This document shows, piece after piece, positions 1 to 64,000 of a DNA stretch of 64,000 nucleotides (positions are counted from its first letter, which is position 1; each line of letters opens with the position of its first letter). The translations under genes and the position numbers were made by a program. Origin of the DNA: a virus (taxonomy: Duplodnaviria; Caudoviricetes); the IMG/VR virus record IMGVR_UViG_3300045595_000041, positions 1 to 64,000 of that record; one strand, written 5' to 3'. The notes under the pieces are model-generated. The model was not told the origin of the DNA. It saw only the letters and a list, made by a program, of their open reading frames with translations, and made no database searches.

Positions 1-2
1 CA

Positions 3-1133
3 GAGCTTAACAATAACGCGAACAACATTGCCACGAAAGCCGACGCGGCGGACACGACAGCAAAGCTTGCCACGAAAGCAAACAGCGCCGACGTATACAC
101 CAAAACCGCAACAGATGCGGCCATCAGTAACGCAGTTACGCCGAAGGCAAACAGCGCCGACGTATATACTCAGTCGGAAATTGATACGAAACTTTCTACC
201 AAACTCGACACCGATTTACGCACAGAAATCGTATGGATAGGCGACAGCTTCAGCGCTGGATATCAGCCGAGCGGCATCTTACCGCAGTCGCAGCGTATTC
301 CCTACATCTGTGCAAGTGACATCGGTTTGAATCCGCACGTCTACGCCAATAGCGCGAGCGGTTTCACGAAAACCGGAGACGGTGGGCTAACCATCAACGA
401 TATGGCTAACCAAGCTATCAAACTGGACGCCAATACGCGAGCTAAAACCAAGTACGTTATCGTGTATGCGGGGTTCAATGACACGGCAGACAACAACACC
501 CCCATCTCGGGTGTTGGCAATTCCTTCGATGTCACTATGGCGGCGCTAGTCAATAATTTCCCTAACGCGGAAATTCACTACGCTTTCAATTGCGGGGCAA
601 ACGGTTTGACTACAGGGCAGGGCAAGACACGTCAGATACTCGGGGCGCAAGCTATGGCAAACTCCCGTATTCGATTCAACGAAGACATCACGTGGTCGTT
701 GCTTGCGCGGGCGGAAATGGCATATAACGGCAATGACCCTCACCCAAATCCAACTGGGCAGATTTTTCTAGGCAACAATTGGGCCAACATCCTACTTGGC
801 GGATCAGCCGTAAACTACTATTCGTCACAGACGCCTATGGGCGGCGGTCTTAGCGGCAATATTAGCTTTACCGCCGCTGGGCCTAATCTCTCACTCTCCG
901 GCAAGGGTTCCGGTACGCCGCAAGGCGGGAGTGCGACTATTGCTAACCTACCAAATGTCTTTGACCTCGGGGACAATTTTCTGTACGCACTCGGCAACTC
1001 GGGCGGACAAATAGCGTTCTGGCATCTCGCGGGAGGAAACCTTCAGCATGTTGGCATCGTAGGCACCGGCAACGCGGGCGGCGGAAACTGGTGGCTACCG
1101 CCTGTTACGTTTGCTACCGGCAACCGCGTCTAA
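3..1133 (+). CDS. Tail fibre/tailspike-like protein with SGNH/GDSL hydrolase domain (5'-truncated by window edge)
   Basis: Frame is open from base 3, upstream of the 327 start in the ORF track. It encodes KANSADVYT stalk repeats, then IVWIGDSFSAG (block I), YAGFND (block III) and DPHPN (block V). GC-richer than the rest of the window. Confidence 0.8.
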   Translation, partial: ELNNNANNIATKADAADTTAKLATKANSADVYTKTATDAAISNAVTPKANSADVYTQSEIDTKLSTKLDTDLRTEIVWIGDSFSAGYQPSGILPQSQRIPYICASDIGLNPHVYANSASGFTKTGDGGLTINDMANQAIKLDANTRAKTKYVIVYAGFNDTADNNTPISGVGNSFDVTMAALVNNFPNAEIHYAFNCGANGLTTGQGKTRQILGAQAMANSRIRFNEDITWSLLARAEMAYNGNDPHPNPTGQIFLGNNWANILLGGSAVNYYSSQTPMGGGLSGNISFTAAGPNLSLSGKGSGTPQGGSATIANLPNVFDLGDNFLYALGNSGGQIAFWHLAGGNLQHVGIVGTGNAGGGNWWLPPVTFATGNRV

Positions 1134-1156
1134 CGCCGATACCTCATAGTATGTAT

Positions 1157-1196
1157 CATAACCCCAGTATAGTCATAGTGCCATACTGGGGTTATG
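1157..1196. terminator. 14-bp perfect inverted repeat (hairpin) overlapping the start codon of the next ORF
   Basis: CATAACCCCAGTAT (1157-1170) / ATACTGGGGTTATG (1183-1196), 12-nt loop. Confidence 0.6.
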
Positions 1197-1592
1197 TCTA
1201 ATCAATCCATGTATGCCATGTACGTCATAGGCGCTGTCGAATCTAATCATAATTGGAGCGCTGTTAATCCTAGCGACCCGATTACGCTCGGCATGATGCA
1301 ATGGTATGGTACCCGCGCCTATAAACTGTTAGTGCGCGGCAAGACTGCGGACGCGGACGGCTGGAATGCGTTTGCGTCCGCTGCACCCGAACTGGCGGCG
1401 CATGTTGATAACAATAATGTTGCTTGGAATGGTTATTATGTGAGCGATGCTGACGCGAACGCATGGGCGGCATGGGCGAAACGTGACGAAAACCATCAAT
1501 TCCAGCAGGTCACATGAGACAGAGACTATAATAACTATTCAAACGTTTGCAATCAGAACGGCATACCGGAAATCAATAATAAGACATGTTAG
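1194..1592 (+). pseudogene. Truncated tail-associated lysozyme-like gene
   Basis: VIGAVES...ITLGMMQWYGTRA lysozyme-like N-terminus. In-frame TGA at 1515-1517; the frame continues DRDYNNYSNVC... to TAG 1590-1592, close to where composition turns AT-rich. Confidence 0.6.
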
Positions 1593-1751
1593 TCTAATTG
1601 CAATTAGCATAATAAAAACGATATAAGTCATAGATATACAATCTTGTATGACATATGATATTACTAACAAACTAAATAGATAGAATGCATTTGAGGAATT
1701 TTATAATATTCAGATTGAATATGCTATCATTGATAGCATGCAATTATCATA

Positions 1752-1937
1752 TCAAAAGTCATGTTCTATCTTATAATCGCATAGTTCTTCATCATAACTA
1801 TTATATATCTTAGTAATGTATGAATTCTGTTCAAAAGCATAATTATATACGTCTATCTTATAGCATCTAAGCTTATGTAATTCTATGACTCTTTGACCAT
1901 TAGATAGCTCAAATACTATGCAATTGTACTTATTCAC
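1752..1937 (-). CDS. Small hypothetical protein
   Basis: 61-aa ORF in AT-rich spacer; purine-rich RBS-like sequence upstream on the minus strand. Confidence 0.4.
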   Translation of the reverse strand: MNKYNCIVFELSNGQRVIELHKLRCYKIDVYNYAFEQNSYITKIYNSYDEELCDYKIEHDF

Positions 1938-2080
1938 GATGTCTTCTTTCTATCATAAATGGCATAATTGTATTGTATGCTATTTTGATTAGACTGTACA
2001 TTTACGACAGTATTTTTCGCTATTCTTAAGTCGATTAATATATAATAGAATTAAAAGATATACATACTGAAAGGTGAACA

Positions 2081-2794
2081 ATGCATATCGTTCTACCGAA
2101 ATCTGACAGAATCAAAGCTGTCAATTGCTCAATCAATAGCAATCTGTATCTTTTCAACGCTGTAAACAATAATGTTGTCGATTCTGATCATACGCTTGAT
2201 GTGTCTTATGACAGCAACTTTTCAGATACTTTCACAAATTCATCTGGCAATAAGCAAGTCAATGTCATAGTAGAAATACCTCCACGAATCTCATTAGATA
2301 CGCCAAATGGAGTCTCATCTGGCGATGATCTTTATGTAGTCTTGACAGCAGCTTGCCCTAAAGACCAAAATGACAAAGTGATGAATCTTTATGCAGGCAT
2401 ACGAAATCCTAGTGTTTCAAATTATGCAGCTTTTGCACATTCTGATGCTAACAGTACTGACTATGATTCATGGTTCTGCATATTGAAGGCTAAAGCTGAA
2501 GCTTTCACGATATCGATAGCTGTAGATTCTGGCAATGCATTCACTAATACTGTTTCATTGTCTTCACTTGGCATCTATTCAGAAGACTCTTGGAATAGAA
2601 TGCAACAAGCAGCTCTACTTCAGATGTATCAAAGACATGTCAATGATGCTATTGATCCTGAAGTTAGATATGTCGATTCAAGTCTGCAAAGAGAGATAAC
2701 TCATGTTGCAGATCCAACTAGAGATGATTCTGCTGTCAATAAGAAGTACGTAGATAAATTGTACGATACTTTATATGCTTTAATCAATAAGTAA
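2081..2794 (+). CDS. Putative tail-fibre/receptor-binding protein (beta-sandwich module plus stalk motif)
   Basis: RBS GAAAGGTG. SEDSWNRMQQA resembles module ends of the 15410 protein; C-terminal ITHVADPTRDDSAVNKKYVD is a trimeric-fibre neck-like motif. Confidence 0.5.
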   Translation: MHIVLPKSDRIKAVNCSINSNLYLFNAVNNNVVDSDHTLDVSYDSNFSDTFTNSSGNKQVNVIVEIPPRISLDTPNGVSSGDDLYVVLTAACPKDQNDKVMNLYAGIRNPSVSNYAAFAHSDANSTDYDSWFCILKAKAEAFTISIAVDSGNAFTNTVSLSSLGIYSEDSWNRMQQAALLQMYQRHVNDAIDPEVRYVDSSLQREITHVADPTRDDSAVNKKYVDKLYDTLYALINK

Positions 2795-2841
2795 AAAGCA
2801 GTATTTCGTTCATCAGTTGATATGAATAAAATAGTTTGTAG

Positions 2842-3054
2842 CTACATAGAAAGCAGATAATAATAACAATAGATAAGCTTAAGAACAAAGACTCAGTAAC
2901 GAATCTTTTGTCAATGTCTGTAGCAAGGATTTCAGATTTTGCTGTTTTCAATTATAGTGGCGGTGCAAAACCTGTAGCTTCAGACTGGAATGCGCTTCAA
3001 TACACTAACAATCAATACTTTGATGGCAGTACTGATCTGTTGTCAAACAATTAG
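2842..3054 (+). pseudogene. Internally deleted remnant of a tail CBM-like module
   Basis: Open frame reads ...VTNLLSMSV...SDWNALQYTNNQYFDGSTDLLSNN*, matching the NL...DW...YFDG module ends of the large tail protein. Confidence 0.5.
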
Positions 3055-3076
3055 AACACAAAACTAAGTAGAAAGT

Positions 3077-3472
3077 ATGAATATGGACATTCAAATCATT
3101 CAGTCAGCATCGACAGTGCTACTGGTCTTGGTCATACCATTTGCAATCCAAGCAATAAAGACTAAAGCTATGTCGGCAAATGCATCAAGAGTTGTAGCAT
3201 TGGTATTGTCTCTTGTAGCTGGAGCTATAGGCGGATTCATCAACGGCATTCCTGAAACTCCAGCATTGTGGGTTACAGTTATATTCGCTATTGTTGGTGG
3301 CATTCAGACAGCATACGCTGCTTTCAAGGCTGTCGGCATTACTAACAAGTGGCTTGATGCATTGCTTGAGATTGGCAATGTATCAGCTGCAGAACCAGCA
3401 AAAGCAGTAGAGCCAGCAGCACCTGCTGAAACAGCTGCAGCTTCACCAATTCCTACAGATCATGCTGAATAG
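3077..3472 (+). CDS. Holin
   Basis: Three hydrophobic segments, Ala/Pro-rich tail, directly upstream of the endolysin. Confidence 0.75.
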   Translation: MNMDIQIIQSASTVLLVLVIPFAIQAIKTKAMSANASRVVALVLSLVAGAIGGFINGIPETPALWVTVIFAIVGGIQTAYAAFKAVGITNKWLDALLEIGNVSAAEPAKAVEPAAPAETAAASPIPTDHAE

Positions 3473-3492
3473 GATATAGCAAGTCAACTCTC

Positions 3493-3597
3493 TATATCAC
3501 AAGATTAACGACGTTTATCTCTAGTAACATATAGTATTAAGTATATATAATTAATAATACTTGAAATTCTAGGTCACTAGAGATAAACGTCATCATT
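3493..3597. repeat. Dispersed palindromic element, copy A
   Basis: GACGTTTATCTCTAGT 3510-3525 / ACTAGAGATAAACGTC 3576-3591; ACGT cores at 3511 and 3587; axis AA|TT at 3550/3551. Confidence 0.9.
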
Positions 3598-3620
3598 TCA
3601 AACAAAAAAAGGAGATTCTA

Positions 3621-4757
3621 ATGCTTAGAATCGTAGACATAAGCAATTTCAAGGCAGATGTCAATCCAGCAGCTCTTGATTGCGATGGCTTAGTAGTCCA
3701 GTGCACTTGGGGTGCAGGAGAGCTGACTGTCAATGGCATAGTCAACTCTGTATGGCAAGTAGCAGATTCCAAGATACAGTCTGCTGCTGGATCAGGCAAA
3801 GCTGTAGGGTACATGCACTACATCAGAGGCGTTGGTGCTGAAGCAGAAGCTCAGTTCTTTGCCAAGTCTACTGAAGGCTACCTTCACAAGTTCGTTCCAT
3901 CTGTAGACTGGGAGGGTGGAGACAATGCAGCTTGGGGCAATCCAGGCTATCTAGACAGATGGCTTGCAGAATACATACGCATAACTAATGTGCATCCTGT
4001 AGTATATCGTCAGCGTTCAGTTGCAGGCTCTGTAGACCCTATAGCTGCAAAGTACAATTGCATGGTATGGGATGCGATGTATGCAGACATGAACCCCACA
4101 GGCTGGCAGACTGATCCATGGGACATGGCTGGATATGCTATGCGCCAGTTCACTTCATCTGGAACTATCGGCGGCTATAACGGCAGACTTGATCTTAGCA
4201 TCTTCGTTGGAGACAGAAACGCTTGGAACAAGATAGCTGGTGGCAATGGCTCAGCTCCTGCTCCAGCACCTACTCCTGCACCGTCTAATGCAACCACTGT
4301 AAATGTTCATTATGGACTTCATCAACTAGGTGCTGGCTGGCTTGGAGATGTAGTCAACTTCAACAATGCTAATGACAATGGCTTTGCTGGATATCCAAAT
4401 CATCAACATGACATGCTTTATGCTTGGGTAGACAGAGGACGTCTTGACTACTCAGTCCATACTTTGCAAGACGGATGGCTTCCATCGGTCATGTATGGTG
4501 ATCCAAGAGACACTGTCAACAAATGCGCTGGAGTATTCGGTCATGCTATAGATGGAGTCAAGTTCTACTACACGACTCCGAATGGTGAGAATCTGAAGCA
4601 AGCATGGTACAGATCTCAGACGACCCAGAGAGCAGGATGGCTTGGGACTTGCTGCGATGATGGAAAGTCTGTGCCTGGCTTCGATGGCTTTGCCGGTGTG
4701 CTTGGTGAGCCTCTTGACAGACTTCAGCTAGCTATAGCAAGCAGCAATCCCTTCTAG
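3621..4757 (+). CDS. Endolysin (GH25 muramidase plus C-terminal cell-wall-binding repeats)
   Basis: IVDIS, VDWE, RQFTS and LDLS GH25 motifs; PAPAPTPAP linker; GWL-containing C-terminal repeats. Confidence 0.88.
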   Translation: MLRIVDISNFKADVNPAALDCDGLVVQCTWGAGELTVNGIVNSVWQVADSKIQSAAGSGKAVGYMHYIRGVGAEAEAQFFAKSTEGYLHKFVPSVDWEGGDNAAWGNPGYLDRWLAEYIRITNVHPVVYRQRSVAGSVDPIAAKYNCMVWDAMYADMNPTGWQTDPWDMAGYAMRQFTSSGTIGGYNGRLDLSIFVGDRNAWNKIAGGNGSAPAPAPTPAPSNATTVNVHYGLHQLGAGWLGDVVNFNNANDNGFAGYPNHQHDMLYAWVDRGRLDYSVHTLQDGWLPSVMYGDPRDTVNKCAGVFGHAIDGVKFYYTTPNGENLKQAWYRSQTTQRAGWLGTCCDDGKSVPGFDGFAGVLGEPLDRLQLAIASSNPF

Positions 4758-4787
4758 TCATGTATCAAAGCTTGCAATAGCAAGTAT

Positions 4788-4837
4788 GCAGTTTCATATG
4801 GTTGGCATGCTTATGCAGGTGCCAACCTGTGAAATGC
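4788..4837. terminator. Long hairpin downstream of endolysin
   Basis: TTTCATA.GGTTGGCA...TGCCAACC TGTGAAA extended stem. Confidence 0.5.
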
Positions 4838-4909
4838 TGATAAGATGTTATAATATAATTATATGGATCGGAAACAAAGCATTCTGATTCTTTTACCGAA
4901 AAGAGCTTC

Positions 4910-6241
4910 ATGGAAACAGATACTGATAGCATAGACAAGTCAGATGTCTTAGATGACACTGATGACGTGACTGCTGAAGAAGACTCCGGCAAAGACAACG
5001 ATTTCGTAGAGTCAGATTCTAACGAAGCTATAGAAGATGAAAGCTCTGCAAGCGATGAAGATGATGAAGATAACGAAGACATTGCAAAAGCAATATCTGA
5101 CGGATTCGACAAAGTCTTGAAAGCTATCAATAGTGAAACCAAATCATGTGAGACAGGAAAGGGCCGATACATGAAAAGAAATGCAAGCAAGAGAGTTGCT
5201 GACGAAGCTACTGCTCCAAAATCAGCTGATGAGATTCTAGACGATGTCAAAGACAATGGCGTAGACTATGAGAATGTCATTGACGATCTTTCAGGCGCAA
5301 AGGATCCTGATCAGCCTGTAGGCGACAATGAAGATGGCGGCTCAGCAGAGCCTGACTATCCAGTCGATTCTGAGACTGATGCTCCGAAGACACCTAAGCC
5401 AGACAAGCCTTCTGAAGATACAGCTAGCACTGCATCTGTAATGCGTCTTGTCGATTCCTACATCAAGGCTGGAGTCATTGCTGAAGCTAATCGTTTTGAT
5501 GCTATCGAAAGAATGGCCTCGATGACTAAGGCTTCTGTCAAGAATCAGCTTGTTGCTGTCAAAGCAGTCTCCAAAGCTTCTGCTAAGAGGCTTGCAGCTG
5601 TCAAGGCTTCTGCAAAGAAAACAGCGGATCTCGACTGGGATTACAGTAATGACAATGGCGTAGACACTTATATGGCATACGATTCAGATGGCACTTTCAT
5701 CGGAATAATCACTGAAGGCATGTACGATCAAGACGGTAAATGGCTAGCTACCTTCACTATTCCAGATCATGACCCTGCTACTAAGTCTTTTGATACTCTA
5801 GATGAAGCTAAGCAATATCTGTCTGCAGATCAACCTGCTCTATTTGCTTCTAAGCATGAGCGCAAGGCTTCTGCTAAGAGACTTGTAGCTGCAAAAGCTT
5901 CTGCAAAGAAAGCCGATCTGTCTATGACTTCTGATGAAGATGGCACTCATGTCACTATAGATGGCGAGACTACTGATTTTGACAATACTGCTGACGCATT
6001 GAAGTTCATTTCAGAAAAGACTGGCAAGCCTGAAGATGATGATAAAGATGATACAACTGCGTCTTTGAATGCTAAGCGTATTGCTGCTCTGAAAGCTGCT
6101 AAGCGAATCGCAGCAAATCACAATAGAATTGCTAAAGCTAAGACTGCTGCTTTCGAAGCAAGAAAAGAAGCTCGCAAGCCATTGAAGCTAGCTTCTGCTA
6201 CTCCGTCATTCGATTCTTCTATCGACATGGCACTAATCTGA
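4910..6241 (+). CDS. Acidic scaffold/internal head protein
   Basis: Very acidic, with basic Ala/Lys repeats (KASAKRLAA..KASAKK) present twice; upstream of decoration and capsid genes. A strong RBS also precedes the in-frame ATG at 5171. Confidence 0.55.
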   Translation: METDTDSIDKSDVLDDTDDVTAEEDSGKDNDFVESDSNEAIEDESSASDEDDEDNEDIAKAISDGFDKVLKAINSETKSCETGKGRYMKRNASKRVADEATAPKSADEILDDVKDNGVDYENVIDDLSGAKDPDQPVGDNEDGGSAEPDYPVDSETDAPKTPKPDKPSEDTASTASVMRLVDSYIKAGVIAEANRFDAIERMASMTKASVKNQLVAVKAVSKASAKRLAAVKASAKKTADLDWDYSNDNGVDTYMAYDSDGTFIGIITEGMYDQDGKWLATFTIPDHDPATKSFDTLDEAKQYLSADQPALFASKHERKASAKRLVAAKASAKKADLSMTSDEDGTHVTIDGETTDFDNTADALKFISEKTGKPEDDDKDDTTASLNAKRIAALKAAKRIAANHNRIAKAKTAAFEARKEARKPLKLASATPSFDSSIDMALI

Positions 6242-6275
6242 TAACCGACAACGATCAAAAAGAAAGACTTAACAG

Positions 6276-6764
6276 ATGATCACAGTCAATACTGTAAAAG
6301 ATGCATTTCTTCATAGAACTGCTAAGGTAGAGTACAGCAATGAAGTTCAGTTCGCTGGCACTCTAAAGACTCCTAACGACAAAGAGATTCTTCCTGGAAT
6401 GGTCATGAAGCATCTCGGCAATAACGTTGTCGATCTTTATGACGGCACAGGCACGCCTTTCGGTCTAGCTTCTGTCTTCTATGCAAGAACATTTGGCAAT
6501 GGTGGCGTCAACCAGCTTGGTCCGAACAACGAGTTCACTGTAATTGTTGGTGGAAACAATACTACAGTTCGCATTTCTAAAGAAGCAATTGCTACAGATG
6601 CTGCTTTTGCTTTCCCAGGAACTGGTGTAGCAGTCCCAGTCAATGCTGGTGCAGATGGAAAGCTTACTTCCAAAGCTGGTGCTAGAGTTGGCAATCTACT
6701 AGAACTTGATGATGACTCTATCGTCATTCAGCTTCTAGATCCGTCAGTCATCGCTAACGCTTGA
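6276..6764 (+). CDS. Capsid decoration/cement protein
   Basis: 162 aa directly upstream of MCP; ILPGMVM...PFGL and Gly-rich beta character. Confidence 0.6.
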   Translation: MITVNTVKDAFLHRTAKVEYSNEVQFAGTLKTPNDKEILPGMVMKHLGNNVVDLYDGTGTPFGLASVFYARTFGNGGVNQLGPNNEFTVIVGGNNTTVRISKEAIATDAAFAFPGTGVAVPVNAGADGKLTSKAGARVGNLLELDDDSIVIQLLDPSVIANA

Positions 6765-6779
6765 TTTTAAGAAAGGCTT

Positions 6780-7748
6780 ATGTCAAAAATCATGACTAAT
6801 ACAGAACACAAGGCTAGACTAGCCAAAGAATATGCTGAGCAAGCACAGAAGAGAATTGCTGCAAAGCAAACTCTAACTAAAGACCAGAAGAGAGCTAAGC
6901 TAGCTCAGATCTTCCGTGAAGGCGGATCTGCTAAGCTTGCTCAAGCTATGGTTGGCCCGATTTCAATTCGTGTCAACTATGAAGGCATTGCTCGTCAGGC
7001 ACTAGTAGAAGACATGGTGCCGCAGGGAACTATTCGTGCTTATCCCGTTCTTGATGAGCTTCCTGCAGCTTATGCTCTCAACTCCAATGATGGTGAAGTA
7101 AGAGTCAGCAGAATTGAAGGCAAGCAGGTCATTCCGCAGTACGGCAGAATTGCTGCAGAGTACGAGATCTCAAGAACTGATATCGAGCTTCTTGCTGCTT
7201 CTCCTATCGATTATGCAGAGAACATGACTGTCCAGCAGATTGCAAAGCAGGAAGATGCTTTGCTTTATGATGGTCTCGATCTTGCTGTCGATGCTTGGAA
7301 AGAATTGCATCCAGGCAATACAGACAATGATGTGACTCTGTCTTCGAACACATTCACTCTTGATTCATTCCTAGATGCGCAAGCTCATATCTTGGATCAG
7401 CAGGTCAATGTAAAGAACATCATCACCTCTCCTGGTGCAGCTCTTGACATGTACCGCTGGGATCTGACTGTTGCAGGCGTATCCTTCAAGGATGACTACT
7501 TCGCTGGATACAAGAGAACCACTTTCGGTGACTTCAATGTCCTTCAGGCTATCACTGTTCCTAAGAATACTGTATACGTTACTGCTCCATCAGACATGCT
7601 TGGAATTTTCTCGACTCGATATGGGCTGGAATCGACTAACGATCCTACAAGTGTAAGCAACTTTATGATACGAAATATTTTCGACGAGCTCGTGTCGGTT
7701 TGCATTCTTAACGCGCTCGCCGTTGTAAAGATCAAGAAGACTGCTTGA
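6780..7748 (+). CDS. Major capsid protein (Bxz1-like, HK97 fold)
   Basis: LAQAMVGPISIRVNYEGIARQALVED...IAKQED closely resembles the cluster C mycobacteriophage MCP as recalled; strongly biased codons. Confidence 0.88.
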   Translation: MSKIMTNTEHKARLAKEYAEQAQKRIAAKQTLTKDQKRAKLAQIFREGGSAKLAQAMVGPISIRVNYEGIARQALVEDMVPQGTIRAYPVLDELPAAYALNSNDGEVRVSRIEGKQVIPQYGRIAAEYEISRTDIELLAASPIDYAENMTVQQIAKQEDALLYDGLDLAVDAWKELHPGNTDNDVTLSSNTFTLDSFLDAQAHILDQQVNVKNIITSPGAALDMYRWDLTVAGVSFKDDYFAGYKRTTFGDFNVLQAITVPKNTVYVTAPSDMLGIFSTRYGLESTNDPTSVSNFMIRNIFDELVSVCILNALAVVKIKKTA

Positions 7749-7769
7749 TCTTAGCCCTCTAGCTTCAAA

Positions 7770-7802
7770 AAGTCCTGAGCATGACTTAAAACTGCTCTTT
7801 TT
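7770..7802 (+). terminator. H-type pseudoknot followed by U-tract after MCP
   Basis: Stem 1 AAGTC/GACTT, stem 2 GAGCA/TGCTC, then TTTTT. Confidence 0.6.
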
Positions 7803-7831
7803 CTATATTCATTTGTAGATTGTCTTTTCAG

Positions 7832-7936
7832 TATATCACCAGATTAACTACGTTGTTATCTAGTGACTTCTTAGTATAAGTCTTATAAATTATATATACA
7901 TGAAATTCTAGATCAACACAGGACAACGTCGTTAAT
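7832..7936. repeat. Dispersed palindromic element, copy B
   Basis: ACGT cores at 7850 and 7926; axis AA|TT at 7889/7890. Confidence 0.85.
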
Positions 7937-7968
7937 GTTAAGTATCTAGTAGTAAACATGCCCAGTAT

Positions 7969-7997
7969 TTTACTTTTGTACAATATTGTTATATAAT
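7969..7997 (+). promoter_or_regulatory. Sigma70-type promoter
   Basis: TTTACT-N17-TATAAT; ATG at 8004 suggests a leaderless transcript. Confidence 0.75.
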
Positions 7998-8003
7998 ATA
8001 AAT

Positions 8004-9797
8004 ATGGCATATGAAATGAAAACATGCAAAAAATGTGGAAAGCAATTCAAAGTAGGAGTAGTAGACGGTCTTTGCAGACATTGCAGAACAAAGACTTTCA
8101 TTTGCAAGACTTGTGGCAAAGAATACTTAAGCATTAAAGAATTGCCTGAATGTAAGGAGTGCCAAGATTCTCATTTCGAATGGAAATGCGATATATGCGG
8201 CAAGATATACAAGACTAAGAAAAGCTTAGCTAATCATAAGAAATATCATGATGTCAGCTTTAGAGACAAAATGTCAGAAAAAATGAAAGGTAGAATTTTT
8301 TCTGATGAAACTAAAGCAAAGATGTCTGCAACTAGAACTGGAAAGAAAGATTCTGAAAAGACTAGAGCTATCAAATCTGAAGTCATGAAGAAAAGATGGG
8401 ACTCTCCAGGGTATCGTGAAGCGTATCATAAGAACAATGTTGGCAGAATAGAATCTGAAGAGCAGAAAGCGAAACTGTCTAGAAAAGCTTATGAACGATG
8501 GTCGAATCCAGAATTCAAAGCTAGAATGACTAAGATAATTAGAAATACTACACCAGAAGTCATGAAAAGACCTGAAGTCAGGAAAGCTATTTCTAATGGT
8601 AGAAAAGCTTATTTTGCTAAGCCTGGATCTCTTGAAAAACACGGCCTCATAACTAAGAAATATATGAGCAGGCCAGAAGTTAGAGCTAAACTGTCAGCAT
8701 CGATATCAAAAGCTATGAACATGCCTGAACACAAAGCTAAAATGAAAGCTATTAGAGATAGCCCTGAATTTAAAAAGAAGACAAGAATAACAAGAATGAG
8801 AAACATTGGATGGTCAGAAGATCAGATCAGGTTCTTTGAAGATGATGAATATGCAAAGAAAACGATAGAAGATTCAAAGTCTAATACGTACTATTCATTT
8901 ATGAAAGACTTAGGATTGTATTCTCAGAAAGTTGGTAGACGTATACGTGAATTAGATTTGCAAGACAAGTTTCTTGGGAATAATAGGATTCAGCATTCTC
9001 AAGGAGAGTTGGAGCTTCTAGATTTTATCAAAACTTTTGATGAAGATGCATGCTGCGATAGAAAAGCTCTTAAAGGGAAAGAGCTAGATGTCTATTCAAA
9101 AAAGAACAAGCTTGCTTTCGAATTTGATGGACTGTACTGGCATTCTGAACAGCGTGTTGGAAAAACTGCAGCATTGCAAAAGACTGAAAGTTGCAATAGC
9201 ATAGGAATTCGACTTGTCCATATATACGAAAATGAATGGTGGCATAAGCAAGAAATTGTGAAGTCTATGATAAGGTCTTCATTTGGAAAAGACAGAAGAA
9301 TATTTGCAAGAAAATGCGAAGTAGTTGAAGTATCTTCTAGCGAATCTAAAAAATTCTTAGATTCTAATCATCTTCAAGGAAATGTCAATAGCAAGTATAG
9401 ACTTGGATTGTATTTCAATGGAGAGCTTGTTGCAGCCATGACATTTGGAAAGCCAAGATTCAGCAATTTTGATGGAATAGAGCTACTGCGTTTTGCAAAC
9501 AAGATGGGTGTCAATGTTGTTGGTGGCGAATCTAGACTATTCAAGAACGCTATAAGAATCTGGGGATTCGACAAAGTCATATCTTATTGTGACAGATCGA
9601 AGTTCACTGGCAACGGCTATACAAAGATTGGAATGAAATTTGAAAGATATACTGATCCTTCATATATTTGGACAAATGGAATAGATATACGATCAAGATA
9701 TAGCGTTCTGACAAAAGATGAGTATGAAAGCATGTCTAAAGCTGGTTATTGGAGAGTATTCAATTGCGGAACGTCTGTATTCACTTGGCAATTATAG
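8004..9797 (+). mobile_element. Free-standing homing endonuclease (Hef-like)
   Basis: Zn ribbons and a C2H2 finger; NUMOD3-like SDETKAKMS repeats; ELDVY...AFEFDGLYWH nuclease motif; C-terminal FARKC...HLQG...ELLRFA...SYCDR domain; AT-richer than flanks. Confidence 0.75.
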
Positions 9798-9840
9798 TCT
9801 GATTATTGTTTAGCCTATTCAGCAAATTTTCTTGCATATG

Positions 9841-9851
9841 ATATAATCATA
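9841..9851 (+). promoter_or_regulatory. Candidate late-promoter motif ATATAATCATA (also at 12375 and 15338)
   Basis: Identical 11-mer upstream of three virion gene blocks, with no TTTACW -35 box. Confidence 0.4.
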
Positions 9852-9884
9852 TATATAGGATACAAACTACAAGGAGACATCATA

Positions 9885-10088
9885 ATGTCAAAGCCATTAT
9901 TTCCTACAGCAAACCGTGGCAGCTTTGAGAATAAGCTTGATGAAAAGTTTAGTGAACTTGAAGCTGGCGGTTCAGCAGATTTGACAGATTATGCAAAAAA
10001 GACAGAAGTAACTGGTAATATCGACTTCACAAAGTTGACACCAGCTCAGATAGCAGCTTTGAAAGCAGCTATGCTTGATACTCTATGA
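9885..10088 (+). CDS. Small hypothetical (virion-associated?) protein
   Basis: RBS AAGGAG; LTDYAKKTEV fibre-like motif. Confidence 0.55.
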   Translation: MSKPLFPTANRGSFENKLDEKFSELEAGGSADLTDYAKKTEVTGNIDFTKLTPAQIAALKAAMLDTL

Positions 10089-10537
10089 CTACTATACAAT
10101 TAGATGAATATTCTATAGACATTGACTCGTCAGAATCATTTGCATACAATTTCGCAATAAGCGGCGACGACTTCATCAATCTCAATGGCATTGGCTATTG
10201 CAAGACTCAGCGTCAGCAAGCTTACAAGAATCATTTGATGAATGTAGCTAGAGACAATCTCAGAGAGATGGGTGCAAAAGCTGCTGAGAGCAACTTGCCA
10301 TCAGAACCCATTTCTAAAGCTTTTATAGAAGTCGAATGTCTTAACAAGACTAACAGAAAATTTGATGCACCAAACTTTGCAGTCACATTCAAGCATATAG
10401 AAGATGCTCTTGTATCAGCAGGTGTTCTTGTAGATGACAACAACAATGTCGTAAAAGGCACTTTGTTCAAAGAGCTGAATGAAGACAGAAACAGAGATGC
10501 TTATCAGATTCGAATAACAGTGCATAAGCTAAACTAG
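10085..10537 (+). CDS. rusA: RusA-like Holliday junction resolvase
   Basis: RKFDAPNFAVTFKHIEDALVSAGVLVDDN matches the RusA D-x-x-N..K..D.L..G...DD motif. Confidence 0.75.
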   Translation: MTTIQLDEYSIDIDSSESFAYNFAISGDDFINLNGIGYCKTQRQQAYKNHLMNVARDNLREMGAKAAESNLPSEPISKAFIEVECLNKTNRKFDAPNFAVTFKHIEDALVSAGVLVDDNNNVVKGTLFKELNEDRNRDAYQIRITVHKLN

Positions 10538-10552
10538 AAGGCAAGCATTCAG

Positions 10553-11131
10553 ATGCCACAGACAGAATTCTTTGGAAAGACTTACTCTGTAAGCGATGAC
10601 TACATACTAGTGAAGACTGTTGCTGTAAGAGAAGAACTGAACAGAAACTTCGACTACTTTCCAAGAGAAGAGCTAGAGAAGTCTTGGAAGCAGTATGGAG
10701 AAGTCGATCTAGTATTCGTCGACCACGTCTACAAGAAAAGCACTGACAGCAATGACTACGAAGATGGCATAGACAGATCTAGGACACGTGGTTTCGTAGT
10801 AGCTTCAGGCATCAAAGATGATGATTCTGGAAGAGCATGCATTCATTTGCTTATAGCTGTTGACAAGTCGTATGCATATCTGGTCAGATCTATAGAAGGC
10901 GGCGATATAGGAACAGTATCTATGGGCTGCTATTCAGATCTTTACTGCTCTATATGCGGAGAGCTGTTCTCAGAATTGAATCCTTGTCCTCATTGTCCTG
11001 CATTGATAGGGACAAGATTCGAAGGCAAGCTAGTATTCGATATCTTACGAAATATCAGTTTTTATGAAATTTCACTTCTCGAAGAAATCCAAGCTGGCAT
11101 TGCCTCAATCTTTTATGAAGTGATAGCGTAG
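10553..11131 (+). CDS. Prohead (capsid maturation) protease
   Basis: NRNFDYFPREEL...VFVDH...RG...VSMG plus CSICG..C..C, as recalled for Bxz1-like head proteases. Confidence 0.65.
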   Translation: MPQTEFFGKTYSVSDDYILVKTVAVREELNRNFDYFPREELEKSWKQYGEVDLVFVDHVYKKSTDSNDYEDGIDRSRTRGFVVASGIKDDDSGRACIHLLIAVDKSYAYLVRSIEGGDIGTVSMGCYSDLYCSICGELFSELNPCPHCPALIGTRFEGKLVFDILRNISFYEISLLEEIQAGIASIFYEVIA

Positions 11132-11134
11132 AGC

Positions 11135-11551
11135 ATGTATACTTTGAAGCTTAAGAACGGCGATCTAGATCTGTCTGACAGACGTGGTGTAGCTATAACA
11201 GGAAAAGCTAAGCTTGTACAGCAGTTGTCATTGTGGATAACTGAGCACTATGGCATAGACAGATTCCATGAAGGATATGGCTGCAAGCTTCAAGACATGG
11301 TTGGCGGACCTCATACAGACTTGTTCTTGCGAACAGTAGAGAATGAGATAAGAAAGACTATCGAGACATACATGCAAATACAAGCTCAAGGATTCGAGAA
11401 AGATCCGAGGCTTTATTCTAGAGATGAGATAGTCTATCAGATTCTAGCAGTCAATGCTTCATTTGCAGATGCATCATCGATACAAGTGTCGATATATGTT
11501 AGGACATTAGCTGGAACAGATGTGACTGTGTCTACGGAGGTCGATGCATGA
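11135..11551 (+). CDS. Baseplate wedge protein (gp25-like)
   Basis: NGDL...KLVQQL..W...GIDRFHEGYG motif. Confidence 0.7.
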   Translation: MYTLKLKNGDLDLSDRRGVAITGKAKLVQQLSLWITEHYGIDRFHEGYGCKLQDMVGGPHTDLFLRTVENEIRKTIETYMQIQAQGFEKDPRLYSRDEIVYQILAVNASFADASSIQVSIYVRTLAGTDVTVSTEVDA

Positions 11552-12216
11552 GCGTAGTAAGGATAGTTCAGCCACATACTTCTGACAAAGTAGCTAGGCA
11601 AGTAGAAGATGCTACTCATATAGCAGGCGAAAGAGTGCTTCTTGTCAGAATGTACACTGCTCACAGACACCCTGATGGCTGGCCTCATTGCGATCATTGC
11701 TGGGATGACGTATATCAGCAATCAGATACTTCTAACGGCATATGCCCGTATTGCTACGGGACTGGATGGAAGAATGGCATCAGCTCGCTATGGTTCACAT
11801 CAGCAATCATATCAGATGTCAACAACACAGAAGACTTTGACAAGACTAATGGCTCTATAGATCTGTATAAGACGCATGTTCAGATGGCTGCATATGTAGC
11901 TCCAGAAGTCAAAGACTGGCTGTTCAGAATCAATGGATGGAGAATAGGAGATAAAGGACTGTCACCGATTCTCAGCACTCCGTATTCTATCAATACTCAA
12001 GTGAAGACTTCATACTTCAGAGATGGCTACAGCTATGTAGATGGGCAGAATGTCATAGGCTATTCGTTCGATGCAGAAGAATACAGGCAAGCGCATCCGA
12101 TATCGAATGTGATGGTCAGGAATGTAGACGAAGCACTAGTCACAGACAAGCAAGTGTTTGTAGTCTATCCAGATCAAGACTATGATTCATTCAAGCTTGA
12201 AAAAGAGTCAAGATAA
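11548..12216 (+). CDS. Neck/head-closure protein
   Basis: CDHC...CPYCYGTGW Zn motif typical of large-myovirus neck proteins. Confidence 0.5.
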   Translation: MSVVRIVQPHTSDKVARQVEDATHIAGERVLLVRMYTAHRHPDGWPHCDHCWDDVYQQSDTSNGICPYCYGTGWKNGISSLWFTSAIISDVNNTEDFDKTNGSIDLYKTHVQMAAYVAPEVKDWLFRINGWRIGDKGLSPILSTPYSINTQVKTSYFRDGYSYVDGQNVIGYSFDAEEYRQAHPISNVMVRNVDEALVTDKQVFVVYPDQDYDSFKLEKESR

Positions 12217-12236
12217 TATATAGCAAGCTATCTAGC

Positions 12237-12343
12237 GATATCACAAGAATTATCACGTTTATCTCTGTGAACTTCTAGTATCAAAGATATATAATTATAT
12301 ATACTTCAAATTCTAGGTCAATCTGGATCAACGTCGTCAATCT
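12237..12343. repeat. Dispersed palindromic element, copy C
   Basis: ACGT cores at 12255 and 12331; axis AA|TT at 12294/12295. Confidence 0.88.
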
Positions 12344-12418
12344 AGCATAAAGCATTGCTACGCTTGAGCGATTGATATAATCATATTATAAGGCATAGCA
12401 AAAGAGTTAGGAGAAGCT

Positions 12419-12754
12419 TTGAAGACTTTCAAGCATTACAATGGCAAGAATGATCTCATAGCTAAAGTAGACGATAGCGGATCTGGCGTCAGAATCGACC
12501 TGGAAAGCGTAGACAAGTCGACTAATGCTAGCAGACATGTAAGCACTTGGAATATGCCTACTTTAGAAGCAGCTATCGATTCGCTAGAATCTATTGCTAG
12601 TTTTGATGAGATTGAAAAGCACGAAAAAACAAGCAGCAAGACAGCTGGAAAAAGCTTCGTGACTTCAAGAAGAAAGTTCAGATATGCTGAACGTCTTGCT
12701 CTGATAGATGAAGACAAAGACGATGACGATGAGGAGTTCCTTCCATGGGCGTAG
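12419..12754 (+). CDS. Hypothetical head-associated protein
   Basis: RBS AGGAG, TTG start; SKTAG and FRYAERLALIDE motifs. Confidence 0.55.
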   Translation: MKTFKHYNGKNDLIAKVDDSGSGVRIDLESVDKSTNASRHVSTWNMPTLEAAIDSLESIASFDEIEKHEKTSSKTAGKSFVTSRRKFRYAERLALIDEDKDDDDEEFLPWA

Positions 12755-13551
12755 TGCTTTCTAAGTTTCCAGCTGGTATAGATGACCATCTCAGAATACC
12801 GAAGACGCCTTCTGCAGCCAAGCTTTCGGAATCAGAGTCTCCATCTGACTACGGTTACGAAGGGCAGAATGAGAATTCTCATTCAGAACTGCATGATGCA
12901 GAGAACAGATCTATACAGTCGATAGAAGCGTCTGTAATGATAGAGAACTCGTCTACATCTCATGACCATTCCGACCCGGTAGACACAGACTACTCTTCTC
13001 CAACATATGCTACGCATCCAGACAAGAAGAAAGGCAGAAAGCTGCTTGTGCAGAATACGCATGTGTTCTCTCAAAGCTCTGCGCCATTCTACAAGTACTT
13101 GTCTGGCGGACAGCTTGACTATCCAGACTCAAGCTTCACTTCAATACATCACTCACTTGGCTCTGATGACAGCGTAGGCGATCGGCAAGGCGTGTCTGGG
13201 CAGATGTGGAAAGCCAAGGGCTTGCAGAACCTGTCAGGCACTACTTTGTCAGACATCACTACTCTACCGCAAGTATGGGACTCCAGACTTGGAGAAATAG
13301 GCACAGACAAGCTCGTATCTTATATAGCTACATTAAGCACTACTCTTTCAGATCTTAAAGACGCTTATGAGTCGCAGATAGCTGTCTTGTCTAGCAAGGT
13401 CGATGATCTTACAAACAGACTGTCTGCTATCGAAGACAGAATGCCATCTGGCACAGATACGCTTGCACATGGCAACATCAACATCTACTCTGGCAGCGCA
13501 TCTATTCGTACTCACGATGGCGATAGTGACAATGACCTCAACTTCGGATAA
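12745..13551 (+). CDS. Hypothetical virion protein
   Basis: Long ORF with phage codon usage and a C-terminal coiled coil. Confidence 0.55.
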   Translation: MGVVLSKFPAGIDDHLRIPKTPSAAKLSESESPSDYGYEGQNENSHSELHDAENRSIQSIEASVMIENSSTSHDHSDPVDTDYSSPTYATHPDKKKGRKLLVQNTHVFSQSSAPFYKYLSGGQLDYPDSSFTSIHHSLGSDDSVGDRQGVSGQMWKAKGLQNLSGTTLSDITTLPQVWDSRLGEIGTDKLVSYIATLSTTLSDLKDAYESQIAVLSSKVDDLTNRLSAIEDRMPSGTDTLAHGNINIYSGSASIRTHDGDSDNDLNFG

Positions 13552-13900
13552 GCATGCATCTTGGGGTGATGTCAAGTCAAAAGCGTATGACTTGCTTAAT
13601 GACAACAGAGTCGACATAGAAGCAATATCTACGTATTCTGTCCTTTGCAAAGTGCATGGGTACCATGGCGAATACGAGACATATGTGAACAGAAAAGCAA
13701 GAGTCTACAAAGACAATGACATAGACGAAGCTAACTTCTTCTGCACATGCAACTGGGGCGAGATGTCGAATTCTGGCAACAGGCCGCATGATGGAGCAGA
13801 TTCTAGCGGAAGCGTAAAGGTCAACAACAGATTCTGTTCGCATGCTTATGCAGCTTTCATGATTCTGCATGAATACGCAAAGAGAAGAAGAGGTGCATGA
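13532..13900 (+). CDS. SWIM zinc-finger protein
   Basis: FFCTCNW...FCSHAYA (CxC...CxH); start moved to ATG 13532, overlapping the previous gene. Confidence 0.65.
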   Translation: MTSTSDKHASWGDVKSKAYDLLNDNRVDIEAISTYSVLCKVHGYHGEYETYVNRKARVYKDNDIDEANFFCTCNWGEMSNSGNRPHDGADSSGSVKVNNRFCSHAYAAFMILHEYAKRRRGA

Positions 13901-14565
13901 TGCCTTCGACAACATACAAGTATGTAGCTTTTGGTGTGCAGAAAGGCGTATATTCTGAAGGCATCAATCACGACTTCATAACAGTCAATTGGCATATCGC
14001 CAATGACAATGTGCTTTATGTCGATTCAGTCTCAATGCCAAACAGGAACAATCCATCATGGCTTTGGTATAGAATGAATGTCAAGATGACGATCAGAATC
14101 GGATCGACAGAATATGACTTGTTCGATACGCACTATACGAATGTCACTAACTCATCTAGCTTCTCGTATTTGGGCATTCTTTGCGATGACTTCGCTAACA
14201 GATCTCTTCCCAAGTCTGTCACAATCAATACTGAGACGACTTCGTTTGATCTTGGCTTCGGTGGCACCATTACTCCAGTATTCGCATACTCTGATGGTGG
14301 TGGATATTCTGTGCAAGACTTCTCTTGGCTTCAAAAAGTGTCAGGAGACAATATATCTCCAATTCCAGTAAATCTGAAATACAGACCTGGAAAGAGAAGA
14401 ATAAGCGGAAGATACATGTCAATCAACAGAAGCACTGGAAAAGCTGTTACTAAGAATGGCAAGCAATTGCTTTCTCAGGATGGCGGCAAAGCTGTCAGCA
14501 AGACAGACATGAGCACTTATGCAGATGTATCTAATGGCACTTGGCGAAGACAGCACAAGCAATGA
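13897..14565 (+). CDS. Putative minor tail protein
   Basis: Beta-rich N-terminus; C-terminal YRPGKRRISGRYMSINR. Confidence 0.45.
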   Translation: MMPSTTYKYVAFGVQKGVYSEGINHDFITVNWHIANDNVLYVDSVSMPNRNNPSWLWYRMNVKMTIRIGSTEYDLFDTHYTNVTNSSSFSYLGILCDDFANRSLPKSVTINTETTSFDLGFGGTITPVFAYSDGGGYSVQDFSWLQKVSGDNISPIPVNLKYRPGKRRISGRYMSINRSTGKAVTKNGKQLLSQDGGKAVSKTDMSTYADVSNGTWRRQHKQ

Positions 14566-14993
14566 TACCTAGAAAGCTGACTGAGAAGATAGCTAACAGG
14601 CTGGTCGAGAATGTCAAAGCATACGGAAGGCAGAGAGGCTGGAAGTCAACAGAGCTAGTCAAGCCGTATGCTAGAAAAGACGAATTCGGAATTAGATTCG
14701 ACAATGTCGAATGGCTAATCTTCCAGAACTACGGAACACGTCCACATATACCATGGAGTCTAGAAGGCAAGATAGTGCCGACAAGCTTCGGGTTCAGAAA
14801 AGCTGTAGGCGTAGGCACACCTGGCTTCGTCAACATAGACGGCGTTGAAGAATGGCGAGAAGAGAGATGGCTCAATCCTGGAATCAATGCTACTAATTTC
14901 GTAGAAGAGTCTGCCAAGAAAGCAGTACTTCTTTACTCTAATGCTTTGAGCACGTATCAGAACAAGATTCGAATATCTAGAAAAGAGGAATGA
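14562..14993 (+). CDS. Neck/tail completion protein (HK97 gp10-like)
   Basis: FQNYGTRPH...NPGINATNFVE motif. Confidence 0.55.
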   Translation: MIPRKLTEKIANRLVENVKAYGRQRGWKSTELVKPYARKDEFGIRFDNVEWLIFQNYGTRPHIPWSLEGKIVPTSFGFRKAVGVGTPGFVNIDGVEEWREERWLNPGINATNFVEESAKKAVLLYSNALSTYQNKIRISRKEE

Positions 14994-15295
14994 AGATGAA
15001 CAGACGCCATCCAGTCGTTGGTGACATAGTAGTCATAGACTATGAAGACTTGAATGCTATAACGATATGCACTAAGATAATAGAGCATGAGACTGATGAG
15101 AATCAGTATGTTCTGTCTTGTCTAGCTGGGCTAGCATATTCTGATGGCAAGATATCGAACTTCAATGGAGACATCACACTGTATGATGACTATGCTAGCA
15201 TGTCTATAGTCGGAGTCAATGGATTCTCATTGCCAGAGACATTCTACGGTCTTGACACTAGAGAACTGCTTCTAGCTGATGGCTTCAAATTCTGA
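14990..15295 (+). CDS. Hypothetical protein
   Basis: 101-aa ORF, translationally coupled. Confidence 0.6.
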   Translation: MKMNRRHPVVGDIVVIDYEDLNAITICTKIIEHETDENQYVLSCLAGLAYSDGKISNFNGDITLYDDYASMSIVGVNGFSLPETFYGLDTRELLLADGFKF

Positions 15296-15409
15296 ATTTC
15301 ACTCAAGACAATCTGGTCAATAGCCTAAAAAGTGTTTATATAATCATAAATAACTAGAATATTTTAGCATGTCTTTCATAAGATACGCACTATACAATCG
15401 GAGATTTTG

Positions 15410-18400
15410 ATGGCAGAAGTATTCGTAAATGATACTTACACAAAATCGTACTTTGATGCTGCTTTAAGCCAGACTGACAACAAAGGCTACAAGACTACTG
15501 ACAATGCCTGGAAGTCTAAGCCCAGAAAGTCGACATCTACAGTGACAGAGGTGCTGACATATGAATTCGCTGGCAGATCGTCTATATCTTCTGTTGCATT
15601 CGACATACTGTCTTGCGCTGCTAAGTACTCATTCAGCTACATAGATTCGAATAGCCAAGAGCAGCCACTTCTAAGAGACGACTACAACAAAGTCGAATTC
15701 ACGACTATCTCTAGAAAAGACTGGAATACGTGGCAGCATTGGGAGTTCGAATGCCTCCCTTGTGTCGCATTGAAGCTTATAGTCCGCATGACAAGAGTCA
15801 ATGATGACTTCGCACCTGCAGAAGACTACTCTCTTGCTCTCAAAGGGCTTGCTATAAAGAGGTCTATAAAGACTAGAGACCAAGCAGCGCTTACTCTGTC
15901 TAAGAACACTGACATCCTTGGCAATGTCATATCGAAGACAGTCAAGGACTGGGAGCCAAAGAATGCGATAGATGGCGATGACTACACATTCTGGAAGTCT
16001 GAGCCGCAGCCTGCTCAAGATGCTGTGGTGTCACTGTATCTTGACGTCAGAGACGAATATGACCAAGCTCAATTCGTAGACAGTGTCTGGGTTGATCCAG
16101 TGTATATGGGCAGTCAGCTCAACATCTACTACTCTACAGATGATGCTGAAGGCAACAGGCTTCCAAGCTTCAAGACATTCGATACTACTTCGAACAATGC
16201 CGACTGGTCTAATGATGGCTTCTCAATGCATGACAGTACGTCGTCTATCGCATTTGACTTGAAGCAGTCTGCATTCAATCAGAGCGAAGATTGGCTTGTC
16301 GGCCTGCATTGGGTCATAAGCTCAGCATTGCCAAGTGGTGATAGGAAGCTGTTCTCTATAGGCGACAGATGCTTCGTTACGATGAGATCTGACGGCAATT
16401 TCCAGTTCTCATTCTTGACGCAGAGTGGAATGCAGCAGTTGCTTCTGCCTTTCCCAGTGCCTATTCTTGCTACAGATCAGGATGCTGTATCGCCAGTCCT
16501 TACAGATGTCATTCTAGAATTTGGCTTCGAGACAGGCAATCGCAATCAAGCTGTAATTAGAGCTAAAGTCAACAACTACAATCTCAATAACGTATCGCTG
16601 TCATCGGCTGCAAGCGATGCTAGCATGGTGCTGTCTACAGAGCTGTCTGCTATAGCAGATGGAGTAGATGCTAGCACTAAAGTCGATGGCAGAACGCAAC
16701 TGACCTCTGCTCCATATGAAGTCACTATCCCTACATCATCAACATACACTATACCAGTAGACACTTCTAACATAGACATTCAGAAGATACGAGACAACGC
16801 TGGTGTCAGCAACGTCAAAGCTAAAGTAAGCATAAAGTACAGGACATCTGCAGACTTCAATTCTGGTGCTACTGCTGTAGTTAAGAGCGGTCTGAATACG
16901 AAGCTATTCGACTACTATACATCATGGGATGGAGTACAGCAGCTTTCATCATCTAGTCTGTATTCGTCAATGTCTAAGGTAGCTACTAACTACGCTACTG
17001 GCGGATTCAGAATAAGCTCAGACTACTACAACAAGACGTCTTCTGTGTATGATGACGCATTGAAGATGTCTATGCTGTCATTCTCTCCATCTACATCAAG
17101 CACTAAGGTGCTTGGAGCCATGGAGTTCTCTTCAAGAAGCAGAGCTCATCAAGACATTGCTGCTGGAGACTATATTGCAGCTATGTATGTCAATTGCTCT
17201 AAGTCATTGCAGAACACTCCATTGAGCTTCGACATATGCAGAGGCGGTGATGTCATAGTAGAAGCTAGCTTCAATGCTACATCAGATGTAACTTTAATAG
17301 AAGTGCCTGTGCATGTAAGCGATGACATAAGAGAAGCTTATTTCTCTGTAAGCATGAAGAGCGACTCTTTCGTCTTCTCGGACTTCATATCTATCGGCTC
17401 TAGCATGTTCTTCGGTCTTTCATCTGAATGGGATGTCATAAAGAGCACGAACTACAAGACATTCAATGGCGACACTAAGTCTAAAGACGCTATCGAGATG
17501 TCTAGATTCAATCAAGACCTTTCTCTAAATTCGACAATGAATCAAGATGGATGGCAGCTTGGCAGTACTGCTTATCCGAAATGGGGCACTGGCAACCCGA
17601 CAAACTCATACATGTCTGCGCTTTCATATGGCGACAATGACTACAAAGATGCTTTGCCATGGATAGACTTGCTGCCGTCATCAGTATTCACAGTATCATT
17701 CTACTGCAAGTCCAAGAACGGGTTCGACAATGTAAAGCCATACATCAAAGACTCGTCTGACAAGAAGTACCTTTGCGAGAAGTACAGCAGCACAGATCTA
17801 TCAGACTCTTGGAGACTCATCTACTGCAGAATACGAATGCCAAGCGACTTCGACAATGACATTGGGTCTTTCGGTATAGAAGAAGACTCAGCCAATGCTT
17901 ACACTGTCATTTCAGACTTGCATGTCTACAAATCTCAAGACAGCTTCAATGACAATGACGGATATTGCATAGCTGAGAGAGACTTCGACTTAGACACTAG
18001 CTCAGAAGACATAAGCATAGTCGATCTCGACACGCTTTCTGTAGACATCACAAACTATGCGACAATAGGTACAGTCTACGTATCTTCTGCGTCAATTCAG
18101 ATCTTCAATGACAAGCTTCAGCCAGTAGACTCATATCAATGCACTATCGGTCAGCTGTCTGGCACTATGAAGCAATTCGTGATGAAGCAAGACAGCATCC
18201 CTCAGATAGAGAAAGACAAGTTCATACAGGACCCGCAATACTATCTGACGCCAGACTTCTACGACTCCTCATCTACTCTATTCAACTCGCTAGTCTATTC
18301 CAAGTCTACTGAAGAAGAAGCGTTCAGAGGCGGCATATCTGATGCATTCTACATGAACAAGCTATGGATGCCTGCTATAATAGGCGAGAAGCTGAACAGG

Positions 18401-21400
18401 CAGAACTACAGATTGCCTGCTACAGTAAAAGCGAAGTTCATCAAGCTGGAAATGACGCAGCTTTCTCCTCAGCAATACAGTGTTCAGAACACGTCTATCA
18501 ACCCTCATTATCTTGCATACCCAGTGTCTCTTACTAAGACGATGACATCGACTAAGAATGTCGATACGACTAATGTGAAGACTAAGACGACTGTCGATAC
18601 GACCAAAGTAGTGTCTGAGTTTGAAGACGGCAGGCAGACTGACAAGAAGACATATCTTTCTAGAGACGGTTCTAGTTCACAGTCTTCGTCTTCGACGACT
18701 AGCGAGATATTCTCTGATCCGCAAGAGGTCATCAGCGTAGGCTCTCCATCTCAGGCGTATGTGCCAGGGATGTATGACAAGCCAATGTCTACGTCAATAA
18801 AGACAGAGAAGACATCTAGCGTCATATACACTGGTCAGACTAAAGACGTCAAGAACTCATTCAATTCGAATACAGTCAATGGCAGCAGAACTACTACTAA
18901 CGTCGTCAAGAAGACTTCCACTGTTCCGCAGTCAGGGGCATTCAACTATACGATACAATCAGGCGACTGTCTGATAAACATCGCTAGAAAGTTTGGCATA
19001 GCGAATTGGTGGTCGATATACGCTATAAATACGTGGGTAGATGGCGATCCTAGACTAAGATACTTGCCCGGAAGGTCTGCTGGATGGTGGATATTCCCGG
19101 GGCAGGTCATAAAGATACCGACGACTGTCATGAAGCAGATAACAACATACTCTACGCAGACAGTCGTGCATAAGACGGCTACTAAGACTGACACATCGAC
19201 TGTAAAGACTACAGTCAACGACATATCTACCACTAGAGACACAACTATCCAGAATGGTTCTCAAGGCTTCACTAAGCCATCTATACACTATTATGAAGAC
19301 AGAACTGTCAATACGACTAGCTCAATAGCATACTTCGTCGCTATAAGAGAGCTAAAAGTCAAGGTAGCTGACTACTACTACGAGCAAGACAATGAAGAGT
19401 TCGACTACTACTCCATGGACATGCCAGTATGGCATTACAGCAATGGCTATGTCACTACTGTAGGAGCTTTCGTTCCAAATCTTCAGGATGGCGAAGAGAA
19501 AGCTGTAGTGCAGTCTGATCCAACTAAGACGCAGTCGTTCTTCAGGACAGTGCAAGTTCTGTCTAGCAGCTCAAGTACTGTGCTCAACAGAAAGTACTTC
19601 GATCTGAAAGCTGGCACTGCATGGCATGACGTGCTGTTCTGGGAAGCTAATCCTACTCAGAACTGCGAATGGGATGGAAGCATAGCTAATGAAGACAATC
19701 CAGCTAATGGGCAAGTATGGTCTTCTGCTGCATTCTCTTGGGGCGATGCATTCACAAGCACTGTCACTCAGGGCGACTCTCAAGCAGTATGGTACAATTC
19801 GGAGCTAGTCAAAGAGTACATAGTCAATCCGCAAGACATCAGGATAGCTCCAGACGGATCAAGGTCTCCGTTCGTCATACGCCTTGGCAGCATAGACATA
19901 TCAGACAGAACAACAGTGCAAGCTGGTGTGTCTATATTCCAGCTAGCCAAGTCTACTAGGTCTGACAGCAAGATATCTGCTACGTTCAAGATAGTGTCTG
20001 CATCAAATGAAGAGAAGGTCATAAGGCAGGAAGACGTCTTGCTTGATTCTGAGAAAACGTCATCTTGGCAGAACTTGCAGACATCTAGATTCAAGATGTT
20101 CAACATGGGCGGCACTTACGAACTGCTTCTAGAGATAGACGACTTCTCCCAGCTTGACTTCTACATAAAAGACGCTTACATAGAGACTGGCACTATAACG
20201 ATATTCGCTAAGAATACTGGATCATCTAGCGAAACTGACTGGGAAGACATATCTTCTGCTGTCTTGAACCGGGATTCTGAATACACATTCAAGAATGCTG
20301 GAAATGCTATGCAAGTCAGAATAGAGATGATAGACCCTGAAGACTGGTTCTCTTCCATAAGGATCATGCCTACATACATCCCATACAAAGATGCTGTCAA
20401 CTACGTCTATGATGACAAAGTGACAATCGACACATCTTATGCCAGCACATGGCTTGGCAGCAAGGACTATTCTGCATCTCATCTTCAGATATCGAATGAT
20501 GGAGAAGACTATGGCATAGCTAATCTAGCTAAGTTCTCGAAGCCAGCCACTAATGACATCATGGTGCCACTGTCTGCTGCTTCTGTAGTCAATGACTCTA
20601 CGACAGAATCTGGCACTTGCGTAGAAGCTAGCAAGAACGTCATAAACGCTTTGCAAGTAGACAGTACTGTGAAGACTGTCATATTCTTGCTTACAGATAC
20701 GATGTCTGCATTCGACTACAGCAACATACAGAATAGTAGCTTTACGACTAAGTTCTCATTAAGAGCTGACACTGACATCAATGTCAATGCATCACTAGTC
20801 ATGTACGCTAACGGTGTATCATCGCATGTTGTATCTCCAGCTAGCACCATCTCAATCGGTACAGACTGGCACAAGCTGTCAATCCATGCTTCTGCAATTA
20901 GCAGTGCTGATGGCAACTTAGCATTGAAGCTTGACTACTTAGACAGCTCGAAGTCAGGAATGCCTGCAAGCATATCTTTCGCTGCATGCACAGTGATGTC
21001 AGATTCTGATCAAGCGATAGCTGACAGATTCGGGATAGACTACTTCGATGGCGACACTATAAGCGCTGGCTATCAGTCAGCAAGCTCAAGATGGCTTGGC
21101 AGCAGAGACAACTCCATATCTACGCTAAAGACATCGAATCCAAGACTGACATCGTTCTGGTCTGGAACTCCAGAAGCATCTTACTCTGTTATAAGCAAGA
21201 ACTACACTGTAAGCAATCTGCTGCAGAACAGCTCGTTTGAGCAAGATCTGTCTAACTGGTCTGTGTCTAATCAAGGTCTAGTGGAGATAGATGATGCCCA
21301 GCATCATGATGGAGCTAAGTCGCTTAAGTTCTCGTCTAGAACTGGAGCTGAGAATGACTATGCTTCATCTGACAGCATATCAGTCATACCTGGCCACAAG

Positions 21401-22663
21401 TACGCAATATCATTCTTTGCTAAGACAGATTCTGCTAATGCTACTGATGATCTTGTCCACTTATCTGCTCTAGATGACGGAGCAGTAGTCTCGTTGAATG
21501 ATGGCGACTTCAGATTGCTGTCTGCTAATGGCTGGCAAGAATTCGTCGCATACTACGTACCCAATTCCAGCAATATGTCTATGCGTCTAGAATTCTTCAA
21601 CAACAAGCTAGAATCTGATAAGAGCATATGGTGCGATGACGCTAAAGTCGTAGATGTCACATTCTCAGACGCTGTCAATCTGTTCAAGTCACCTTCAATG
21701 AGCAGTCTTGAAGACTTCGGGCAGATGTCTGGCACATGGGCAATCAATACGATATCAGATGCTTCATGGTGCATTCCATACGCTGGCAAGAAAATGCTGA
21801 GAGCTAGTAGCGGCGATGGATCTTATTCTATACAGACTAAGCCATTCGTAGCAACTAGAGCTTCATATCATCTGTCATTCTATGCTAACGCATATGATTC
21901 ATCAAGGAAAGCTAGCGTCAAGATACTATTCAATGACGGCTCTGTCAAAGACTTTGGAGCTATCAAGACAAATAGCTCTCTATGGCAAAGAAACGACTAC
22001 GACTTCAATGTCCCTGCAACCGCTAACAGCTTCTCCATATCAATATACAATTCTGCAGACATAAGATACGACGCATTCATCTTGTGCTCTTCTGATGACT
22101 GGATTGCAGCTGGAATTGATGGAGCTCAATGGTTCGATGGCAATTCATATGGCACTGAAGCTAGCAATCTGGTTACAGATCCAAGATGCACTACTGGATG
22201 GGGCGGTGCATGGCAAGCTGAAGCTAAGCAGCTGCCTGGATATGGAATAGAAGTAGAGAAGACATATGGCAAGCAGAATGGCACTGTATCTGCAAATATT
22301 GGAAATAACTATGCAGATGGCTCGGCAATAGCTGTCGGAGATACGATATACGCATCTTGCAGAATAATGTCTAGCACTGGCAACAGCACTCTGCTTCTGA
22401 GAGTAGTCTACTCAGACAGTACTTTCTCAGATACGAATCTCATATCGTCTAGCAAAGTGACAGATCAAGACAGGATTCACAGACTGACAGGATTCTCTAC
22501 TATTTCTGGTGATACATCCAAGACTATAGCATCTGTCAAAGTCATGATGATGACTGACAGCAAGACTTCTTTCACTGAATGCTTGATAGCAAACCAGAGA
22601 GACTGGAACTTGATGAAGTCTGCAGGCATACAGTACTTCGACGGTGACAAGATAATATATTAG
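15410..22663 (+). CDS. Giant baseplate/tail protein with LysM domain and tandem CBM-like modules
   Basis: 2417 aa; LysM YTIQSGDCLINIARKFG...IFPGQVIKIP (~18947-19120); Thr-rich linkers; repeated NL...YFDG and W.G...S.S motifs in the C-terminal third. Confidence 0.75.
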   Translation: MAEVFVNDTYTKSYFDAALSQTDNKGYKTTDNAWKSKPRKSTSTVTEVLTYEFAGRSSISSVAFDILSCAAKYSFSYIDSNSQEQPLLRDDYNKVEFTTISRKDWNTWQHWEFECLPCVALKLIVRMTRVNDDFAPAEDYSLALKGLAIKRSIKTRDQAALTLSKNTDILGNVISKTVKDWEPKNAIDGDDYTFWKSEPQPAQDAVVSLYLDVRDEYDQAQFVDSVWVDPVYMGSQLNIYYSTDDAEGNRLPSFKTFDTTSNNADWSNDGFSMHDSTSSIAFDLKQSAFNQSEDWLVGLHWVISSALPSGDRKLFSIGDRCFVTMRSDGNFQFSFLTQSGMQQLLLPFPVPILATDQDAVSPVLTDVILEFGFETGNRNQAVIRAKVNNYNLNNVSLSSAASDASMVLSTELSAIADGVDASTKVDGRTQLTSAPYEVTIPTSSTYTIPVDTSNIDIQKIRDNAGVSNVKAKVSIKYRTSADFNSGATAVVKSGLNTKLFDYYTSWDGVQQLSSSSLYSSMSKVATNYATGGFRISSDYYNKTSSVYDDALKMSMLSFSPSTSSTKVLGAMEFSSRSRAHQDIAAGDYIAAMYVNCSKSLQNTPLSFDICRGGDVIVEASFNATSDVTLIEVPVHVSDDIREAYFSVSMKSDSFVFSDFISIGSSMFFGLSSEWDVIKSTNYKTFNGDTKSKDAIEMSRFNQDLSLNSTMNQDGWQLGSTAYPKWGTGNPTNSYMSALSYGDNDYKDALPWIDLLPSSVFTVSFYCKSKNGFDNVKPYIKDSSDKKYLCEKYSSTDLSDSWRLIYCRIRMPSDFDNDIGSFGIEEDSANAYTVISDLHVYKSQDSFNDNDGYCIAERDFDLDTSSEDISIVDLDTLSVDITNYATIGTVYVSSASIQIFNDKLQPVDSYQCTIGQLSGTMKQFVMKQDSIPQIEKDKFIQDPQYYLTPDFYDSSSTLFNSLVYSKSTEEEAFRGGISDAFYMNKLWMPAIIGEKLNRQNYRLPATVKAKFIKLEMTQLSPQQYSVQNTSINPHYLAYPVSLTKTMTSTKNVDTTNVKTKTTVDTTKVVSEFEDGRQTDKKTYLSRDGSSSQSSSSTTSEIFSDPQEVISVGSPSQAYVPGMYDKPMSTSIKTEKTSSVIYTGQTKDVKNSFNSNTVNGSRTTTNVVKKTSTVPQSGAFNYTIQSGDCLINIARKFGIANWWSIYAINTWVDGDPRLRYLPGRSAGWWIFPGQVIKIPTTVMKQITTYSTQTVVHKTATKTDTSTVKTTVNDISTTRDTTIQNGSQGFTKPSIHYYEDRTVNTTSSIAYFVAIRELKVKVADYYYEQDNEEFDYYSMDMPVWHYSNGYVTTVGAFVPNLQDGEEKAVVQSDPTKTQSFFRTVQVLSSSSSTVLNRKYFDLKAGTAWHDVLFWEANPTQNCEWDGSIANEDNPANGQVWSSAAFSWGDAFTSTVTQGDSQAVWYNSELVKEYIVNPQDIRIAPDGSRSPFVIRLGSIDISDRTTVQAGVSIFQLAKSTRSDSKISATFKIVSASNEEKVIRQEDVLLDSEKTSSWQNLQTSRFKMFNMGGTYELLLEIDDFSQLDFYIKDAYIETGTITIFAKNTGSSSETDWEDISSAVLNRDSEYTFKNAGNAMQVRIEMIDPEDWFSSIRIMPTYIPYKDAVNYVYDDKVTIDTSYASTWLGSKDYSASHLQISNDGEDYGIANLAKFSKPATNDIMVPLSAASVVNDSTTESGTCVEASKNVINALQVDSTVKTVIFLLTDTMSAFDYSNIQNSSFTTKFSLRADTDINVNASLVMYANGVSSHVVSPASTISIGTDWHKLSIHASAISSADGNLALKLDYLDSSKSGMPASISFAACTVMSDSDQAIADRFGIDYFDGDTISAGYQSASSRWLGSRDNSISTLKTSNPRLTSFWSGTPEASYSVISKNYTVSNLLQNSSFEQDLSNWSVSNQGLVEIDDAQHHDGAKSLKFSSRTGAENDYASSDSISVIPGHKYAISFFAKTDSANATDDLVHLSALDDGAVVSLNDGDFRLLSANGWQEFVAYYVPNSSNMSMRLEFFNNKLESDKSIWCDDAKVVDVTFSDAVNLFKSPSMSSLEDFGQMSGTWAINTISDASWCIPYAGKKMLRASSGDGSYSIQTKPFVATRASYHLSFYANAYDSSRKASVKILFNDGSVKDFGAIKTNSSLWQRNDYDFNVPATANSFSISIYNSADIRYDAFILCSSDDWIAAGIDGAQWFDGNSYGTEASNLVTDPRCTTGWGGAWQAEAKQLPGYGIEVEKTYGKQNGTVSANIGNNYADGSAIAVGDTIYASCRIMSSTGNSTLLLRVVYSDSTFSDTNLISSSKVTDQDRIHRLTGFSTISGDTSKTIASVKVMMMTDSKTSFTECLIANQRDWNLMKSAGIQYFDGDKIIY

Positions 22664-22675
22664 AATTGTACTAGT

Positions 22676-22792
22676 GATATCATCAGATTAACGACGTTTA
22701 TCTCTATGAACTCAGAAGTATAAGTATATATAATTTATAATACTTCAGATTCTAGATCATTAGATAACAACGTCGTTATTCTTGATGATGTC
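22676..22792. repeat. Dispersed palindromic element, copy D
   Basis: ACGT cores at 22694 and 22770; axis AA|TT at 22733/22734; right arm overlaps the 3' end of the minus-strand ORF. Confidence 0.88.
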
Positions 22793-23293
22793 AACCATCT
22801 TTTCTAGTTCTGACTTGAAGCATTCTTTTGCTGATCCGTTAGCGTTAGTCATTCTTATTGCAAGCGCTAGTCCGAGTGTCTTGCATGTATTGATGATTAT
22901 GCAGTCATCGTCAATGAAGAACTGCCTGTCAGCATATAGTTGCATCTTTCTTTTGCTTACATTTCTGCCATCTAAGATGAAGCATGCTATGCCATTTTCT
23001 ATAGCTGTAAGACCGACTTTCTTAGCTTCAGATCCATCGTATCCCATCATTTCGTAGCCAAGACTTGACAGAAGCTTGTAATGCTCATCATCATTGCTGC
23101 ACAAGACAGGTATGTCATTAGAAGACTTCTCACTTAATCGAAAGTATGAAAGACCTGAATTCTGAAGATAGAATGCATCAAGCTTCTTATCGTATTGTAC
23201 TAGTTTGTATGTCTGCTTGATGTAATGCAAGACTACTATAGCTAATATTGCAATTGCAGCAAACAATGCTGTCTGCAAATATATGATGTTCAA
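22760..23293 (-). CDS. Hypothetical membrane-anchored protein
   Basis: N-terminal TM helix; AGGAG RBS on the minus strand. Confidence 0.7.
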   Translation of the reverse strand: MNIIYLQTALFAAIAILAIVVLHYIKQTYKLVQYDKKLDAFYLQNSGLSYFRLSEKSSNDIPVLCSNDDEHYKLLSSLGYEMMGYDGSEAKKVGLTAIENGIACFILDGRNVSKRKMQLYADRQFFIDDDCIIINTCKTLGLALAIRMTNANGSAKECFKSELEKMVDIIKNNDVVI

Positions 23294-23779
23294 CTAAGTG
23301 TTCTCCTGATTGACTTCTCATGATTCAAATGCTTGTCTTCTCCTGCTGTTCTGAAAGTGTGCTATGATGCTTGTGCTCTTCGTAAGATGATATCCTATTG
23401 ACTCTGCTCTTAGTCTCATGACACCAGGAGCGCCATGTAGGCAAATGTATAGGCAGAAATTCTGCATTGCATTATGAATGTCTCAACCATCTGGCCTCTG
23501 CTACCGCACGATCAGCATCAGATGGGCATCTCTCCACATCATATTTGCTGCATGCTCACTAGATTGTCAGCTATGTCAAGTACTTTCTCATCTTATGCAA
23601 ATTGTGCTTTGTTCGAAGCATTGACCAGAAGCGTCTAATCAGTTTCTAGCTGGGTTACGCGCAATCTGATGCTTCTGCATCATTCAATGCTAATGAATGT
23701 ATTGGTGAAAGCAGAACAAGATGCTTTGCTGTATTTTTGATGTCCTTTCGAATATGTTGTTTTTTGATTTATATTTTGA

Positions 23780-23808
23780 ATAGTAACACACATTTTCGCT
23801 AATGTAAA
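23780..23808 (-). promoter_or_regulatory. Sigma70-type promoter, leftward
   Basis: Minus strand TTTACA-N17-TACTAT. Confidence 0.6.
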
Positions 23809-23844
23809 CCCTTTGATGAAAGATATTCACAATTCTTTCACATT

Positions 23845-24370
23845 CGCTAGCAGAAGCTGTCTCACAGCACACATGCATGCATATGCTCGCTTGCTTGCTT
23901 GCTCACACACTTGCATTCTTTTTCTGTCTCCTTGCACACTCTCTCGCACATGCATACGTATATGCAGACACATGCATACGTATATGCAGACACAGACACG
24001 TCGGCACATATACACGTTTATCTATCTATCTTTCAGATAGATACGTACACATGCACATGCAGAAAAATACATGAATACATATGAAAACATATAAAAAATA
24101 CATGAGAACATATGAAAAATGCATACATACATAATACGTATACATACATGCATACGCGTATATCTATCTATCTTTCAGATAGATACATGCATACGTGATA
24201 CGATACATATGCATACATATGCATACATACATGTACATATATACGTGTGCTCGCACACATCACTCACGCCTCACGTTGCCCGCGCAGCGGTCAGATGCAT
24301 GTACGCATGCGCGATCTATCATTGGGCTAGGCAGGGGCACGCGCATGCGGGAGAGAAGAGTCTTGCTTGC
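23845..24370. repeat. Low-complexity alternating purine-pyrimidine repeat tract (candidate replication origin)
   Basis: ACAT/GCAT/ATAC iterations; 22-bp tandem CACATGCATACGTATATGCAGA (23947-23990); 26-bp direct repeat TATCTATCTATCTTTCAGATAGATAC at 24019 and 24161. Confidence 0.8.
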
Positions 24371-24374
24371 TGAT

Positions 24375-24403
24375 TTTACATGCTCTACTTTATATGATAT
24401 AAT
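24375..24403 (+). promoter_or_regulatory. Sigma70-type promoter
   Basis: TTTACA-N17-TATAAT. Confidence 0.75.
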
Positions 24404-24455
24404 AAAACTATAAGTTTAAGAAGCATAGCATTTTGCAGAAAGGCAATGCTTTCAT

Positions 24456-24725
24456 ATGGAATACGTAGATTCGATAGATGCTTGGTGGAGCGACAACATA
24501 GACGAGCTGCAATGTCCATCTTGCGGAAGCCCAGTCCATATGTCTTGGAATAATTGCGAATGCGGTCTTGAGCTTAATGTAGAGAAGCTGCTTTCTAGTA
24601 ATGTGGTCTATCTGCTTACAATCGAGCATAACGATATGAAACTTCTTGATGAAGAAGCTCATTCTATCGTATGCGGAGAATCGCATAATATCGATTCTGA
24701 AGATTTTGATGACATTCTAATCTGA
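24456..24725 (+). CDS. Small Zn-ribbon protein
   Basis: CPSCG...CECG. Confidence 0.6.
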   Translation: MEYVDSIDAWWSDNIDELQCPSCGSPVHMSWNNCECGLELNVEKLLSSNVVYLLTIEHNDMKLLDEEAHSIVCGESHNIDSEDFDDILI

Positions 24726-24739
24726 AAGGTATTGAAAGA

Positions 24740-25159
24740 ATGGCAAGAAGAAAATCAGCTGACAACGTCGAAGACTCTAGCAAGAATGACGGAATGATAG
24801 CTACTGATGAAGAGCTAGACATGACTCGTCCAATCTACATTGTCAACGTCAGCAATACTAGCAAGCTGTTTGACGATGGCAAAGAAAAGGTAAGACTTTC
24901 TGCTCCTGGAACTACAGGCTCTATTCAAAGACTAAGAGAGTCTGTTGTCAATACTCCTGGCTTTGCATATCTTAGAAATGCTGGCAAGATTTTGCTTACA
25001 TACAATTCTGATATGCGAAACAAAGCTACTACTACTATCGAAAAGGCTGCTAAGATGGATGAAGACCATCTGGCTAAGCTCAAGAAAGACGTTCTTCTAG
25101 AAGATCCTGAAGTCAAGGATGCATCCGATCAGCTTGCAGCACTTAAGTCAGAGGACTGA
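24740..25159 (+). CDS. Hypothetical head-associated protein
   Basis: RBS GAAAGG; directly upstream of portal. Confidence 0.6.
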   Translation: MARRKSADNVEDSSKNDGMIATDEELDMTRPIYIVNVSNTSKLFDDGKEKVRLSAPGTTGSIQRLRESVVNTPGFAYLRNAGKILLTYNSDMRNKATTTIEKAAKMDEDHLAKLKKDVLLEDPEVKDASDQLAALKSED

Positions 25160-25168
25160 GAATAGCTG

Positions 25169-26794
25169 ATGTCATTCATAGACAGAGTACCGGTTCTTGG
25201 TGCTAGAAAGCGAATGAGAGCTAGCGCTAGCAATGCTGCAAAGTCATCCGTGACAGCTGTTGCTGGATCTACGAGTCCTAATACGGACTTAGTTCTTACG
25301 CCTCCAACCGTCGGCAACACTTATCTCAAGTCTGCGGGCATGTATTGCGATCCTGATACGGATGATGGGCTGAAGAAGCTTAGAGACAAGATACGAGAGT
25401 ACTCTGTCTACAATGACACTCTTTCAATCGTCATAAACCTATGCTCGATGTTCATAGCTAAAGGTCCTAGAATAGACTGCGAATCTGAAAAGAACAAAGC
25501 AGTCCTAGAATCGGTATTCGATCTGAACGAGCTCGAGTCATTCTTGCAGGACTTCGGCAAAGAGTACTTGATTTCAGGAGAAGCTACCTCTATAGCTGTT
25601 TGGCTTGATGATGAAGAGACTTTTACGAAAGAAGACATTCAGAACCCAGATGACATAGAGATAGTGCATGGATCTGTGATGTCGCCAGATGCTATGCATC
25701 TGAAGATGTCTGAAGACATAGCTAAGTCTATTGATCTGTACGCAAGCACATCTGATTCTAAGTATCTGCAAGAGTCTGGTGTCAAGACAGATTCTGAATT
25801 TGATGAAGACATTGACGACGAGACAGATGCTATCATCAAGGAGCTGTCTGCTAAGATAGACAAGTCTACGAACAGCATTGTATTTGAAGACGGCGATGAC
25901 ACAGTCATAAGAATGGTCAACAAGAAGTCTTCTTGGGATGACAGAGGCATATCTGTATTTGCTTCAGCTCTTTCAGCGCTTGCTCAGAATGAGTCACTAG
26001 ATGCAGCTTTGTTTGAGCAGCTCAATATGCTGATAACTCCGACTATTGTCGGTATTGTCGGTCTTAAAGCAGGAGAGCTTGGTCCCAATTCTCCAGCTTG
26101 GATACCTACTCAGCAAGAGATGAACACTGTAGGAGAAGCTTACAAGCAGATGCTGATGGGCACTAGAAGAATTGGAGTATTTTCAGTAGGCGTCGACTGG
26201 CACAATGCTTTCGGTGACTCAAAGATACAGAGCTTGGATGCTGATTATGCTAGATGCGAAGGGAAGATTCTTCGCTGCGTATCTGCTGGAAAAGGTCTTC
26301 TTGACGGCTCCTCTGGTGGCCCGTGGTCGTCTAATGCTTTGAATAGAGACGTCTTCTCATCGTATCTTCAGTCAATACAAGTCAAGCTGTCTAAAGCTTT
26401 CCAGCCAAGAATAGACAAAGTAATCCATGAGCTTGGAATATGCAAGACAGATATCGATGTCAATGGCAAAGAGACGCCACATCTCACTAAGAATGGTAAG
26501 AAGATATATGAGGAAGCGCATCTTTCATTCGACGATGGCATAATGAAGGATGCTAATCAGGTTCTTCAGACAGCTCTTACGCTTAAGAGCAATGGTGTGC
26601 CAATATCTACTGAGACTCTTGCATCGCTTGCAGACATCGGCATTAATGTGAATTCAGAGATGTCTAAGCTAAAGCAAGAGTCTGATCGCGTAGATGATTC
26701 TGGCATAGAAGACATAGTGGACATTGGAAATAGCGATGAGTCATCTATTGACGATGATGAACCGAAGTCTCCACTTAATAAGGATGCTCAATGA
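25169..26794 (+). CDS. Portal protein (Bxz1-like)
   Basis: 541 aa; EYLISGEA, NPDDIEI, WDDRG, WIPT motifs; acidic tail. Confidence 0.75.
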   Translation: MSFIDRVPVLGARKRMRASASNAAKSSVTAVAGSTSPNTDLVLTPPTVGNTYLKSAGMYCDPDTDDGLKKLRDKIREYSVYNDTLSIVINLCSMFIAKGPRIDCESEKNKAVLESVFDLNELESFLQDFGKEYLISGEATSIAVWLDDEETFTKEDIQNPDDIEIVHGSVMSPDAMHLKMSEDIAKSIDLYASTSDSKYLQESGVKTDSEFDEDIDDETDAIIKELSAKIDKSTNSIVFEDGDDTVIRMVNKKSSWDDRGISVFASALSALAQNESLDAALFEQLNMLITPTIVGIVGLKAGELGPNSPAWIPTQQEMNTVGEAYKQMLMGTRRIGVFSVGVDWHNAFGDSKIQSLDADYARCEGKILRCVSAGKGLLDGSSGGPWSSNALNRDVFSSYLQSIQVKLSKAFQPRIDKVIHELGICKTDIDVNGKETPHLTKNGKKIYEEAHLSFDDGIMKDANQVLQTALTLKSNGVPISTETLASLADIGINVNSEMSKLKQESDRVDDSGIEDIVDIGNSDESSIDDDEPKSPLNKDAQ

Positions 26795-27849
26795 CTGACA
26801 CGATACAACCATCTAGCTCTGACGTCATAAACACGCAAGTGACTATAACTGACGATGTTCAGAATAAAGTCTTCAAAGATCAGTCTATAAAGCATAGAGC
26901 AAAAGTACGAGATCTGATTTCAGCTTCACTTGGAGCAGACCTTCCCGTAAGATTCTCATTCAGAAGATTCAACAGAAAAGCTGTCCAAGTCAATCAAGAA
27001 ACTGTCAAGATATCTGCTTTCAAAGAAGTTGAAGATGATTCTGGCAATGTGACAAGAACGCAAATCGTATCAGATGACGACAATATTTCATGGTTAGAGA
27101 CTGGTACTGAAGCAGAATACTATCTAGACGCTCAGTATCTTGAAGATCCATGCACGATTGAAGTCATTCTTTCATGGCAGAATGGCTCTACTCCAAGATC
27201 TGCAAGGCAGTGGTCTATCTTCTATAGAGCAGAAGACTACATGTATGACTATCTAGCTCTGTCTGATGATGAGAAGCAGCTATGCCAGTCTGTAATGAAC
27301 AGATTCTGGGCTCTGTTTGACAATCACTACGGACAAGGTCTTGTCAACCTCACCGAAGAAGTGCAGACCAACTTCAATCTAGACAAAGTCGCAAGAGCTA
27401 TGAGAATAGCTTGCAGCAAGATAGACATGTTCGGATACTCTACTCTTGACTTCTACATTGGAGAAGGCATTGGAACACCATTCCCAGCTCAATGGTATGT
27501 GCTTCTAGAAAATCAGACTATAGTAGAACTGATGAAACAGTTCACGTATGGATACCAGGAGGTTCCTATCCTTAACGGTATTCAAGGCGTAGCCTATGCA
27601 GACAGATCTAGATATGCTGATGCGTGGCGTCAAAGCGTTAAAGAGATGGAAGCTGATATCGAAGCTATGAAGCCTGCATTCATAAGAGACAACCTGAATC
27701 TTACCGGTTCGTCTATTCTTGTTGGCGGCGGATACTATGGTGCAGGTGCAGGCTCGTTCTTGTCTAACAAGACACTTATAGCACTAAGATCTGGCGCATT
27801 CCTTGGTTCTTATCTCAATGTGAACACAGTAGTCAACACGAATTTCTAG
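26791..27849 (+). CDS. Head-to-tail adaptor/neck protein
   Basis: Downstream of portal; Y.E.P...DRSRY..W and ILVGGGYYG motifs. Confidence 0.55.
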   Translation: MTDTIQPSSSDVINTQVTITDDVQNKVFKDQSIKHRAKVRDLISASLGADLPVRFSFRRFNRKAVQVNQETVKISAFKEVEDDSGNVTRTQIVSDDDNISWLETGTEAEYYLDAQYLEDPCTIEVILSWQNGSTPRSARQWSIFYRAEDYMYDYLALSDDEKQLCQSVMNRFWALFDNHYGQGLVNLTEEVQTNFNLDKVARAMRIACSKIDMFGYSTLDFYIGEGIGTPFPAQWYVLLENQTIVELMKQFTYGYQEVPILNGIQGVAYADRSRYADAWRQSVKEMEADIEAMKPAFIRDNLNLTGSSILVGGGYYGAGAGSFLSNKTLIALRSGAFLGSYLNVNTVVNTNF

Positions 27850-27851
27850 AT

Positions 27852-27880
27852 TTTACATTGTTAACTATTTGATATATAAT
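27852..27880 (+). promoter_or_regulatory. Sigma70-type promoter
   Basis: TTTACA-N17-TATAAT. Confidence 0.75.
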
Positions 27881-27907
27881 TATATTAACAAGTAAAAACT
27901 AAAAAGA

Positions 27908-29743
27908 ATGGAATCAGACATGCTTTCTGAGATAGAAGACAAGATACGAGAAGCTAACCGAGCTTATTATGCTGGCCATCCATTGATGACAGACGAAGAA
28001 TATGATGAGATGGTCGACAGCTCAGGTCTTCTTCAGTATCAGATCGACAAGATAAAGACAGAATCTGTAATTGTATCAGACAAGATAAAGCATTACCAGC
28101 CAATGACTTCTTTGCCAAAAGTCAAAAGCAAAGATGCTTTGCAGGACGTCAATGGTCATAGGATATATCAGCTTAAGCTAGACGGCTCTTCATTAGAAGT
28201 GCATTACGACTTCAATGGCAACTTCGATTATGCTGCATCACGAGGAGATTATGTCTATGGTGACAACAGGACTAAGCTAGTCATAGCTATGATAGCTCTC
28301 AACAAGATTCCGTCTACATTCAAGTATCATAGATGTGCTGTTCGCGGAGAGCTTATAGTAAGCAAAGAAGACATGTCTGTCCTTGGAAACGAGTTCATAT
28401 CTCAGAGGTCTGCATCTTCAGGCATAGCAAATCGCAATGATCCATCATATGCCAAGTTCTTGACATTCATTCCATATGACATCGTTTTCGATGATGGCAG
28501 CAAGTGGCAATATGTCAATGATGACATAACATTCGACAGCTTCGAAAAAGCAGAAGCCGTGTTCAATTCAGAAGCATATCCATGTGATGGTGTAGTAGTC
28601 AAAGACTATGATGATGATTATCATGAAGAGCTTAGAGGCATGAACTATGCTATGGCTTACAAGTTCGCTGACAAGCAAGTAGAGACTAGAATACGCGATG
28701 TCAACTGGCAGATTGGCAAGACTGGAAAGCTTACGCCAGTAGCTAAGTTCGATATGGTGTTCATAGATGCTGAAGTGACAAGAGCTTCGCTTGGCTCATT
28801 AGAGCTTTTCAAGTCGCTAGATCTTCACTATGGAGACAAGATAGTAGTCAAGAAATCGAATATGGTCATACCGCAAGTAGTCAAGAATCTTGGTGGTGGC
28901 AAGAACAAGATAGAAGCTCCAGAATGGTGGAATGGCAAGAAGACATTCATTCAAGGACAGCATCTCTACGGCTTCGACAGCGAAAGATGGAAGAAGATAC
29001 TGTATTCTCAGTCAAGCCAGCTTTTTGGTAAGGGAGTATCAGGTGGCATCGTAGATCTTTGCGTAGAAGAATACGAAGCTACTACTATCTTCGATATATA
29101 CAAGATATGCATGGATAGCAATTTCAAAGCTAAGTCTTATGGCGCCAAAAGGATAGAGAATCTTAGAGCAGCTGTCTCTGAGCTCAAGACTAAGAATGTT
29201 CTTGACTTGCTTGACAGTGTTGGAATCGATGGGTTCTCATGGTCAAGATGCGTCAATATCGCAAAGAAAGCAGCTGAAGAAGCAAGACTGAAAGGCGTAA
29301 GCCAAAGTCAGTTCTTCATAGACTTGGTAGATCCGTATAGCTTCGCAATATCTATCGATGGCATTGGAGGCAGTCTTGCTAAGACGTTCTCAGATTCATA
29401 TCAAGATGTAAGAGACATATTATCAAGATTCATAGACACATTTGGCGAAGATGCTAAAGACTGGAACGAAGACATAGAAGTTAAGAAGTCTGTCATCGCA
29501 AGCGTATGCGTTACAGGCAAGCTAGATTTGGGCAGGTCTAAAACTAGGTCTAGAATGAATTCTAATGGCATCGATGTTACTTCTGAAGTCGGCAAGCAGA
29601 CAGATTTCCTTGTCTGCGGCTCTAATCCTACAATGCGAAAAGTCAACGATGCAGAGAATGCTGGCATCAAGATACTGTATTGCACACTTACAGAAGAAGC
29701 AATATCTCAGATAAAAGCTCTGAAACCGCTAGAAATAGCGTGA
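27908..29743 (+). CDS. ligA: NAD-dependent DNA ligase
   Basis: YY..G.P.MTDEEYD, KLDG, VRGE, CDGVVVK, AYKF, GKTGKLTPVA, C-terminal BRCT. Confidence 0.93.
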   Translation: MESDMLSEIEDKIREANRAYYAGHPLMTDEEYDEMVDSSGLLQYQIDKIKTESVIVSDKIKHYQPMTSLPKVKSKDALQDVNGHRIYQLKLDGSSLEVHYDFNGNFDYAASRGDYVYGDNRTKLVIAMIALNKIPSTFKYHRCAVRGELIVSKEDMSVLGNEFISQRSASSGIANRNDPSYAKFLTFIPYDIVFDDGSKWQYVNDDITFDSFEKAEAVFNSEAYPCDGVVVKDYDDDYHEELRGMNYAMAYKFADKQVETRIRDVNWQIGKTGKLTPVAKFDMVFIDAEVTRASLGSLELFKSLDLHYGDKIVVKKSNMVIPQVVKNLGGGKNKIEAPEWWNGKKTFIQGQHLYGFDSERWKKILYSQSSQLFGKGVSGGIVDLCVEEYEATTIFDIYKICMDSNFKAKSYGAKRIENLRAAVSELKTKNVLDLLDSVGIDGFSWSRCVNIAKKAAEEARLKGVSQSQFFIDLVDPYSFAISIDGIGGSLAKTFSDSYQDVRDILSRFIDTFGEDAKDWNEDIEVKKSVIASVCVTGKLDLGRSKTRSRMNSNGIDVTSEVGKQTDFLVCGSNPTMRKVNDAENAGIKILYCTLTEEAISQIKALKPLEIA

Positions 29744-29760
29744 AAGAAGAAAGGCAGAAA

Positions 29761-30216
29761 ATGCAGAATATAGATGGATTGTTCGTATCAGATTCGAAAG
29801 TCAATCTAATGCCGTCAGAACGACTTGACATAAAGAATGCTATTGAAGCAGAATCGAACAGCTATCAGACGAAGTCTTCATTTGATGCAGCAGATTCAGC
29901 AAATGCTATCGAAAGCTCTGCAAGGCATTTTGCAGAAAGATTGATAAGCAGAATCAACAGCATTGGATATCAGTGCTTCGTATCATCCAACATAAAGGAT
30001 GAAGACAACTGGACTATGTATTCTGATGGCACTATGATGTGGACGCCTAAAGTCAATCTTCTTGGCAGATATGATGCTAAGAAAGCTAAGCAAGAGACAG
30101 ACTATGACAAGCTTCAGTGGCAATGTCAGCATGGGTATGTCGATGGGAAGGTTGGAAAGCTTAAAGGTGGCAATGATTGGACTGATGATGTAGACAAGAC
30201 AAGCGTATTATTCTAG
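29761..30216 (+). CDS. Hypothetical protein
   Basis: RBS GAAAGG before ATG 29761. Confidence 0.65.
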   Translation: MQNIDGLFVSDSKVNLMPSERLDIKNAIEAESNSYQTKSSFDAADSANAIESSARHFAERLISRINSIGYQCFVSSNIKDEDNWTMYSDGTMMWTPKVNLLGRYDAKKAKQETDYDKLQWQCQHGYVDGKVGKLKGGNDWTDDVDKTSVLF

Positions 30217-30314
30217 AAATTACGACGTTTATCTCTAGTGACTTAGAATTGCAAGTGTATATAATTAATAACACTTAATATCGTAAGTCACTAGAGAACA
30301 ACGTCGTTAATCTG
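30215..30314. repeat. Dispersed palindromic element, copy E
   Basis: TCTCTAGTGACTTA/TAAGTCACTAGAGA arms; ACGT cores at 30225 and 30301; axis at 30264/30265. Confidence 0.9.
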
Positions 30315-30378
30315 ATTGTATGTCTGATTAATATGCAATATATGAATGTAGACTACATGCAGTCAGCAAGATGCTGAT

Positions 30379-30407
30379 TTTACTTTCGTTAATAGTTGTT
30401 ATATAAT
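30379..30407 (+). promoter_or_regulatory. Sigma70-type promoter
   Basis: TTTACT-N17-TATAAT. Confidence 0.75.
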
Positions 30408-30447
30408 ATAAATACATTGAAAAATGAACAGGAAGGAATGACATATT

Positions 30448-31401
30448 ATGACTGTTAAGTCTCGCTCTAAGAAATTCGAAGTTAATGATTCTCGCTTTCC
30501 AAATGAGCGTATCAAGAATAGAAGCAATGTCGTCAATGATTTGACCGCTATCGATGTCAATCTAAGATACATGCCGACATGGGAAGAAGCTAAAGCTTTT
30601 CTTCCAGATGCTATCATGTCGACATGGGCTGCTAAATCAGATGAGTATGACTTCACTGAGCATCAGAAAGATGCTCTTATGTATAGAGCACTACGAAAGA
30701 AGTTCCTACCTCAATATCTAGAATTCGTTAACGTAGTGTTTTCTGTCGATGGAATGACAGCACACGATCTTTCACATACATTGCGAAACAGGAATGCTTC
30801 TTTTGCAGTAGAATGCACAGGCGACAATTACAAGAATCGCAATGATGTTTCTATGCCAGAAGCCTATAAGGAGCTTGGCTTATCGCATGAGTATGAAGCG
30901 CTTGCTACGCTTCAAATGGATCTGTATGCTAAAGCAATCAATTCTGGTATGAGTGTGCAAGATGCAAGACTTATCTTGCCAAGAGGCATCCATCAGTTCG
31001 TAATGATGAGGATGACACTTGGCAATGCTCTTGGTCTTATTGCTCAGAGAATTGATCTGCAGATCCAGCCGAAAAGTGACAATCTAATGGCACTTCAGCT
31101 TGCAGTTGCTATGTGTAAGAAATGGCCATTGCTTGCAACTCTTATTGATTTTGATGACACTAACTGGTACTATGTCAAAGAGACTACGACCAACTTTGCT
31201 TCTAGATTCTTCAAGCCACTTCCGCAAAATGACAAGTTCGAGAACGATGACATTGAATTCAAATTCGATGCAGACCCTCTGCATATCCCAGGTCAGAAGA
31301 CATTCATCAAGTTGCTGAATAAGTACAAAGATGAATTGCTAGCAATCAGAAAGCAAGCAGAAGCAGATTATCCATGGGTTTTCGATGAGGACTATCGCTG
31401 A
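30448..31401 (+). CDS. thyX: ThyX-like flavin-dependent thymidylate synthase variant
   Basis: LEF...F.VDG, LRNRNASFAVEC (canonical RHR-x7-S), QDARLILP. Confidence 0.75.
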   Translation: MTVKSRSKKFEVNDSRFPNERIKNRSNVVNDLTAIDVNLRYMPTWEEAKAFLPDAIMSTWAAKSDEYDFTEHQKDALMYRALRKKFLPQYLEFVNVVFSVDGMTAHDLSHTLRNRNASFAVECTGDNYKNRNDVSMPEAYKELGLSHEYEALATLQMDLYAKAINSGMSVQDARLILPRGIHQFVMMRMTLGNALGLIAQRIDLQIQPKSDNLMALQLAVAMCKKWPLLATLIDFDDTNWYYVKETTTNFASRFFKPLPQNDKFENDDIEFKFDADPLHIPGQKTFIKLLNKYKDELLAIRKQAEADYPWVFDEDYR

Positions 31402-31424
31402 TTTAGCTGTCTGGAGTCTCTATC

Positions 31425-32915
31425 ATGGCATATGACAAGGTCAAGAAAGCATGTCTTTCGCATAAGTTCTTAGAGCTTTTCTCTGATGATGATGAAGTGC
31501 TGTATGCTATGAAAGAGACGCCTAAGGCAGTGCTTCTGAAAGGCATTGCAACAGAGTCTTGGGTTCCGAAGTCATGCATATCAGAAGCGAATGCTATCGA
31601 TTTTGATTCTATGTATTCTTCTCAGGAGAAGAGCATAAAATTTCCGATCAAGCATGACACAGAACACAAGTATAAGAACGTGCTTGCTTTGCCTCTGTAT
31701 CAGCATCAGCAAGATGTCGTCAAGACGTTGAAAGACAGTCGTCATTCATATCTTGGCATGGAGATGGGCACAGGAAAGACTGCTTCATCTCTTGCTCATA
31801 TTGCTATACAGAAGCAGAAGTATCCAATACAAATCATATGCGAAAAAGGCCTGATGTCCCAGTGGAAGAGCGAAATACACAAGTTTGCTCCAGACCTAGA
31901 AGACAGAGTAAGAATCATAAACTACGACAAGATATTTCGAGATTCTTGCAAAGCGTATCTTTCAGAATTGAAGAAGAATCGCTACTTTCTTATACTTGAA
32001 GAAGTTTCTTGTCTAGGACATATAGAAGCTAAGAGAACGCAGAAGTCTATAGAGCTAGCTAAGAATGCTTTTGATGTTCAGATGCTTTCAGGCTCTTTCT
32101 ACGGCGGCAAACTAGAGCAATTCTATCCAGTCTTCACTATTCAGGGCTTTACTGGCTCTAAAGAGCAATTTGAGAGCATGTTCACAATAAAGATTCCTAG
32201 TGTCAAATCTGTAAGGACTAGATACGGATACACTAAAATCAAAGACGAAAGAATTATCGGATATAAGAACATTGATTTGATGCTCAAAAAGTCTTCTAAA
32301 TCTGGAGCTGTGTATCTTAAGACAGAAGACTGCATAGACTTGCCTGAGACAGTCATATCTAGCGTATATGTAGCATTAGACAGGAAAGCAGTGAAGTATG
32401 AAGGTGCATTCTACAAGCTGCAGAACACTATTGACGACAATGAAAAAAGAGGCATGCTCGCTAAGATAAAGCACATGAATTCTTGCGCAGACAACAAGCA
32501 CAAGCTTGATGCTATAGAAGCTCTTCTTAGCAAGTCATCAGATCGCTTTGTCATAATGTATTCGCTTGTAGATGAATTAGACGCACTTAAGAGAATTTGC
32601 AAGAAAGCTAATCGAAAAGTATCAGAATGGAATGGTTCTGTAAAAGACAGAACTGCTTTCGACAAGTATGACAATTCTGTGATGCTAGTCCAATGGCAGT
32701 CTGGTGCGAAAGGGCTGAATCTTCAGAAAGCAAACAAGATGATATTCACTTCTCCAATACCATCAGATGCTTACATACAAGCAAAGAAGAGAATACACAG
32801 GATCGGCCAGAAAAGAAAATGCTTCTATTGGCTTATCTGCTCTGATGACAGATTCGAAAGAAACAGGTATGAGCAGCTCTTCAAGTCTGAAGAAAGAGTC
32901 AATTCTATCGGCTGA
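31425..32915 (+). CDS. SNF2-like superfamily II helicase
   Basis: EMGTGKT, INYD, LSGS, GLNLQ, QAKKRIHRIGQ; Walker B reads EEVS. Confidence 0.85.
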   Translation: MAYDKVKKACLSHKFLELFSDDDEVLYAMKETPKAVLLKGIATESWVPKSCISEANAIDFDSMYSSQEKSIKFPIKHDTEHKYKNVLALPLYQHQQDVVKTLKDSRHSYLGMEMGTGKTASSLAHIAIQKQKYPIQIICEKGLMSQWKSEIHKFAPDLEDRVRIINYDKIFRDSCKAYLSELKKNRYFLILEEVSCLGHIEAKRTQKSIELAKNAFDVQMLSGSFYGGKLEQFYPVFTIQGFTGSKEQFESMFTIKIPSVKSVRTRYGYTKIKDERIIGYKNIDLMLKKSSKSGAVYLKTEDCIDLPETVISSVYVALDRKAVKYEGAFYKLQNTIDDNEKRGMLAKIKHMNSCADNKHKLDAIEALLSKSSDRFVIMYSLVDELDALKRICKKANRKVSEWNGSVKDRTAFDKYDNSVMLVQWQSGAKGLNLQKANKMIFTSPIPSDAYIQAKKRIHRIGQKRKCFYWLICSDDRFERNRYEQLFKSEERVNSIG

Positions 32916-32916
32916 T

Positions 32917-32945
32917 TTTACATTGCTAAAAATATGGTATATAAT
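32917..32945 (+). promoter_or_regulatory. Sigma70-type promoter
   Basis: TTTACA-N17-TATAAT. Confidence 0.75.
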
Positions 32946-32981
32946 ATAACTAATTAACCTATTAAGGAAAGGTTCTTAGTT

Positions 32982-33497
32982 ATGGCAGACTCAGGTATAT
33001 TCGTAAATAACAAGAATATGTCGTTTGAGGACTTTGGTGAAGACTCAAGAATATTCGATATTGACATGTCTGCATCTAAAGAGAAAGATCGTCTTAAGTC
33101 CGATGGATGGGCTATCTTGAAAGATGGTTTGACTAATTCTTTGCTATACAAAGAAGAGAACGGCATAAGTTGCTTTCAAAGAGTCATATCTGCTGGCGAT
33201 GTAGATGTCAATAGGATGTTCAAAGAAGACATTCCATTCTGTAAGCAATACATGTCAGACAATAGCGTTGGCAAGTCGTATTTTGAATATCTTCCAGTCA
33301 TTCTAGTTCTTAAGAACACTAAGACTACTAGACGTGGTGGAATACGAAAAGTCAATATCAAAGAGAATGACGCAAAAGTTGTAGGCTTTGATTCTTCAAG
33401 GCTTTCAGTATATGATGAAGAACCAGACGATGTGTGTCCAGTATGCTTCATGATACGAGCAAATGGCCACTGCTTTTGCGATGGCATAGCATTTTAA
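32982..33497 (+). CDS. Hypothetical protein with C-terminal Zn ribbon
   Basis: CPVCF...CFC. Confidence 0.65.
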   Translation: MADSGIFVNNKNMSFEDFGEDSRIFDIDMSASKEKDRLKSDGWAILKDGLTNSLLYKEENGISCFQRVISAGDVDVNRMFKEDIPFCKQYMSDNSVGKSYFEYLPVILVLKNTKTTRRGGIRKVNIKENDAKVVGFDSSRLSVYDEEPDDVCPVCFMIRANGHCFCDGIAF

Positions 33498-33528
33498 TAT
33501 CAAAAACAACAACAAAAAAGGAATCGCA

Positions 33529-34221
33529 ATGAAAAGAAAAGACAAAGTCTGCGACATGTCATTATTCAGCATTCAGTCTATAGACGACTGGGATGTAAAT
33601 GACATCATAGATTATGCTGGGTTTGATAGTGAGACTTATGCAAAGCTTGATGATGCAGTTATTCCTAAGATGTACAGACTTTTCAACGTATGGCCTTTAG
33701 CAGATGCTCAGAAGCTTGTCAGTGATGTCAAGGAAGAGTATTCTAGGTCGAATCTGAAAGACATCGTAGTAGACAACAGCATCTATATCTCGGAAGAGAT
33801 TGACATGCTAAGCGTAAGCAAAGCATTGAGCATCAGCAACAAAGACAAAGTATTCCGAGTAGATGACTTCAATATTATGAAATCATTCGATAAAGCGTCT
33901 GTAAGAGCTCCAAAGACTAATGAAGAGCTTTCTGAAGCGAAGTATTCAGCTTTTGACAGAATCATGAAAGATTTTGACAATCGAAGGTTTCAGAAGTCTG
34001 CTGTAGAGAATGCTAAAGAATCGTTAGAGTTTGCTATTCATGACTATTTAGAGAATGCAATCTGTCGGTATGATGAATACGGTTTGCTAATGATTAGAGG
34101 TCTGCATCAAGCAGAATACTTCATTCGCAAAATCGTCGGCAAAAGGAATTTCTCTGAGAACACATGGAAGATGCTTTCTTTCGCTTATGCGATTGATGAG
34201 AGGAAGTATTCTGGTGACTAA
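33529..34221 (+). CDS. Hypothetical protein
   Basis: RBS AAGGAA; 230-aa ORF. Confidence 0.65.
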   Translation: MKRKDKVCDMSLFSIQSIDDWDVNDIIDYAGFDSETYAKLDDAVIPKMYRLFNVWPLADAQKLVSDVKEEYSRSNLKDIVVDNSIYISEEIDMLSVSKALSISNKDKVFRVDDFNIMKSFDKASVRAPKTNEELSEAKYSAFDRIMKDFDNRRFQKSAVENAKESLEFAIHDYLENAICRYDEYGLLMIRGLHQAEYFIRKIVGKRNFSENTWKMLSFAYAIDERKYSGD

Positions 34222-35059
34222 AGCTACGCCAAGAGACTACTTCAAGAATATAGATGCAGCCTACATCAATCTAGATGTTGCTGTAGAAAGACGAGAAGCG
34301 ATAGAGAATTCTTTTGCTAATGTCTTCAGAAGTCTAACAAGGGTTGTTCCAATAGACTTCAAAGACAAGTTTGCTGTTGGTGTAGATACCAAGTTGCGGC
34401 TTATGGACGCTTTGCAGAACTATGATGAAAAAGGGTATTTCAAGTGTTCTGATCAGTATAGAATAGAAGACATGGACAGTTTCAAGCATAGAAAGAACGA
34501 TTGCGAATATGTCAATTCTGTCTGGACACCTGAACAATATGCTGCTCAAGAAAGCTTGTCTCAAACATACAAGCAAATTCTTAAAGACTTTCTAGCTAGC
34601 AAGCTAGAACATATCATGATTTTCGAAGATGATGCACGTGCTAGAGATTTTATGAATGACGAAATAGATATTCCTGATGATGCAGAAATTCTAGCATGGG
34701 GTGGAGCTACATCTTCTACTCAGACAGATGCTAAGCGTTTTGCAAATACAGAATCTTTTCATTTTCGTAGAGTAAGTGGCAAACGTACAGCATGGTATTT
34801 TACAGCTTATGAATTCACAAGAAGTGGCGCTACTAAGCTTCTTGAAGATTTTGAATCAGTTCCTGCATATACTACAGATACGATTGTCAGATATACTTTA
34901 GATAGGTCGATTGCTTATCATCTTATTCCAATGGGCTTTGTGCAAGGTGGTTCATCATATCTTGCAAGAGAAGGTGTTCAGATGCCATTGACTAGAGAAG
35001 AAGCAAAGACTTACAATCTGCAAAACATCATTAAGCCTAAAAGCAATAATTCGAAATAG
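34214..35059 (+). CDS. Glycosyltransferase family 25-like
   Basis: YINLD..ERR and MIFEDDA motifs; GTG start overlapping the previous stop. Confidence 0.75.
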   Translation: MTKATPRDYFKNIDAAYINLDVAVERREAIENSFANVFRSLTRVVPIDFKDKFAVGVDTKLRLMDALQNYDEKGYFKCSDQYRIEDMDSFKHRKNDCEYVNSVWTPEQYAAQESLSQTYKQILKDFLASKLEHIMIFEDDARARDFMNDEIDIPDDAEILAWGGATSSTQTDAKRFANTESFHFRRVSGKRTAWYFTAYEFTRSGATKLLEDFESVPAYTTDTIVRYTLDRSIAYHLIPMGFVQGGSSYLAREGVQMPLTREEAKTYNLQNIIKPKSNNSK

Positions 35060-35078
35060 AACGAATGGAAATATTGGA

Positions 35079-35936
35079 ATGACTGTCATGAGACCTGCTG
35101 ACTACTTCAAGACAATTGATGCAGTGTACATCAATCTAGATGTTGCCACAGAAAGACGAGCCTCTATAGAACACGATTTTGGCAATGCATTCAGAAGTCT
35201 TACAAGAGTAGAGCCTGTTCATTTCGACGACATGTTTTCAGCCGGTGTAGATGCTAAAATCAGGCTTATGGAATCTGCTAAAAGCTATGATGAAAAAGGA
35301 TATTTCAAATGTTCAGAGCAATACAAGGAGATAAGTGCTGATCGTTTCAAGAAGCGAAAAGGTGGCAGCGTCCATGCTAATTCTGTATGGACACCAGAAC
35401 AGTATGCTGCACAAGAAAGCCTGTCTCAAACATCTAGAAAGATATTGCAAGCTTTTCTTAACACGTCTTTAAGTAGTTTGATGATTCTTGAAGATGATGC
35501 TCGCGCTAGAGATTTCATGAATCAAGAACTTGACATTCCAGATGCAGATATATTAGTGTGGGGTGGGGCTGTTACATCTGCGCAGTCAGACGCAGACAGA
35601 TTCGCTAAGACAAAATCATTCAGCTTCACCAAGATCAATGGAAAGCATAGCTCTTGGTATACAACAGCATATGAAGTGTCAAGACTTGGTGCAGCTAAGC
35701 TTCTTGAAGAGTATCTTGCTCGTCCTGCTTACACTACAGATACAGTATGGCGATATGCTTTTGATGAAGTAGACACATACAGGCTTTCACCAATGGGCTT
35801 TGTTCAGGGAGCGTCATCATATCTAGCTGATGCAGGCGTAGCAATGCCATTGACTAGAGATGAAGCTGCAGCGTATTGCTTCGAAGACATGACACATCGG
35901 ACTAGGATTGTACAAAAGAACAGAATGGTTATATAA
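35079..35936 (+). CDS. Glycosyltransferase family 25-like (paralogue of 34214)
   Basis: YINLD..ERR, MILEDDA; long identical stretches with the upstream gene (NSVWTPEQYAAQESLSQT). Confidence 0.75.
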   Translation: MTVMRPADYFKTIDAVYINLDVATERRASIEHDFGNAFRSLTRVEPVHFDDMFSAGVDAKIRLMESAKSYDEKGYFKCSEQYKEISADRFKKRKGGSVHANSVWTPEQYAAQESLSQTSRKILQAFLNTSLSSLMILEDDARARDFMNQELDIPDADILVWGGAVTSAQSDADRFAKTKSFSFTKINGKHSSWYTTAYEVSRLGAAKLLEEYLARPAYTTDTVWRYAFDEVDTYRLSPMGFVQGASSYLADAGVAMPLTRDEAAAYCFEDMTHRTRIVQKNRMVI

Positions 35937-35937
35937 T
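35909..35937 (+). promoter_or_regulatory. Sigma70-type promoter (variant -35)
   Basis: TGTACA-N17-TATAAT. Confidence 0.6.
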
Positions 35938-35999
35938 TATAAATATAAGGATTAAGAAGATTCCTTAGAATAACTTCTACAAAAAAGAAAGAATCACGA

Positions 36000-36473
36000 A
36001 TGATTCCATACGTTGAATTGATTGGTCCAGACAGGTCTGGAAAGTCAACTATACTAAATTGTTTCAGAAAACGTCTTGGAAAAGACAAATTCTCTTTTGA
36101 GTTCATTCAAGACAGAGGCATTGCAGATAGCATTGTTCTTGATGCTTATTTCGATAGAACTAATGAAGATGTTCTTGATGAAAGACTAGCTTTTCTTGAA
36201 TCTGCAAAGCAGCATTACGAAATCATCTATGTGCATTCTAGTGCACCTATTCTTCAAGATAGAGTAGATGAAGAATTTGACAAAACTGATGCAGAAGACA
36301 GTTTCATGAATAAAGTCAAAGTTGATTCTAGCAAGCAATTAGAGCTTTATGACTTCTATTATGGTATGTTCAAGTCTTTCATGCCATTCGTTTTCGAATA
36401 CGATACTGAGTCGCATTCTACTGATTTCATTGTAGACGAATTGCTGAAGAATAGAAAAGAAAAGGATTCGTAG
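36000..36473 (+). CDS. Deoxynucleoside monophosphate (thymidylate-like) kinase
   Basis: GPDRSGKST P-loop, IQDRG. Confidence 0.75.
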   Translation: MIPYVELIGPDRSGKSTILNCFRKRLGKDKFSFEFIQDRGIADSIVLDAYFDRTNEDVLDERLAFLESAKQHYEIIYVHSSAPILQDRVDEEFDKTDAEDSFMNKVKVDSSKQLELYDFYYGMFKSFMPFVFEYDTESHSTDFIVDELLKNRKEKDS

Positions 36474-39400
36474 ATGTCATACATAGGACTTCATCAACAC
36501 GCTGATTCTTCATGTTTGGATGGTTTTCAAACTCGTCAAGAACTTGTTTCAAGAGCAAAAAGTCTTGGCATGAATGCTGTAGCTATAACAGATCATGGAA
36601 CTTGCGCAATTCATGTCAAGTTTGCGCAAGAATGTGCTAAGCAGTCAGATGACAATCTTACTATCAAGCCGATATTCGGTATAGAGTCATATCTTGTAGA
36701 CGATGTTCATGATATCATGACAGACAGGATAGCTCATACTAGAGCTGGAAAAGTCAAATACAATAAAGAGACTGGCGAGCCTGAATTAGAGAAGCAAAGA
36801 GCTTCAGACTTCAATCATTGTTGCTTATGGGCTCAGAATGACAAAGGCTTGGAGAATCTTTGGACTGTGTCTACTCTTTCATATACTGAAGGGTTCTACA
36901 GAAAGCCACGTATTGACTTCAATATGCTTAAGAAGTATGGTGAAGGCTTGTTCATATCCGACGGTTGCATGCTTTCTAGAGTATCAAGATGCATAGCTAA
37001 CGATGATATCAAAGGTGCAGTTGCATGGGAAAAGAAGCTTATTGATGCTGTTGGCAAAGAAAATGTGCTTGTAGAGATTCATACATGGCAATTCTGTGAC
37101 CCAAAGACTGAAGAGCAGTTCAATCTAAATAGCATAATGACGAAGACTAATAAAGTCAAGATTGAAATTGCTAAAGAGCTTGGTCTTAGAACTATAGCAG
37201 TCAATGATGCTCATTATGCAAAAAGAGAAGACTATCGCTGGCATGAGCTTGTATGGCAGTCAACTACAGGAAAAGGTAGCGATCTGAATGATGACAAGAC
37301 TAGTGGTCGTGGAGAGACAGCCGCTTGGGTCATGTCCGAAGATGAATGCTTCTATTGGCTAAAGAAGCATGGTCTTGATGACGAAGACATTCAGACAGCT
37401 ATAGACAATACTCAATGGGTTGCAGATCATTGCAATGCAAAAATCAAATTCGGCATGGTGCCACCACGATATGGTGACTCTAAGGAAGACGATGACAGAC
37501 TGCTTGAGAAGCTTGTCTTAGAGGGTGCTAGAGAAAGAATTCCTTCTGTAGATCAAGCTCAAGAATATATGGCAGAGCTTAAGAAAGAGCTTGAGCTTAT
37601 AGAGAAGACAGACTTGTCAGGATACTTCCTTATTGTCTGGGATTATGTCAACTTTGTCTTGTCAGATGACGAAGATGGTTCTAAGTATGGAATAATAGGC
37701 AAGAAAGCTTCACTGCTAGGTTGCGGAAGAGGCTCGAGTGGAGCTTCAGTAGTATGCTACTTCTTAAGGATTACTAATATCGATCCAATAAAGAACAGAC
37801 TGTATTTCGAACGCTTTCTTACTGCAGGTCGTGTTGTATCGTCTGTCAACATCAAGTTTGAAGATGGATGGAAGAAATTCTCACCATCTGAAAAGATAGC
37901 TCTATCTGATGGCACAAGCAAAGATGCATGGAAGCTTTTGTATGAAGAAGATGATACAGAATATGGGAAAGAGTTAGATTCTAGTTTCGATTTCAAAGAC
38001 TGTCCAGATATCGATCTTGATTTTGAAGCTTCAGTCATTCCACAAGTAGATGCATATCTTAAGAAACGCTGGGGCGAATGGAATGTGTGCAGAATCGGTA
38101 CTGAACTGCAAGGCAAGATATCTACTGCTGTTCATGACGTGTTTGCTATCCATGGATACTCTTCTTCAGACATATTCAGTCTAAATCGGAAGATTGCTGC
38201 AACAGGCTGGGATACTGGTGAATATATGGAGCTTCAGACTTATGAAGACTTCATAGAATGCATATCTAAAGATGAAGACCTTAAGAAGATTGTAGATGAG
38301 ACAGAGTACTTCAAAGAAGCATGGAATTTCGGTGGAAGAATCAGGACATATGGCGTACACGCTTCAGGATATGTGATATCTAAGAATTCGTTGCTTGGCA
38401 AGATTCCTCTTCGTGTTGCACAAGGTATTCTTGTCACGCAATTTGCTCATGATCAAGTTGCAGACATGGGATTCATAAAGTATGATGTTCTGAAGCTTTC
38501 TTCTCTTGGAACTATACGTGAAGTATATGAGAATGTACACGGCAAGATCGATCCAGATCGCATCTATTCTGAAATGCAGAATGACAAGCTATTTGATGGC
38601 GCTACTATATGGAAGCAGACATGGGATGGGGATGTCTTGGGCATATTCCAGCTAGATACTCCATTAGGCAAGACGACTGCAACTAATGCTATGATCAATT
38701 CAGTGTCTGACGCTGGCATGATTACTGCTGTTGACAGGCCAGGTCTTGTAAGAAGTGGGCTTATCAAAGACTTCTACAAGGTCAGAAAAGGCGAAGAGGG
38801 ATGTCCAAGCTACCATCCATTCACAGATTCTATTCTTGAAGAGACTTCAGGCTTTGTCGTATATCAGGAGCAGATCATGAAGATCTACTCTAGACTATGC
38901 AACATGAATATGGAAGAAGCAGACAATGTAAGGAAGGTGTTCTCTAAGAAGCAAGTCACTAAAGTGCCTGCAATGAAGAAGTTGCTTTATGACGCATGTC
39001 TTAATGACAAGAACTTCATAGACAATGTTCCTACGAAGTACTCATCTCCTGAAGAATGCCTTGACGATCTATGGGTTGGAATATCAAGAACAGCAGAATA
39101 TAGCTTTAACTCTGCTCATGCAAAAAGTTACGGGATGATAACAGCATATGAGCAGTACATGAAGGTCAGATGGCCATTGCTTTTCGTATGTGCATCTTTG
39201 AATACAGATCCAGGTCAGACAGATTTTTTGAAGTATGCTATAGTCCATGGATACAAAGTCAAGACTCCGAATGTCAATAAGTCTACTGACAGATATGTAG
39301 TCGATGATGATACGATATACATGCCCATGTGGTCGATAAAGGGTGTTGGTGGCAAAGCTGTTGAAGAGATTCTCAATAACGGTCCATATTCATCATATGA

Positions 39401-39971
39401 CGATTTTCTAGACAAGACTACTGGAAGAGGTGGACGCAAGAAGAATGTGCTTCAAAGTCTAATATCAATAGGTGCTTTCGATGGAGTAGATGAAAGAAGC
39501 AGATATGACCTGATGTGCGCATTTGCAGAATCTAAAGGGCTAGAAAAACCATACAAGAAGAATTTCGAATCAGACAGAATAATCGCTAAGATCGAGCAAG
39601 AGCTGCTAGGCGTATCACTGTCATATGACGATGTATTGGACAACAAAGACTGGCTTATGTCTGAATCTCCTCAATCGATGGCAGGCCTTATGAAGACTGA
39701 TGTAGGTGAGTCTACTAAGATTGCTGGCAAGATAACATCTACTAAGACTAAGAATGCTAAGAATGGCTTGATGGCATGGGTAACGCTTAAGCTAGTGTCT
39801 CAAGAAGAAGTCAAGATAACAGTCTTTGCAAATTCGTATTCTAGATTCAAAGACTATCTTTCTACTGGAGACTTAGTATCGATAATGTGCAAAAGAAGCT
39901 CAGATTTCAATGGTGCTCCATCATTCATATGCAACTATGTATTCAATGAATCTATGCAGCAAGACAAATAG
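36474..39971 (+). CDS. dnaE: DNA polymerase III alpha subunit (family C)
   Basis: PHP LHQH..S.LDG and AITDHG; GRGS; FERFL; PDIDLDF; HASG; KYDVL; YQEQIM; FNSAHA; C-terminal OB fold. Confidence 0.95.
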   Translation: MSYIGLHQHADSSCLDGFQTRQELVSRAKSLGMNAVAITDHGTCAIHVKFAQECAKQSDDNLTIKPIFGIESYLVDDVHDIMTDRIAHTRAGKVKYNKETGEPELEKQRASDFNHCCLWAQNDKGLENLWTVSTLSYTEGFYRKPRIDFNMLKKYGEGLFISDGCMLSRVSRCIANDDIKGAVAWEKKLIDAVGKENVLVEIHTWQFCDPKTEEQFNLNSIMTKTNKVKIEIAKELGLRTIAVNDAHYAKREDYRWHELVWQSTTGKGSDLNDDKTSGRGETAAWVMSEDECFYWLKKHGLDDEDIQTAIDNTQWVADHCNAKIKFGMVPPRYGDSKEDDDRLLEKLVLEGARERIPSVDQAQEYMAELKKELELIEKTDLSGYFLIVWDYVNFVLSDDEDGSKYGIIGKKASLLGCGRGSSGASVVCYFLRITNIDPIKNRLYFERFLTAGRVVSSVNIKFEDGWKKFSPSEKIALSDGTSKDAWKLLYEEDDTEYGKELDSSFDFKDCPDIDLDFEASVIPQVDAYLKKRWGEWNVCRIGTELQGKISTAVHDVFAIHGYSSSDIFSLNRKIAATGWDTGEYMELQTYEDFIECISKDEDLKKIVDETEYFKEAWNFGGRIRTYGVHASGYVISKNSLLGKIPLRVAQGILVTQFAHDQVADMGFIKYDVLKLSSLGTIREVYENVHGKIDPDRIYSEMQNDKLFDGATIWKQTWDGDVLGIFQLDTPLGKTTATNAMINSVSDAGMITAVDRPGLVRSGLIKDFYKVRKGEEGCPSYHPFTDSILEETSGFVVYQEQIMKIYSRLCNMNMEEADNVRKVFSKKQVTKVPAMKKLLYDACLNDKNFIDNVPTKYSSPEECLDDLWVGISRTAEYSFNSAHAKSYGMITAYEQYMKVRWPLLFVCASLNTDPGQTDFLKYAIVHGYKVKTPNVNKSTDRYVVDDDTIYMPMWSIKGVGGKAVEEILNNGPYSSYDDFLDKTTGRGGRKKNVLQSLISIGAFDGVDERSRYDLMCAFAESKGLEKPYKKNFESDRIIAKIEQELLGVSLSYDDVLDNKDWLMSESPQSMAGLMKTDVGESTKIAGKITSTKTKNAKNGLMAWVTLKLVSQEEVKITVFANSYSRFKDYLSTGDLVSIMCKRSSDFNGAPSFICNYVFNESMQQDK

Positions 39972-40076
39972 ATTAACGACGTTGTTCTCTGTTGACTTAG
40001 AATATTAAGTATATATAATTATATATATAGTATACTAGGTATTCACAGAGATAAACGTGATGATTCTGAGTATATA
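39970..40076. repeat. Dispersed palindromic element, copy F (inverted relative to C and G)
   Basis: ACGT cores at 39979 and 40055; axis at 40018/40019. Confidence 0.88.
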
Positions 40077-40108
40077 ACAGGCTTCAATCTAATAAAGGAA
40101 ATATCAAA

Positions 40109-40309
40109 ATGGCTATTCTTAATGGCATAGAGAAAGATATCGACAATGCTTTGCATTCTGTATGCGAAGTACTGACTACAAATGACAATCTTACAGTCAT
40201 TGAATCTGATCTGCTTACGCAGTCTATAGCACATCTTGGTTCAGCTAGAACTTTGATAAAATCAGCTAAGATATCATACAAAGGCAGCTTTGGAGGTTCA
40301 AGCAAATGA
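40109..40309 (+). CDS. Small hypothetical protein
   Basis: RBS AAAGGA; coupled to next gene. Confidence 0.6.
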   Translation: MAILNGIEKDIDNALHSVCEVLTTNDNLTVIESDLLTQSIAHLGSARTLIKSAKISYKGSFGGSSK

Positions 40310-41175
40310 TTGACATGCCATATAGAAAGCGAAAGCAAGTATTCGTTCTAGATTCTAATCTGCTTATGATGAAGTCGGCAGCAGTCTTCAGAAATCTTAG
40401 CCTTGAGTCAGGTGAAGAGTCTGGAATAGTCTATGGCTATGTCAGCAAGGTCATGAACATGATATGGCAAGATATGCCAGACTATTTTGTGCCATTGTTT
40501 GACAATGGACGATCGAAGTACAGGACTAACATCAGAGCAGAATACAAAGGCAACAGAGGCAAGAAGTCAGATTCTAAGATAAAGCAGTTCGAAGCTTGCA
40601 AGGAGTTCACTAGCCTGCTTGGATTCAATCCATATTGCATTGCGAATACAGAAGCAGATGACCTTGCTGCAGCAATAGTAAGCAAGTATGCTAGCAAGTA
40701 CTACATCAAACTGTGGTCTGCAGACCATGACTGGCGACAATTGCTTAGAGACAATGTAGTGCTCGTCAAGGAGCTAAAAGGCAATAGCGAGCTCATAACA
40801 GAAAAGAAGGCGACAGAAGAGCTAGGTCTTGACATTCATAGATGGCCAGAGATTGCTGCGATAGTCGGAGATCCTGGTGATGGAGTATATGGTCTGAAGG
40901 GCTTTGGCTATGGAAAAGCTAAGAAGATGCTGTACAAGTATGGCGATCTTTGGAATGCTGTAGCTAACGATGACAAGCTTAAGCCATATTCGAAGACTAT
41001 TCTTGAGAACTACCAGCTTACGATCTTAGACGGCTCTATTGCAGAAGAGCAGGTCAATATAGAAGCTCATGACATACGTAACATAAAAGACATAGACAGA
41101 GAAGCGTTGTATGCTTTCTTTGATAGGTGGCAACTGAACAAGGCTAAGAAAGACTTCGAGAATGAATTCGTCTGA
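40306..41175 (+). CDS. 5'-3' exonuclease/flap endonuclease
   Basis: VLDSN, EYKGNR, EADD, SADHD, GDPGD..G.KG.G motifs. Confidence 0.9.
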   Translation: MIDMPYRKRKQVFVLDSNLLMMKSAAVFRNLSLESGEESGIVYGYVSKVMNMIWQDMPDYFVPLFDNGRSKYRTNIRAEYKGNRGKKSDSKIKQFEACKEFTSLLGFNPYCIANTEADDLAAAIVSKYASKYYIKLWSADHDWRQLLRDNVVLVKELKGNSELITEKKATEELGLDIHRWPEIAAIVGDPGDGVYGLKGFGYGKAKKMLYKYGDLWNAVANDDKLKPYSKTILENYQLTILDGSIAEEQVNIEAHDIRNIKDIDREALYAFFDRWQLNKAKKDFENEFV

Positions 41176-41902
41176 TGCATTGTCTAGCATAGAGTTTATG
41201 CCTGAGAATGTTCCAGTCTCAGCTAATTTCAGCTCAGATGACGCATACTACTACTGCGATGAATGCGGAGACAGGTTCGATTCTATAGGAGCTCTCAACT
41301 TTCACAAGACTAGCTTCCACTATGACAGATGGAAAGACATTGACAGTGCGCAGTATGATGCTGGACAGACATGTCTCTATAATGGCACTCAATGGCTATG
41401 GGGCGAATTCAAGAAGGAGCATGCTTTGCCAGATGTAGTCTTTTCGTTCGACTATGACAGATACATACATAGAGACGACTACGACAAGAACATCATGCCA
41501 GCATTCTTCAAAGACAAATGCAAAGACTTGCGAACAGGGCTTATGTACGATCTTTTGTCTTTCAGCTATCAATGGAAGATGCTTGACCCTTATGCTAAAG
41601 CTGCTTCTCTAGCACATACAGCTGCTCACATAGAGTACATGAATAGTGGAAGAGTCGTTACTAAGAAGTTCAGCCATGGAAGAGTCTTCAAGAAGATAGC
41701 TGAATCATATCTGCTAGAATGCTCAAGAACGCAAAATGGCTGGGATGCTACTTATGCTACTAAGAAGTTCAAAGACAGATACAAGGGAGCATGCAAAGAG
41801 CTTGCAAGATATCATCCGCTTGCCGTAGTAGAAGAAGGAAGAAGAAAGAAGCTATGCAGCGCAGAAAGTAGCAAGCTATGCAATCTTCCGAAACTGATCT
41901 GA
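41162..41902 (+). CDS. Hypothetical protein with C2H2 zinc finger
   Basis: YYCDECGDRF...L..H...H. Confidence 0.65.
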   Translation: MNSSDALSSIEFMPENVPVSANFSSDDAYYYCDECGDRFDSIGALNFHKTSFHYDRWKDIDSAQYDAGQTCLYNGTQWLWGEFKKEHALPDVVFSFDYDRYIHRDDYDKNIMPAFFKDKCKDLRTGLMYDLLSFSYQWKMLDPYAKAASLAHTAAHIEYMNSGRVVTKKFSHGRVFKKIAESYLLECSRTQNGWDATYATKKFKDRYKGACKELARYHPLAVVEEGRRKKLCSAESSKLCNLPKLI

Positions 41903-41903
41903 T

Positions 41904-41932
41904 TTTACTTTCTGCAATTGATGTTATATAAT
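41904..41932 (+). promoter_or_regulatory. Sigma70-type promoter
   Basis: TTTACT-N17-TATAAT. Confidence 0.75.
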
Positions 41933-41967
41933 TAAATTATAAAAAATGAAAAACGAAAGGATATGTT

Positions 41968-42627
41968 TTGGGTAGACGCAAAAAAGACAATCCAAAATAC
42001 AAAGAAGACGGATTCGTCACAACGAATCTTGATACTGGAATGCAGATCGTCGATGGAAGCAAATGTCTTAATGACTACCATCTTACTAATGACATAACGA
42101 TGTTTTCAGATGCGATTATGTTCGCATTCAAATACAATATAGTCGTCAACATCTCTGAATGGTGGCTTGACAATTCTAATGACTTATCAGACGGAAGGAT
42201 CTACATTGAGAATATGGGCTTTGAAGTCAGCAAACTTCTTCCTAGCATGAAACTATATGATCCGTGGCTTAATGATGATCTGTACTGGCTTAAGTCATGG
42301 ACACCTGGTGCGAATGTCAACAAGTTTTCTAGCTGGTCTAATATAGAGCACGATACGCCTAGAATACAGCAAGTAGAGCATATACGAGGACCATTCGATC
42401 GTTTTGACAAGTATGACATTGACAAGTACTTCAAAAGAGAAGACGTTCTAGAATGGGATGCTGACGTTGATGAAAGACGTAACTGGCAGAAGAATATAGA
42501 AGAGAAAGGTGTTCTTTCTACAGAAGAAGGCAAGAACCTTCATTATGAAGAGTCTTCTGGATTGAGCATCGCTGGCAAAATGTGGAAGCCTAGCATCAAG
42601 AAGATAAGGGAAGCTGAACTGTCATGA
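41968..42627 (+). CDS. Hypothetical protein
   Basis: RBS AAAGGA, TTG start. Confidence 0.65.
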   Translation: MGRRKKDNPKYKEDGFVTTNLDTGMQIVDGSKCLNDYHLTNDITMFSDAIMFAFKYNIVVNISEWWLDNSNDLSDGRIYIENMGFEVSKLLPSMKLYDPWLNDDLYWLKSWTPGANVNKFSSWSNIEHDTPRIQQVEHIRGPFDRFDKYDIDKYFKREDVLEWDADVDERRNWQKNIEEKGVLSTEEGKNLHYEESSGLSIAGKMWKPSIKKIREAELS

Positions 42628-43319
42628 ATGTCTTGACTTTTGATTTGGAGACTACTGGCCTTGATTTCGATTCAGACCAGATCACTCAATTTGCTGCAAT
42701 GCGTTTTAGTGATGGCAAGATAAGGGAATTCCAGTTCAAGCTACCAGCAACTAAGCAATTGTCAGAAGCAGCAGCTGAGAAGACTGGATTCGATCTTGAT
42801 AGTTTGAAGAAAGATTCGCCATTCAATGACTACAATGAAGCGCTTAAGAATGCTTTGAACGTAATAGTCTCTGCTATATCTAATGACTATGTGATTTGCG
42901 GATATAATGTGTCATTTGACTTGACTATGCTTTTCAACAATGCTGCAAGAGAGCTTAACGTCAACAAGACCGCTTTAAGCAAGCTGTTCAATATTGCTTT
43001 GGTATATGATGCATATGTCATTGACAAAGAATACAGACGCAATACTAATGGAATGTCAAGGCGTCTTGTAGATGTTGCAGACTTCTATGAAGTGCCAAGC
43101 AAGCCCAATCATGATGCGAAGTATGATGTAAGAGCTACATTTGAAGTAATGCAAGCTCAGTTGCAATCGTATAACGACAAGCTTGGAGACAGCAAAGAGC
43201 AAATATGCAAAGATTGCAAGCTTGCAGCTATTGCACAAAGAGAATCTCTCAATATGTGGCTAAAGACTAAAGAGCATGAGAAGCTTTACGAGGGATTCCC
43301 TATTCTAAAAGAAGCATGA
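42624..43319 (+). CDS. DnaQ-like 3'-5' exonuclease (DEDDh)
   Basis: FDLETTG, GYNVSFD, HDAKYD. Confidence 0.9.
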   Translation: MNVLTFDLETTGLDFDSDQITQFAAMRFSDGKIREFQFKLPATKQLSEAAAEKTGFDLDSLKKDSPFNDYNEALKNALNVIVSAISNDYVICGYNVSFDLTMLFNNAARELNVNKTALSKLFNIALVYDAYVIDKEYRRNTNGMSRRLVDVADFYEVPSKPNHDAKYDVRATFEVMQAQLQSYNDKLGDSKEQICKDCKLAAIAQRESLNMWLKTKEHEKLYEGFPILKEA

Positions 43320-43337
43320 CTTATTTTTACTATCGAT

Positions 43338-43366
43338 TTTACAAATGCAGAATTTTGTATTATAAT
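43338..43366 (+). promoter_or_regulatory. Sigma70-type promoter for the tRNA region
   Basis: TTTACA-N17-TATAAT. Confidence 0.75.
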
Positions 43367-43375
43367 AAAACTATA

Positions 43376-43695
43376 AGGTTTAATCCAATCATAATGCGGT
43401 TGCCTTGAAACGGTTGAGGCTAGTTAGATTCCTTTCAGACCTTGATTGTTTCGTTAATTGTTGCATGCATCTTAATGGTGCATGCAACTTTAATCTTTGC
43501 AATTCAAATATTGCATTTTGGGTAATATGGTACTGTATGTAGAGTGTTCTGTATATTGTTGATGTTCGATTCATCAGTTACCTACGCAGTTTCAGTAGGC
43601 TATGAGTTAGCAGCATGACGAAAGTCATCATGGTTATATGTGACCACTAACGAGCTGAATGCTATAGCATACAGTCTGGTGCAATGCCAGACATT
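43376..43695 (+). pseudogene. Degenerate tRNA-like/structured RNA remnants
   Basis: Ser(UGA)-like remnant 43376-43442; T-arm TGATG-TTCGATT-CATCA plus GTTACC acceptor-like end 43521-43583; multi-hairpin 43606-43692. Confidence 0.35.
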
Positions 43696-43769
43696 GCCTT
43701 TGTAATTCAACTGGATAGAATGCCCGTCTTCTAAACGGGATGTTGCGAGTCCGAGTCTCGCCAAAGGCA
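43696..43769 (+). tRNA. tRNA-Arg(UCU)
   Basis: GCCTTTG/CAAAGGC acceptor, ATTC/GAAT D-stem, CCCGT-CTTCTAA-ACGGG anticodon arm, GCGAG/CTCGC T-stem; no encoded CCA. Confidence 0.88.
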
Positions 43770-43795
43770 CGATGATTGCGGTCTATCATCAAAAC

Positions 43796-43872
43796 AGCCC
43801 GCTATCCCCTCATACTTATAATATGCTGAAAGGGTAATTGGTGACATAAGAGTTCAAGTCTCTTGCGGGCTA
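43796..43872 (+). tRNA. Non-canonical tRNA-like RNA with UAU (Ile) anticodon-like loop
   Basis: AGCCCGC/GCGGGCT acceptor, AAGAG-TTCAAGT-CTCTT T-arm, CATA-CTTATAA-TATG; no D-arm at the normal position. Confidence 0.5.
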
Positions 43873-43979
43873 CTTCTATTATAAAAAATGAAAGGAAAGA
43901 TAGACAAGACAATAGCACGAGATAACGCAACTAATAGCATAATATACGCAATAATTAGCACAAATAGAAAGAATACAAT

Positions 43980-44801
43980 ATGTCTAACTATCAAGATCTA
44001 TTCGAACAGTATCGCAAAAAAGTAGAGTCTTCGAACAATTACGGAAATAGCGTCAATCTCATTGGTGTTACGGAAGAAAATCCGAAGATCTACATCCAGC
44101 TTCTTCAGAATGGGCTGTTCGCTATTCCATTCTATCGCTACCATAAAGTGTTTGACGGTGGCAAGAATCGAAACTTCATTGCTCGGTCATTCCTTGGCAA
44201 GCCAGATTTCATTCACGATCATTTTCATGAAGACCCTAAGCCTCGTTATGTAGGTAGAGTCCTGCAGCTTGATCGAGACGGCAAAGACTTGACTCCAATG
44301 ATTGAAGACATTGTCACTACTCAAGAGAAAGCTGACAAGGTGCTTTCAAAGTTCCCGAATCTTGAGCATTCAGATGGCAATGGCAAAGTAACATTCAAGA
44401 ATCTGTATCGAATTGGCTTCATCAATGTCGGAAAATCTGTTGATGATGAGGTAGCTGGCATTCTTGAAGAGTTTGGAGACATTACGTCTACGCCGCTGTC
44501 TTTCTCTCGCAAAGGTGAGAAGCTAGAGACTTCATACAGTGTCATTCCAGCTAGGGAAGCTAAGCTAGATGCAGACATTCTTACAGCGTCAGTTCTTGCT
44601 TCTGGTACTATCGACGACTATGTCGATATCTTTGCATCTGAGAAGCGATACAACAAAGCATTCAATCTGAATCAAGACTCTGAAAGCAAAGCTGCATCAG
44701 AAGAGTCTGTTGCTTCGAAAGCAGATGAAGATGATGCAGAATCTAAAACAGACAGCAAGCAAGATATCGCTGCAGCAATCAATGATCTGTGGAAAGACTA
44801 G
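43980..44801 (+). CDS. Single-stranded DNA-binding protein (gp32-like)
   Basis: RKGEKLETSYSV motif, acidic C-terminal tail, upstream of recombinase. Confidence 0.6.
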   Translation: MSNYQDLFEQYRKKVESSNNYGNSVNLIGVTEENPKIYIQLLQNGLFAIPFYRYHKVFDGGKNRNFIARSFLGKPDFIHDHFHEDPKPRYVGRVLQLDRDGKDLTPMIEDIVTTQEKADKVLSKFPNLEHSDGNGKVTFKNLYRIGFINVGKSVDDEVAGILEEFGDITSTPLSFSRKGEKLETSYSVIPAREAKLDADILTASVLASGTIDDYVDIFASEKRYNKAFNLNQDSESKAASEESVASKADEDDAESKTDSKQDIAAAINDLWKD

Positions 44802-44999
44802 AAGTTCTGTAGAATCTAGATCATTCTCAGATTTCGGTTCATTCACGAACATATAAGATGAGTTCATGCCAGTCTCTGCATCATAAGAATATTATGGATA
44901 TAGTATTATATATTCAATTGATTAGCTATGGTCAGAGATTGGCATTCTCATTATTTTTCAACTGATTCAGATTCACGTTGTAAGGCAAAAGAATACAAT

Positions 45000-46283
45000 A
45001 TGGTAACAGCTATCGATAAGCTTAAAGCTAGTCTTAAGTCTCAATTTGGGGATATATCTGCTATGTCTCCAAGTGAGATACCAAACAAGGGTGTTGTTTC
45101 TACAGGCTCATTAGGAATAGACTACATGGTCGGTTCTAAGCATGGTATGGGCGTGCCAAGAAACATTGTAGTAGAGCTAGGTGGAATGCCAGGCTCATCA
45201 AAGTCTTCACTTTCATTTTCGATAATCGAGCACGTTCTTGAATTGGAATTCTACAGAGCTTGCTTCAAGCGAAAAGTAGAGAAGCTAGTATCTCAAGGAA
45301 AATTCGAAAAAGGTGAATTAGACTGGTTCAACAAATTCTATGATGAGCAGATAGCAGACTTGCATGTATGGAATGAGCAAGAGAAGAATGATGCTGTAGA
45401 TGCAGAGACGTTGACAGACGAAGAGAAGCAGTCTGTCATAGAGAATGACATGAGAAACGGTATCTATCTAGATGTCGAAGGCAGATTCGACAAAGAATGG
45501 GCTTCTCATTTCATCAAAGAAGAGTTCTTCAACAAGCTCATTCTTGTCTGGCCTGATACTGCAGAGCAAGCGACTGACATGTACGTAGAAGCTTTGCGAA
45601 CTGGCACTATAGCAGTTGCAGTATTCGATTCCATAGGTGGAGCTCCATCTCAAAGGACATACTGGAAGTCAGCTACATCTGGAAATGTAGGTGGCAATGC
45701 ATTAGCTATCACTAGATTCTCACAATTTGCTCAGAACATGTCAAACAAGTATACATGTCTGACAATCGGAATCAACCAGGTCAGAGCAGACATGAGTGGA
45801 TATCATCAGTACATAACTCCTGGTGGTCTTGGATGGCAGCATGCATGCTCTTTGAGAATCGAACTGAAGCGCAAGAACAAAGATGTCGTATATGATATCG
45901 AACCAGGCACAGTAGACTCCCAATACATATGCGGGTACAAAGTTGCTGCAAGACTGCACAAGAATTCTATTGGCATGTCTAAGCAAGCTTGTGAGTTCTG
46001 GTTCTACACTAACGATTGCAGATATGGCAAAGCTGGCTTTGGAACTATAGAAGAGCTCATCAACCTTGCTACTCTGTGTGGAGAAGTAGAAAAGGGTGCT
46101 GCTGGAGTGTATCGATCAGGATACTTCCCAGATGGCAAGATTCGTGGCTATGACAAGATGGTCAACTACATAAAGAATGATGAAGGCGTCTACAATCAGC
46201 TGTATGAAGACATGAAGTCTAGATTGATGTCTGGTGACATACGAAATGCTGTCACAGAATTCAATGATGCTGACGAAGAATAA
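45000..46283 (+). CDS. recA: RecA/UvsX-like recombinase
   Basis: STGSLGID, GMPGSSKSS, YLDVE, VFDSI, INQVR, TPGG..W.H.CS.RI. Confidence 0.9.
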   Translation: MVTAIDKLKASLKSQFGDISAMSPSEIPNKGVVSTGSLGIDYMVGSKHGMGVPRNIVVELGGMPGSSKSSLSFSIIEHVLELEFYRACFKRKVEKLVSQGKFEKGELDWFNKFYDEQIADLHVWNEQEKNDAVDAETLTDEEKQSVIENDMRNGIYLDVEGRFDKEWASHFIKEEFFNKLILVWPDTAEQATDMYVEALRTGTIAVAVFDSIGGAPSQRTYWKSATSGNVGGNALAITRFSQFAQNMSNKYTCLTIGINQVRADMSGYHQYITPGGLGWQHACSLRIELKRKNKDVVYDIEPGTVDSQYICGYKVAARLHKNSIGMSKQACEFWFYTNDCRYGKAGFGTIEELINLATLCGEVEKGAAGVYRSGYFPDGKIRGYDKMVNYIKNDEGVYNQLYEDMKSRLMSGDIRNAVTEFNDADEE

Positions 46284-46289
46284 TCCGAT

Positions 46290-46318
46290 TTTACTTTTTA
46301 TTGCCTATAGTATATAAT
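46290..46318 (+). promoter_or_regulatory. Sigma70-type promoter
   Basis: TTTACT-N17-TATAAT. Confidence 0.75.
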
Positions 46319-46342
46319 ATAATTATAGACTTGGAGACAACA

Positions 46343-46885
46343 ATGGCTAATTCTCATGAAAGCTTCCCAGACTGGCATCAGCACGAAAAAGACATATCTG
46401 ACATGATTCAAGCTGATCAGACCACAGCTTCTGGTTCCGTATGGTATGACAAGACAGACGTGACGACAAGAGAGCATCCGTTAGATAGAGAAGTGCAATT
46501 CCAAGCTGATGGAAAGTCAACTCACTTCAGCAAGTATTCTATCGATGTGCATTTCATGGAAGAGAACAGACTTCGTGCAGTTAAGACTGGCAAGATCTTC
46601 CTTCTTCCTGTTCGTTTCGAACTTACGCCAGACAGACATGAGAAATACGACTATGTCGTTCTGTCAATGGACGATTTCAGATTCGTCACTGGTCTAGACG
46701 AAGTGAAAAGCATGCGAGAGAAAGATGCTAATCGCAAGAACAAAGAAGCTGCATTCAAGAACAAGATATCAGCCGTCATCGAGTCACTTTACAATATGGC
46801 TGCAGACAATAAGCTGTCTTGTAATGAGCTAAACATCATATACAAAGCTTGCGATGCTCTCGATGAAGGCATGAATGAACTGTGA
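46343..46885 (+). CDS. PD-(D/E)xK Holliday junction resolvase-like nuclease
   Basis: HEKDI...TTASGS...KTD...ADGKST...YSI. Confidence 0.6.
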   Translation: MANSHESFPDWHQHEKDISDMIQADQTTASGSVWYDKTDVTTREHPLDREVQFQADGKSTHFSKYSIDVHFMEENRLRAVKTGKIFLLPVRFELTPDRHEKYDYVVLSMDDFRFVTGLDEVKSMREKDANRKNKEAAFKNKISAVIESLYNMAADNKLSCNELNIIYKACDALDEGMNEL

Positions 46886-47442
46886 CAGATTCATTAGAGC
46901 TTGTATCTGCTGTTGCTCAGTCTAGCAAAGAGAGGCTTGCGAAGTCTAGCATATGTAGAATATGCTCTCTAGAAGTATCTGAAAGGCGAGTCTTAGAGCA
47001 GCTTATAGCTTGTGGAGTGCCCAATACTGTAATCATACATATTGCGAGTCAGATGTTCAATATCGAGATCAATGGCTCTATTATAGCTAAGCACATTGAT
47101 CATCTTCCTGCTAAACTGTTCATGTACAAGGAGATAATAGAGAGACGAGCTAAAGAAGCTGGCATATCTCCAGATGATACTGCTAGCAGACTTACTCCAG
47201 TCGCTTACATAGAGATGCTTCTCAATGACGCAGCTCAGACACTTATCGACAATCCTAAAAGCACTAATGCATTCGTTGGAATGCAAGCTGCCAAGACTTT
47301 GATAGACATCGAAGGCAACAAAGCTTCTCAAGAAGATGTCATGCTTTGGGTTTCTAAGTTCAGGCAATTGGTCGGTGCTATGAAGACTGTATGCTCTCAA
47401 GATCAGATAGACAAGATACTGAAAGTTGTAGAAGATGAGTGA
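46882..47442 (+). CDS. Zn/HTH DNA-binding protein (possible terminase small subunit)
   Basis: CRIC...G.P...I...H..H followed by helical domain; function inferred only. Confidence 0.4.
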   Translation: MTDSLELVSAVAQSSKERLAKSSICRICSLEVSERRVLEQLIACGVPNTVIIHIASQMFNIEINGSIIAKHIDHLPAKLFMYKEIIERRAKEAGISPDDTASRLTPVAYIEMLLNDAAQTLIDNPKSTNAFVGMQAAKTLIDIEGNKASQEDVMLWVSKFRQLVGAMKTVCSQDQIDKILKVVEDE

Positions 47443-47740
47443 GTCTGATATATCAAAAGAAGAAGCTGAGCAGAAGTTCGATGATTTCAGAAAGACAAAA
47501 GCTTTGCTTCCATGTCAGTATCTGCCATCTGCTTATTTCTACAGACGATACTGGATATGGTCTTCGCCTACTGATGTTGATGACATAAGAGTCGTAAAGA
47601 ATGTTTGCGATACTTGTCCTCTTAAAGAAGAATGCAGGGAAGTCGGCAAGGATGAGCCATATGGCATTTGGGGTAATGAATATAGAGAGCATTGGGCTGA
47701 AAGACGAGACCTAGACGTCGACAGGGAACCATATGCTTGA
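47435..47740 (+). CDS. whiB: WhiB family transcription regulator
   Basis: C...CDTCPLKEEC...YGIWG. Confidence 0.8.
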   Translation: MSESDISKEEAEQKFDDFRKTKALLPCQYLPSAYFYRRYWIWSSPTDVDDIRVVKNVCDTCPLKEECREVGKDEPYGIWGNEYREHWAERRDLDVDREPYA

Positions 47741-47756
47741 TTTTTTGTCATATGAT

Positions 47757-47785
47757 TGTACATTGTCAATCATTTGATATATAAT
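47757..47785 (+). promoter_or_regulatory. Sigma70-type promoter (variant -35)
   Basis: TGTACA-N17-TATAAT. Confidence 0.6.
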
Positions 47786-47821
47786 AATAATACTATAAAA
47801 TACAAAAAGAAAGGATTCATT

Positions 47822-48253
47822 TTGAACAAAAGCAACAAAGACTTTCTAAGCAAGAAAGCTTCACAATTTGATTGGGAAGACATCCTCAATTCACAGATGG
47901 CATTGCAATCTGCTTATCATGTAGATTTGAATGCTAAAGGCAAAGATAGATGCCGTCTGATAAAAGACATGGCTTTCTCATGCGAATCAGAGCTTCATGA
48001 AATGTTGCAATGTGTTTCATGGAGAGACTGGTCTGATAGTGATGACATAGATGAAGATGGCGTAAAAGAAGAGCTACGTGACTCATTCCAATTCTTCGTC
48101 AATCTTATGCTAATAATGAAAATGTCACCTGAAGAGCTATTTGAAAGAGTCAAGTCCAAGCAGAATAAGAATTGGGACAGAATCTCTTCTAATTACAGCG
48201 AGCATATCAATTCTAAGGATTCTGATGGATCAGACTATAGTAATGCAATCTGA
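47822..48253 (+). CDS. All-alpha dNTP pyrophosphatase (dimeric dUTPase/dCTPase/MazG-like)
   Basis: ESELHEM...WRDW...KEELRD..F.. and K.NKN..R motifs. Confidence 0.75.
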   Translation: MNKSNKDFLSKKASQFDWEDILNSQMALQSAYHVDLNAKGKDRCRLIKDMAFSCESELHEMLQCVSWRDWSDSDDIDEDGVKEELRDSFQFFVNLMLIMKMSPEELFERVKSKQNKNWDRISSNYSEHINSKDSDGSDYSNAI

Positions 48254-49016
48254 ACCTTCTATGTCTGATGAAGAAATGCGATATGACTTTCTTTCAGACA
48301 GAGATGTTCTTTATGTCTATTCTGTATATCCTGAATCTAAGAAGAAGTCATGGTGCCCAACTTGCAATGGTAGTGATGCTAATTGCGATCACGAATTGCA
48401 AAGGCAATTGTTCAAGCATTATGCGAATGCAGGCATAGGTCTTACATATCAACGGCTTTCATGGAAAGACTACAATGGACCAGAAGATGTGAAGAAGTTC
48501 TGTCAGATATATGCAAGTCAATCTAAAGCTTTCAAAGAGAACAATGTCGGACTAATGCTTCTTGGCAATAATGGAACAGGCAAGACTACTGTAATGTCAT
48601 TGCTATTGAAAGACTTGGTAAGACAAAGAGCTAAGTGCTTCTTCACAACGTATTCGAATCTAGTTCAAATGCTTGGTGGCTCGTTTTACGATGAAGATGC
48701 AAGACGGCTTTATGCTGACAAGATTATCAAGTCTACTTTCTTGGCTATAGACGACATAGGCAAAGAGATGGCTAACAAGTTGACTGTAAATGCTATCGAT
48801 AATGTTCTTAGACAAAGAGTGCAAGCTTCTAGACCTACTTTCCTTACGTCGAACATGACAAGAGGTCAGATAATGAATGAGTATGGAAGATCTGCTTTCA
48901 GTCTGATAGCTGAGACCTCTAATGCATTCGATTTTGACGGATACGATGTCAGACCAGATGTAAGAAAGCGAAAGCTTGAAGATGCAGCTAAGGGTATCAT
49001 TCATCCCATCATTTGA
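48243..49016 (+). CDS. DnaC/IstB-like helicase loader
   Basis: GNNGTGKT, LAIDDIGKE, PTFLTSN. Confidence 0.85.
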   Translation: MQSEPSMSDEEMRYDFLSDRDVLYVYSVYPESKKKSWCPTCNGSDANCDHELQRQLFKHYANAGIGLTYQRLSWKDYNGPEDVKKFCQIYASQSKAFKENNVGLMLLGNNGTGKTTVMSLLLKDLVRQRAKCFFTTYSNLVQMLGGSFYDEDARRLYADKIIKSTFLAIDDIGKEMANKLTVNAIDNVLRQRVQASRPTFLTSNMTRGQIMNEYGRSAFSLIAETSNAFDFDGYDVRPDVRKRKLEDAAKGIIHPII

Positions 49017-49035
49017 AAGAATGTAACAACAGCTT

Positions 49036-50328
49036 ATGGAAGAAGCAACTAAATTAGAAGACATGGCTGTCTACTTGATGACAGATCTGACTTCATTGAA
49101 GAGAATGTACTCTCTTGGTCTTAGAGAGACTTACTTCGATGATCTATTGAACAAGAAAGCATTTGCGTTCTCTGTAGAATACTGGCAAGGTTCTAATCTT
49201 AAGAAAGCACCTACAAGCAGTCTGCTTGAGAAGGAAGTCCCAAGCCTACATGTGAAGTCGACAGACATATCTGCTACATATATAGTTGATGCTCTTAAGA
49301 AACGGCTTATATCGAACAGGATGAAAAGAGCTTTGCTGGATTCGGCAGACTCTTTGAAAGAGCATCCTAAAGAAGCCCTAGAAATTCTGTCTAATCAGCT
49401 ATGGTCTATTTCGAAGCAAGCTAAAGACAGAAAGAATGTCTCGGAACTGTATGATACTGTAGAAAGTCGAAAAGAACGATATCATAAGCGTTCTAAGATG
49501 TCGAAGAATGGTCTTATTGGCGCATCTATAGGTTTCCCAGAGATCGATCAAGTCACAATGGGTCTTGCAAATGGAGAGCTATGCACAATAGCTGCTCCTA
49601 CTAAGACTGGCAAGACATGGATTGGCCTAAAGATTGTTGCAGAAGCTATGAAAGCTAAGAAGAGAGTAGTCTTCTTCACGCTTGAGCTTTCTGTAGCAGA
49701 TATCGAAGATAGACTTGACGCTATTCTGTCTGGCGTATCATATTCAAGGCTTTCTACAGGCACATTGTCATCTATAGAGATTGGAAAGCTGTCAAAGATT
49801 CAGCAGTCATATGATTCATATGGAAAAGTACTGATTTCTAAGCCACGAATAGGTGAAAGAACAGTTCCAGACATGATGAAAGTAATACGAGATTTTGATG
49901 CGGAGTTAGTAGTCATAGACCAGCTTTCATTCATGGAAGCATCGAATCCTGGAACATCAAAGACAGAGAATGCATCTAGAATAATCGATGAGCTTAAGAT
50001 GTCGATATCTGAAGACGAAGACAGCATGATTCCAGTCTACTTGCTTTCTCAGATGAATAGAGCTGCTTCATTCACAGAGAATGGAAGAGGAAAGCTGACT
50101 AATATCGCTCTTACTTCGAACATAGAGAATGCTTCAGATCTGATAATAGGCCTTGGCTCTACTAAAGAGCAGAGAATCAACAACACTATGGTTCTTGAGA
50201 TTCTTGGGTCAAGACGAACTAGCATGAGGTCTTGGCTGATATATCGAAATCTTCAAGACAAGACAGACTTCCACGTCATAAAAGAGATGACAGAGGATGA
50301 AGACGCAAGCGAAGAGGTAGAATCATAA
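49036..50328 (+). CDS. dnaB: DnaB-like replicative helicase
   Basis: APTKTGKT, FTLE, VIDQL, SQMNR, IENASD. Confidence 0.9.
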   Translation: MEEATKLEDMAVYLMTDLTSLKRMYSLGLRETYFDDLLNKKAFAFSVEYWQGSNLKKAPTSSLLEKEVPSLHVKSTDISATYIVDALKKRLISNRMKRALLDSADSLKEHPKEALEILSNQLWSISKQAKDRKNVSELYDTVESRKERYHKRSKMSKNGLIGASIGFPEIDQVTMGLANGELCTIAAPTKTGKTWIGLKIVAEAMKAKKRVVFFTLELSVADIEDRLDAILSGVSYSRLSTGTLSSIEIGKLSKIQQSYDSYGKVLISKPRIGERTVPDMMKVIRDFDAELVVIDQLSFMEASNPGTSKTENASRIIDELKMSISEDEDSMIPVYLLSQMNRAASFTENGRGKLTNIALTSNIENASDLIIGLGSTKEQRINNTMVLEILGSRRTSMRSWLIYRNLQDKTDFHVIKEMTEDEDASEEVES

Positions 50329-51371
50329 TGCACTACATTCCAGGTAGAAGCTTGAGAATAGCTTTCGTCACGCATAAAAGCAATCTTCATGGAAGCCTGA
50401 CTTGGTTCAATTCTATGAAGGAGATAGAGTTTTTGAAGCAAGTATTCAAGGGCTCTGTTGTTGATGGCGTAAGCATGAAGCCTGATGCTAAAGATTTCAA
50501 TACTACGTTCAAGCAGGCATCTAAAAGACGTTACGACCTGATCGTCATGAATCTTCAGAAGAAGTATGATTCTGAAAGAAAGCACGCTGGCTTCAAAATG
50601 ATGAATGATTTCATCAAGCAATCTGAAGCGCCTGTGCTAGCGCTTGTAGATGATGTAGTGATAGCAGAATCGCCATCTACGAATATGTCTTCTTTCGACA
50701 ACAAGATGGCAGTGATAGGAATGAAGATAGACAGCAAGAAGCTGAAAGATGCTGGATATCATAATGTCGTCATCTCTAACAGAATCAAAGACATGTCTGT
50801 CATGCTGAAGTCAAATAGACGTTTCATTACTTCGGCTAAGTCTGTAGACTTCGCTTACATTGGAATGCTTCGCAACAAGAGACTTAGACTAGTAGTAGAT
50901 GCTTTCAATGCTCTTTCGAGAGCAGGATATTCATGCAAATTCTATGGAGCTGATGCTATCTATGACATGGATTCAGAAGAATCTTCTAATATTCTGCATT
51001 CTGCTGAGTTTGAAGTGCTAGACAAAGTAGATGCTGATAAAGTAGTAGACGTCATGTCTGAAGCTATATACTCCATTCTTCCAAGATACGATTATGGAAA
51101 AGACATATTCTCAAACAGGATATACGAAGATGATTCTGCTAACTGCTTGATGCTAGCAGATGAGCAATATGGCCTCCATGACATTTTCGATAAGGAAGTA
51201 AGATATCAGAATGACAAGGATCTGATAGCTTTAGTCAAGCTGTTCGATGATCATCCAGAACTGCAGTCGTACATGCTTGACCAGCAGCATGTAAGCGTAG
51301 AGAGAGAATATCATGCTTCCAGAGCAGAGCTAGAGCAAGCTTTGATAGATTCTGTAAAAGAGCTTCTGTGA
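50328..51371 (+). CDS. T4 DNA beta-glucosyltransferase-like GT-B enzyme
   Basis: Collinear, by recall, with T4 Bgt: RIAF, KEIEFL, YDLIVMN, ALVDD, DFAYIG..R, KFYG, S.AI..I, RIYE..A...L.DE.Y, ML..QH; similar length. Confidence 0.65.
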   Translation: MHYIPGRSLRIAFVTHKSNLHGSLTWFNSMKEIEFLKQVFKGSVVDGVSMKPDAKDFNTTFKQASKRRYDLIVMNLQKKYDSERKHAGFKMMNDFIKQSEAPVLALVDDVVIAESPSTNMSSFDNKMAVIGMKIDSKKLKDAGYHNVVISNRIKDMSVMLKSNRRFITSAKSVDFAYIGMLRNKRLRLVVDAFNALSRAGYSCKFYGADAIYDMDSEESSNILHSAEFEVLDKVDADKVVDVMSEAIYSILPRYDYGKDIFSNRIYEDDSANCLMLADEQYGLHDIFDKEVRYQNDKDLIALVKLFDDHPELQSYMLDQQHVSVEREYHASRAELEQALIDSVKELL

Positions 51372-52288
51372 TGAGCTTAGGAAGACTTTCTGCTATAGAG
51401 ATAATCAGAAGATATCGTCCAGACAGCAGAATCATAGTAAGCGGAAGCTGGATACGACATTCTTGCATAATCGATACGGTAGATCCGCATCACAATCACG
51501 GTGACAGAAATCCGTCTGCAGGTCTGAACAGCCAATCTGGAGCTTATCTTTGCTTTGCATATTCTGCTCATGCTTTGTCATTCAACAAGCTGAAGCAGAT
51601 AATGCATCTGCAGTATGACTTCGAGTCTGAAAGAAGAGAGCTGCCATCTGACTTCAAGAAAGCTATGGAGTCTAAAGTATCGAATGATGACAAGCATCTC
51701 ATAGACCTAAGACCATACAAGCGAGTCAATCATCAATACATGCTAGACAGGGGCTTTCTAGAGTCTACTCTTGATGCTGCAGACATAAGGTATGACGACA
51801 TCAATGAAAGAATAGTCATACCAGTGTATGAAGACGGAATGTGCGTAGGATATCAAAGCAGAGCAATAAGAGATTCTCAGTTCCCAAGATACAAGAACAG
51901 CAAAGGCTTCGACAAGTCAGAGCATGTCTATTCGATATCTGCTTTAGACGAATCTATGCCATTGATCGTATTCGAGTCACCAATGTCTGTAATGCGAGCT
52001 TATGACTATGGCATGACTAATTGCGTTGCGACATTTGGAAGCAAGATATCTGACAAGCAAGCTGAATTCATCAATGCATTTAGAGATGTTTTGCTATGGT
52101 TTGACGGTGATGGTGCTGGTCAATGGGGAATAAGGCAAGCAATCAAGAAGCTATCATCTACTGACCTGAGGATAGTGGATTCTAAAGACCTTGGCACTAA
52201 AGACATAGCTGACATAAGTCAGAATGAAGCTATAGTCAAGATAGTCTCAGCTAAGACTGCTTTAGAATACGCTATTGATTATATTTGA
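51368..52288 (+). CDS. dnaG: DNA primase (DnaG-type TOPRIM)
   Basis: HGDRNPS, RIVIPV, PRYKNS, VFES, FDGDGAG, KDIAD. Confidence 0.88.
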   Translation: MMSLGRLSAIEIIRRYRPDSRIIVSGSWIRHSCIIDTVDPHHNHGDRNPSAGLNSQSGAYLCFAYSAHALSFNKLKQIMHLQYDFESERRELPSDFKKAMESKVSNDDKHLIDLRPYKRVNHQYMLDRGFLESTLDAADIRYDDINERIVIPVYEDGMCVGYQSRAIRDSQFPRYKNSKGFDKSEHVYSISALDESMPLIVFESPMSVMRAYDYGMTNCVATFGSKISDKQAEFINAFRDVLLWFDGDGAGQWGIRQAIKKLSSTDLRIVDSKDLGTKDIADISQNEAIVKIVSAKTALEYAIDYI

Positions 52289-52306
52289 TATTAGATAGCT
52301 ATTCTG

Positions 52307-52414
52307 TATATCATCAGAATTACGACGTTTATCTCTATGAACTTCAAGTATCAAAGATATATAATTATATATACATAAAATTCTAAGTTCACAGATAACA
52401 ACGTCGTTAATCTG
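52307..52414. repeat. Dispersed palindromic element, copy G
   Basis: ACGT cores at 52325 and 52401; axis at 52364/52365. Confidence 0.9.
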
Positions 52415-52422
52415 TACTAGAT

Positions 52423-52451
52423 TTTACAATTGTTCAATAATGATATATAAT
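52423..52451 (+). promoter_or_regulatory. Sigma70-type promoter
   Basis: TTTACA-N17-TATAAT. Confidence 0.75.
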
Positions 52452-52480
52452 ATAAATATAGTTGAATAGAAAGGACTTAA

Positions 52481-53419
52481 ATGTCAACTACGTTAAAAGA
52501 TCTGCAAGCATTTATAGATGACAATCTTGATAAAGTCATTCATAGAGGAATAGATTGCAAATATACTGACGATAAGCTGCAATTCAAAGACGATGACAAT
52601 CTGTACAATATTTCGCCTGTTGCAATATCAGAACTTTCTGCTATTCTGCATTTGCCAAACAAGTATATAGAATCTATCCCTTCAGATTTGCGTACAATGA
52701 ACATCATGTACTTTTTGATGCGTTTCGATGGCAATCTTACATTCTCTATCTCAGATGACTCTATTTCTGAAGTCATAGAATCAGACAATGTAAGGCCTGT
52801 CGACAGCATCATCTCAGAGCTTTCAGAAGTGTTCGATGCAAATGAAGTCAATGTCATTCAGCCAGAGATTGACAACAAGCATATCTCAATGTGGATTTAT
52901 TTTGCAGATGAAGTTGCGACTTCTAAGTTCGGTACATTCAATCAAGGGTACAATCTTTATATTGGAACAGGCAAGAAAGATTCTGTGTATTGCAATCCTA
53001 TTCTTGTCAATCCACTTGAAGAAACAGCTATTGAAGTATTGGTCGATGACGATGATGAAGTAGACAATTCGTCTATAACAGAAAAAATTGAATACGTCAT
53101 GTTATTCAAGAATGTCTTTGATGCGCTTAATCTAGCTTCTGAAAATAGAATAGAAGACGTTAATGTATTCTTCGATATTATGTCTTCCGGTTTTCATATG
53201 ACTTCTAAAGCTAAGAAAGCTGTACTAGAAGAATTGCAATTGTCAGATACTTCTACTATATCTGATGCAATAAAAGCTTCATTGTCTGCAGAGACTAGAA
53301 TGAAGAAGCTTTCAGACGTCAAGTCTATCGCTACATTTATAGGAAAGTACTCTGAATTCAAGAACCCGAAATTCTGCTCTGAATGCGGACAACCAATCAT
53401 TGAGGATGTGAATCTTTGA
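52481..53419 (+). CDS. Hypothetical protein (possibly DUF932-like) with C-terminal Zn ribbon
   Basis: L..L.LP.KY....P..L...N motif; CSECG at C-terminus. Confidence 0.55.
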   Translation: MSTTLKDLQAFIDDNLDKVIHRGIDCKYTDDKLQFKDDDNLYNISPVAISELSAILHLPNKYIESIPSDLRTMNIMYFLMRFDGNLTFSISDDSISEVIESDNVRPVDSIISELSEVFDANEVNVIQPEIDNKHISMWIYFADEVATSKFGTFNQGYNLYIGTGKKDSVYCNPILVNPLEETAIEVLVDDDDEVDNSSITEKIEYVMLFKNVFDALNLASENRIEDVNVFFDIMSSGFHMTSKAKKAVLEELQLSDTSTISDAIKASLSAETRMKKLSDVKSIATFIGKYSEFKNPKFCSECGQPIIEDVNL

Positions 53420-54417
53420 AGCTAGCAATATTGATCACAGAGAAAGATTCAGAAGCATCGCTTGTCAATATCATCAATGATGCTATGCATGTCAATGATG
53501 CTAAGATATTCGTAGTAGATGACGGGTCAAGAATTCCAATCTCTATAGAATGCAATAGCAAACTAACAGTTTTCAGGCATGATAAGAACATTGGCTATGG
53601 AGCAGAAATGAACTTTCTGCTTGATTGCATAAAGGATGACGACTTCGATTATGTCATGTTTGCAGAAGCAGATGACAGAATAGATTATGTCAATCTCAAT
53701 GAAGTCTTGCAAAAAGTTAGCAACTTGCCATGCTACTATGACATGATCAAGTGCTCGTATTACAAGAGACAGACACCAGAAAGTGAGTTTTGCATTCCAG
53801 AATCTGAATTAGCTTTCTATGAAGATGGTCTTCTGAAGAACAAAGACATTCCTATGATGTTAGATCATCATAATGCTATCTGGTCTATTCTTTATTCTTC
53901 TGCATTTATAGAGAATCATAGTTTTGTAGAGGCTAAAGGTGCTGGATGGGTAGACATACCTTTTGCGTATGATACTTTGCTAGATGCTGATGCTATATAC
54001 AGAATTGCAACACCAATCTACAAATATACATTGCATAACGTCACTAATTCATCAGATGTTTTCGATGCATCTACTCCATTTGCAAGATTGCTAGATGTTC
54101 AGAAGATTTTGTTTGATGAAGGCATAGACAATGTTCCTGTAGAAGTTCTGTGGTGCTATATTCATCAAATTCTGAAAATGATAGATCTTTGCTTCTACAA
54201 CAAACGAAAGCTTTCTGAATATCAAACCAGCAGATTTGCTATCTATCAATGCATGAACTTCATATACAGCATCGTGAATGACAGATCATTTGCTAACATA
54301 TTGCGTGTCTTCAAGAATGACAGAAGTCTTCTTGACGATGTATCTTCAGAGCAAATAGCTATTTTAGACGACTTCAATAAGAACGGCAATATAGACAAAT
54401 GGATAAGCAGTCTTTAA
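53416..54417 (+). CDS. Glycosyltransferase family 2
   Basis: VVDDGS, N.GYG, FAEADD, AIWS..Y, GAGWVDIPF. Confidence 0.85.
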   Translation: MKLAILITEKDSEASLVNIINDAMHVNDAKIFVVDDGSRIPISIECNSKLTVFRHDKNIGYGAEMNFLLDCIKDDDFDYVMFAEADDRIDYVNLNEVLQKVSNLPCYYDMIKCSYYKRQTPESEFCIPESELAFYEDGLLKNKDIPMMLDHHNAIWSILYSSAFIENHSFVEAKGAGWVDIPFAYDTLLDADAIYRIATPIYKYTLHNVTNSSDVFDASTPFARLLDVQKILFDEGIDNVPVEVLWCYIHQILKMIDLCFYNKRKLSEYQTSRFAIYQCMNFIYSIVNDRSFANILRVFKNDRSLLDDVSSEQIAILDDFNKNGNIDKWISSL

Positions 54418-54878
54418 GAAAAGTCTTAGAAGCATTTCAGAACGATGCTGGTGCATCTGAAACAGAGAAAGCATTAGCGACTAGACTTCTTAAGACTATT
54501 CCTAAACTGTCTATTGTAAGTGAAGACAAATCAGTAGACATAGCTTTCGACATTGCGATGTCATCCGACCTAAGAATGGAAATAGCTAAGATTGCTTCTT
54601 CATATGGCTGTGTCATAGTATATGATAATGATACGACGTACATAAGAGGAAGACACAATCAAGCTGTCGCTTTCAAGTACATAGTAGACAATGCTTTGTC
54701 TTTATGCAAAGATATCGATGATATAGACGTAGCGATAGCTGTTCTTAGAAAGATAGGCGAATCTAAATACAGTATCGTTGCATCATTGCCAGACGTAAAA
54801 GACTGCAATGTAGAATATGTGAAGACGAAGCATATTGGAAAACGAAAAATGAACAAAGCTGATAAGCTACTTTCTTAA
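54399..54878 (+). CDS. Hypothetical protein
   Basis: 159-aa coupled ORF. Confidence 0.6.
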   Translation: MDKQSLRKVLEAFQNDAGASETEKALATRLLKTIPKLSIVSEDKSVDIAFDIAMSSDLRMEIAKIASSYGCVIVYDNDTTYIRGRHNQAVAFKYIVDNALSLCKDIDDIDVAIAVLRKIGESKYSIVASLPDVKDCNVEYVKTKHIGKRKMNKADKLLS

Positions 54879-54903
54879 TAGTTTCATATTATATCATCTG
54901 TAT

Positions 54904-54932
54904 TTTACAATCTTCAGCAAATGGTATATAAT
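54904..54932 (+). promoter_or_regulatory. Sigma70-type promoter
   Basis: TTTACA-N17-TATAAT. Confidence 0.75.
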
Positions 54933-54971
54933 ATAAATATAAGGATAAAACAAGCAATGAAAGGAAAAGCA

Positions 54972-55604
54972 ATGAAGACAGCTATCGTACCAAGGCATCC
55001 ATTCACAGAGGTTTCTAGCAGCAGTATGAAAGCTTGGGTGTCAGAAGCTTCTAAAGAAGATGTTCTTCAAGAAGTTTCAGAATACAATGACAATCTAGAA
55101 AAATTCGAAAAAGCTGTAGTTAAAGCCAATAGAAGCGATGCTTCTGTAAAGACATACTCTGATGCATATGTTCATGCATCTAAGCTTGCAGCATACTTCA
55201 ATGCTGCATTAGACAAAATCAAGAATATCGCTATTCAAATTGGAACTTTTGAATCTGACGAATACAGTCTGAAATTCTCAGTTGAAGGTGGCAAAGAAAA
55301 AGCTAGAGAATACGATCTAGATGCTCTTAAGAAAGATCATCCAGATGTATACAGAAAAGTCACATTCAAGAATGGCAAGCCAATGCTTAAAGCAGATCGC
55401 AAAAAGCTTGATGATGAAGCTAGCAGACTGAAGGCAGAGCTTCAAGAAGTCAATAAGAAGATCATTGAAGACAATGCCAACAAGCAAGTCTATGTAAATG
55501 AGCAGCTTTTTGACAATGCTGTAGAATCTGATCCAGATATTGCTAATTACAGAACAATCAAGTACGGATCTAAGCGTTTCCAGGTTCGAGAGCTTAAGGA
55601 TTAA
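54972..55604 (+). CDS. Hypothetical coiled-coil protein
   Basis: RBS AAGGA before ATG 54972. Confidence 0.65.
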   Translation: MKTAIVPRHPFTEVSSSSMKAWVSEASKEDVLQEVSEYNDNLEKFEKAVVKANRSDASVKTYSDAYVHASKLAAYFNAALDKIKNIAIQIGTFESDEYSLKFSVEGGKEKAREYDLDALKKDHPDVYRKVTFKNGKPMLKADRKKLDDEASRLKAELQEVNKKIIEDNANKQVYVNEQLFDNAVESDPDIANYRTIKYGSKRFQVRELKD

Positions 55605-55607
55605 GTC

Positions 55608-56147
55608 TTGCTTCTATCGGATACTTCTATCAAAAGAATCAATGCTATCGAGCCATTCAATGAAGACAATTTGCAAGCAGCGTCATATGATTTGACATTA
55701 AGCAACGTATTCATTGTTACAGATGCAGAAATACTATGTCCTGGAGATGCAAGTCTTACAAGAAAATGCTGCTCCACAAAATTAGTAGCGCATCAGTACA
55801 AGCTTATGCCTAATGAATTCATCTTGTCTTCTACTATTGAGAAAGTAAGAATTCCCAATAACATTGGAGCAAGATTCGAAGGCAAATCATCTCTAGGTCG
55901 CATTGGATTAGCTACTCATATAACTGCAGGCTTCATTGATCCAGGTTTTGAAGGCAACATCACGCTTGAGATAAAGAATGAAGCATCGTATCCAATACTT
56001 CTCACTTGTGGGATGAAGATAGGACAGATATGCTTCTACTATATGGATGAAGCTAGTTCTGAACCGTATGGAAGCACTAGCAAGTCGCACTATCAGAACC
56101 AGTTATCAGCGACTAGTTCATGGTATGTATCTAGTTTTACAAAGTAG
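55608..56147 (+). CDS. dcd: dCTP deaminase
   Basis: QAASYDL, EGKSSLGRIGL..H.TAGFIDPGFEG.ITLE, Y..Q. Confidence 0.92.
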   Translation: MLLSDTSIKRINAIEPFNEDNLQAASYDLTLSNVFIVTDAEILCPGDASLTRKCCSTKLVAHQYKLMPNEFILSSTIEKVRIPNNIGARFEGKSSLGRIGLATHITAGFIDPGFEGNITLEIKNEASYPILLTCGMKIGQICFYYMDEASSEPYGSTSKSHYQNQLSATSSWYVSSFTK

Positions 56148-56164
56148 CATAAGTAATATATAAT
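56136..56164 (+). promoter_or_regulatory. Sigma70-type promoter
   Basis: TTTACA-N17-TATAAT. Confidence 0.65.
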
Positions 56165-56201
56165 TATATTAAATAGTTTTATTATGAATATGGAGAATAA
56201 T

Positions 56202-56675
56202 ATGAAGGTCTCAGAGGAATTCAGACAAGCTATTGATAAGCCAGAAGGCAATATCAGAGTATATTTTGCTAATTCGTGGTTCAATGAAAATAAAGCAAAA
56301 GCTTCTGATTTAGGTTTCGATGTTCTAAAGAAGTTCGATGTGGAAGTATTCAATCCGCGTTTTGATTCTCCACAAATTGGAAAGAATCCAACAGAAGCTG
56401 AACGACAAGCTAATTTCGATGCAAATCTTTCTGCTATGCGAAGTTCAGATGTTCTTATCGCTTCTACAGAAGGACTTGATTCTGGCACTATCTGGGAATG
56501 CGGCTATGGTTCTGCTTTAGGAATTCCAACATTTGGTTTTGCACCATTGCTTCCAGAAGGTGTGCCATTCAATCTAATGCTTGCACAATCTATGAAGCAT
56601 ATCTTCCTTTCAAGCGAAGCTCTTGCTTCTTATCTTAAAGATGGCAAAGAGCCTGACAGGATTGGTGCTTGCTAA
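56202..56675 (+). CDS. Nucleoside 2-deoxyribosyltransferase / nucleotide N-hydrolase family protein
   Basis: VYFANSWF, VFNP, DSGTIWECGYG, NLML. Confidence 0.85.
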   Translation: MKVSEEFRQAIDKPEGNIRVYFANSWFNENKAKASDLGFDVLKKFDVEVFNPRFDSPQIGKNPTEAERQANFDANLSAMRSSDVLIASTEGLDSGTIWECGYGSALGIPTFGFAPLLPEGVPFNLMLAQSMKHIFLSSEALASYLKDGKEPDRIGAC

Positions 56676-57214
56676 TGTTGACTGATGAAGACATTGTAGA
56701 TTCAGTAATCGATTCTGCGAATGAGATTAGTGGACAAGCTTATGTAGTCAGATACAATGGAAAGCCAACTTTGCATAGGCAGAATCTTTATGAGCATCAT
56801 GGATCTGTAGCTCAGTTGCTGCTGTTGCTATTCAAAGTCTATGATGTTCCAGAATTCGAGCAATTGAATGCTTTGAAACGTGCTTTGACGCATGATTTGC
56901 CAGAGATATGGCTTGCTGACATCCCGTTCAACACTCATGTAGACAATCCGCATTTTTCTGAAGCATATGACAATTCTGAGCAGAAGATACTGAATAGCAA
57001 GCTAGACAAGTTCGACTATTCAGTCTCAAAGTATAGCAGAGTATGGCATTTAGTGAAAGCAGCAGATTGCTTAGATGTAGTCTTGTTCTGCAAGCAAGAG
57101 TTCAATCTTGGCAACAAGTCAGATACAGTCATGTCTATGTACAAGCAGGATGTAGAGCTAGCTGCAAAGCATTTAAGAGAATTGGATAGCAATTATGCAA
57201 GATTTGAAAAGTAG
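56675..57214 (+). CDS. HD-domain 5'-deoxynucleotidase (YfbR-like)
   Basis: R...QNLYEH, ALTHDLPE...DI, VKAADCLD. Confidence 0.85.
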   Translation: MLTDEDIVDSVIDSANEISGQAYVVRYNGKPTLHRQNLYEHHGSVAQLLLLLFKVYDVPEFEQLNALKRALTHDLPEIWLADIPFNTHVDNPHFSEAYDNSEQKILNSKLDKFDYSVSKYSRVWHLVKAADCLDVVLFCKQEFNLGNKSDTVMSMYKQDVELAAKHLRELDSNYARFEK

Positions 57215-57656
57215 ACTTAAGTTCAACAAAGAAGTACTAGATGCTAAAGCATCTCAGATTGATGAGATGGTAGAGTCTGTAATCAAAGACGTCAATGACG
57301 GAAAGAGCTTCAAAGACGCATCTAACAAGTATGGCAAGTCACCATACAATGTAAGACGCTTCATAAAAGCGTATCTTTTCAAGCATGATCTGTCTACTAG
57401 CGACATCTTCGAAGACAATATGAAGAGCATTGGCGGAAAGTATCATAGAGAAGACATGCAAGAGCTCATTGACAAGATCTCAGAAATCGCTGAATTTGTG
57501 AAAGAAGGGCATACTATTGCAGATGCTAGCAAAGCGTTCAATGTGTCAGCAATGACTATCTACAAGTATCTGGCCATTCTGCTGTATGTAGACCCTGTTG
57601 CTGGAGCAGAGTATAGGACTATGACAGACTCTCATAAGTTTGGCATCAGAAAATGA
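57195..57656 (+). CDS. HTH DNA-binding protein
   Basis: Two HTH-like segments (G.S.KDA..KYG.S; G.TIADA...FNVS..TI.KY). Confidence 0.6.
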   Translation: MQDLKSRLKFNKEVLDAKASQIDEMVESVIKDVNDGKSFKDASNKYGKSPYNVRRFIKAYLFKHDLSTSDIFEDNMKSIGGKYHREDMQELIDKISEIAEFVKEGHTIADASKAFNVSAMTIYKYLAILLYVDPVAGAEYRTMTDSHKFGIRK

Positions 57657-57874
57657 GCACAGAGATAGTATTTGAAGACGAAAGCAAGCCATCGCTTCTT
57701 TCTTATCATTTTGAAGAAGACAGCAATGGGAACGATGTCCTTGTAGTAGCAGATTCTAATGACGAAGTCAATGGCATGCGATTCTCATATCCTGAAGACG
57801 TATTAGCATTCTCTTGTGTACTGAAAGATGCTTATGCTGACTTCAAGAGCAGAAAGGCTACATCAGATGAATAA
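57653..57874 (+). CDS. Hypothetical protein
   Basis: 73-aa coupled ORF. Confidence 0.55.
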   Translation: MSTEIVFEDESKPSLLSYHFEEDSNGNDVLVVADSNDEVNGMRFSYPEDVLAFSCVLKDAYADFKSRKATSDE

Positions 57875-58256
57875 GTCTTGGGGAGTAGTAGTGTCGTTTG
57901 ACACTAAGCTCATGTCTGGATCTGTCAATGTAGCTAGCGGTTATGTTACAGCATTCATGGCTGTCAATACTAGCGTCATCAGAATTCCACAGCCTGGAGA
58001 GCTATGGAAGCTAGACTACGACAATGGCTCGTATTCATTTGATTCGCCATTTGCGAAAGACATGAGTGAAGATGCCAGAATACTTCAAGCAGGAGACACT
58101 CTCATATCTACACCAGAGATTATGAGCATAAAAGCTAAAAGGCTCGATCTGAAAGATAGCAATGGCGATCTGCTTGATGAGATTGATGGAACAGTCTCTA
58201 CTAGCAGGATGCCAAAGCAATGGCTGATCGATCTGATAAAAGATGTGATTAAGTAG
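57867..58256 (+). CDS. Hypothetical protein (OB-fold/spike-like N-terminus?)
   Basis: GVVVSFD...IPQPGELW; start moved to ATG 57867. Confidence 0.5.
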   Translation: MNKSWGVVVSFDTKLMSGSVNVASGYVTAFMAVNTSVIRIPQPGELWKLDYDNGSYSFDSPFAKDMSEDARILQAGDTLISTPEIMSIKAKRLDLKDSNGDLLDEIDGTVSTSRMPKQWLIDLIKDVIK

Positions 58257-58468
58257 TGCTTGTAGAGATTGGCGACATGAAACTTACTCCGAAATTCCAG
58301 TGCTTTGATTCGTATGGCCCATTCGTTCTGAAAAGAGATGCTATAGAGGCATGCGCCAATCTTACTTCTGATTTAGCTGTGGCGTATGAGCAATTGCAAG
58401 CATACAAGTTGCAGAATGACATTCTTGTTGCTAGGCTTTCACGTTTAGAAAGAAATATGAATCTATGA
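58256..58468 (+). CDS. Hypothetical protein
   Basis: 70-aa coupled ORF. Confidence 0.5.
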   Translation: MLVEIGDMKLTPKFQCFDSYGPFVLKRDAIEACANLTSDLAVAYEQLQAYKLQNDILVARLSRLERNMNL

Positions 58469-60072
58469 AAAGCAAGATGCTTGATTCTTTACTGAATGCT
58501 GTCACACCAGAATCTATAATAGCTAACTCGTTCAAGAGAAGCACTTCTCCATGGAATGACGACCCTATGGAGTTCTTCGAATCAGACAAGTTCTGCAATA
58601 TGAAGCTGTATCCTAGACAGAGACTGATGCTTAAGCTATGGAATCTGCAATTAGATGACCTGTCTGATTACGAAAAGAAGACATTAGACTCATGGAGAGC
58701 TTCTTTCTCAAATGATCAGTATACGATAGGCGTCAATGAGGACATATATGAAAGAGTAGCAATTCTGAAGAAGAACGGCTACTTGTGGTTCAATACGATC
58801 GTTCCGATTCTTGGAAGACGAGCATCCAAGACTATGATGTCTGGTGCTCAGCTATGCCTTCAAGATGCTACTTTGATGTGGGATGGCATACCATCTGTCA
58901 CTGTAGATGATGCTGGCGAGGGTGAAGACAAAGATGACTCTACATATTCGTTTGTAATGGCTAAGACGCAAGGCCAGGCTAAAGAGACTACGTTCGCAGC
59001 TCACTATAATGCAGTAATGCATTGCAAATGGCTAAAGCAATACATTGAAAGAGCTACTCCGTTCGAGATAAGATTTCAGACGTTCGATGACAGAATGCAA
59101 TCTATCGATCTAGTAAGTCAGGGAATGCCGCTTGAAAAGCCAATCTCATCATTTGTAGCAAGGCCTGTGTCATCCGATTCCGATTCTATACGTGGTAGAG
59201 CTTGCGTATCTCCAGATTCGTATGTGCTTGACTATCAAAGACATTGGGTTCAGCTTAGCACTATTCATCCTGGAAGCAGAATACTTGCTTTTCATGAGCA
59301 TGAACCGTATTCATTGACAGAAGCTGTAGTTCTGAACATGTGGAAGACGAAGAAGGAATGCGTAAGACTGCATGTCTCTAAGAATGTCAATATGCCATTA
59401 GTCTGCTCCATAGACCATAAGGTTCAGATGAATGACTGGTCTTGGAAAGAAGCAGGAGCTTTGTCTAAAGGTGACATAGTTCGTACAGCTGACAGCACTA
59501 AGACTGTTCTTGAAGTCGAACATGTCGGAGAGCAAGATCTGATAGACATGACTACTTCTTCGCATACGTATCTTGCTAACAACATTCGATCTCACAACTG
59601 CGTATCGCTTGCTTATGACGAGATCTTCTTTGCTAATGCTGGGCAGTCGTCAAGATCTGGCGACAGAGGCGTCAAAGCAATGCAGCCAGCTTTGCAGCAG
59701 TTCGGCAAATACAAGCTGATGCTTTTCCCATCTTCTCCATGGACTAGAAATGGAGTAGTGTATGACAAGTACTTGCAAGGTAGAGAGCATGTCAAAGAGT
59801 ACATTGAGAAATACGGTCTCTCAAGCAAAGAGAAAGATGCTCTAGACAAAGACATTGAGCATACGAAGAAAGCTATCATAACAGATCCCACTATATTCGT
59901 AGCTCAGTTAGAGTCTTGGAATCTTTATGAAGACTTCGACAGTCAAGCATATGTTCCGACATACTATTCTGGCTTCAAAGCGAAGAAGCTTGTCATAGAT
60001 GACAATGGCCATAAGACTGAAATAGTCGCAGATACTAATGCTGTTGAAGGAGACTATGTCTATGTAGAATGA
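58465..60072 (+). CDS. terL: Terminase large subunit, ATPase domain only, containing a mini-intein
   Basis: LYPRQ adenine-binding motif, GRRASKT Walker A, IRG...LAYDE Walker B, PSSPW coupling motif; no RNase H-like nuclease domain. Confidence 0.8.
   Translation: MKSKMLDSLLNAVTPESIIANSFKRSTSPWNDDPMEFFESDKFCNMKLYPRQRLMLKLWNLQLDDLSDYEKKTLDSWRASFSNDQYTIGVNEDIYERVAILKKNGYLWFNTIVPILGRRASKTMMSGAQLCLQDATLMWDGIPSVTVDDAGEGEDKDDSTYSFVMAKTQGQAKETTFAAHYNAVMHCKWLKQYIERATPFEIRFQTFDDRMQSIDLVSQGMPLEKPISSFVARPVSSDSDSIRGRACVSPDSYVLDYQRHWVQLSTIHPGSRILAFHEHEPYSLTEAVVLNMWKTKKECVRLHVSKNVNMPLVCSIDHKVQMNDWSWKEAGALSKGDIVRTADSTKTVLEVEHVGEQDLIDMTTSSHTYLANNIRSHNCVSLAYDEIFFANAGQSSRSGDRGVKAMQPALQQFGKYKLMLFPSSPWTRNGVVYDKYLQGREHVKEYIEKYGLSSKEKDALDKDIEHTKKAIITDPTIFVAQLESWNLYEDFDSQAYVPTYYSGFKAKKLVIDDNGHKTEIVADTNAVEGDYVYVE
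59203..59598 (+). mobile_element. Mini-intein (132 aa, no endonuclease)
   Basis: Starts CVSPDSYV, block B CSIDH, ends YLANNIRSHN followed by Cys+1. Confidence 0.88.
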
Positions 60073-60079
60073 CATAGAT

Positions 60080-60108
60080 TTTACTTTCTTTCAAAAGTGT
60101 TATATAAT
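60080..60108 (+). promoter_or_regulatory. Sigma70-type promoter
   Basis: TTTACT-N17-TATAAT. Confidence 0.75.
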
Positions 60109-60139
60109 ATAATTACAAAATAAAAAACAAGACAAAGGA

Positions 60140-60616
60140 ATGACAATGAAATACAAGAAAGCATTGCTAGCAATTACGAATATGCTTAACTGCGTAGCAG
60201 AAACTGACACTAATCCGAACATTTCGTTTAGAGTGCATTTCAAAGACAAAAAAGATGACAAAGCGCTTAATGACATAAATCAAGCACTAGTCAATCTTGG
60301 ACTTGATACGTATTCATGCGTATTTGTAGACAAGAGCTACTGGAAAGCAGTATGCGCTGATACGTCTAACAATGTGCATATCAATGCAAATCTTGACTTC
60401 GATCTACCCGAAGAAGAATGGTCTGACGATGTCAAGGAAGACGACAGGAAAGCTAAGAGACTTGCTTCGAAATCGTATCTGTCTAAAGAGCAAGAAGACG
60501 CTCTCGAAATCATTCGAGACATAATCAGCATTGGCATCAGTCCAGATGATGCTGCAAAAGTGCTAGAAGCTTTGTCTAAGAAATACGACATCAAGAAGAA
60601 AGAGAACAAGATTTGA
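60140..60616 (+). CDS. Hypothetical protein
   Basis: RBS AAAGGA; first gene after promoter. Confidence 0.65.
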   Translation: MTMKYKKALLAITNMLNCVAETDTNPNISFRVHFKDKKDDKALNDINQALVNLGLDTYSCVFVDKSYWKAVCADTSNNVHINANLDFDLPEEEWSDDVKEDDRKAKRLASKSYLSKEQEDALEIIRDIISIGISPDDAAKVLEALSKKYDIKKKENKI

Positions 60617-60909
60617 AGATAAGTTCTGGACGAAAAAGGCTACGAAGCGACATAGCAAAGAGAATCTACTTCGATGCAAGCACATCTTCAGACATCAAAG
60701 AAGACTTCAGCAAAGTCAAGCCGCTAATTCAAGCATCTGTGCAACATGACTACACTAACATCAGCAATCATTTCAATGGTCAGCCATTCAAGATCAAATT
60801 CTGCAAGACTTGGGTAGAGCATCATTGTCTAGTAGTGATGTTCGCAATTGGATATGTAGATGAAGCTAATGACTCTATATACAGGAAGAAAAGTAGGAAA
60901 ACGCTTTGA
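60613..60909 (+). CDS. Hypothetical protein
   Basis: Coupled ORF. Confidence 0.55.
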   Translation: MKISSGRKRLRSDIAKRIYFDASTSSDIKEDFSKVKPLIQASVQHDYTNISNHFNGQPFKIKFCKTWVEHHCLVVMFAIGYVDEANDSIYRKKSRKTL

Positions 60910-61157
60910 TTACAGATAAACACGAAAGTTTCGAATCAATAGAATACAATAATCTTTATGGATACGTAAAGAAAGATAAAGTTCCTATTAGCATTGATTT
61001 TGACAAAGATGAAATCGTCTATGCATACAGGTACTTTGTTTTCGTATTTGTCGGTACAATCATACGAATAGGCAAGAAAAGAGTTGGCTATTCTACAAGA
61101 GAAGAAGCTATAGACAGTTTCAAGAAATACGCTTCTGTTGAAGGCTTCAAATACTAG
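60906..61157 (+). CDS. Hypothetical protein
   Basis: Coupled ORF. Confidence 0.55.
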   Translation: MITDKHESFESIEYNNLYGYVKKDKVPISIDFDKDEIVYAYRYFVFVFVGTIIRIGKKRVGYSTREEAIDSFKKYASVEGFKY

Positions 61158-61171
61158 AAAGATTTGATATC

Positions 61172-61492
61172 ATGGCGAACGATCAAGAATACTCTATCTT
61201 AGACGCTTTTGAATATGTGAAAAGCAATGAAAACATTACGTCAAAGCCTGCTATCAATGACTTTGTCTATGTTACTCGCAATACGTACATTGATGGCAAT
61301 GGCTATTATGGCAAGATTGCATACTATTCAGATGTTTCACGAGTCATCATGCCTGTTCCAGCATTGCTATATTACAATGACAAGTATGGAGTAGACGGAA
61401 TGCAATACAAGTCTATTCTTGACTTGCTTATGTCTGGATATTCATTCATCAAAATATCTGAAAAGCAATACAATGACAATGCAAAAGTATGA
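61172..61492 (+). CDS. Hypothetical protein
   Basis: 106-aa ORF. Confidence 0.6.
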   Translation: MANDQEYSILDAFEYVKSNENITSKPAINDFVYVTRNTYIDGNGYYGKIAYYSDVSRVIMPVPALLYYNDKYGVDGMQYKSILDLLMSGYSFIKISEKQYNDNAKV

Positions 61493-61513
61493 TAGCTTTG
61501 CTTCAATCTTGAT

Positions 61514-61542
61514 TTTACTTTCTTGTCATTGTGTTATATAAT
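61514..61542 (+). promoter_or_regulatory. Sigma70-type promoter
   Basis: TTTACT-N17-TATAAT. Confidence 0.75.
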
Positions 61543-61581
61543 ATAACTATAAACAAAAACAAATCTATCGAAAGGAATGAA

Positions 61582-62235
61582 ATGAGTAAGCATATCATAA
61601 CCGACTACATGGCAGGCGAGGTCGGAGACAGGTATTACGAGGTGCATGTCAACGATCCAAGCGACGGATCGATATATATCGACGTCGTGGACCATGTGGA
61701 TGGGTCGGACAGTGTAAATCGTTACCATCTCGATTGTAGAGAGTTCGATAGGATGTGGTCGGACATACGGCTTTTCGATCATTTCGAACGCGAGGTACCG
61801 GATACCGAGCCCGCCGATGACGACATGGAACGGATCACCGACATCAAGCAAGTGTGCTCGGGTGATATCGAGGTCACGAAGAGCGGCAACCGGTATGAGG
61901 TGATTGAAACTGATATCACTCCAGACACTCTCAAGCTGCGCGTTGCCATCCCCGAATCCAACGATGAATACACGTGGCTTCATAATTCTGCTTTCGCGTA
62001 TGCGCTTCGCCCGAAGCCCAAGGTTCCCACCGAACCGGGATTGTACATGGACAATAAAAAGAACGTGTGGTTGCTGTACGATGATGGCACTCGTCAACTA
62101 ATACGTCGTGATGGACGGTATGTGAGCTTTGGTCTCAGAAGAAATGGTCTCAGAAGAAATGGTCTCAGAAGAAATGGTCTCAGCCCTAAGTTCGCACCAT
62201 ACTCTCGTATCGACTTGGATGACGACCATGAGTGA
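61582..62235 (+). CDS. Hypothetical protein (GC-richer island)
   Basis: RBS GAAAGGA; PTEPGLY motif; GLRRN tandem repeat. Confidence 0.65.
   Translation: MSKHIITDYMAGEVGDRYYEVHVNDPSDGSIYIDVVDHVDGSDSVNRYHLDCREFDRMWSDIRLFDHFEREVPDTEPADDDMERITDIKQVCSGDIEVTKSGNRYEVIETDITPDTLKLRVAIPESNDEYTWLHNSAFAYALRPKPKVPTEPGLYMDNKKNVWLLYDDGTRQLIRRDGRYVSFGLRRNGLRRNGLRRNGLSPKFAPYSRIDLDDDHE
62130..62183 (+). repeat. 15-bp in-frame tandem repeat, ~3.6 copies
   Basis: TGGTCTCAGAAGAAA x3 + TGGTCTCAG. Confidence 0.95.
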
Positions 62236-62383
62236 ACAGGTTGAAAACGTTGTAGCATATATGAAGTTTGAATTTGATTGTCCGTTTTGTGATGGTGTGA
62301 CTTCTTTAGACCACGACCCGGCAGGAGAAGATGTAGAATGCTCTGATTGTGGTGAAACAGTGCATATCAGTGAAAGTAGATAG
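62228..62383 (+). CDS. Small Zn-ribbon protein
   Basis: CPFC...CSDCG. Confidence 0.55.
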   Translation: MSEQVENVVAYMKFEFDCPFCDGVTSLDHDPAGEDVECSDCGETVHISESR

Positions 62384-62391
62384 TAACTACA

Positions 62392-62616
62392 ATGAATGAT
62401 TACAAAGACCGTATGGCAACTGAATATTTCGAGTTGAAAGAACGTATATCAAAACTGCGGTCGATGCTGCGCGACTGGACGATAGGACAGCTTGATTTCG
62501 AGCCTACATGTTCGTTCGACCTGCTGAGCGCCCAGTTATGTGTCATGGAGGCGTATGAGTCGATTCTCGCTGAGCGTGCTCGAATCGAGAACATCAACCT
62601 AAAGGAGGAATCATGA
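62392..62616 (+). CDS. crAss001_48-like small protein
   Basis: YK.RM..EY.ELKER..KL...P.C..DLL..QL..M..Y..IL..RA..E.I.L pattern (recalled). Confidence 0.6.
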   Translation: MNDYKDRMATEYFELKERISKLRSMLRDWTIGQLDFEPTCSFDLLSAQLCVMEAYESILAERARIENINLKEES

Positions 62617-63026
62617 GCGAGCTGATAGCAAAGGATATGCCGGAACCAGAAAACGATGATGTCGTTTTAATTCTATGTGAACGTTATTTTTTGCCCGCTG
62701 TACAAGGCGAGTATGGGTGGGTTGTAAGTGGCGCAACGCCACGCTCGTGGGATAGCCTAGTCGCAAGATACAGTGGGTACCCTGTCGAAACATTATCCGA
62801 GCATGACAAGCGTATCCGTCGCGAGGCGCTGATTGCGACGGACGAGGAAGTGAAAGCCGTGGCAGACGAGTTAGCGGCATGGAATTTCGATGTCGCGATG
62901 AATTCGTGCATAACGATAAATGGCGCTTCCGCTGATTTTAGTAGTCGCTCTTTCGAGTTGCTTGCCAAGCGTGTGTTGAACGCCGCTTACAAGGCGGCGG
63001 CTTCCAGCCGGGAGCGTGAATCATGA
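62613..63026 (+). CDS. Hypothetical protein (paralogue of 63023)
   Basis: MSEL...MPEP and E.L.EHD.RIR shared with next gene. Confidence 0.65.
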   Translation: MSELIAKDMPEPENDDVVLILCERYFLPAVQGEYGWVVSGATPRSWDSLVARYSGYPVETLSEHDKRIRREALIATDEEVKAVADELAAWNFDVAMNSCITINGASADFSSRSFELLAKRVLNAAYKAAASSRERES

Positions 63027-63511
63027 GTGAACTGATGACCCAGAACATGCCGGAACCGAAAGAGCCGGGACTCTATCTTATTGCAGGCGAAGCCGTTCTG
63101 CCGACTGTAGTTGTACGTTGTACAGATGACTTGGATAAGGAATTCCATTGGATGATGGTCGGAAGCACATGGATGTATAACTGGGAGGGCATCCTCTTCG
63201 AGTGGCTTCCATCTGATATTGCGTATACCATAGAGTCCCTGACCGAGCATGACGAGCGTATTCGTGATGAGACTGCACAAGACATTGCAAGTAGATATTC
63301 AATTACACGTGGACCATTGACACAGGATGAGTTGGACAAGTCACAGAGTCTTCTCGATTCATTTATGAGCGATTTTGTTAAAGCACCAAGACTTGTTGAC
63401 CATGATCGCGATATAGCTAGCAAGGCATGGCGTGAAGGTCATTCTGCTGGTGAATACGACAGGCTGCTAGACAACATTGACATATCTCCAAATCCATACG
63501 AAATCGAATAA
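63023..63511 (+). CDS. Hypothetical protein
   Basis: MSEL...MPEP.EPGLY; HDR..A.KAW.EG...G..NPY C-terminus. Confidence 0.65.
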   Translation: MSELMTQNMPEPKEPGLYLIAGEAVLPTVVVRCTDDLDKEFHWMMVGSTWMYNWEGILFEWLPSDIAYTIESLTEHDERIRDETAQDIASRYSITRGPLTQDELDKSQSLLDSFMSDFVKAPRLVDHDRDIASKAWREGHSAGEYDRLLDNIDISPNPYEIE

Positions 63512-63725
63512 TAGTGAATATGCAGTTGACAACCAAAGACATGGCAGAATCTGAAGACGTATCGCTGACATGTATAGAGAAAGGCATTCTATGAATTGGC
63601 AAGATGTTGTCGTTACGGTGGCTATCCTAGCCGCAATAGTTCTGATTAGCTGGATGAATCGAAAAAAGTAGACATGAAGAATATTCTCATTGCATTGGAG
63701 CTGCGAATGACAAGGAGCAGTAATT

Positions 63726-63956
63726 TTGAGAGACAAGCTCAAATATGCTGAATACAAGCGCGAATACAATCGCAAATATATGCAAAGGAAACGAGAAGAG
63801 AAGAGGCTAGAGGAGCTAGAAGATATTGAATTATCTACAGTCAAGGTAGACATTGACGATCCAGCAACATACAAGCTGATACAGAGAATGAGACAGCCGA
63901 AAACTAAGAGAGGAAATTTGGAGCTTCATAATATGCTAGATGACGTAGGCAGCTGA
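63726..63956 (+). CDS. Small basic hypothetical protein
   Basis: RBS AAGGAG, TTG start; REYNRKYM..KR. Confidence 0.5.
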   Translation: MRDKLKYAEYKREYNRKYMQRKREEKRLEELEDIELSTVKVDIDDPATYKLIQRMRQPKTKRGNLELHNMLDDVGS

Positions 63957-64000
63957 TCAGATTCCTGATATCGCTAAAGCATACATCAAAATGAGCTGAT

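Follow-up and report, generated by a model that had tools for sequence, protein, structure and literature searches.

Dispersed ~100-bp quasi-palindromes at the gene ends of an uncultured phage as candidate symmetric DNA punctuation sites

The phage genome in IMG/VR record IMGVR_UViG_3300045595_000041 (90,205 bp) contains a family of dispersed quasi-palindromes of ~100 bp (some ~125 bp), which are placed at gene ends and keep a strict internal geometry. Seven copies lie in the window analysed here (positions 1–64,000 of the record) and 13 in the whole record, six of them beyond the window's seven. We read the element as a symmetric DNA site recognised by a protein, because arm sequence and spacing are conserved and pairing between the arms is not. 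In the preferred form of this reading, to which we assign a probability of about 35%, a site read as duplex DNA and equipped with promoter-like arms would serve as a combined promoter/terminator punctuation mark, similar in function to the promoter-early stem-loop (PeSL) motifs of T4-type phages. From the observed anatomy, geometry, placement, absence of covariation and exchange of arms, we infer protein recognition, promoter activity and an effect on transcripts.

The usual view of phage genomes is that ordinary promoters and hairpin terminators provide their punctuation. The element described here is symmetric, 100 bp long, length-exact across clades with 39% protein identity and marks the ends of gene blocks, yet its two half-sites evolve independently. 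Should it prove to be a protein-read promoter/terminator hybrid or an insulator, it would constitute a compact new way to organise transcription in uncultured phages, and would provide a landmark for operon annotation and a natural part for synthetic phage design.

Copies, geometry and arm anatomy

In a repeat search, the window's seven copies formed one 127-nt family with 61–76% identity to the reference copy. The sequence-only reading had reported seven copies with cores 76 bp apart, and these were found to be real: the pattern ACGT-N72-ACGT occurs in the window only at positions 3511, 7850, 12255, 22694, 30225, 39979 and 52325 (7 occurrences versus 0.17 expected; 0 of 100 shuffles reached 7), and the two ACGT cores are 76 bp apart, start to start, in all seven copies. 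The dyad axis falls between AA and TT in 7/7 copies, again as reported, and the distances between neighbouring copies were measured to be 4.3–12.3 kb from start to start (4–12 kb had been claimed). The scan of the whole record and its relatives that had been proposed for copy number and spacing yielded additional copies with near-invariant spacing, with a distance of 78 bp between the 8-mer boxes in 38 of the 40 box pairs from nine records. Eight related IMG/VR contigs carry 1–19 copies each, and complete or near-complete genomes 11–19 apiece; some of the related contigs bear human-gut record names. Among the orthologous copies of genomes G000 and G004, four of 12 differ by 31–33% without any indel, and the poorly paired central 40 nt have a constant length in the copies compared.

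Both arms of every element are built from one and the same ~50-bp unit. Toward the dyad, the order is an outer ACGACGT box, a TCTCTGTGAAC box, a 10-bp spacer and a TATATAA core. Counted from the dyad, positions 21–33 and 36–47 form conserved blocks and conservation ends at around position 49, while positions 11–20, the spacer, are free in sequence and fixed in length. With its variable sequence and constant length, this stretch looks like a promoter spacer. Both arms share one consensus, with an information content of 58.5 and 58.7 bits, and the element centre is a perfect 14-bp A+T palindrome. The presence of a single ~50-bp unit in every arm and the exchange of arms between loci had been overlooked by the earlier reader. 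Copy F had been described as inverted. Its best match to copies C and G is indeed the reverse complement; the cause is a mosaic of arms that is seen in most copies, rather than the flip of one copy.

Placement at gene ends and the promoter-like core

The phage genes are all located on one strand, and all seven window copies come after the end of a + strand ORF, in agreement with the earlier description. The copies are found ~0–30 nt from a stop codon and ~20–150 nt ahead of the next start (stop to dyad mostly 47–85 nt, dyad to next start mostly 46–200 nt). No strand is assigned to the elements themselves. Copy A (3493..3600, dyad after 3550) follows an ORF ending at 3472; the next ORF codes for a GH25-type endolysin and starts at 3621, with no separate promoter in between. 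Copy B (7832..7940, dyad after 7889) follows the ORF of the major head protein (ends 7748), and copy C (12237..12345, dyad after 12294) an ORF ending at 12216, with TGATATAAT downstream at 12373–12381. Located directly after the ORF of a 2418-aa tail protein (ends 22663), copy D (22676..22790, dyad after 22733) marks the end of the structural gene block; at this site, the relative G004 carries a 1.45-kb insert with tnpB. Copy E (30207..30320, dyad after 30264) abuts an ORF ending at 30216. The left flank of copy F (39961..40076, dyad after 40018) contains the stop codon of a DnaE-type polymerase ORF (ends 39971), the next ORF starts at 40109, and the position of this copy is one of only three common to a second phage clade. 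Copy G (52307..52415, dyad after 52364) follows the primase ORF (ends 52288). Such strict placement at gene ends points to a punctuation of transcription units, an implication that the earlier reader had also overlooked.

Several copies had been described as directly followed by a promoter, and a promoter-like site of the form TTTAC-N17-TATAAT was indeed observed on the + strand after copies B, E and G. These stand-alone sites lie outside the repeat at 7969..7997 (TTTACT-N17-TATAAT, belonging to a family of 18 in the whole record), 30379..30407 and, immediately downstream of copy G, 52423..52451. Over 88 copies, a TATAAT-type promoter is present downstream of the copy and before the next gene in 27 cases and absent in 61. 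The sequence TATATAAT occurs 28 times in the window (4.1 expected). Ten of these occurrences are at element centres, and most of the non-central ones are part of + strand stand-alone promoters; the element core is the phage's own putative −10 word.

The outward TATAAT on both strands that the sequence-only reading had noticed was confirmed at the element centres, and the central TATAAT and the palindrome are present in 7/7 window copies. As in bidirectional sigma-70 promoters, −10 hexamers overlap on the two strands. A perfect TATAAT was found on the sense strand of 62/88 copies and on the antisense strand of 42/88 (both 31, sense only 31, antisense only 11, neither 15), and four arms scored 10–11 of 12 in a sigma-70 scan.

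According to the preferred reading, lineage-specific repeats would punctuate the one-strand gene array, most likely in the form of two facing promoter-like units with one common palindromic −10-like core. This core would offer TATAAT on both strands, with a −35-like box 16–17 bp off and conservation ending near −55, so that RNA polymerase, alone or with an additional factor, could engage the element in either orientation. Because the two units face each other, any read-through transcript would contain an extended hairpin (mean ~ −33 kcal/mol). One stretch of ~100 bp could thus terminate or process the transcript arriving from upstream and launch a new one, which would make it a promoter and terminator mark in one. 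Recombination and gene conversion between copies would spread new copies and variant arms.

Two further observations were counted in favour of this promoter/terminator reading. The unrelated phage G006 has a solo arm between a stop codon and an ATG, 5 nt past the stop and 26 nt before the ATG with its strong ribosome site, and canonical terminators are not in excess (15, 11 and 15 compared to 12.5, 10.3 and 10.8 in shuffles). Other observations speak against it. In clades 1 and 2, 207/212 arm hits are paired, which is not required of plain promoters, and the two unpaired hits there together make one more full element. Frequent gene conversion could by itself, with no protein involved, hold both arms near the consensus. 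It is not evident what use a leftward antisense promoter would have where all genes are on one strand, and the predicted divergent starts would be ~15 bp apart instead of the usual 18. The −35-like box matches TTGACA at a mean of only 3.4/6 positions in either arm, and conservation is maximal at the central AATT, not at the −11/−7 positions expected of two −10 hexamers. Arms without the outer box are sense as often as antisense (by inspection, no formal count), and copies with no other promoter downstream do not have a sense −10 more often (Fisher p 0.62 and 0.77). No candidate for a binding protein was found among the phage proteins, in line with the earlier statement that no cognate protein could be assigned.

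A more specific and rather unlikely variant is that a sequence-specific protein, or RNA polymerase with a phage or host factor, binds as a symmetric assembly to two inverted 29-bp boxes that lie exactly 78 bp from each other and enclose a melt-prone TATATAATTATATA core. It would form a dedicated genome-wide punctuation complex that insulates units, fires bidirectionally, or nucleates breaks and recombination, and repair at the core would keep shuffling its half-sites among loci. To our knowledge, such a duplex-DNA punctuation complex is undescribed in phages.

Pairing between the arms

Covariation analysis had been proposed as a means to separate RNA from DNA constraint, and it revealed that the arms do not covary. 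In 27 copies, 69.1% of the cells were paired compared to 68.4 ± 0.8% with shuffled partners (107 of 500 shuffles as high), the covariation score was 0.171 versus 0.157 in shuffles (48 of 500 as high), and no position deviated at P<0.01. The folding of natural copies was not better than that of left/right chimeras (−33.2 and −31.5 kcal/mol, respectively) and was worse in clade 1. Of the ungapped positions in the record's 13 copies, 393/650 are paired; pairing is at chance level at arm positions 11–20, and positions 34–35 are frequently mismatched in the manner of an internal loop. The independent evolution of the two halves points to a DNA signal that is read by a protein, rather than to a folding RNA. 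The fixed spacing together with chance-level arm pairing fits recognition of duplex DNA better than a selected RNA hairpin, which supports the sequence-only reading on this point.

That the element acts as RNA is nevertheless a possibility of some weight, although doubtful. A transcribed stem-loop could terminate or attenuate transcription, be cut by RNase III or stabilise the 3' end of the upstream mRNA, in which case the conserved arms would be a by-product of purifying selection and gene conversion. On either strand, the folding energy of five of the seven window copies is well below that of shuffles (z −5 to −9.7), the mean MFE of the element is ~ −33 kcal/mol, and the mismatches at positions 34–35 fit an internal loop. 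Copies are always located past a stop codon and ahead of promoters where these are present. Since canonical terminators are not in excess, something else must end or process the transcripts, and concerted evolution, which was demonstrated here, can mask covariation. However, the folding of copies B and C is on a par with that of shuffles (z −1.5 and −1.4), G:U is not favoured over A:C-type cells on the coding strand (177 versus 204), the poorly paired centre is invariant in length, and Rfam gave no match to the element. In clade 2, pairing at positions 21–33 exceeds that of shuffles (z 4.5), but this signal comes from a single locus whose box is doubly changed and a single out-of-register copy. 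A T-tract is lacking in most copies, and efficient termination would silence the next gene, because 61/88 copies have no TATAAT-type promoter before that gene.

An intrinsic terminator was rejected as a candidate. The stem is ~45 bp long, A+T-rich and imperfect instead of G+C-rich, a run of at least 4 T within 12 nt past +47 occurs in only 5/56 non-redundant copies, and at least 5 T in the 8 nt after the stem in 4/56. None of the seven window copies was called in a terminator scan.

Pairing also bears on the suggestion that the elements are cruciform substrates for two encoded Holliday-junction resolvases. Both resolvase-like genes exist (10085–10537, RusA-like; 46301–46885, matching phrog_2002), and the perfect central A+T palindrome could nucleate extrusion. 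As only ~60–69% of the positions pair, at chance level at positions 11–20, and pairing is not under selection, we regard such a role as very improbable.

Spread of copies and comparison with known systems

Two clades share a nearly identical element consensus at a median protein identity of 39%, yet only three element positions are common to both, which indicates that copies were gained at new sites. A related element with the same geometry is present in an unrelated 62-kb phage with 32% GC. The similarity of an arm to its own partner (0.650) hardly differs from its similarity to any other arm (0.643), and 14 of 22 G000 arms are nearest to a paralogous arm, eight of these in opposite orientation. 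The right arm of copy C and the left arm of the copy at 73978 share 98% identity, and where G008 and G005 have a tandem pair, G002 has one hybrid copy. By these comparisons, arms are exchanged between loci in either orientation, which makes the family a clean natural case of concerted evolution of dispersed repeats within a virus, proceeding by arm-by-arm gene conversion. Small genes are gained or lost immediately beside copies, and several indels of 0.6–3.7 kb abut them, with no enrichment at copies over other intergenic gaps. Rearrangement breakpoints are likewise not enriched past the intergenic share (23/53 versus a gap-length share of 40%; 12/47 versus 30%).

One alternative is that the palindrome is a selfish or neutral repeat comparable to REP/BIME, ERIC, Correia or MITE elements, spread and homogenised by recombination or some transposase, located at tolerated sites and with incidental effects at most. 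Copies at new sites, the element in the unrelated phage, arms copied between loci, the hybrid copy and the small genes that come and go are all consistent with this explanation, and MITEs common to viruses and hosts have been reported (bioRxiv 10.1101/2024.01.18.576219). The arms, as inverted copies of one unit, form the terminal inverted repeats of a MITE. We consider this origin unlikely, though, as block-wise conservation and strict length argue for selection and breakpoints stay at intergenic expectation. The earlier rejection of a decaying MITE also held: no boundary 44–69 nt from the dyad gave direct repeats of at least 4 nt in more than 2/56 copies, and no empty site was seen in 233 flank pairs; 181 of these contained a syntenic copy where the spacing predicted one, and the others indels or rearrangements. 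No transposase is linked to the copies. The sole transposase-like gene, an IS605-type tnpB, has unrelated ends of its own and inserts next to the palindromes without interrupting them, and no RAYT or Y1 HUH transposase domain was present in the 65+30+60 ORFs scanned. A search of one genome each of 185,579 bacterial and archaeal species returned two chance-like matches and no real one, in a set from which the host genome may be missing. An integron attC site was rejected as well, as the scanned ORFs contained no tyrosine recombinase and the indels beside copies lack a second copy.

The elements could also be distributed replication or recombination sites, with inverted protein-binding boxes around the melt-prone core, and act as origins, as enhancers or as breakage points from which recombination-dependent replication starts. 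The fixed-distance boxes around an A+T core fit this architecture, the independent arm exchange is as expected of breaks or crossovers at the core, and genes for a DnaB-like helicase, a loader, a primase, a UvsX-like recombinase and the two resolvase-like proteins are present, with no recognised initiator. On the other hand, 11–19 copies per complete or near-complete genome, all at gene ends, do not resemble the need for origins, no binding protein was found, and the GC skew of the window climbs smoothly with no switch at the copies. A separate, iteron-rich non-coding region at 23.88–24.36 kb is the better origin candidate. Positive evidence for the origins or hr-like enhancers suggested earlier was not obtained, and we hold this function to be improbable.

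Among known systems, the hr regions of baculoviruses are clustered 30-bp palindromes of an animal virus that are bound by IE-1. They resemble the element as imperfect palindromes dispersed over several genome sites, and are bound as duplex DNA by a dimeric factor, serving as enhancers and candidate origins; here, single 100-bp copies are placed at gene ends and no binding-protein candidate was found. Herpesvirus oriS has inverted protein-binding boxes flanking an easily melted core. The RNase III sites of T7 and SP82 early mRNAs, hairpins of ~50–60 nt selected as RNA, are also repeated, sequence-conserved hairpins between phage genes and lie inside polycistronic transcripts, whereas in the element G:U is not preferred, the arms do not covary and the unpaired centre keeps its length.

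REP/BIME elements of enterobacteria, especially BIME-1/RIP with two inverted REPs around an IHF site, are similarly intergenic past stop codons, ~100 bp long and built of inverted units around a defined linker. Sequence conservation without covariation and a hairpin as RNA are shared, as would be the binding of the DNA by a protein. REPs, however, are G+C-rich host elements mobilised by RAYT, while the phage element has an A+T-rich promoter-like core, no RAYT/Y1 transposase in the ORFs scanned and no copies in the bacterial genome set. ERIC, Correia and MITE-like elements are imperfect palindromes of 100–150 bp, some with promoter or terminator activity. Like the phage element, they occur in transcribed intergenic DNA in both orientations, but the latter lacks a detected target duplication, empty site or host counterpart.

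Bacterial bidirectional promoters that arise from −10 symmetry have been documented (Warman et al. 2021, via PMC10268837), with a usual spacing of divergent starts of 18 bp (PMC10268837). As portrayed there, they share with the element TATAAT on both strands at one place, where polymerase can bind two ways. They differ by their usual 18-bp spacing (~15 predicted here) and are not known to form a repeated 100-bp family with boxes conserved to −55.

The PeSL motifs of T4-type phages were reportedly described by Arbiol and colleagues in 2010. They are composite repeats between co-directional genes and are implicated in recombination and in the gain and loss of adjacent genes (Comeau et al. 2014, PMC4122927). 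No sequence relation to the element exists, and breakpoints here stay within intergenic expectation. As that paper presents them, PeSL motifs resemble the element as small conserved repeats scattered among co-directional phage genes, and they are composites of terminator-like and promoter-like parts. Following the same description, stem-loop and promoter lie side by side in PeSL motifs, which occur mainly in hyperplastic regions, whereas in the phage studied here the promoter-like units themselves form the palindrome, and the copies are distributed genome-wide with base-exact geometry.

Copies of the element and their anatomy

The element is a quasi-palindrome of about 100 bp that is repeated after gene ends; each half of about 50 bp is called an arm and is read towards the dyad. 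In the window, the pattern ACGT-N72-ACGT matched only the seven palindromes listed by the sequence-only reading (0.17 matches expected), with dyads after 3550 (copy A), 7889 (B), 12294 (C), 22733 (D), 30264 (E), 40018 (F) and 52364 (G). The proposed AA|TT dyad was seen in all seven. A profile of these copies, as suggested by that reading, yielded six more in the rest of the 90,205 bp record, whose first 64 kb make up the window (the further dyads are after 66856, about 69001, 70293, 73978, 77932 and 85062).

Eight other IMG/VR contigs with the element came up in a pattern scan; they were taken whole, oriented by majority ORF strand and scanned with the seven-copy profile. Merged profile hits numbered 13 in the record itself (G000), 16 in G004, 17 in G003 (one more was found later), 19 in G008, 14 in G002, 15 in G005, 11 in G001 and one in the 4.5-kb fragment G007, 106 in total. 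To enter the 'good' set of 88, a copy needed an AATT-like centre, complementarity at 26 or more of 50 positions and sufficient flank; the 18 copies left out were partial, mis-centred or at contig ends and include copies H and I of G000. Removal of copies at least 90% identical left 56 in the 'nr' set. Because the related genomes are few, some of them close kin, counts over all 88 copies are not independent.

The contigs fall into clade 1 (G000, G004 and G007) and clade 2 (G001, G002, G003, G005 and G008). G004, of 108 kb, is 91–95% identical to G000. Between G004 and G003, the median identity of shared proteins is 39% (about 60% at best), with a match for only about half of the genes. A near-identical consensus in clades whose proteins stand at 39% argues that the arm is constrained as a duplex DNA sequence. 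The remaining contig, G006, is an unrelated phage (62 kb, 32% GC) that carries one full copy, with outer boxes and spacing as in both clades, besides two or three weaker ones and a single solo arm. The comparison of G006 with the clades for a shared binding protein gave only a few nucleotide-metabolism, helicase and lysin genes and one 64-aa protein, which has a counterpart in clade 2 only and no Pfam hit.

An arm-pattern scan added one clade-2-like fragment, and a metagenome scan gave 26 loci, 18 of them clade-2-like; a few short contigs share boxes and spacing and differ in inner sequence. Across 185,579 bacterial and archaeal species, each represented by one genome, the element pattern had two hits, neither with further likeness. 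A literature search by motif strings and keywords found no description of the repeat.

Both arms follow one common consensus, with an information content of 58.5 and 58.7 bits over 75 positions. Conserved blocks at positions 1–10 (the TATATAA end at the dyad), 21–33 (TCTCTGTGAAC) and 36–47 (the ACGACGTT region) are separated by variable positions 11–20 and 34–35. Beyond about position 49 the arms are no longer conserved, except for a weaker, outermost inverted motif that reaches about 62 on a single side, usually the left in clade 1 and the right in clade 2. The 8-mer boxes are nearly confined to copies (in G000, 10 of 10 and 10 of 11 lie inside). The invariant geometry claimed for the window copies held in further ones, with 78 bp between boxes in 38 of 40 pairs and 79 and 76 bp in the other two. 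Both the equal, block-wise conservation of the arms and a stretch of constant length that is neither paired nor conserved in sequence argue for constraint on duplex DNA.

Pairing between arms and exchange of arms

On either strand, folding reached z −5 to −9.7 in five of the seven copies in the window and about −1.2 to −1.5 in copies B and C. Such folding bears on the reading of the element as an RNA processing or terminator hairpin, which is unlikely, albeit the strongest of the alternatives. The covariation check for RNA or DNA constraint, proposed from the sequence, was made on 27 copies (13 from G000 and 14 from G003). Standard pairs occupied 69.1% of cells, compared to 68.4 ± 0.8% with reshuffled 3′ partners (107 of 500 shuffles as high), and the covariation score was 0.171, compared to 0.157 when shuffled (48 of 500). 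Watson-Crick cells in the 56 nr copies were above shuffled partners by z 1.5 overall. No single position deviated at P < 0.01 in either clade. Regional pairing showed no excess in clade 1 (z −1.7 to 0.1) and an excess in clade 2 at positions 21–33 (z 4.5) and 36–47 (z 2.9). The latter was smaller when genomes were taken singly and stems from one locus with the same changed box in both arms and one copy that is one base out of register.

Compared to chimeras of left and right arms from different copies, real copies fold no better: mean energies were −33.2 versus −31.5 kcal/mol on the + strand and −33.1 versus −32.2 on the − strand, and in clade 1 real copies were worse (−27.8 versus −32.4). There was no G:U surplus on the coding strand (177 G:U-type versus 204 A:C-type cells). 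Pairing between the arms is not selected. The absence of both covariation and G:U preference indicates that hairpin pairing would be a by-product of arms that are each constrained as sequence on duplex DNA. A 'selected mismatch' at positions 34–35 (TA in one arm, GT in the other) was dismissed, being marginal in clade 1 (P 0.04–0.06) and absent in clade 2.

An arm resembles its own partner (0.650) about as much as any other arm within the genome (0.643). For the 22 arms of G000, the closest match was the G004 ortholog in eight cases, a paralogous arm of the same orientation in six and one of opposite orientation in eight. Copy C, for instance, has a right arm that matches the left arm of the copy at 73978 with 98% identity, while its own two arms are 60% alike. 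Four of 12 orthologous copies of G000 and G004 (A, B, C and E) are only 67–69% identical, with zero gaps, between flanks of 74–91%. These arm-to-arm similarities and gap-free divergent copies indicate that arms have been copied between loci, independently and in either orientation, with their length kept. Because gene conversion is frequent, the step from conservation to protein recognition is weakened, and the RNA hairpin and a selfish repeat therefore remain serious rivals.

That the element is a selfish recombining repeat, to which this copying would be natural, is nevertheless rather improbable. Close relatives keep their copies in place: 181 of 233 flank comparisons gave a syntenic copy with the spacing expected. 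No clean empty site occurred among the 233 comparisons and no target duplication was found at the copies, in agreement with the doubt already cast on a MITE. Only three positions are common to both clades, namely after the polymerase gene, one tail-region gene and the giant tail protein gene. Where G008 and G005 have a tandem pair, G002 has a single hybrid copy, and small genes were gained or lost directly beside copies without a second copy.

Rearrangement breakpoints are no commoner at copies than at other intergenic gaps; a role as recombination linker was thus discarded, although breakpoints are 2–6 times enriched near copies relative to the genome fraction. The analogy to integron attC sites was rejected since there is no integrase and the indels have no second site. 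IS605/TnpB ends or palindrome-associated derivatives were ruled out, as the tnpB copies have other ends. The IS605-type tnpB gene (420 aa, OrfB_IS605 and Cas12f1-like TNB domain) occurs once in G000 (75507–76769, i.e. 11507–12769 of segment L091) and twice in G004 (oriented 36746–38014 and 88040–89283), at differing places and with 71–73% mutual identity. One insertion follows the word TGATATAAT about 60 nt downstream of a copy, and one G004 gene lies reversed between copy D and an inverted duplicate of its left arm.

Placement at gene ends and promoter likeness

On a greedy ORF map, used instead of a gene finder, the preceding stop lies mostly 47–85 nt before the dyad and the next start mostly 46–200 nt after it; in several cases, e.g. 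the polymerase gene at copy F, the stop codon lies inside the element flank. Of the 88 copies, 21 (clade 1, 7; clade 2, 14) are followed by a promoter-like site of the TTTAC-N17-TATAAT family and six more (three in each clade) by TGnTATAAT or plain TATAAT; the other 61 have no such word before the next gene. Where present, the promoter is 3′ of the element, at distances from +58 to +208. This strict gene-end placement, always ahead of promoters where these occur, suggests that the element belongs to the punctuation of transcription units. Canonical terminator-like sites were not commoner than in shuffles, and a T run follows only five of 56 copies.

TATATAAT occurs 28 times in the window (4.1 expected), at element centres in 10 cases and otherwise mostly in + strand stand-alone promoters, and is probably the phage's own −10 word. 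The sequence-only reading had noted TATAAT reading outward on both strands. Among the 88 copies, perfect TATAAT across the dyad was found on both strands in 31, on the sense strand only in 31, on the antisense strand only in 11 and on neither in 15 (sense 62, antisense 42). The box 16–17 bp upstream of the core matches TTGACA at a mean of 3.4 of 6 positions, alike in both arms, and four arms scored 10–11 of 12 in a promoter scan of the window. The variable but length-fixed positions 11–20 would correspond to the promoter spacer, and the end of conservation to about −55. The solo arm in G006 also speaks for promoter likeness, as it is located 5 nt past a stop codon and 26 nt ahead of an ATG with a strong ribosome site.

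Against the promoter reading, the sense −10 is no commoner in copies that lack a further promoter downstream (Fisher p 0.62 and 0.77), conservation is highest at the central AATT and not at −11 and −7, and arms of clades 1 and 2 are essentially always paired (207 of 212 arm hits in known elements). Of the other five hits, two make up a further full element in G003 and three belong to G006. The idea of solo arms as ordinary promoters was abandoned with one clear case only, that in G006.

Taken together, the best explanation, with a probability of roughly one in three, is that the element combines two facing promoter-like units with transcription-unit punctuation. The two units would share a symmetric −10-like core, which RNA polymerase or a factor would read in either orientation, and read-through transcripts would also carry the long hairpin.

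The stand-alone promoter-like sites form a second, near-identical repeat family of strong GATTTTAC-17 nt-TATATAAT sites (18 on the + and one on the − strand of G000). Those listed for the window are all on the + strand, at 7966–8021, 24372–24427, 27849–27904, 30376–30431, 32911–32952, 41901–41956, 43335–43375, 46287–46342, 47751–47792, 52420–52475, 54901–54956, 56135–56177, 60077–60132 and 61511–61566, crowded in the replication and nucleotide-metabolism half; the structural block is nearly devoid of them. Downstream of one family promoter (43338–43366), at no more than about 100 nt, comes the window's sole convincing canonical terminator (43460–43488, 12-bp stem and T-rich tail) and then a tRNA gene (43696–43769), the sole Rfam match; the palindromes had none. 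This arrangement may be a small non-coding RNA unit.

A second promoter-like word of extended −10 type, TGATATAAT, often preceded by GTT and without a clear −35, lies in gaps of the structural region (9839–9847, 12373–12381 and 24395–24403; G004 oriented at about 36700, 47950, 75140 and 80640). It possibly marks a middle or late promoter class, a signal weak on its own because the window holds 4 matches versus 1.5 expected. In clade 2, many copies have a right flank in which CTGAGAA stands twice in direct orientation, 11 nt apart, and in which a conserved stretch resembling TATTCTAAT lies just ahead of the ribosome site of the next gene (e.g. G003 oriented 79555–79600 and 113860–113900). This may be a further clade-specific regulatory signal.

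Gene content and comparison with known systems

G000 is a tailed phage with long ORFs nearly all on the + strand. It encodes a DnaE-type polymerase, a DnaB-like helicase with loader, primase, NAD ligase, a UvsX-like recombinase, two resolvase-like proteins, a WhiB-like protein and a GH25 endolysin, whose look-alikes are in the majority from Bacillota or viral. A megablast search of 10 kb against the phage collection gave no match, and the nearest named phages by capsid protein are distant (32–35% identity: cluster-C-like mycobacteriophages, Gordonia and Rhodococcus phages and Eggerthella phage LE2-3).

A large nucleotide-metabolism set (ThyX-like protein, dCTP deaminase, dUTPase, MazG-like pyrophosphohydrolase, nucleoside deoxyribosyltransferase and HD-type dNTP hydrolase), part of which G006 has in common with G000, stands beside three or four glycosyltransferase-like genes (30448–31401, 34187–35059, 47756–48253, 50328–51371, 53416–54417, 55608–56147, 56184–56675 and 56669–57214; L091 10303–10734). 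Their combination suggests that the phage DNA is hypermodified, perhaps glycosylated. Adjacent paralogous genes at 34187–35059 and 35079–35936 (about 70–83% DNA identity in several blocks, 865-nt spacing) are a tandem duplication. ORF 61531–62235 contains a perfect 15-nt unit in tandem at 62130–62183, with three overlapping 24-nt copies at 100%. A 603-aa HNH/NUMOD homing-endonuclease-like gene with its own promoter (7986–9797) immediately follows the gene for the major head protein and copy B; clade 2 has a 36%-identical homologue at the same place without the palindrome.

The proposal from the sequence that the elements are origin or enhancer sites found no support, and a classical iteron region lies elsewhere; we consider such a role very improbable. 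The non-coding stretch of about 480 bp at 23880–24360, which separates the structural block from the first promoter, is dense in tandem and inverted repeats: a 22-nt unit present 2.2 times with 100% match, A+T-rich iterons of 10 and 21 nt and a short palindrome twice. It is a candidate replication origin or genome-end region; G004 has a similar iteron stretch.

In evolutionary behaviour, REP/BIME-type repeats are closest to the element. In function, the closest appear to be the PeSL motifs of T4-type phages, which are composite promoter/terminators (PMC4122927), and likewise the bidirectional promoters arising from −10 symmetry (PMC10268837).
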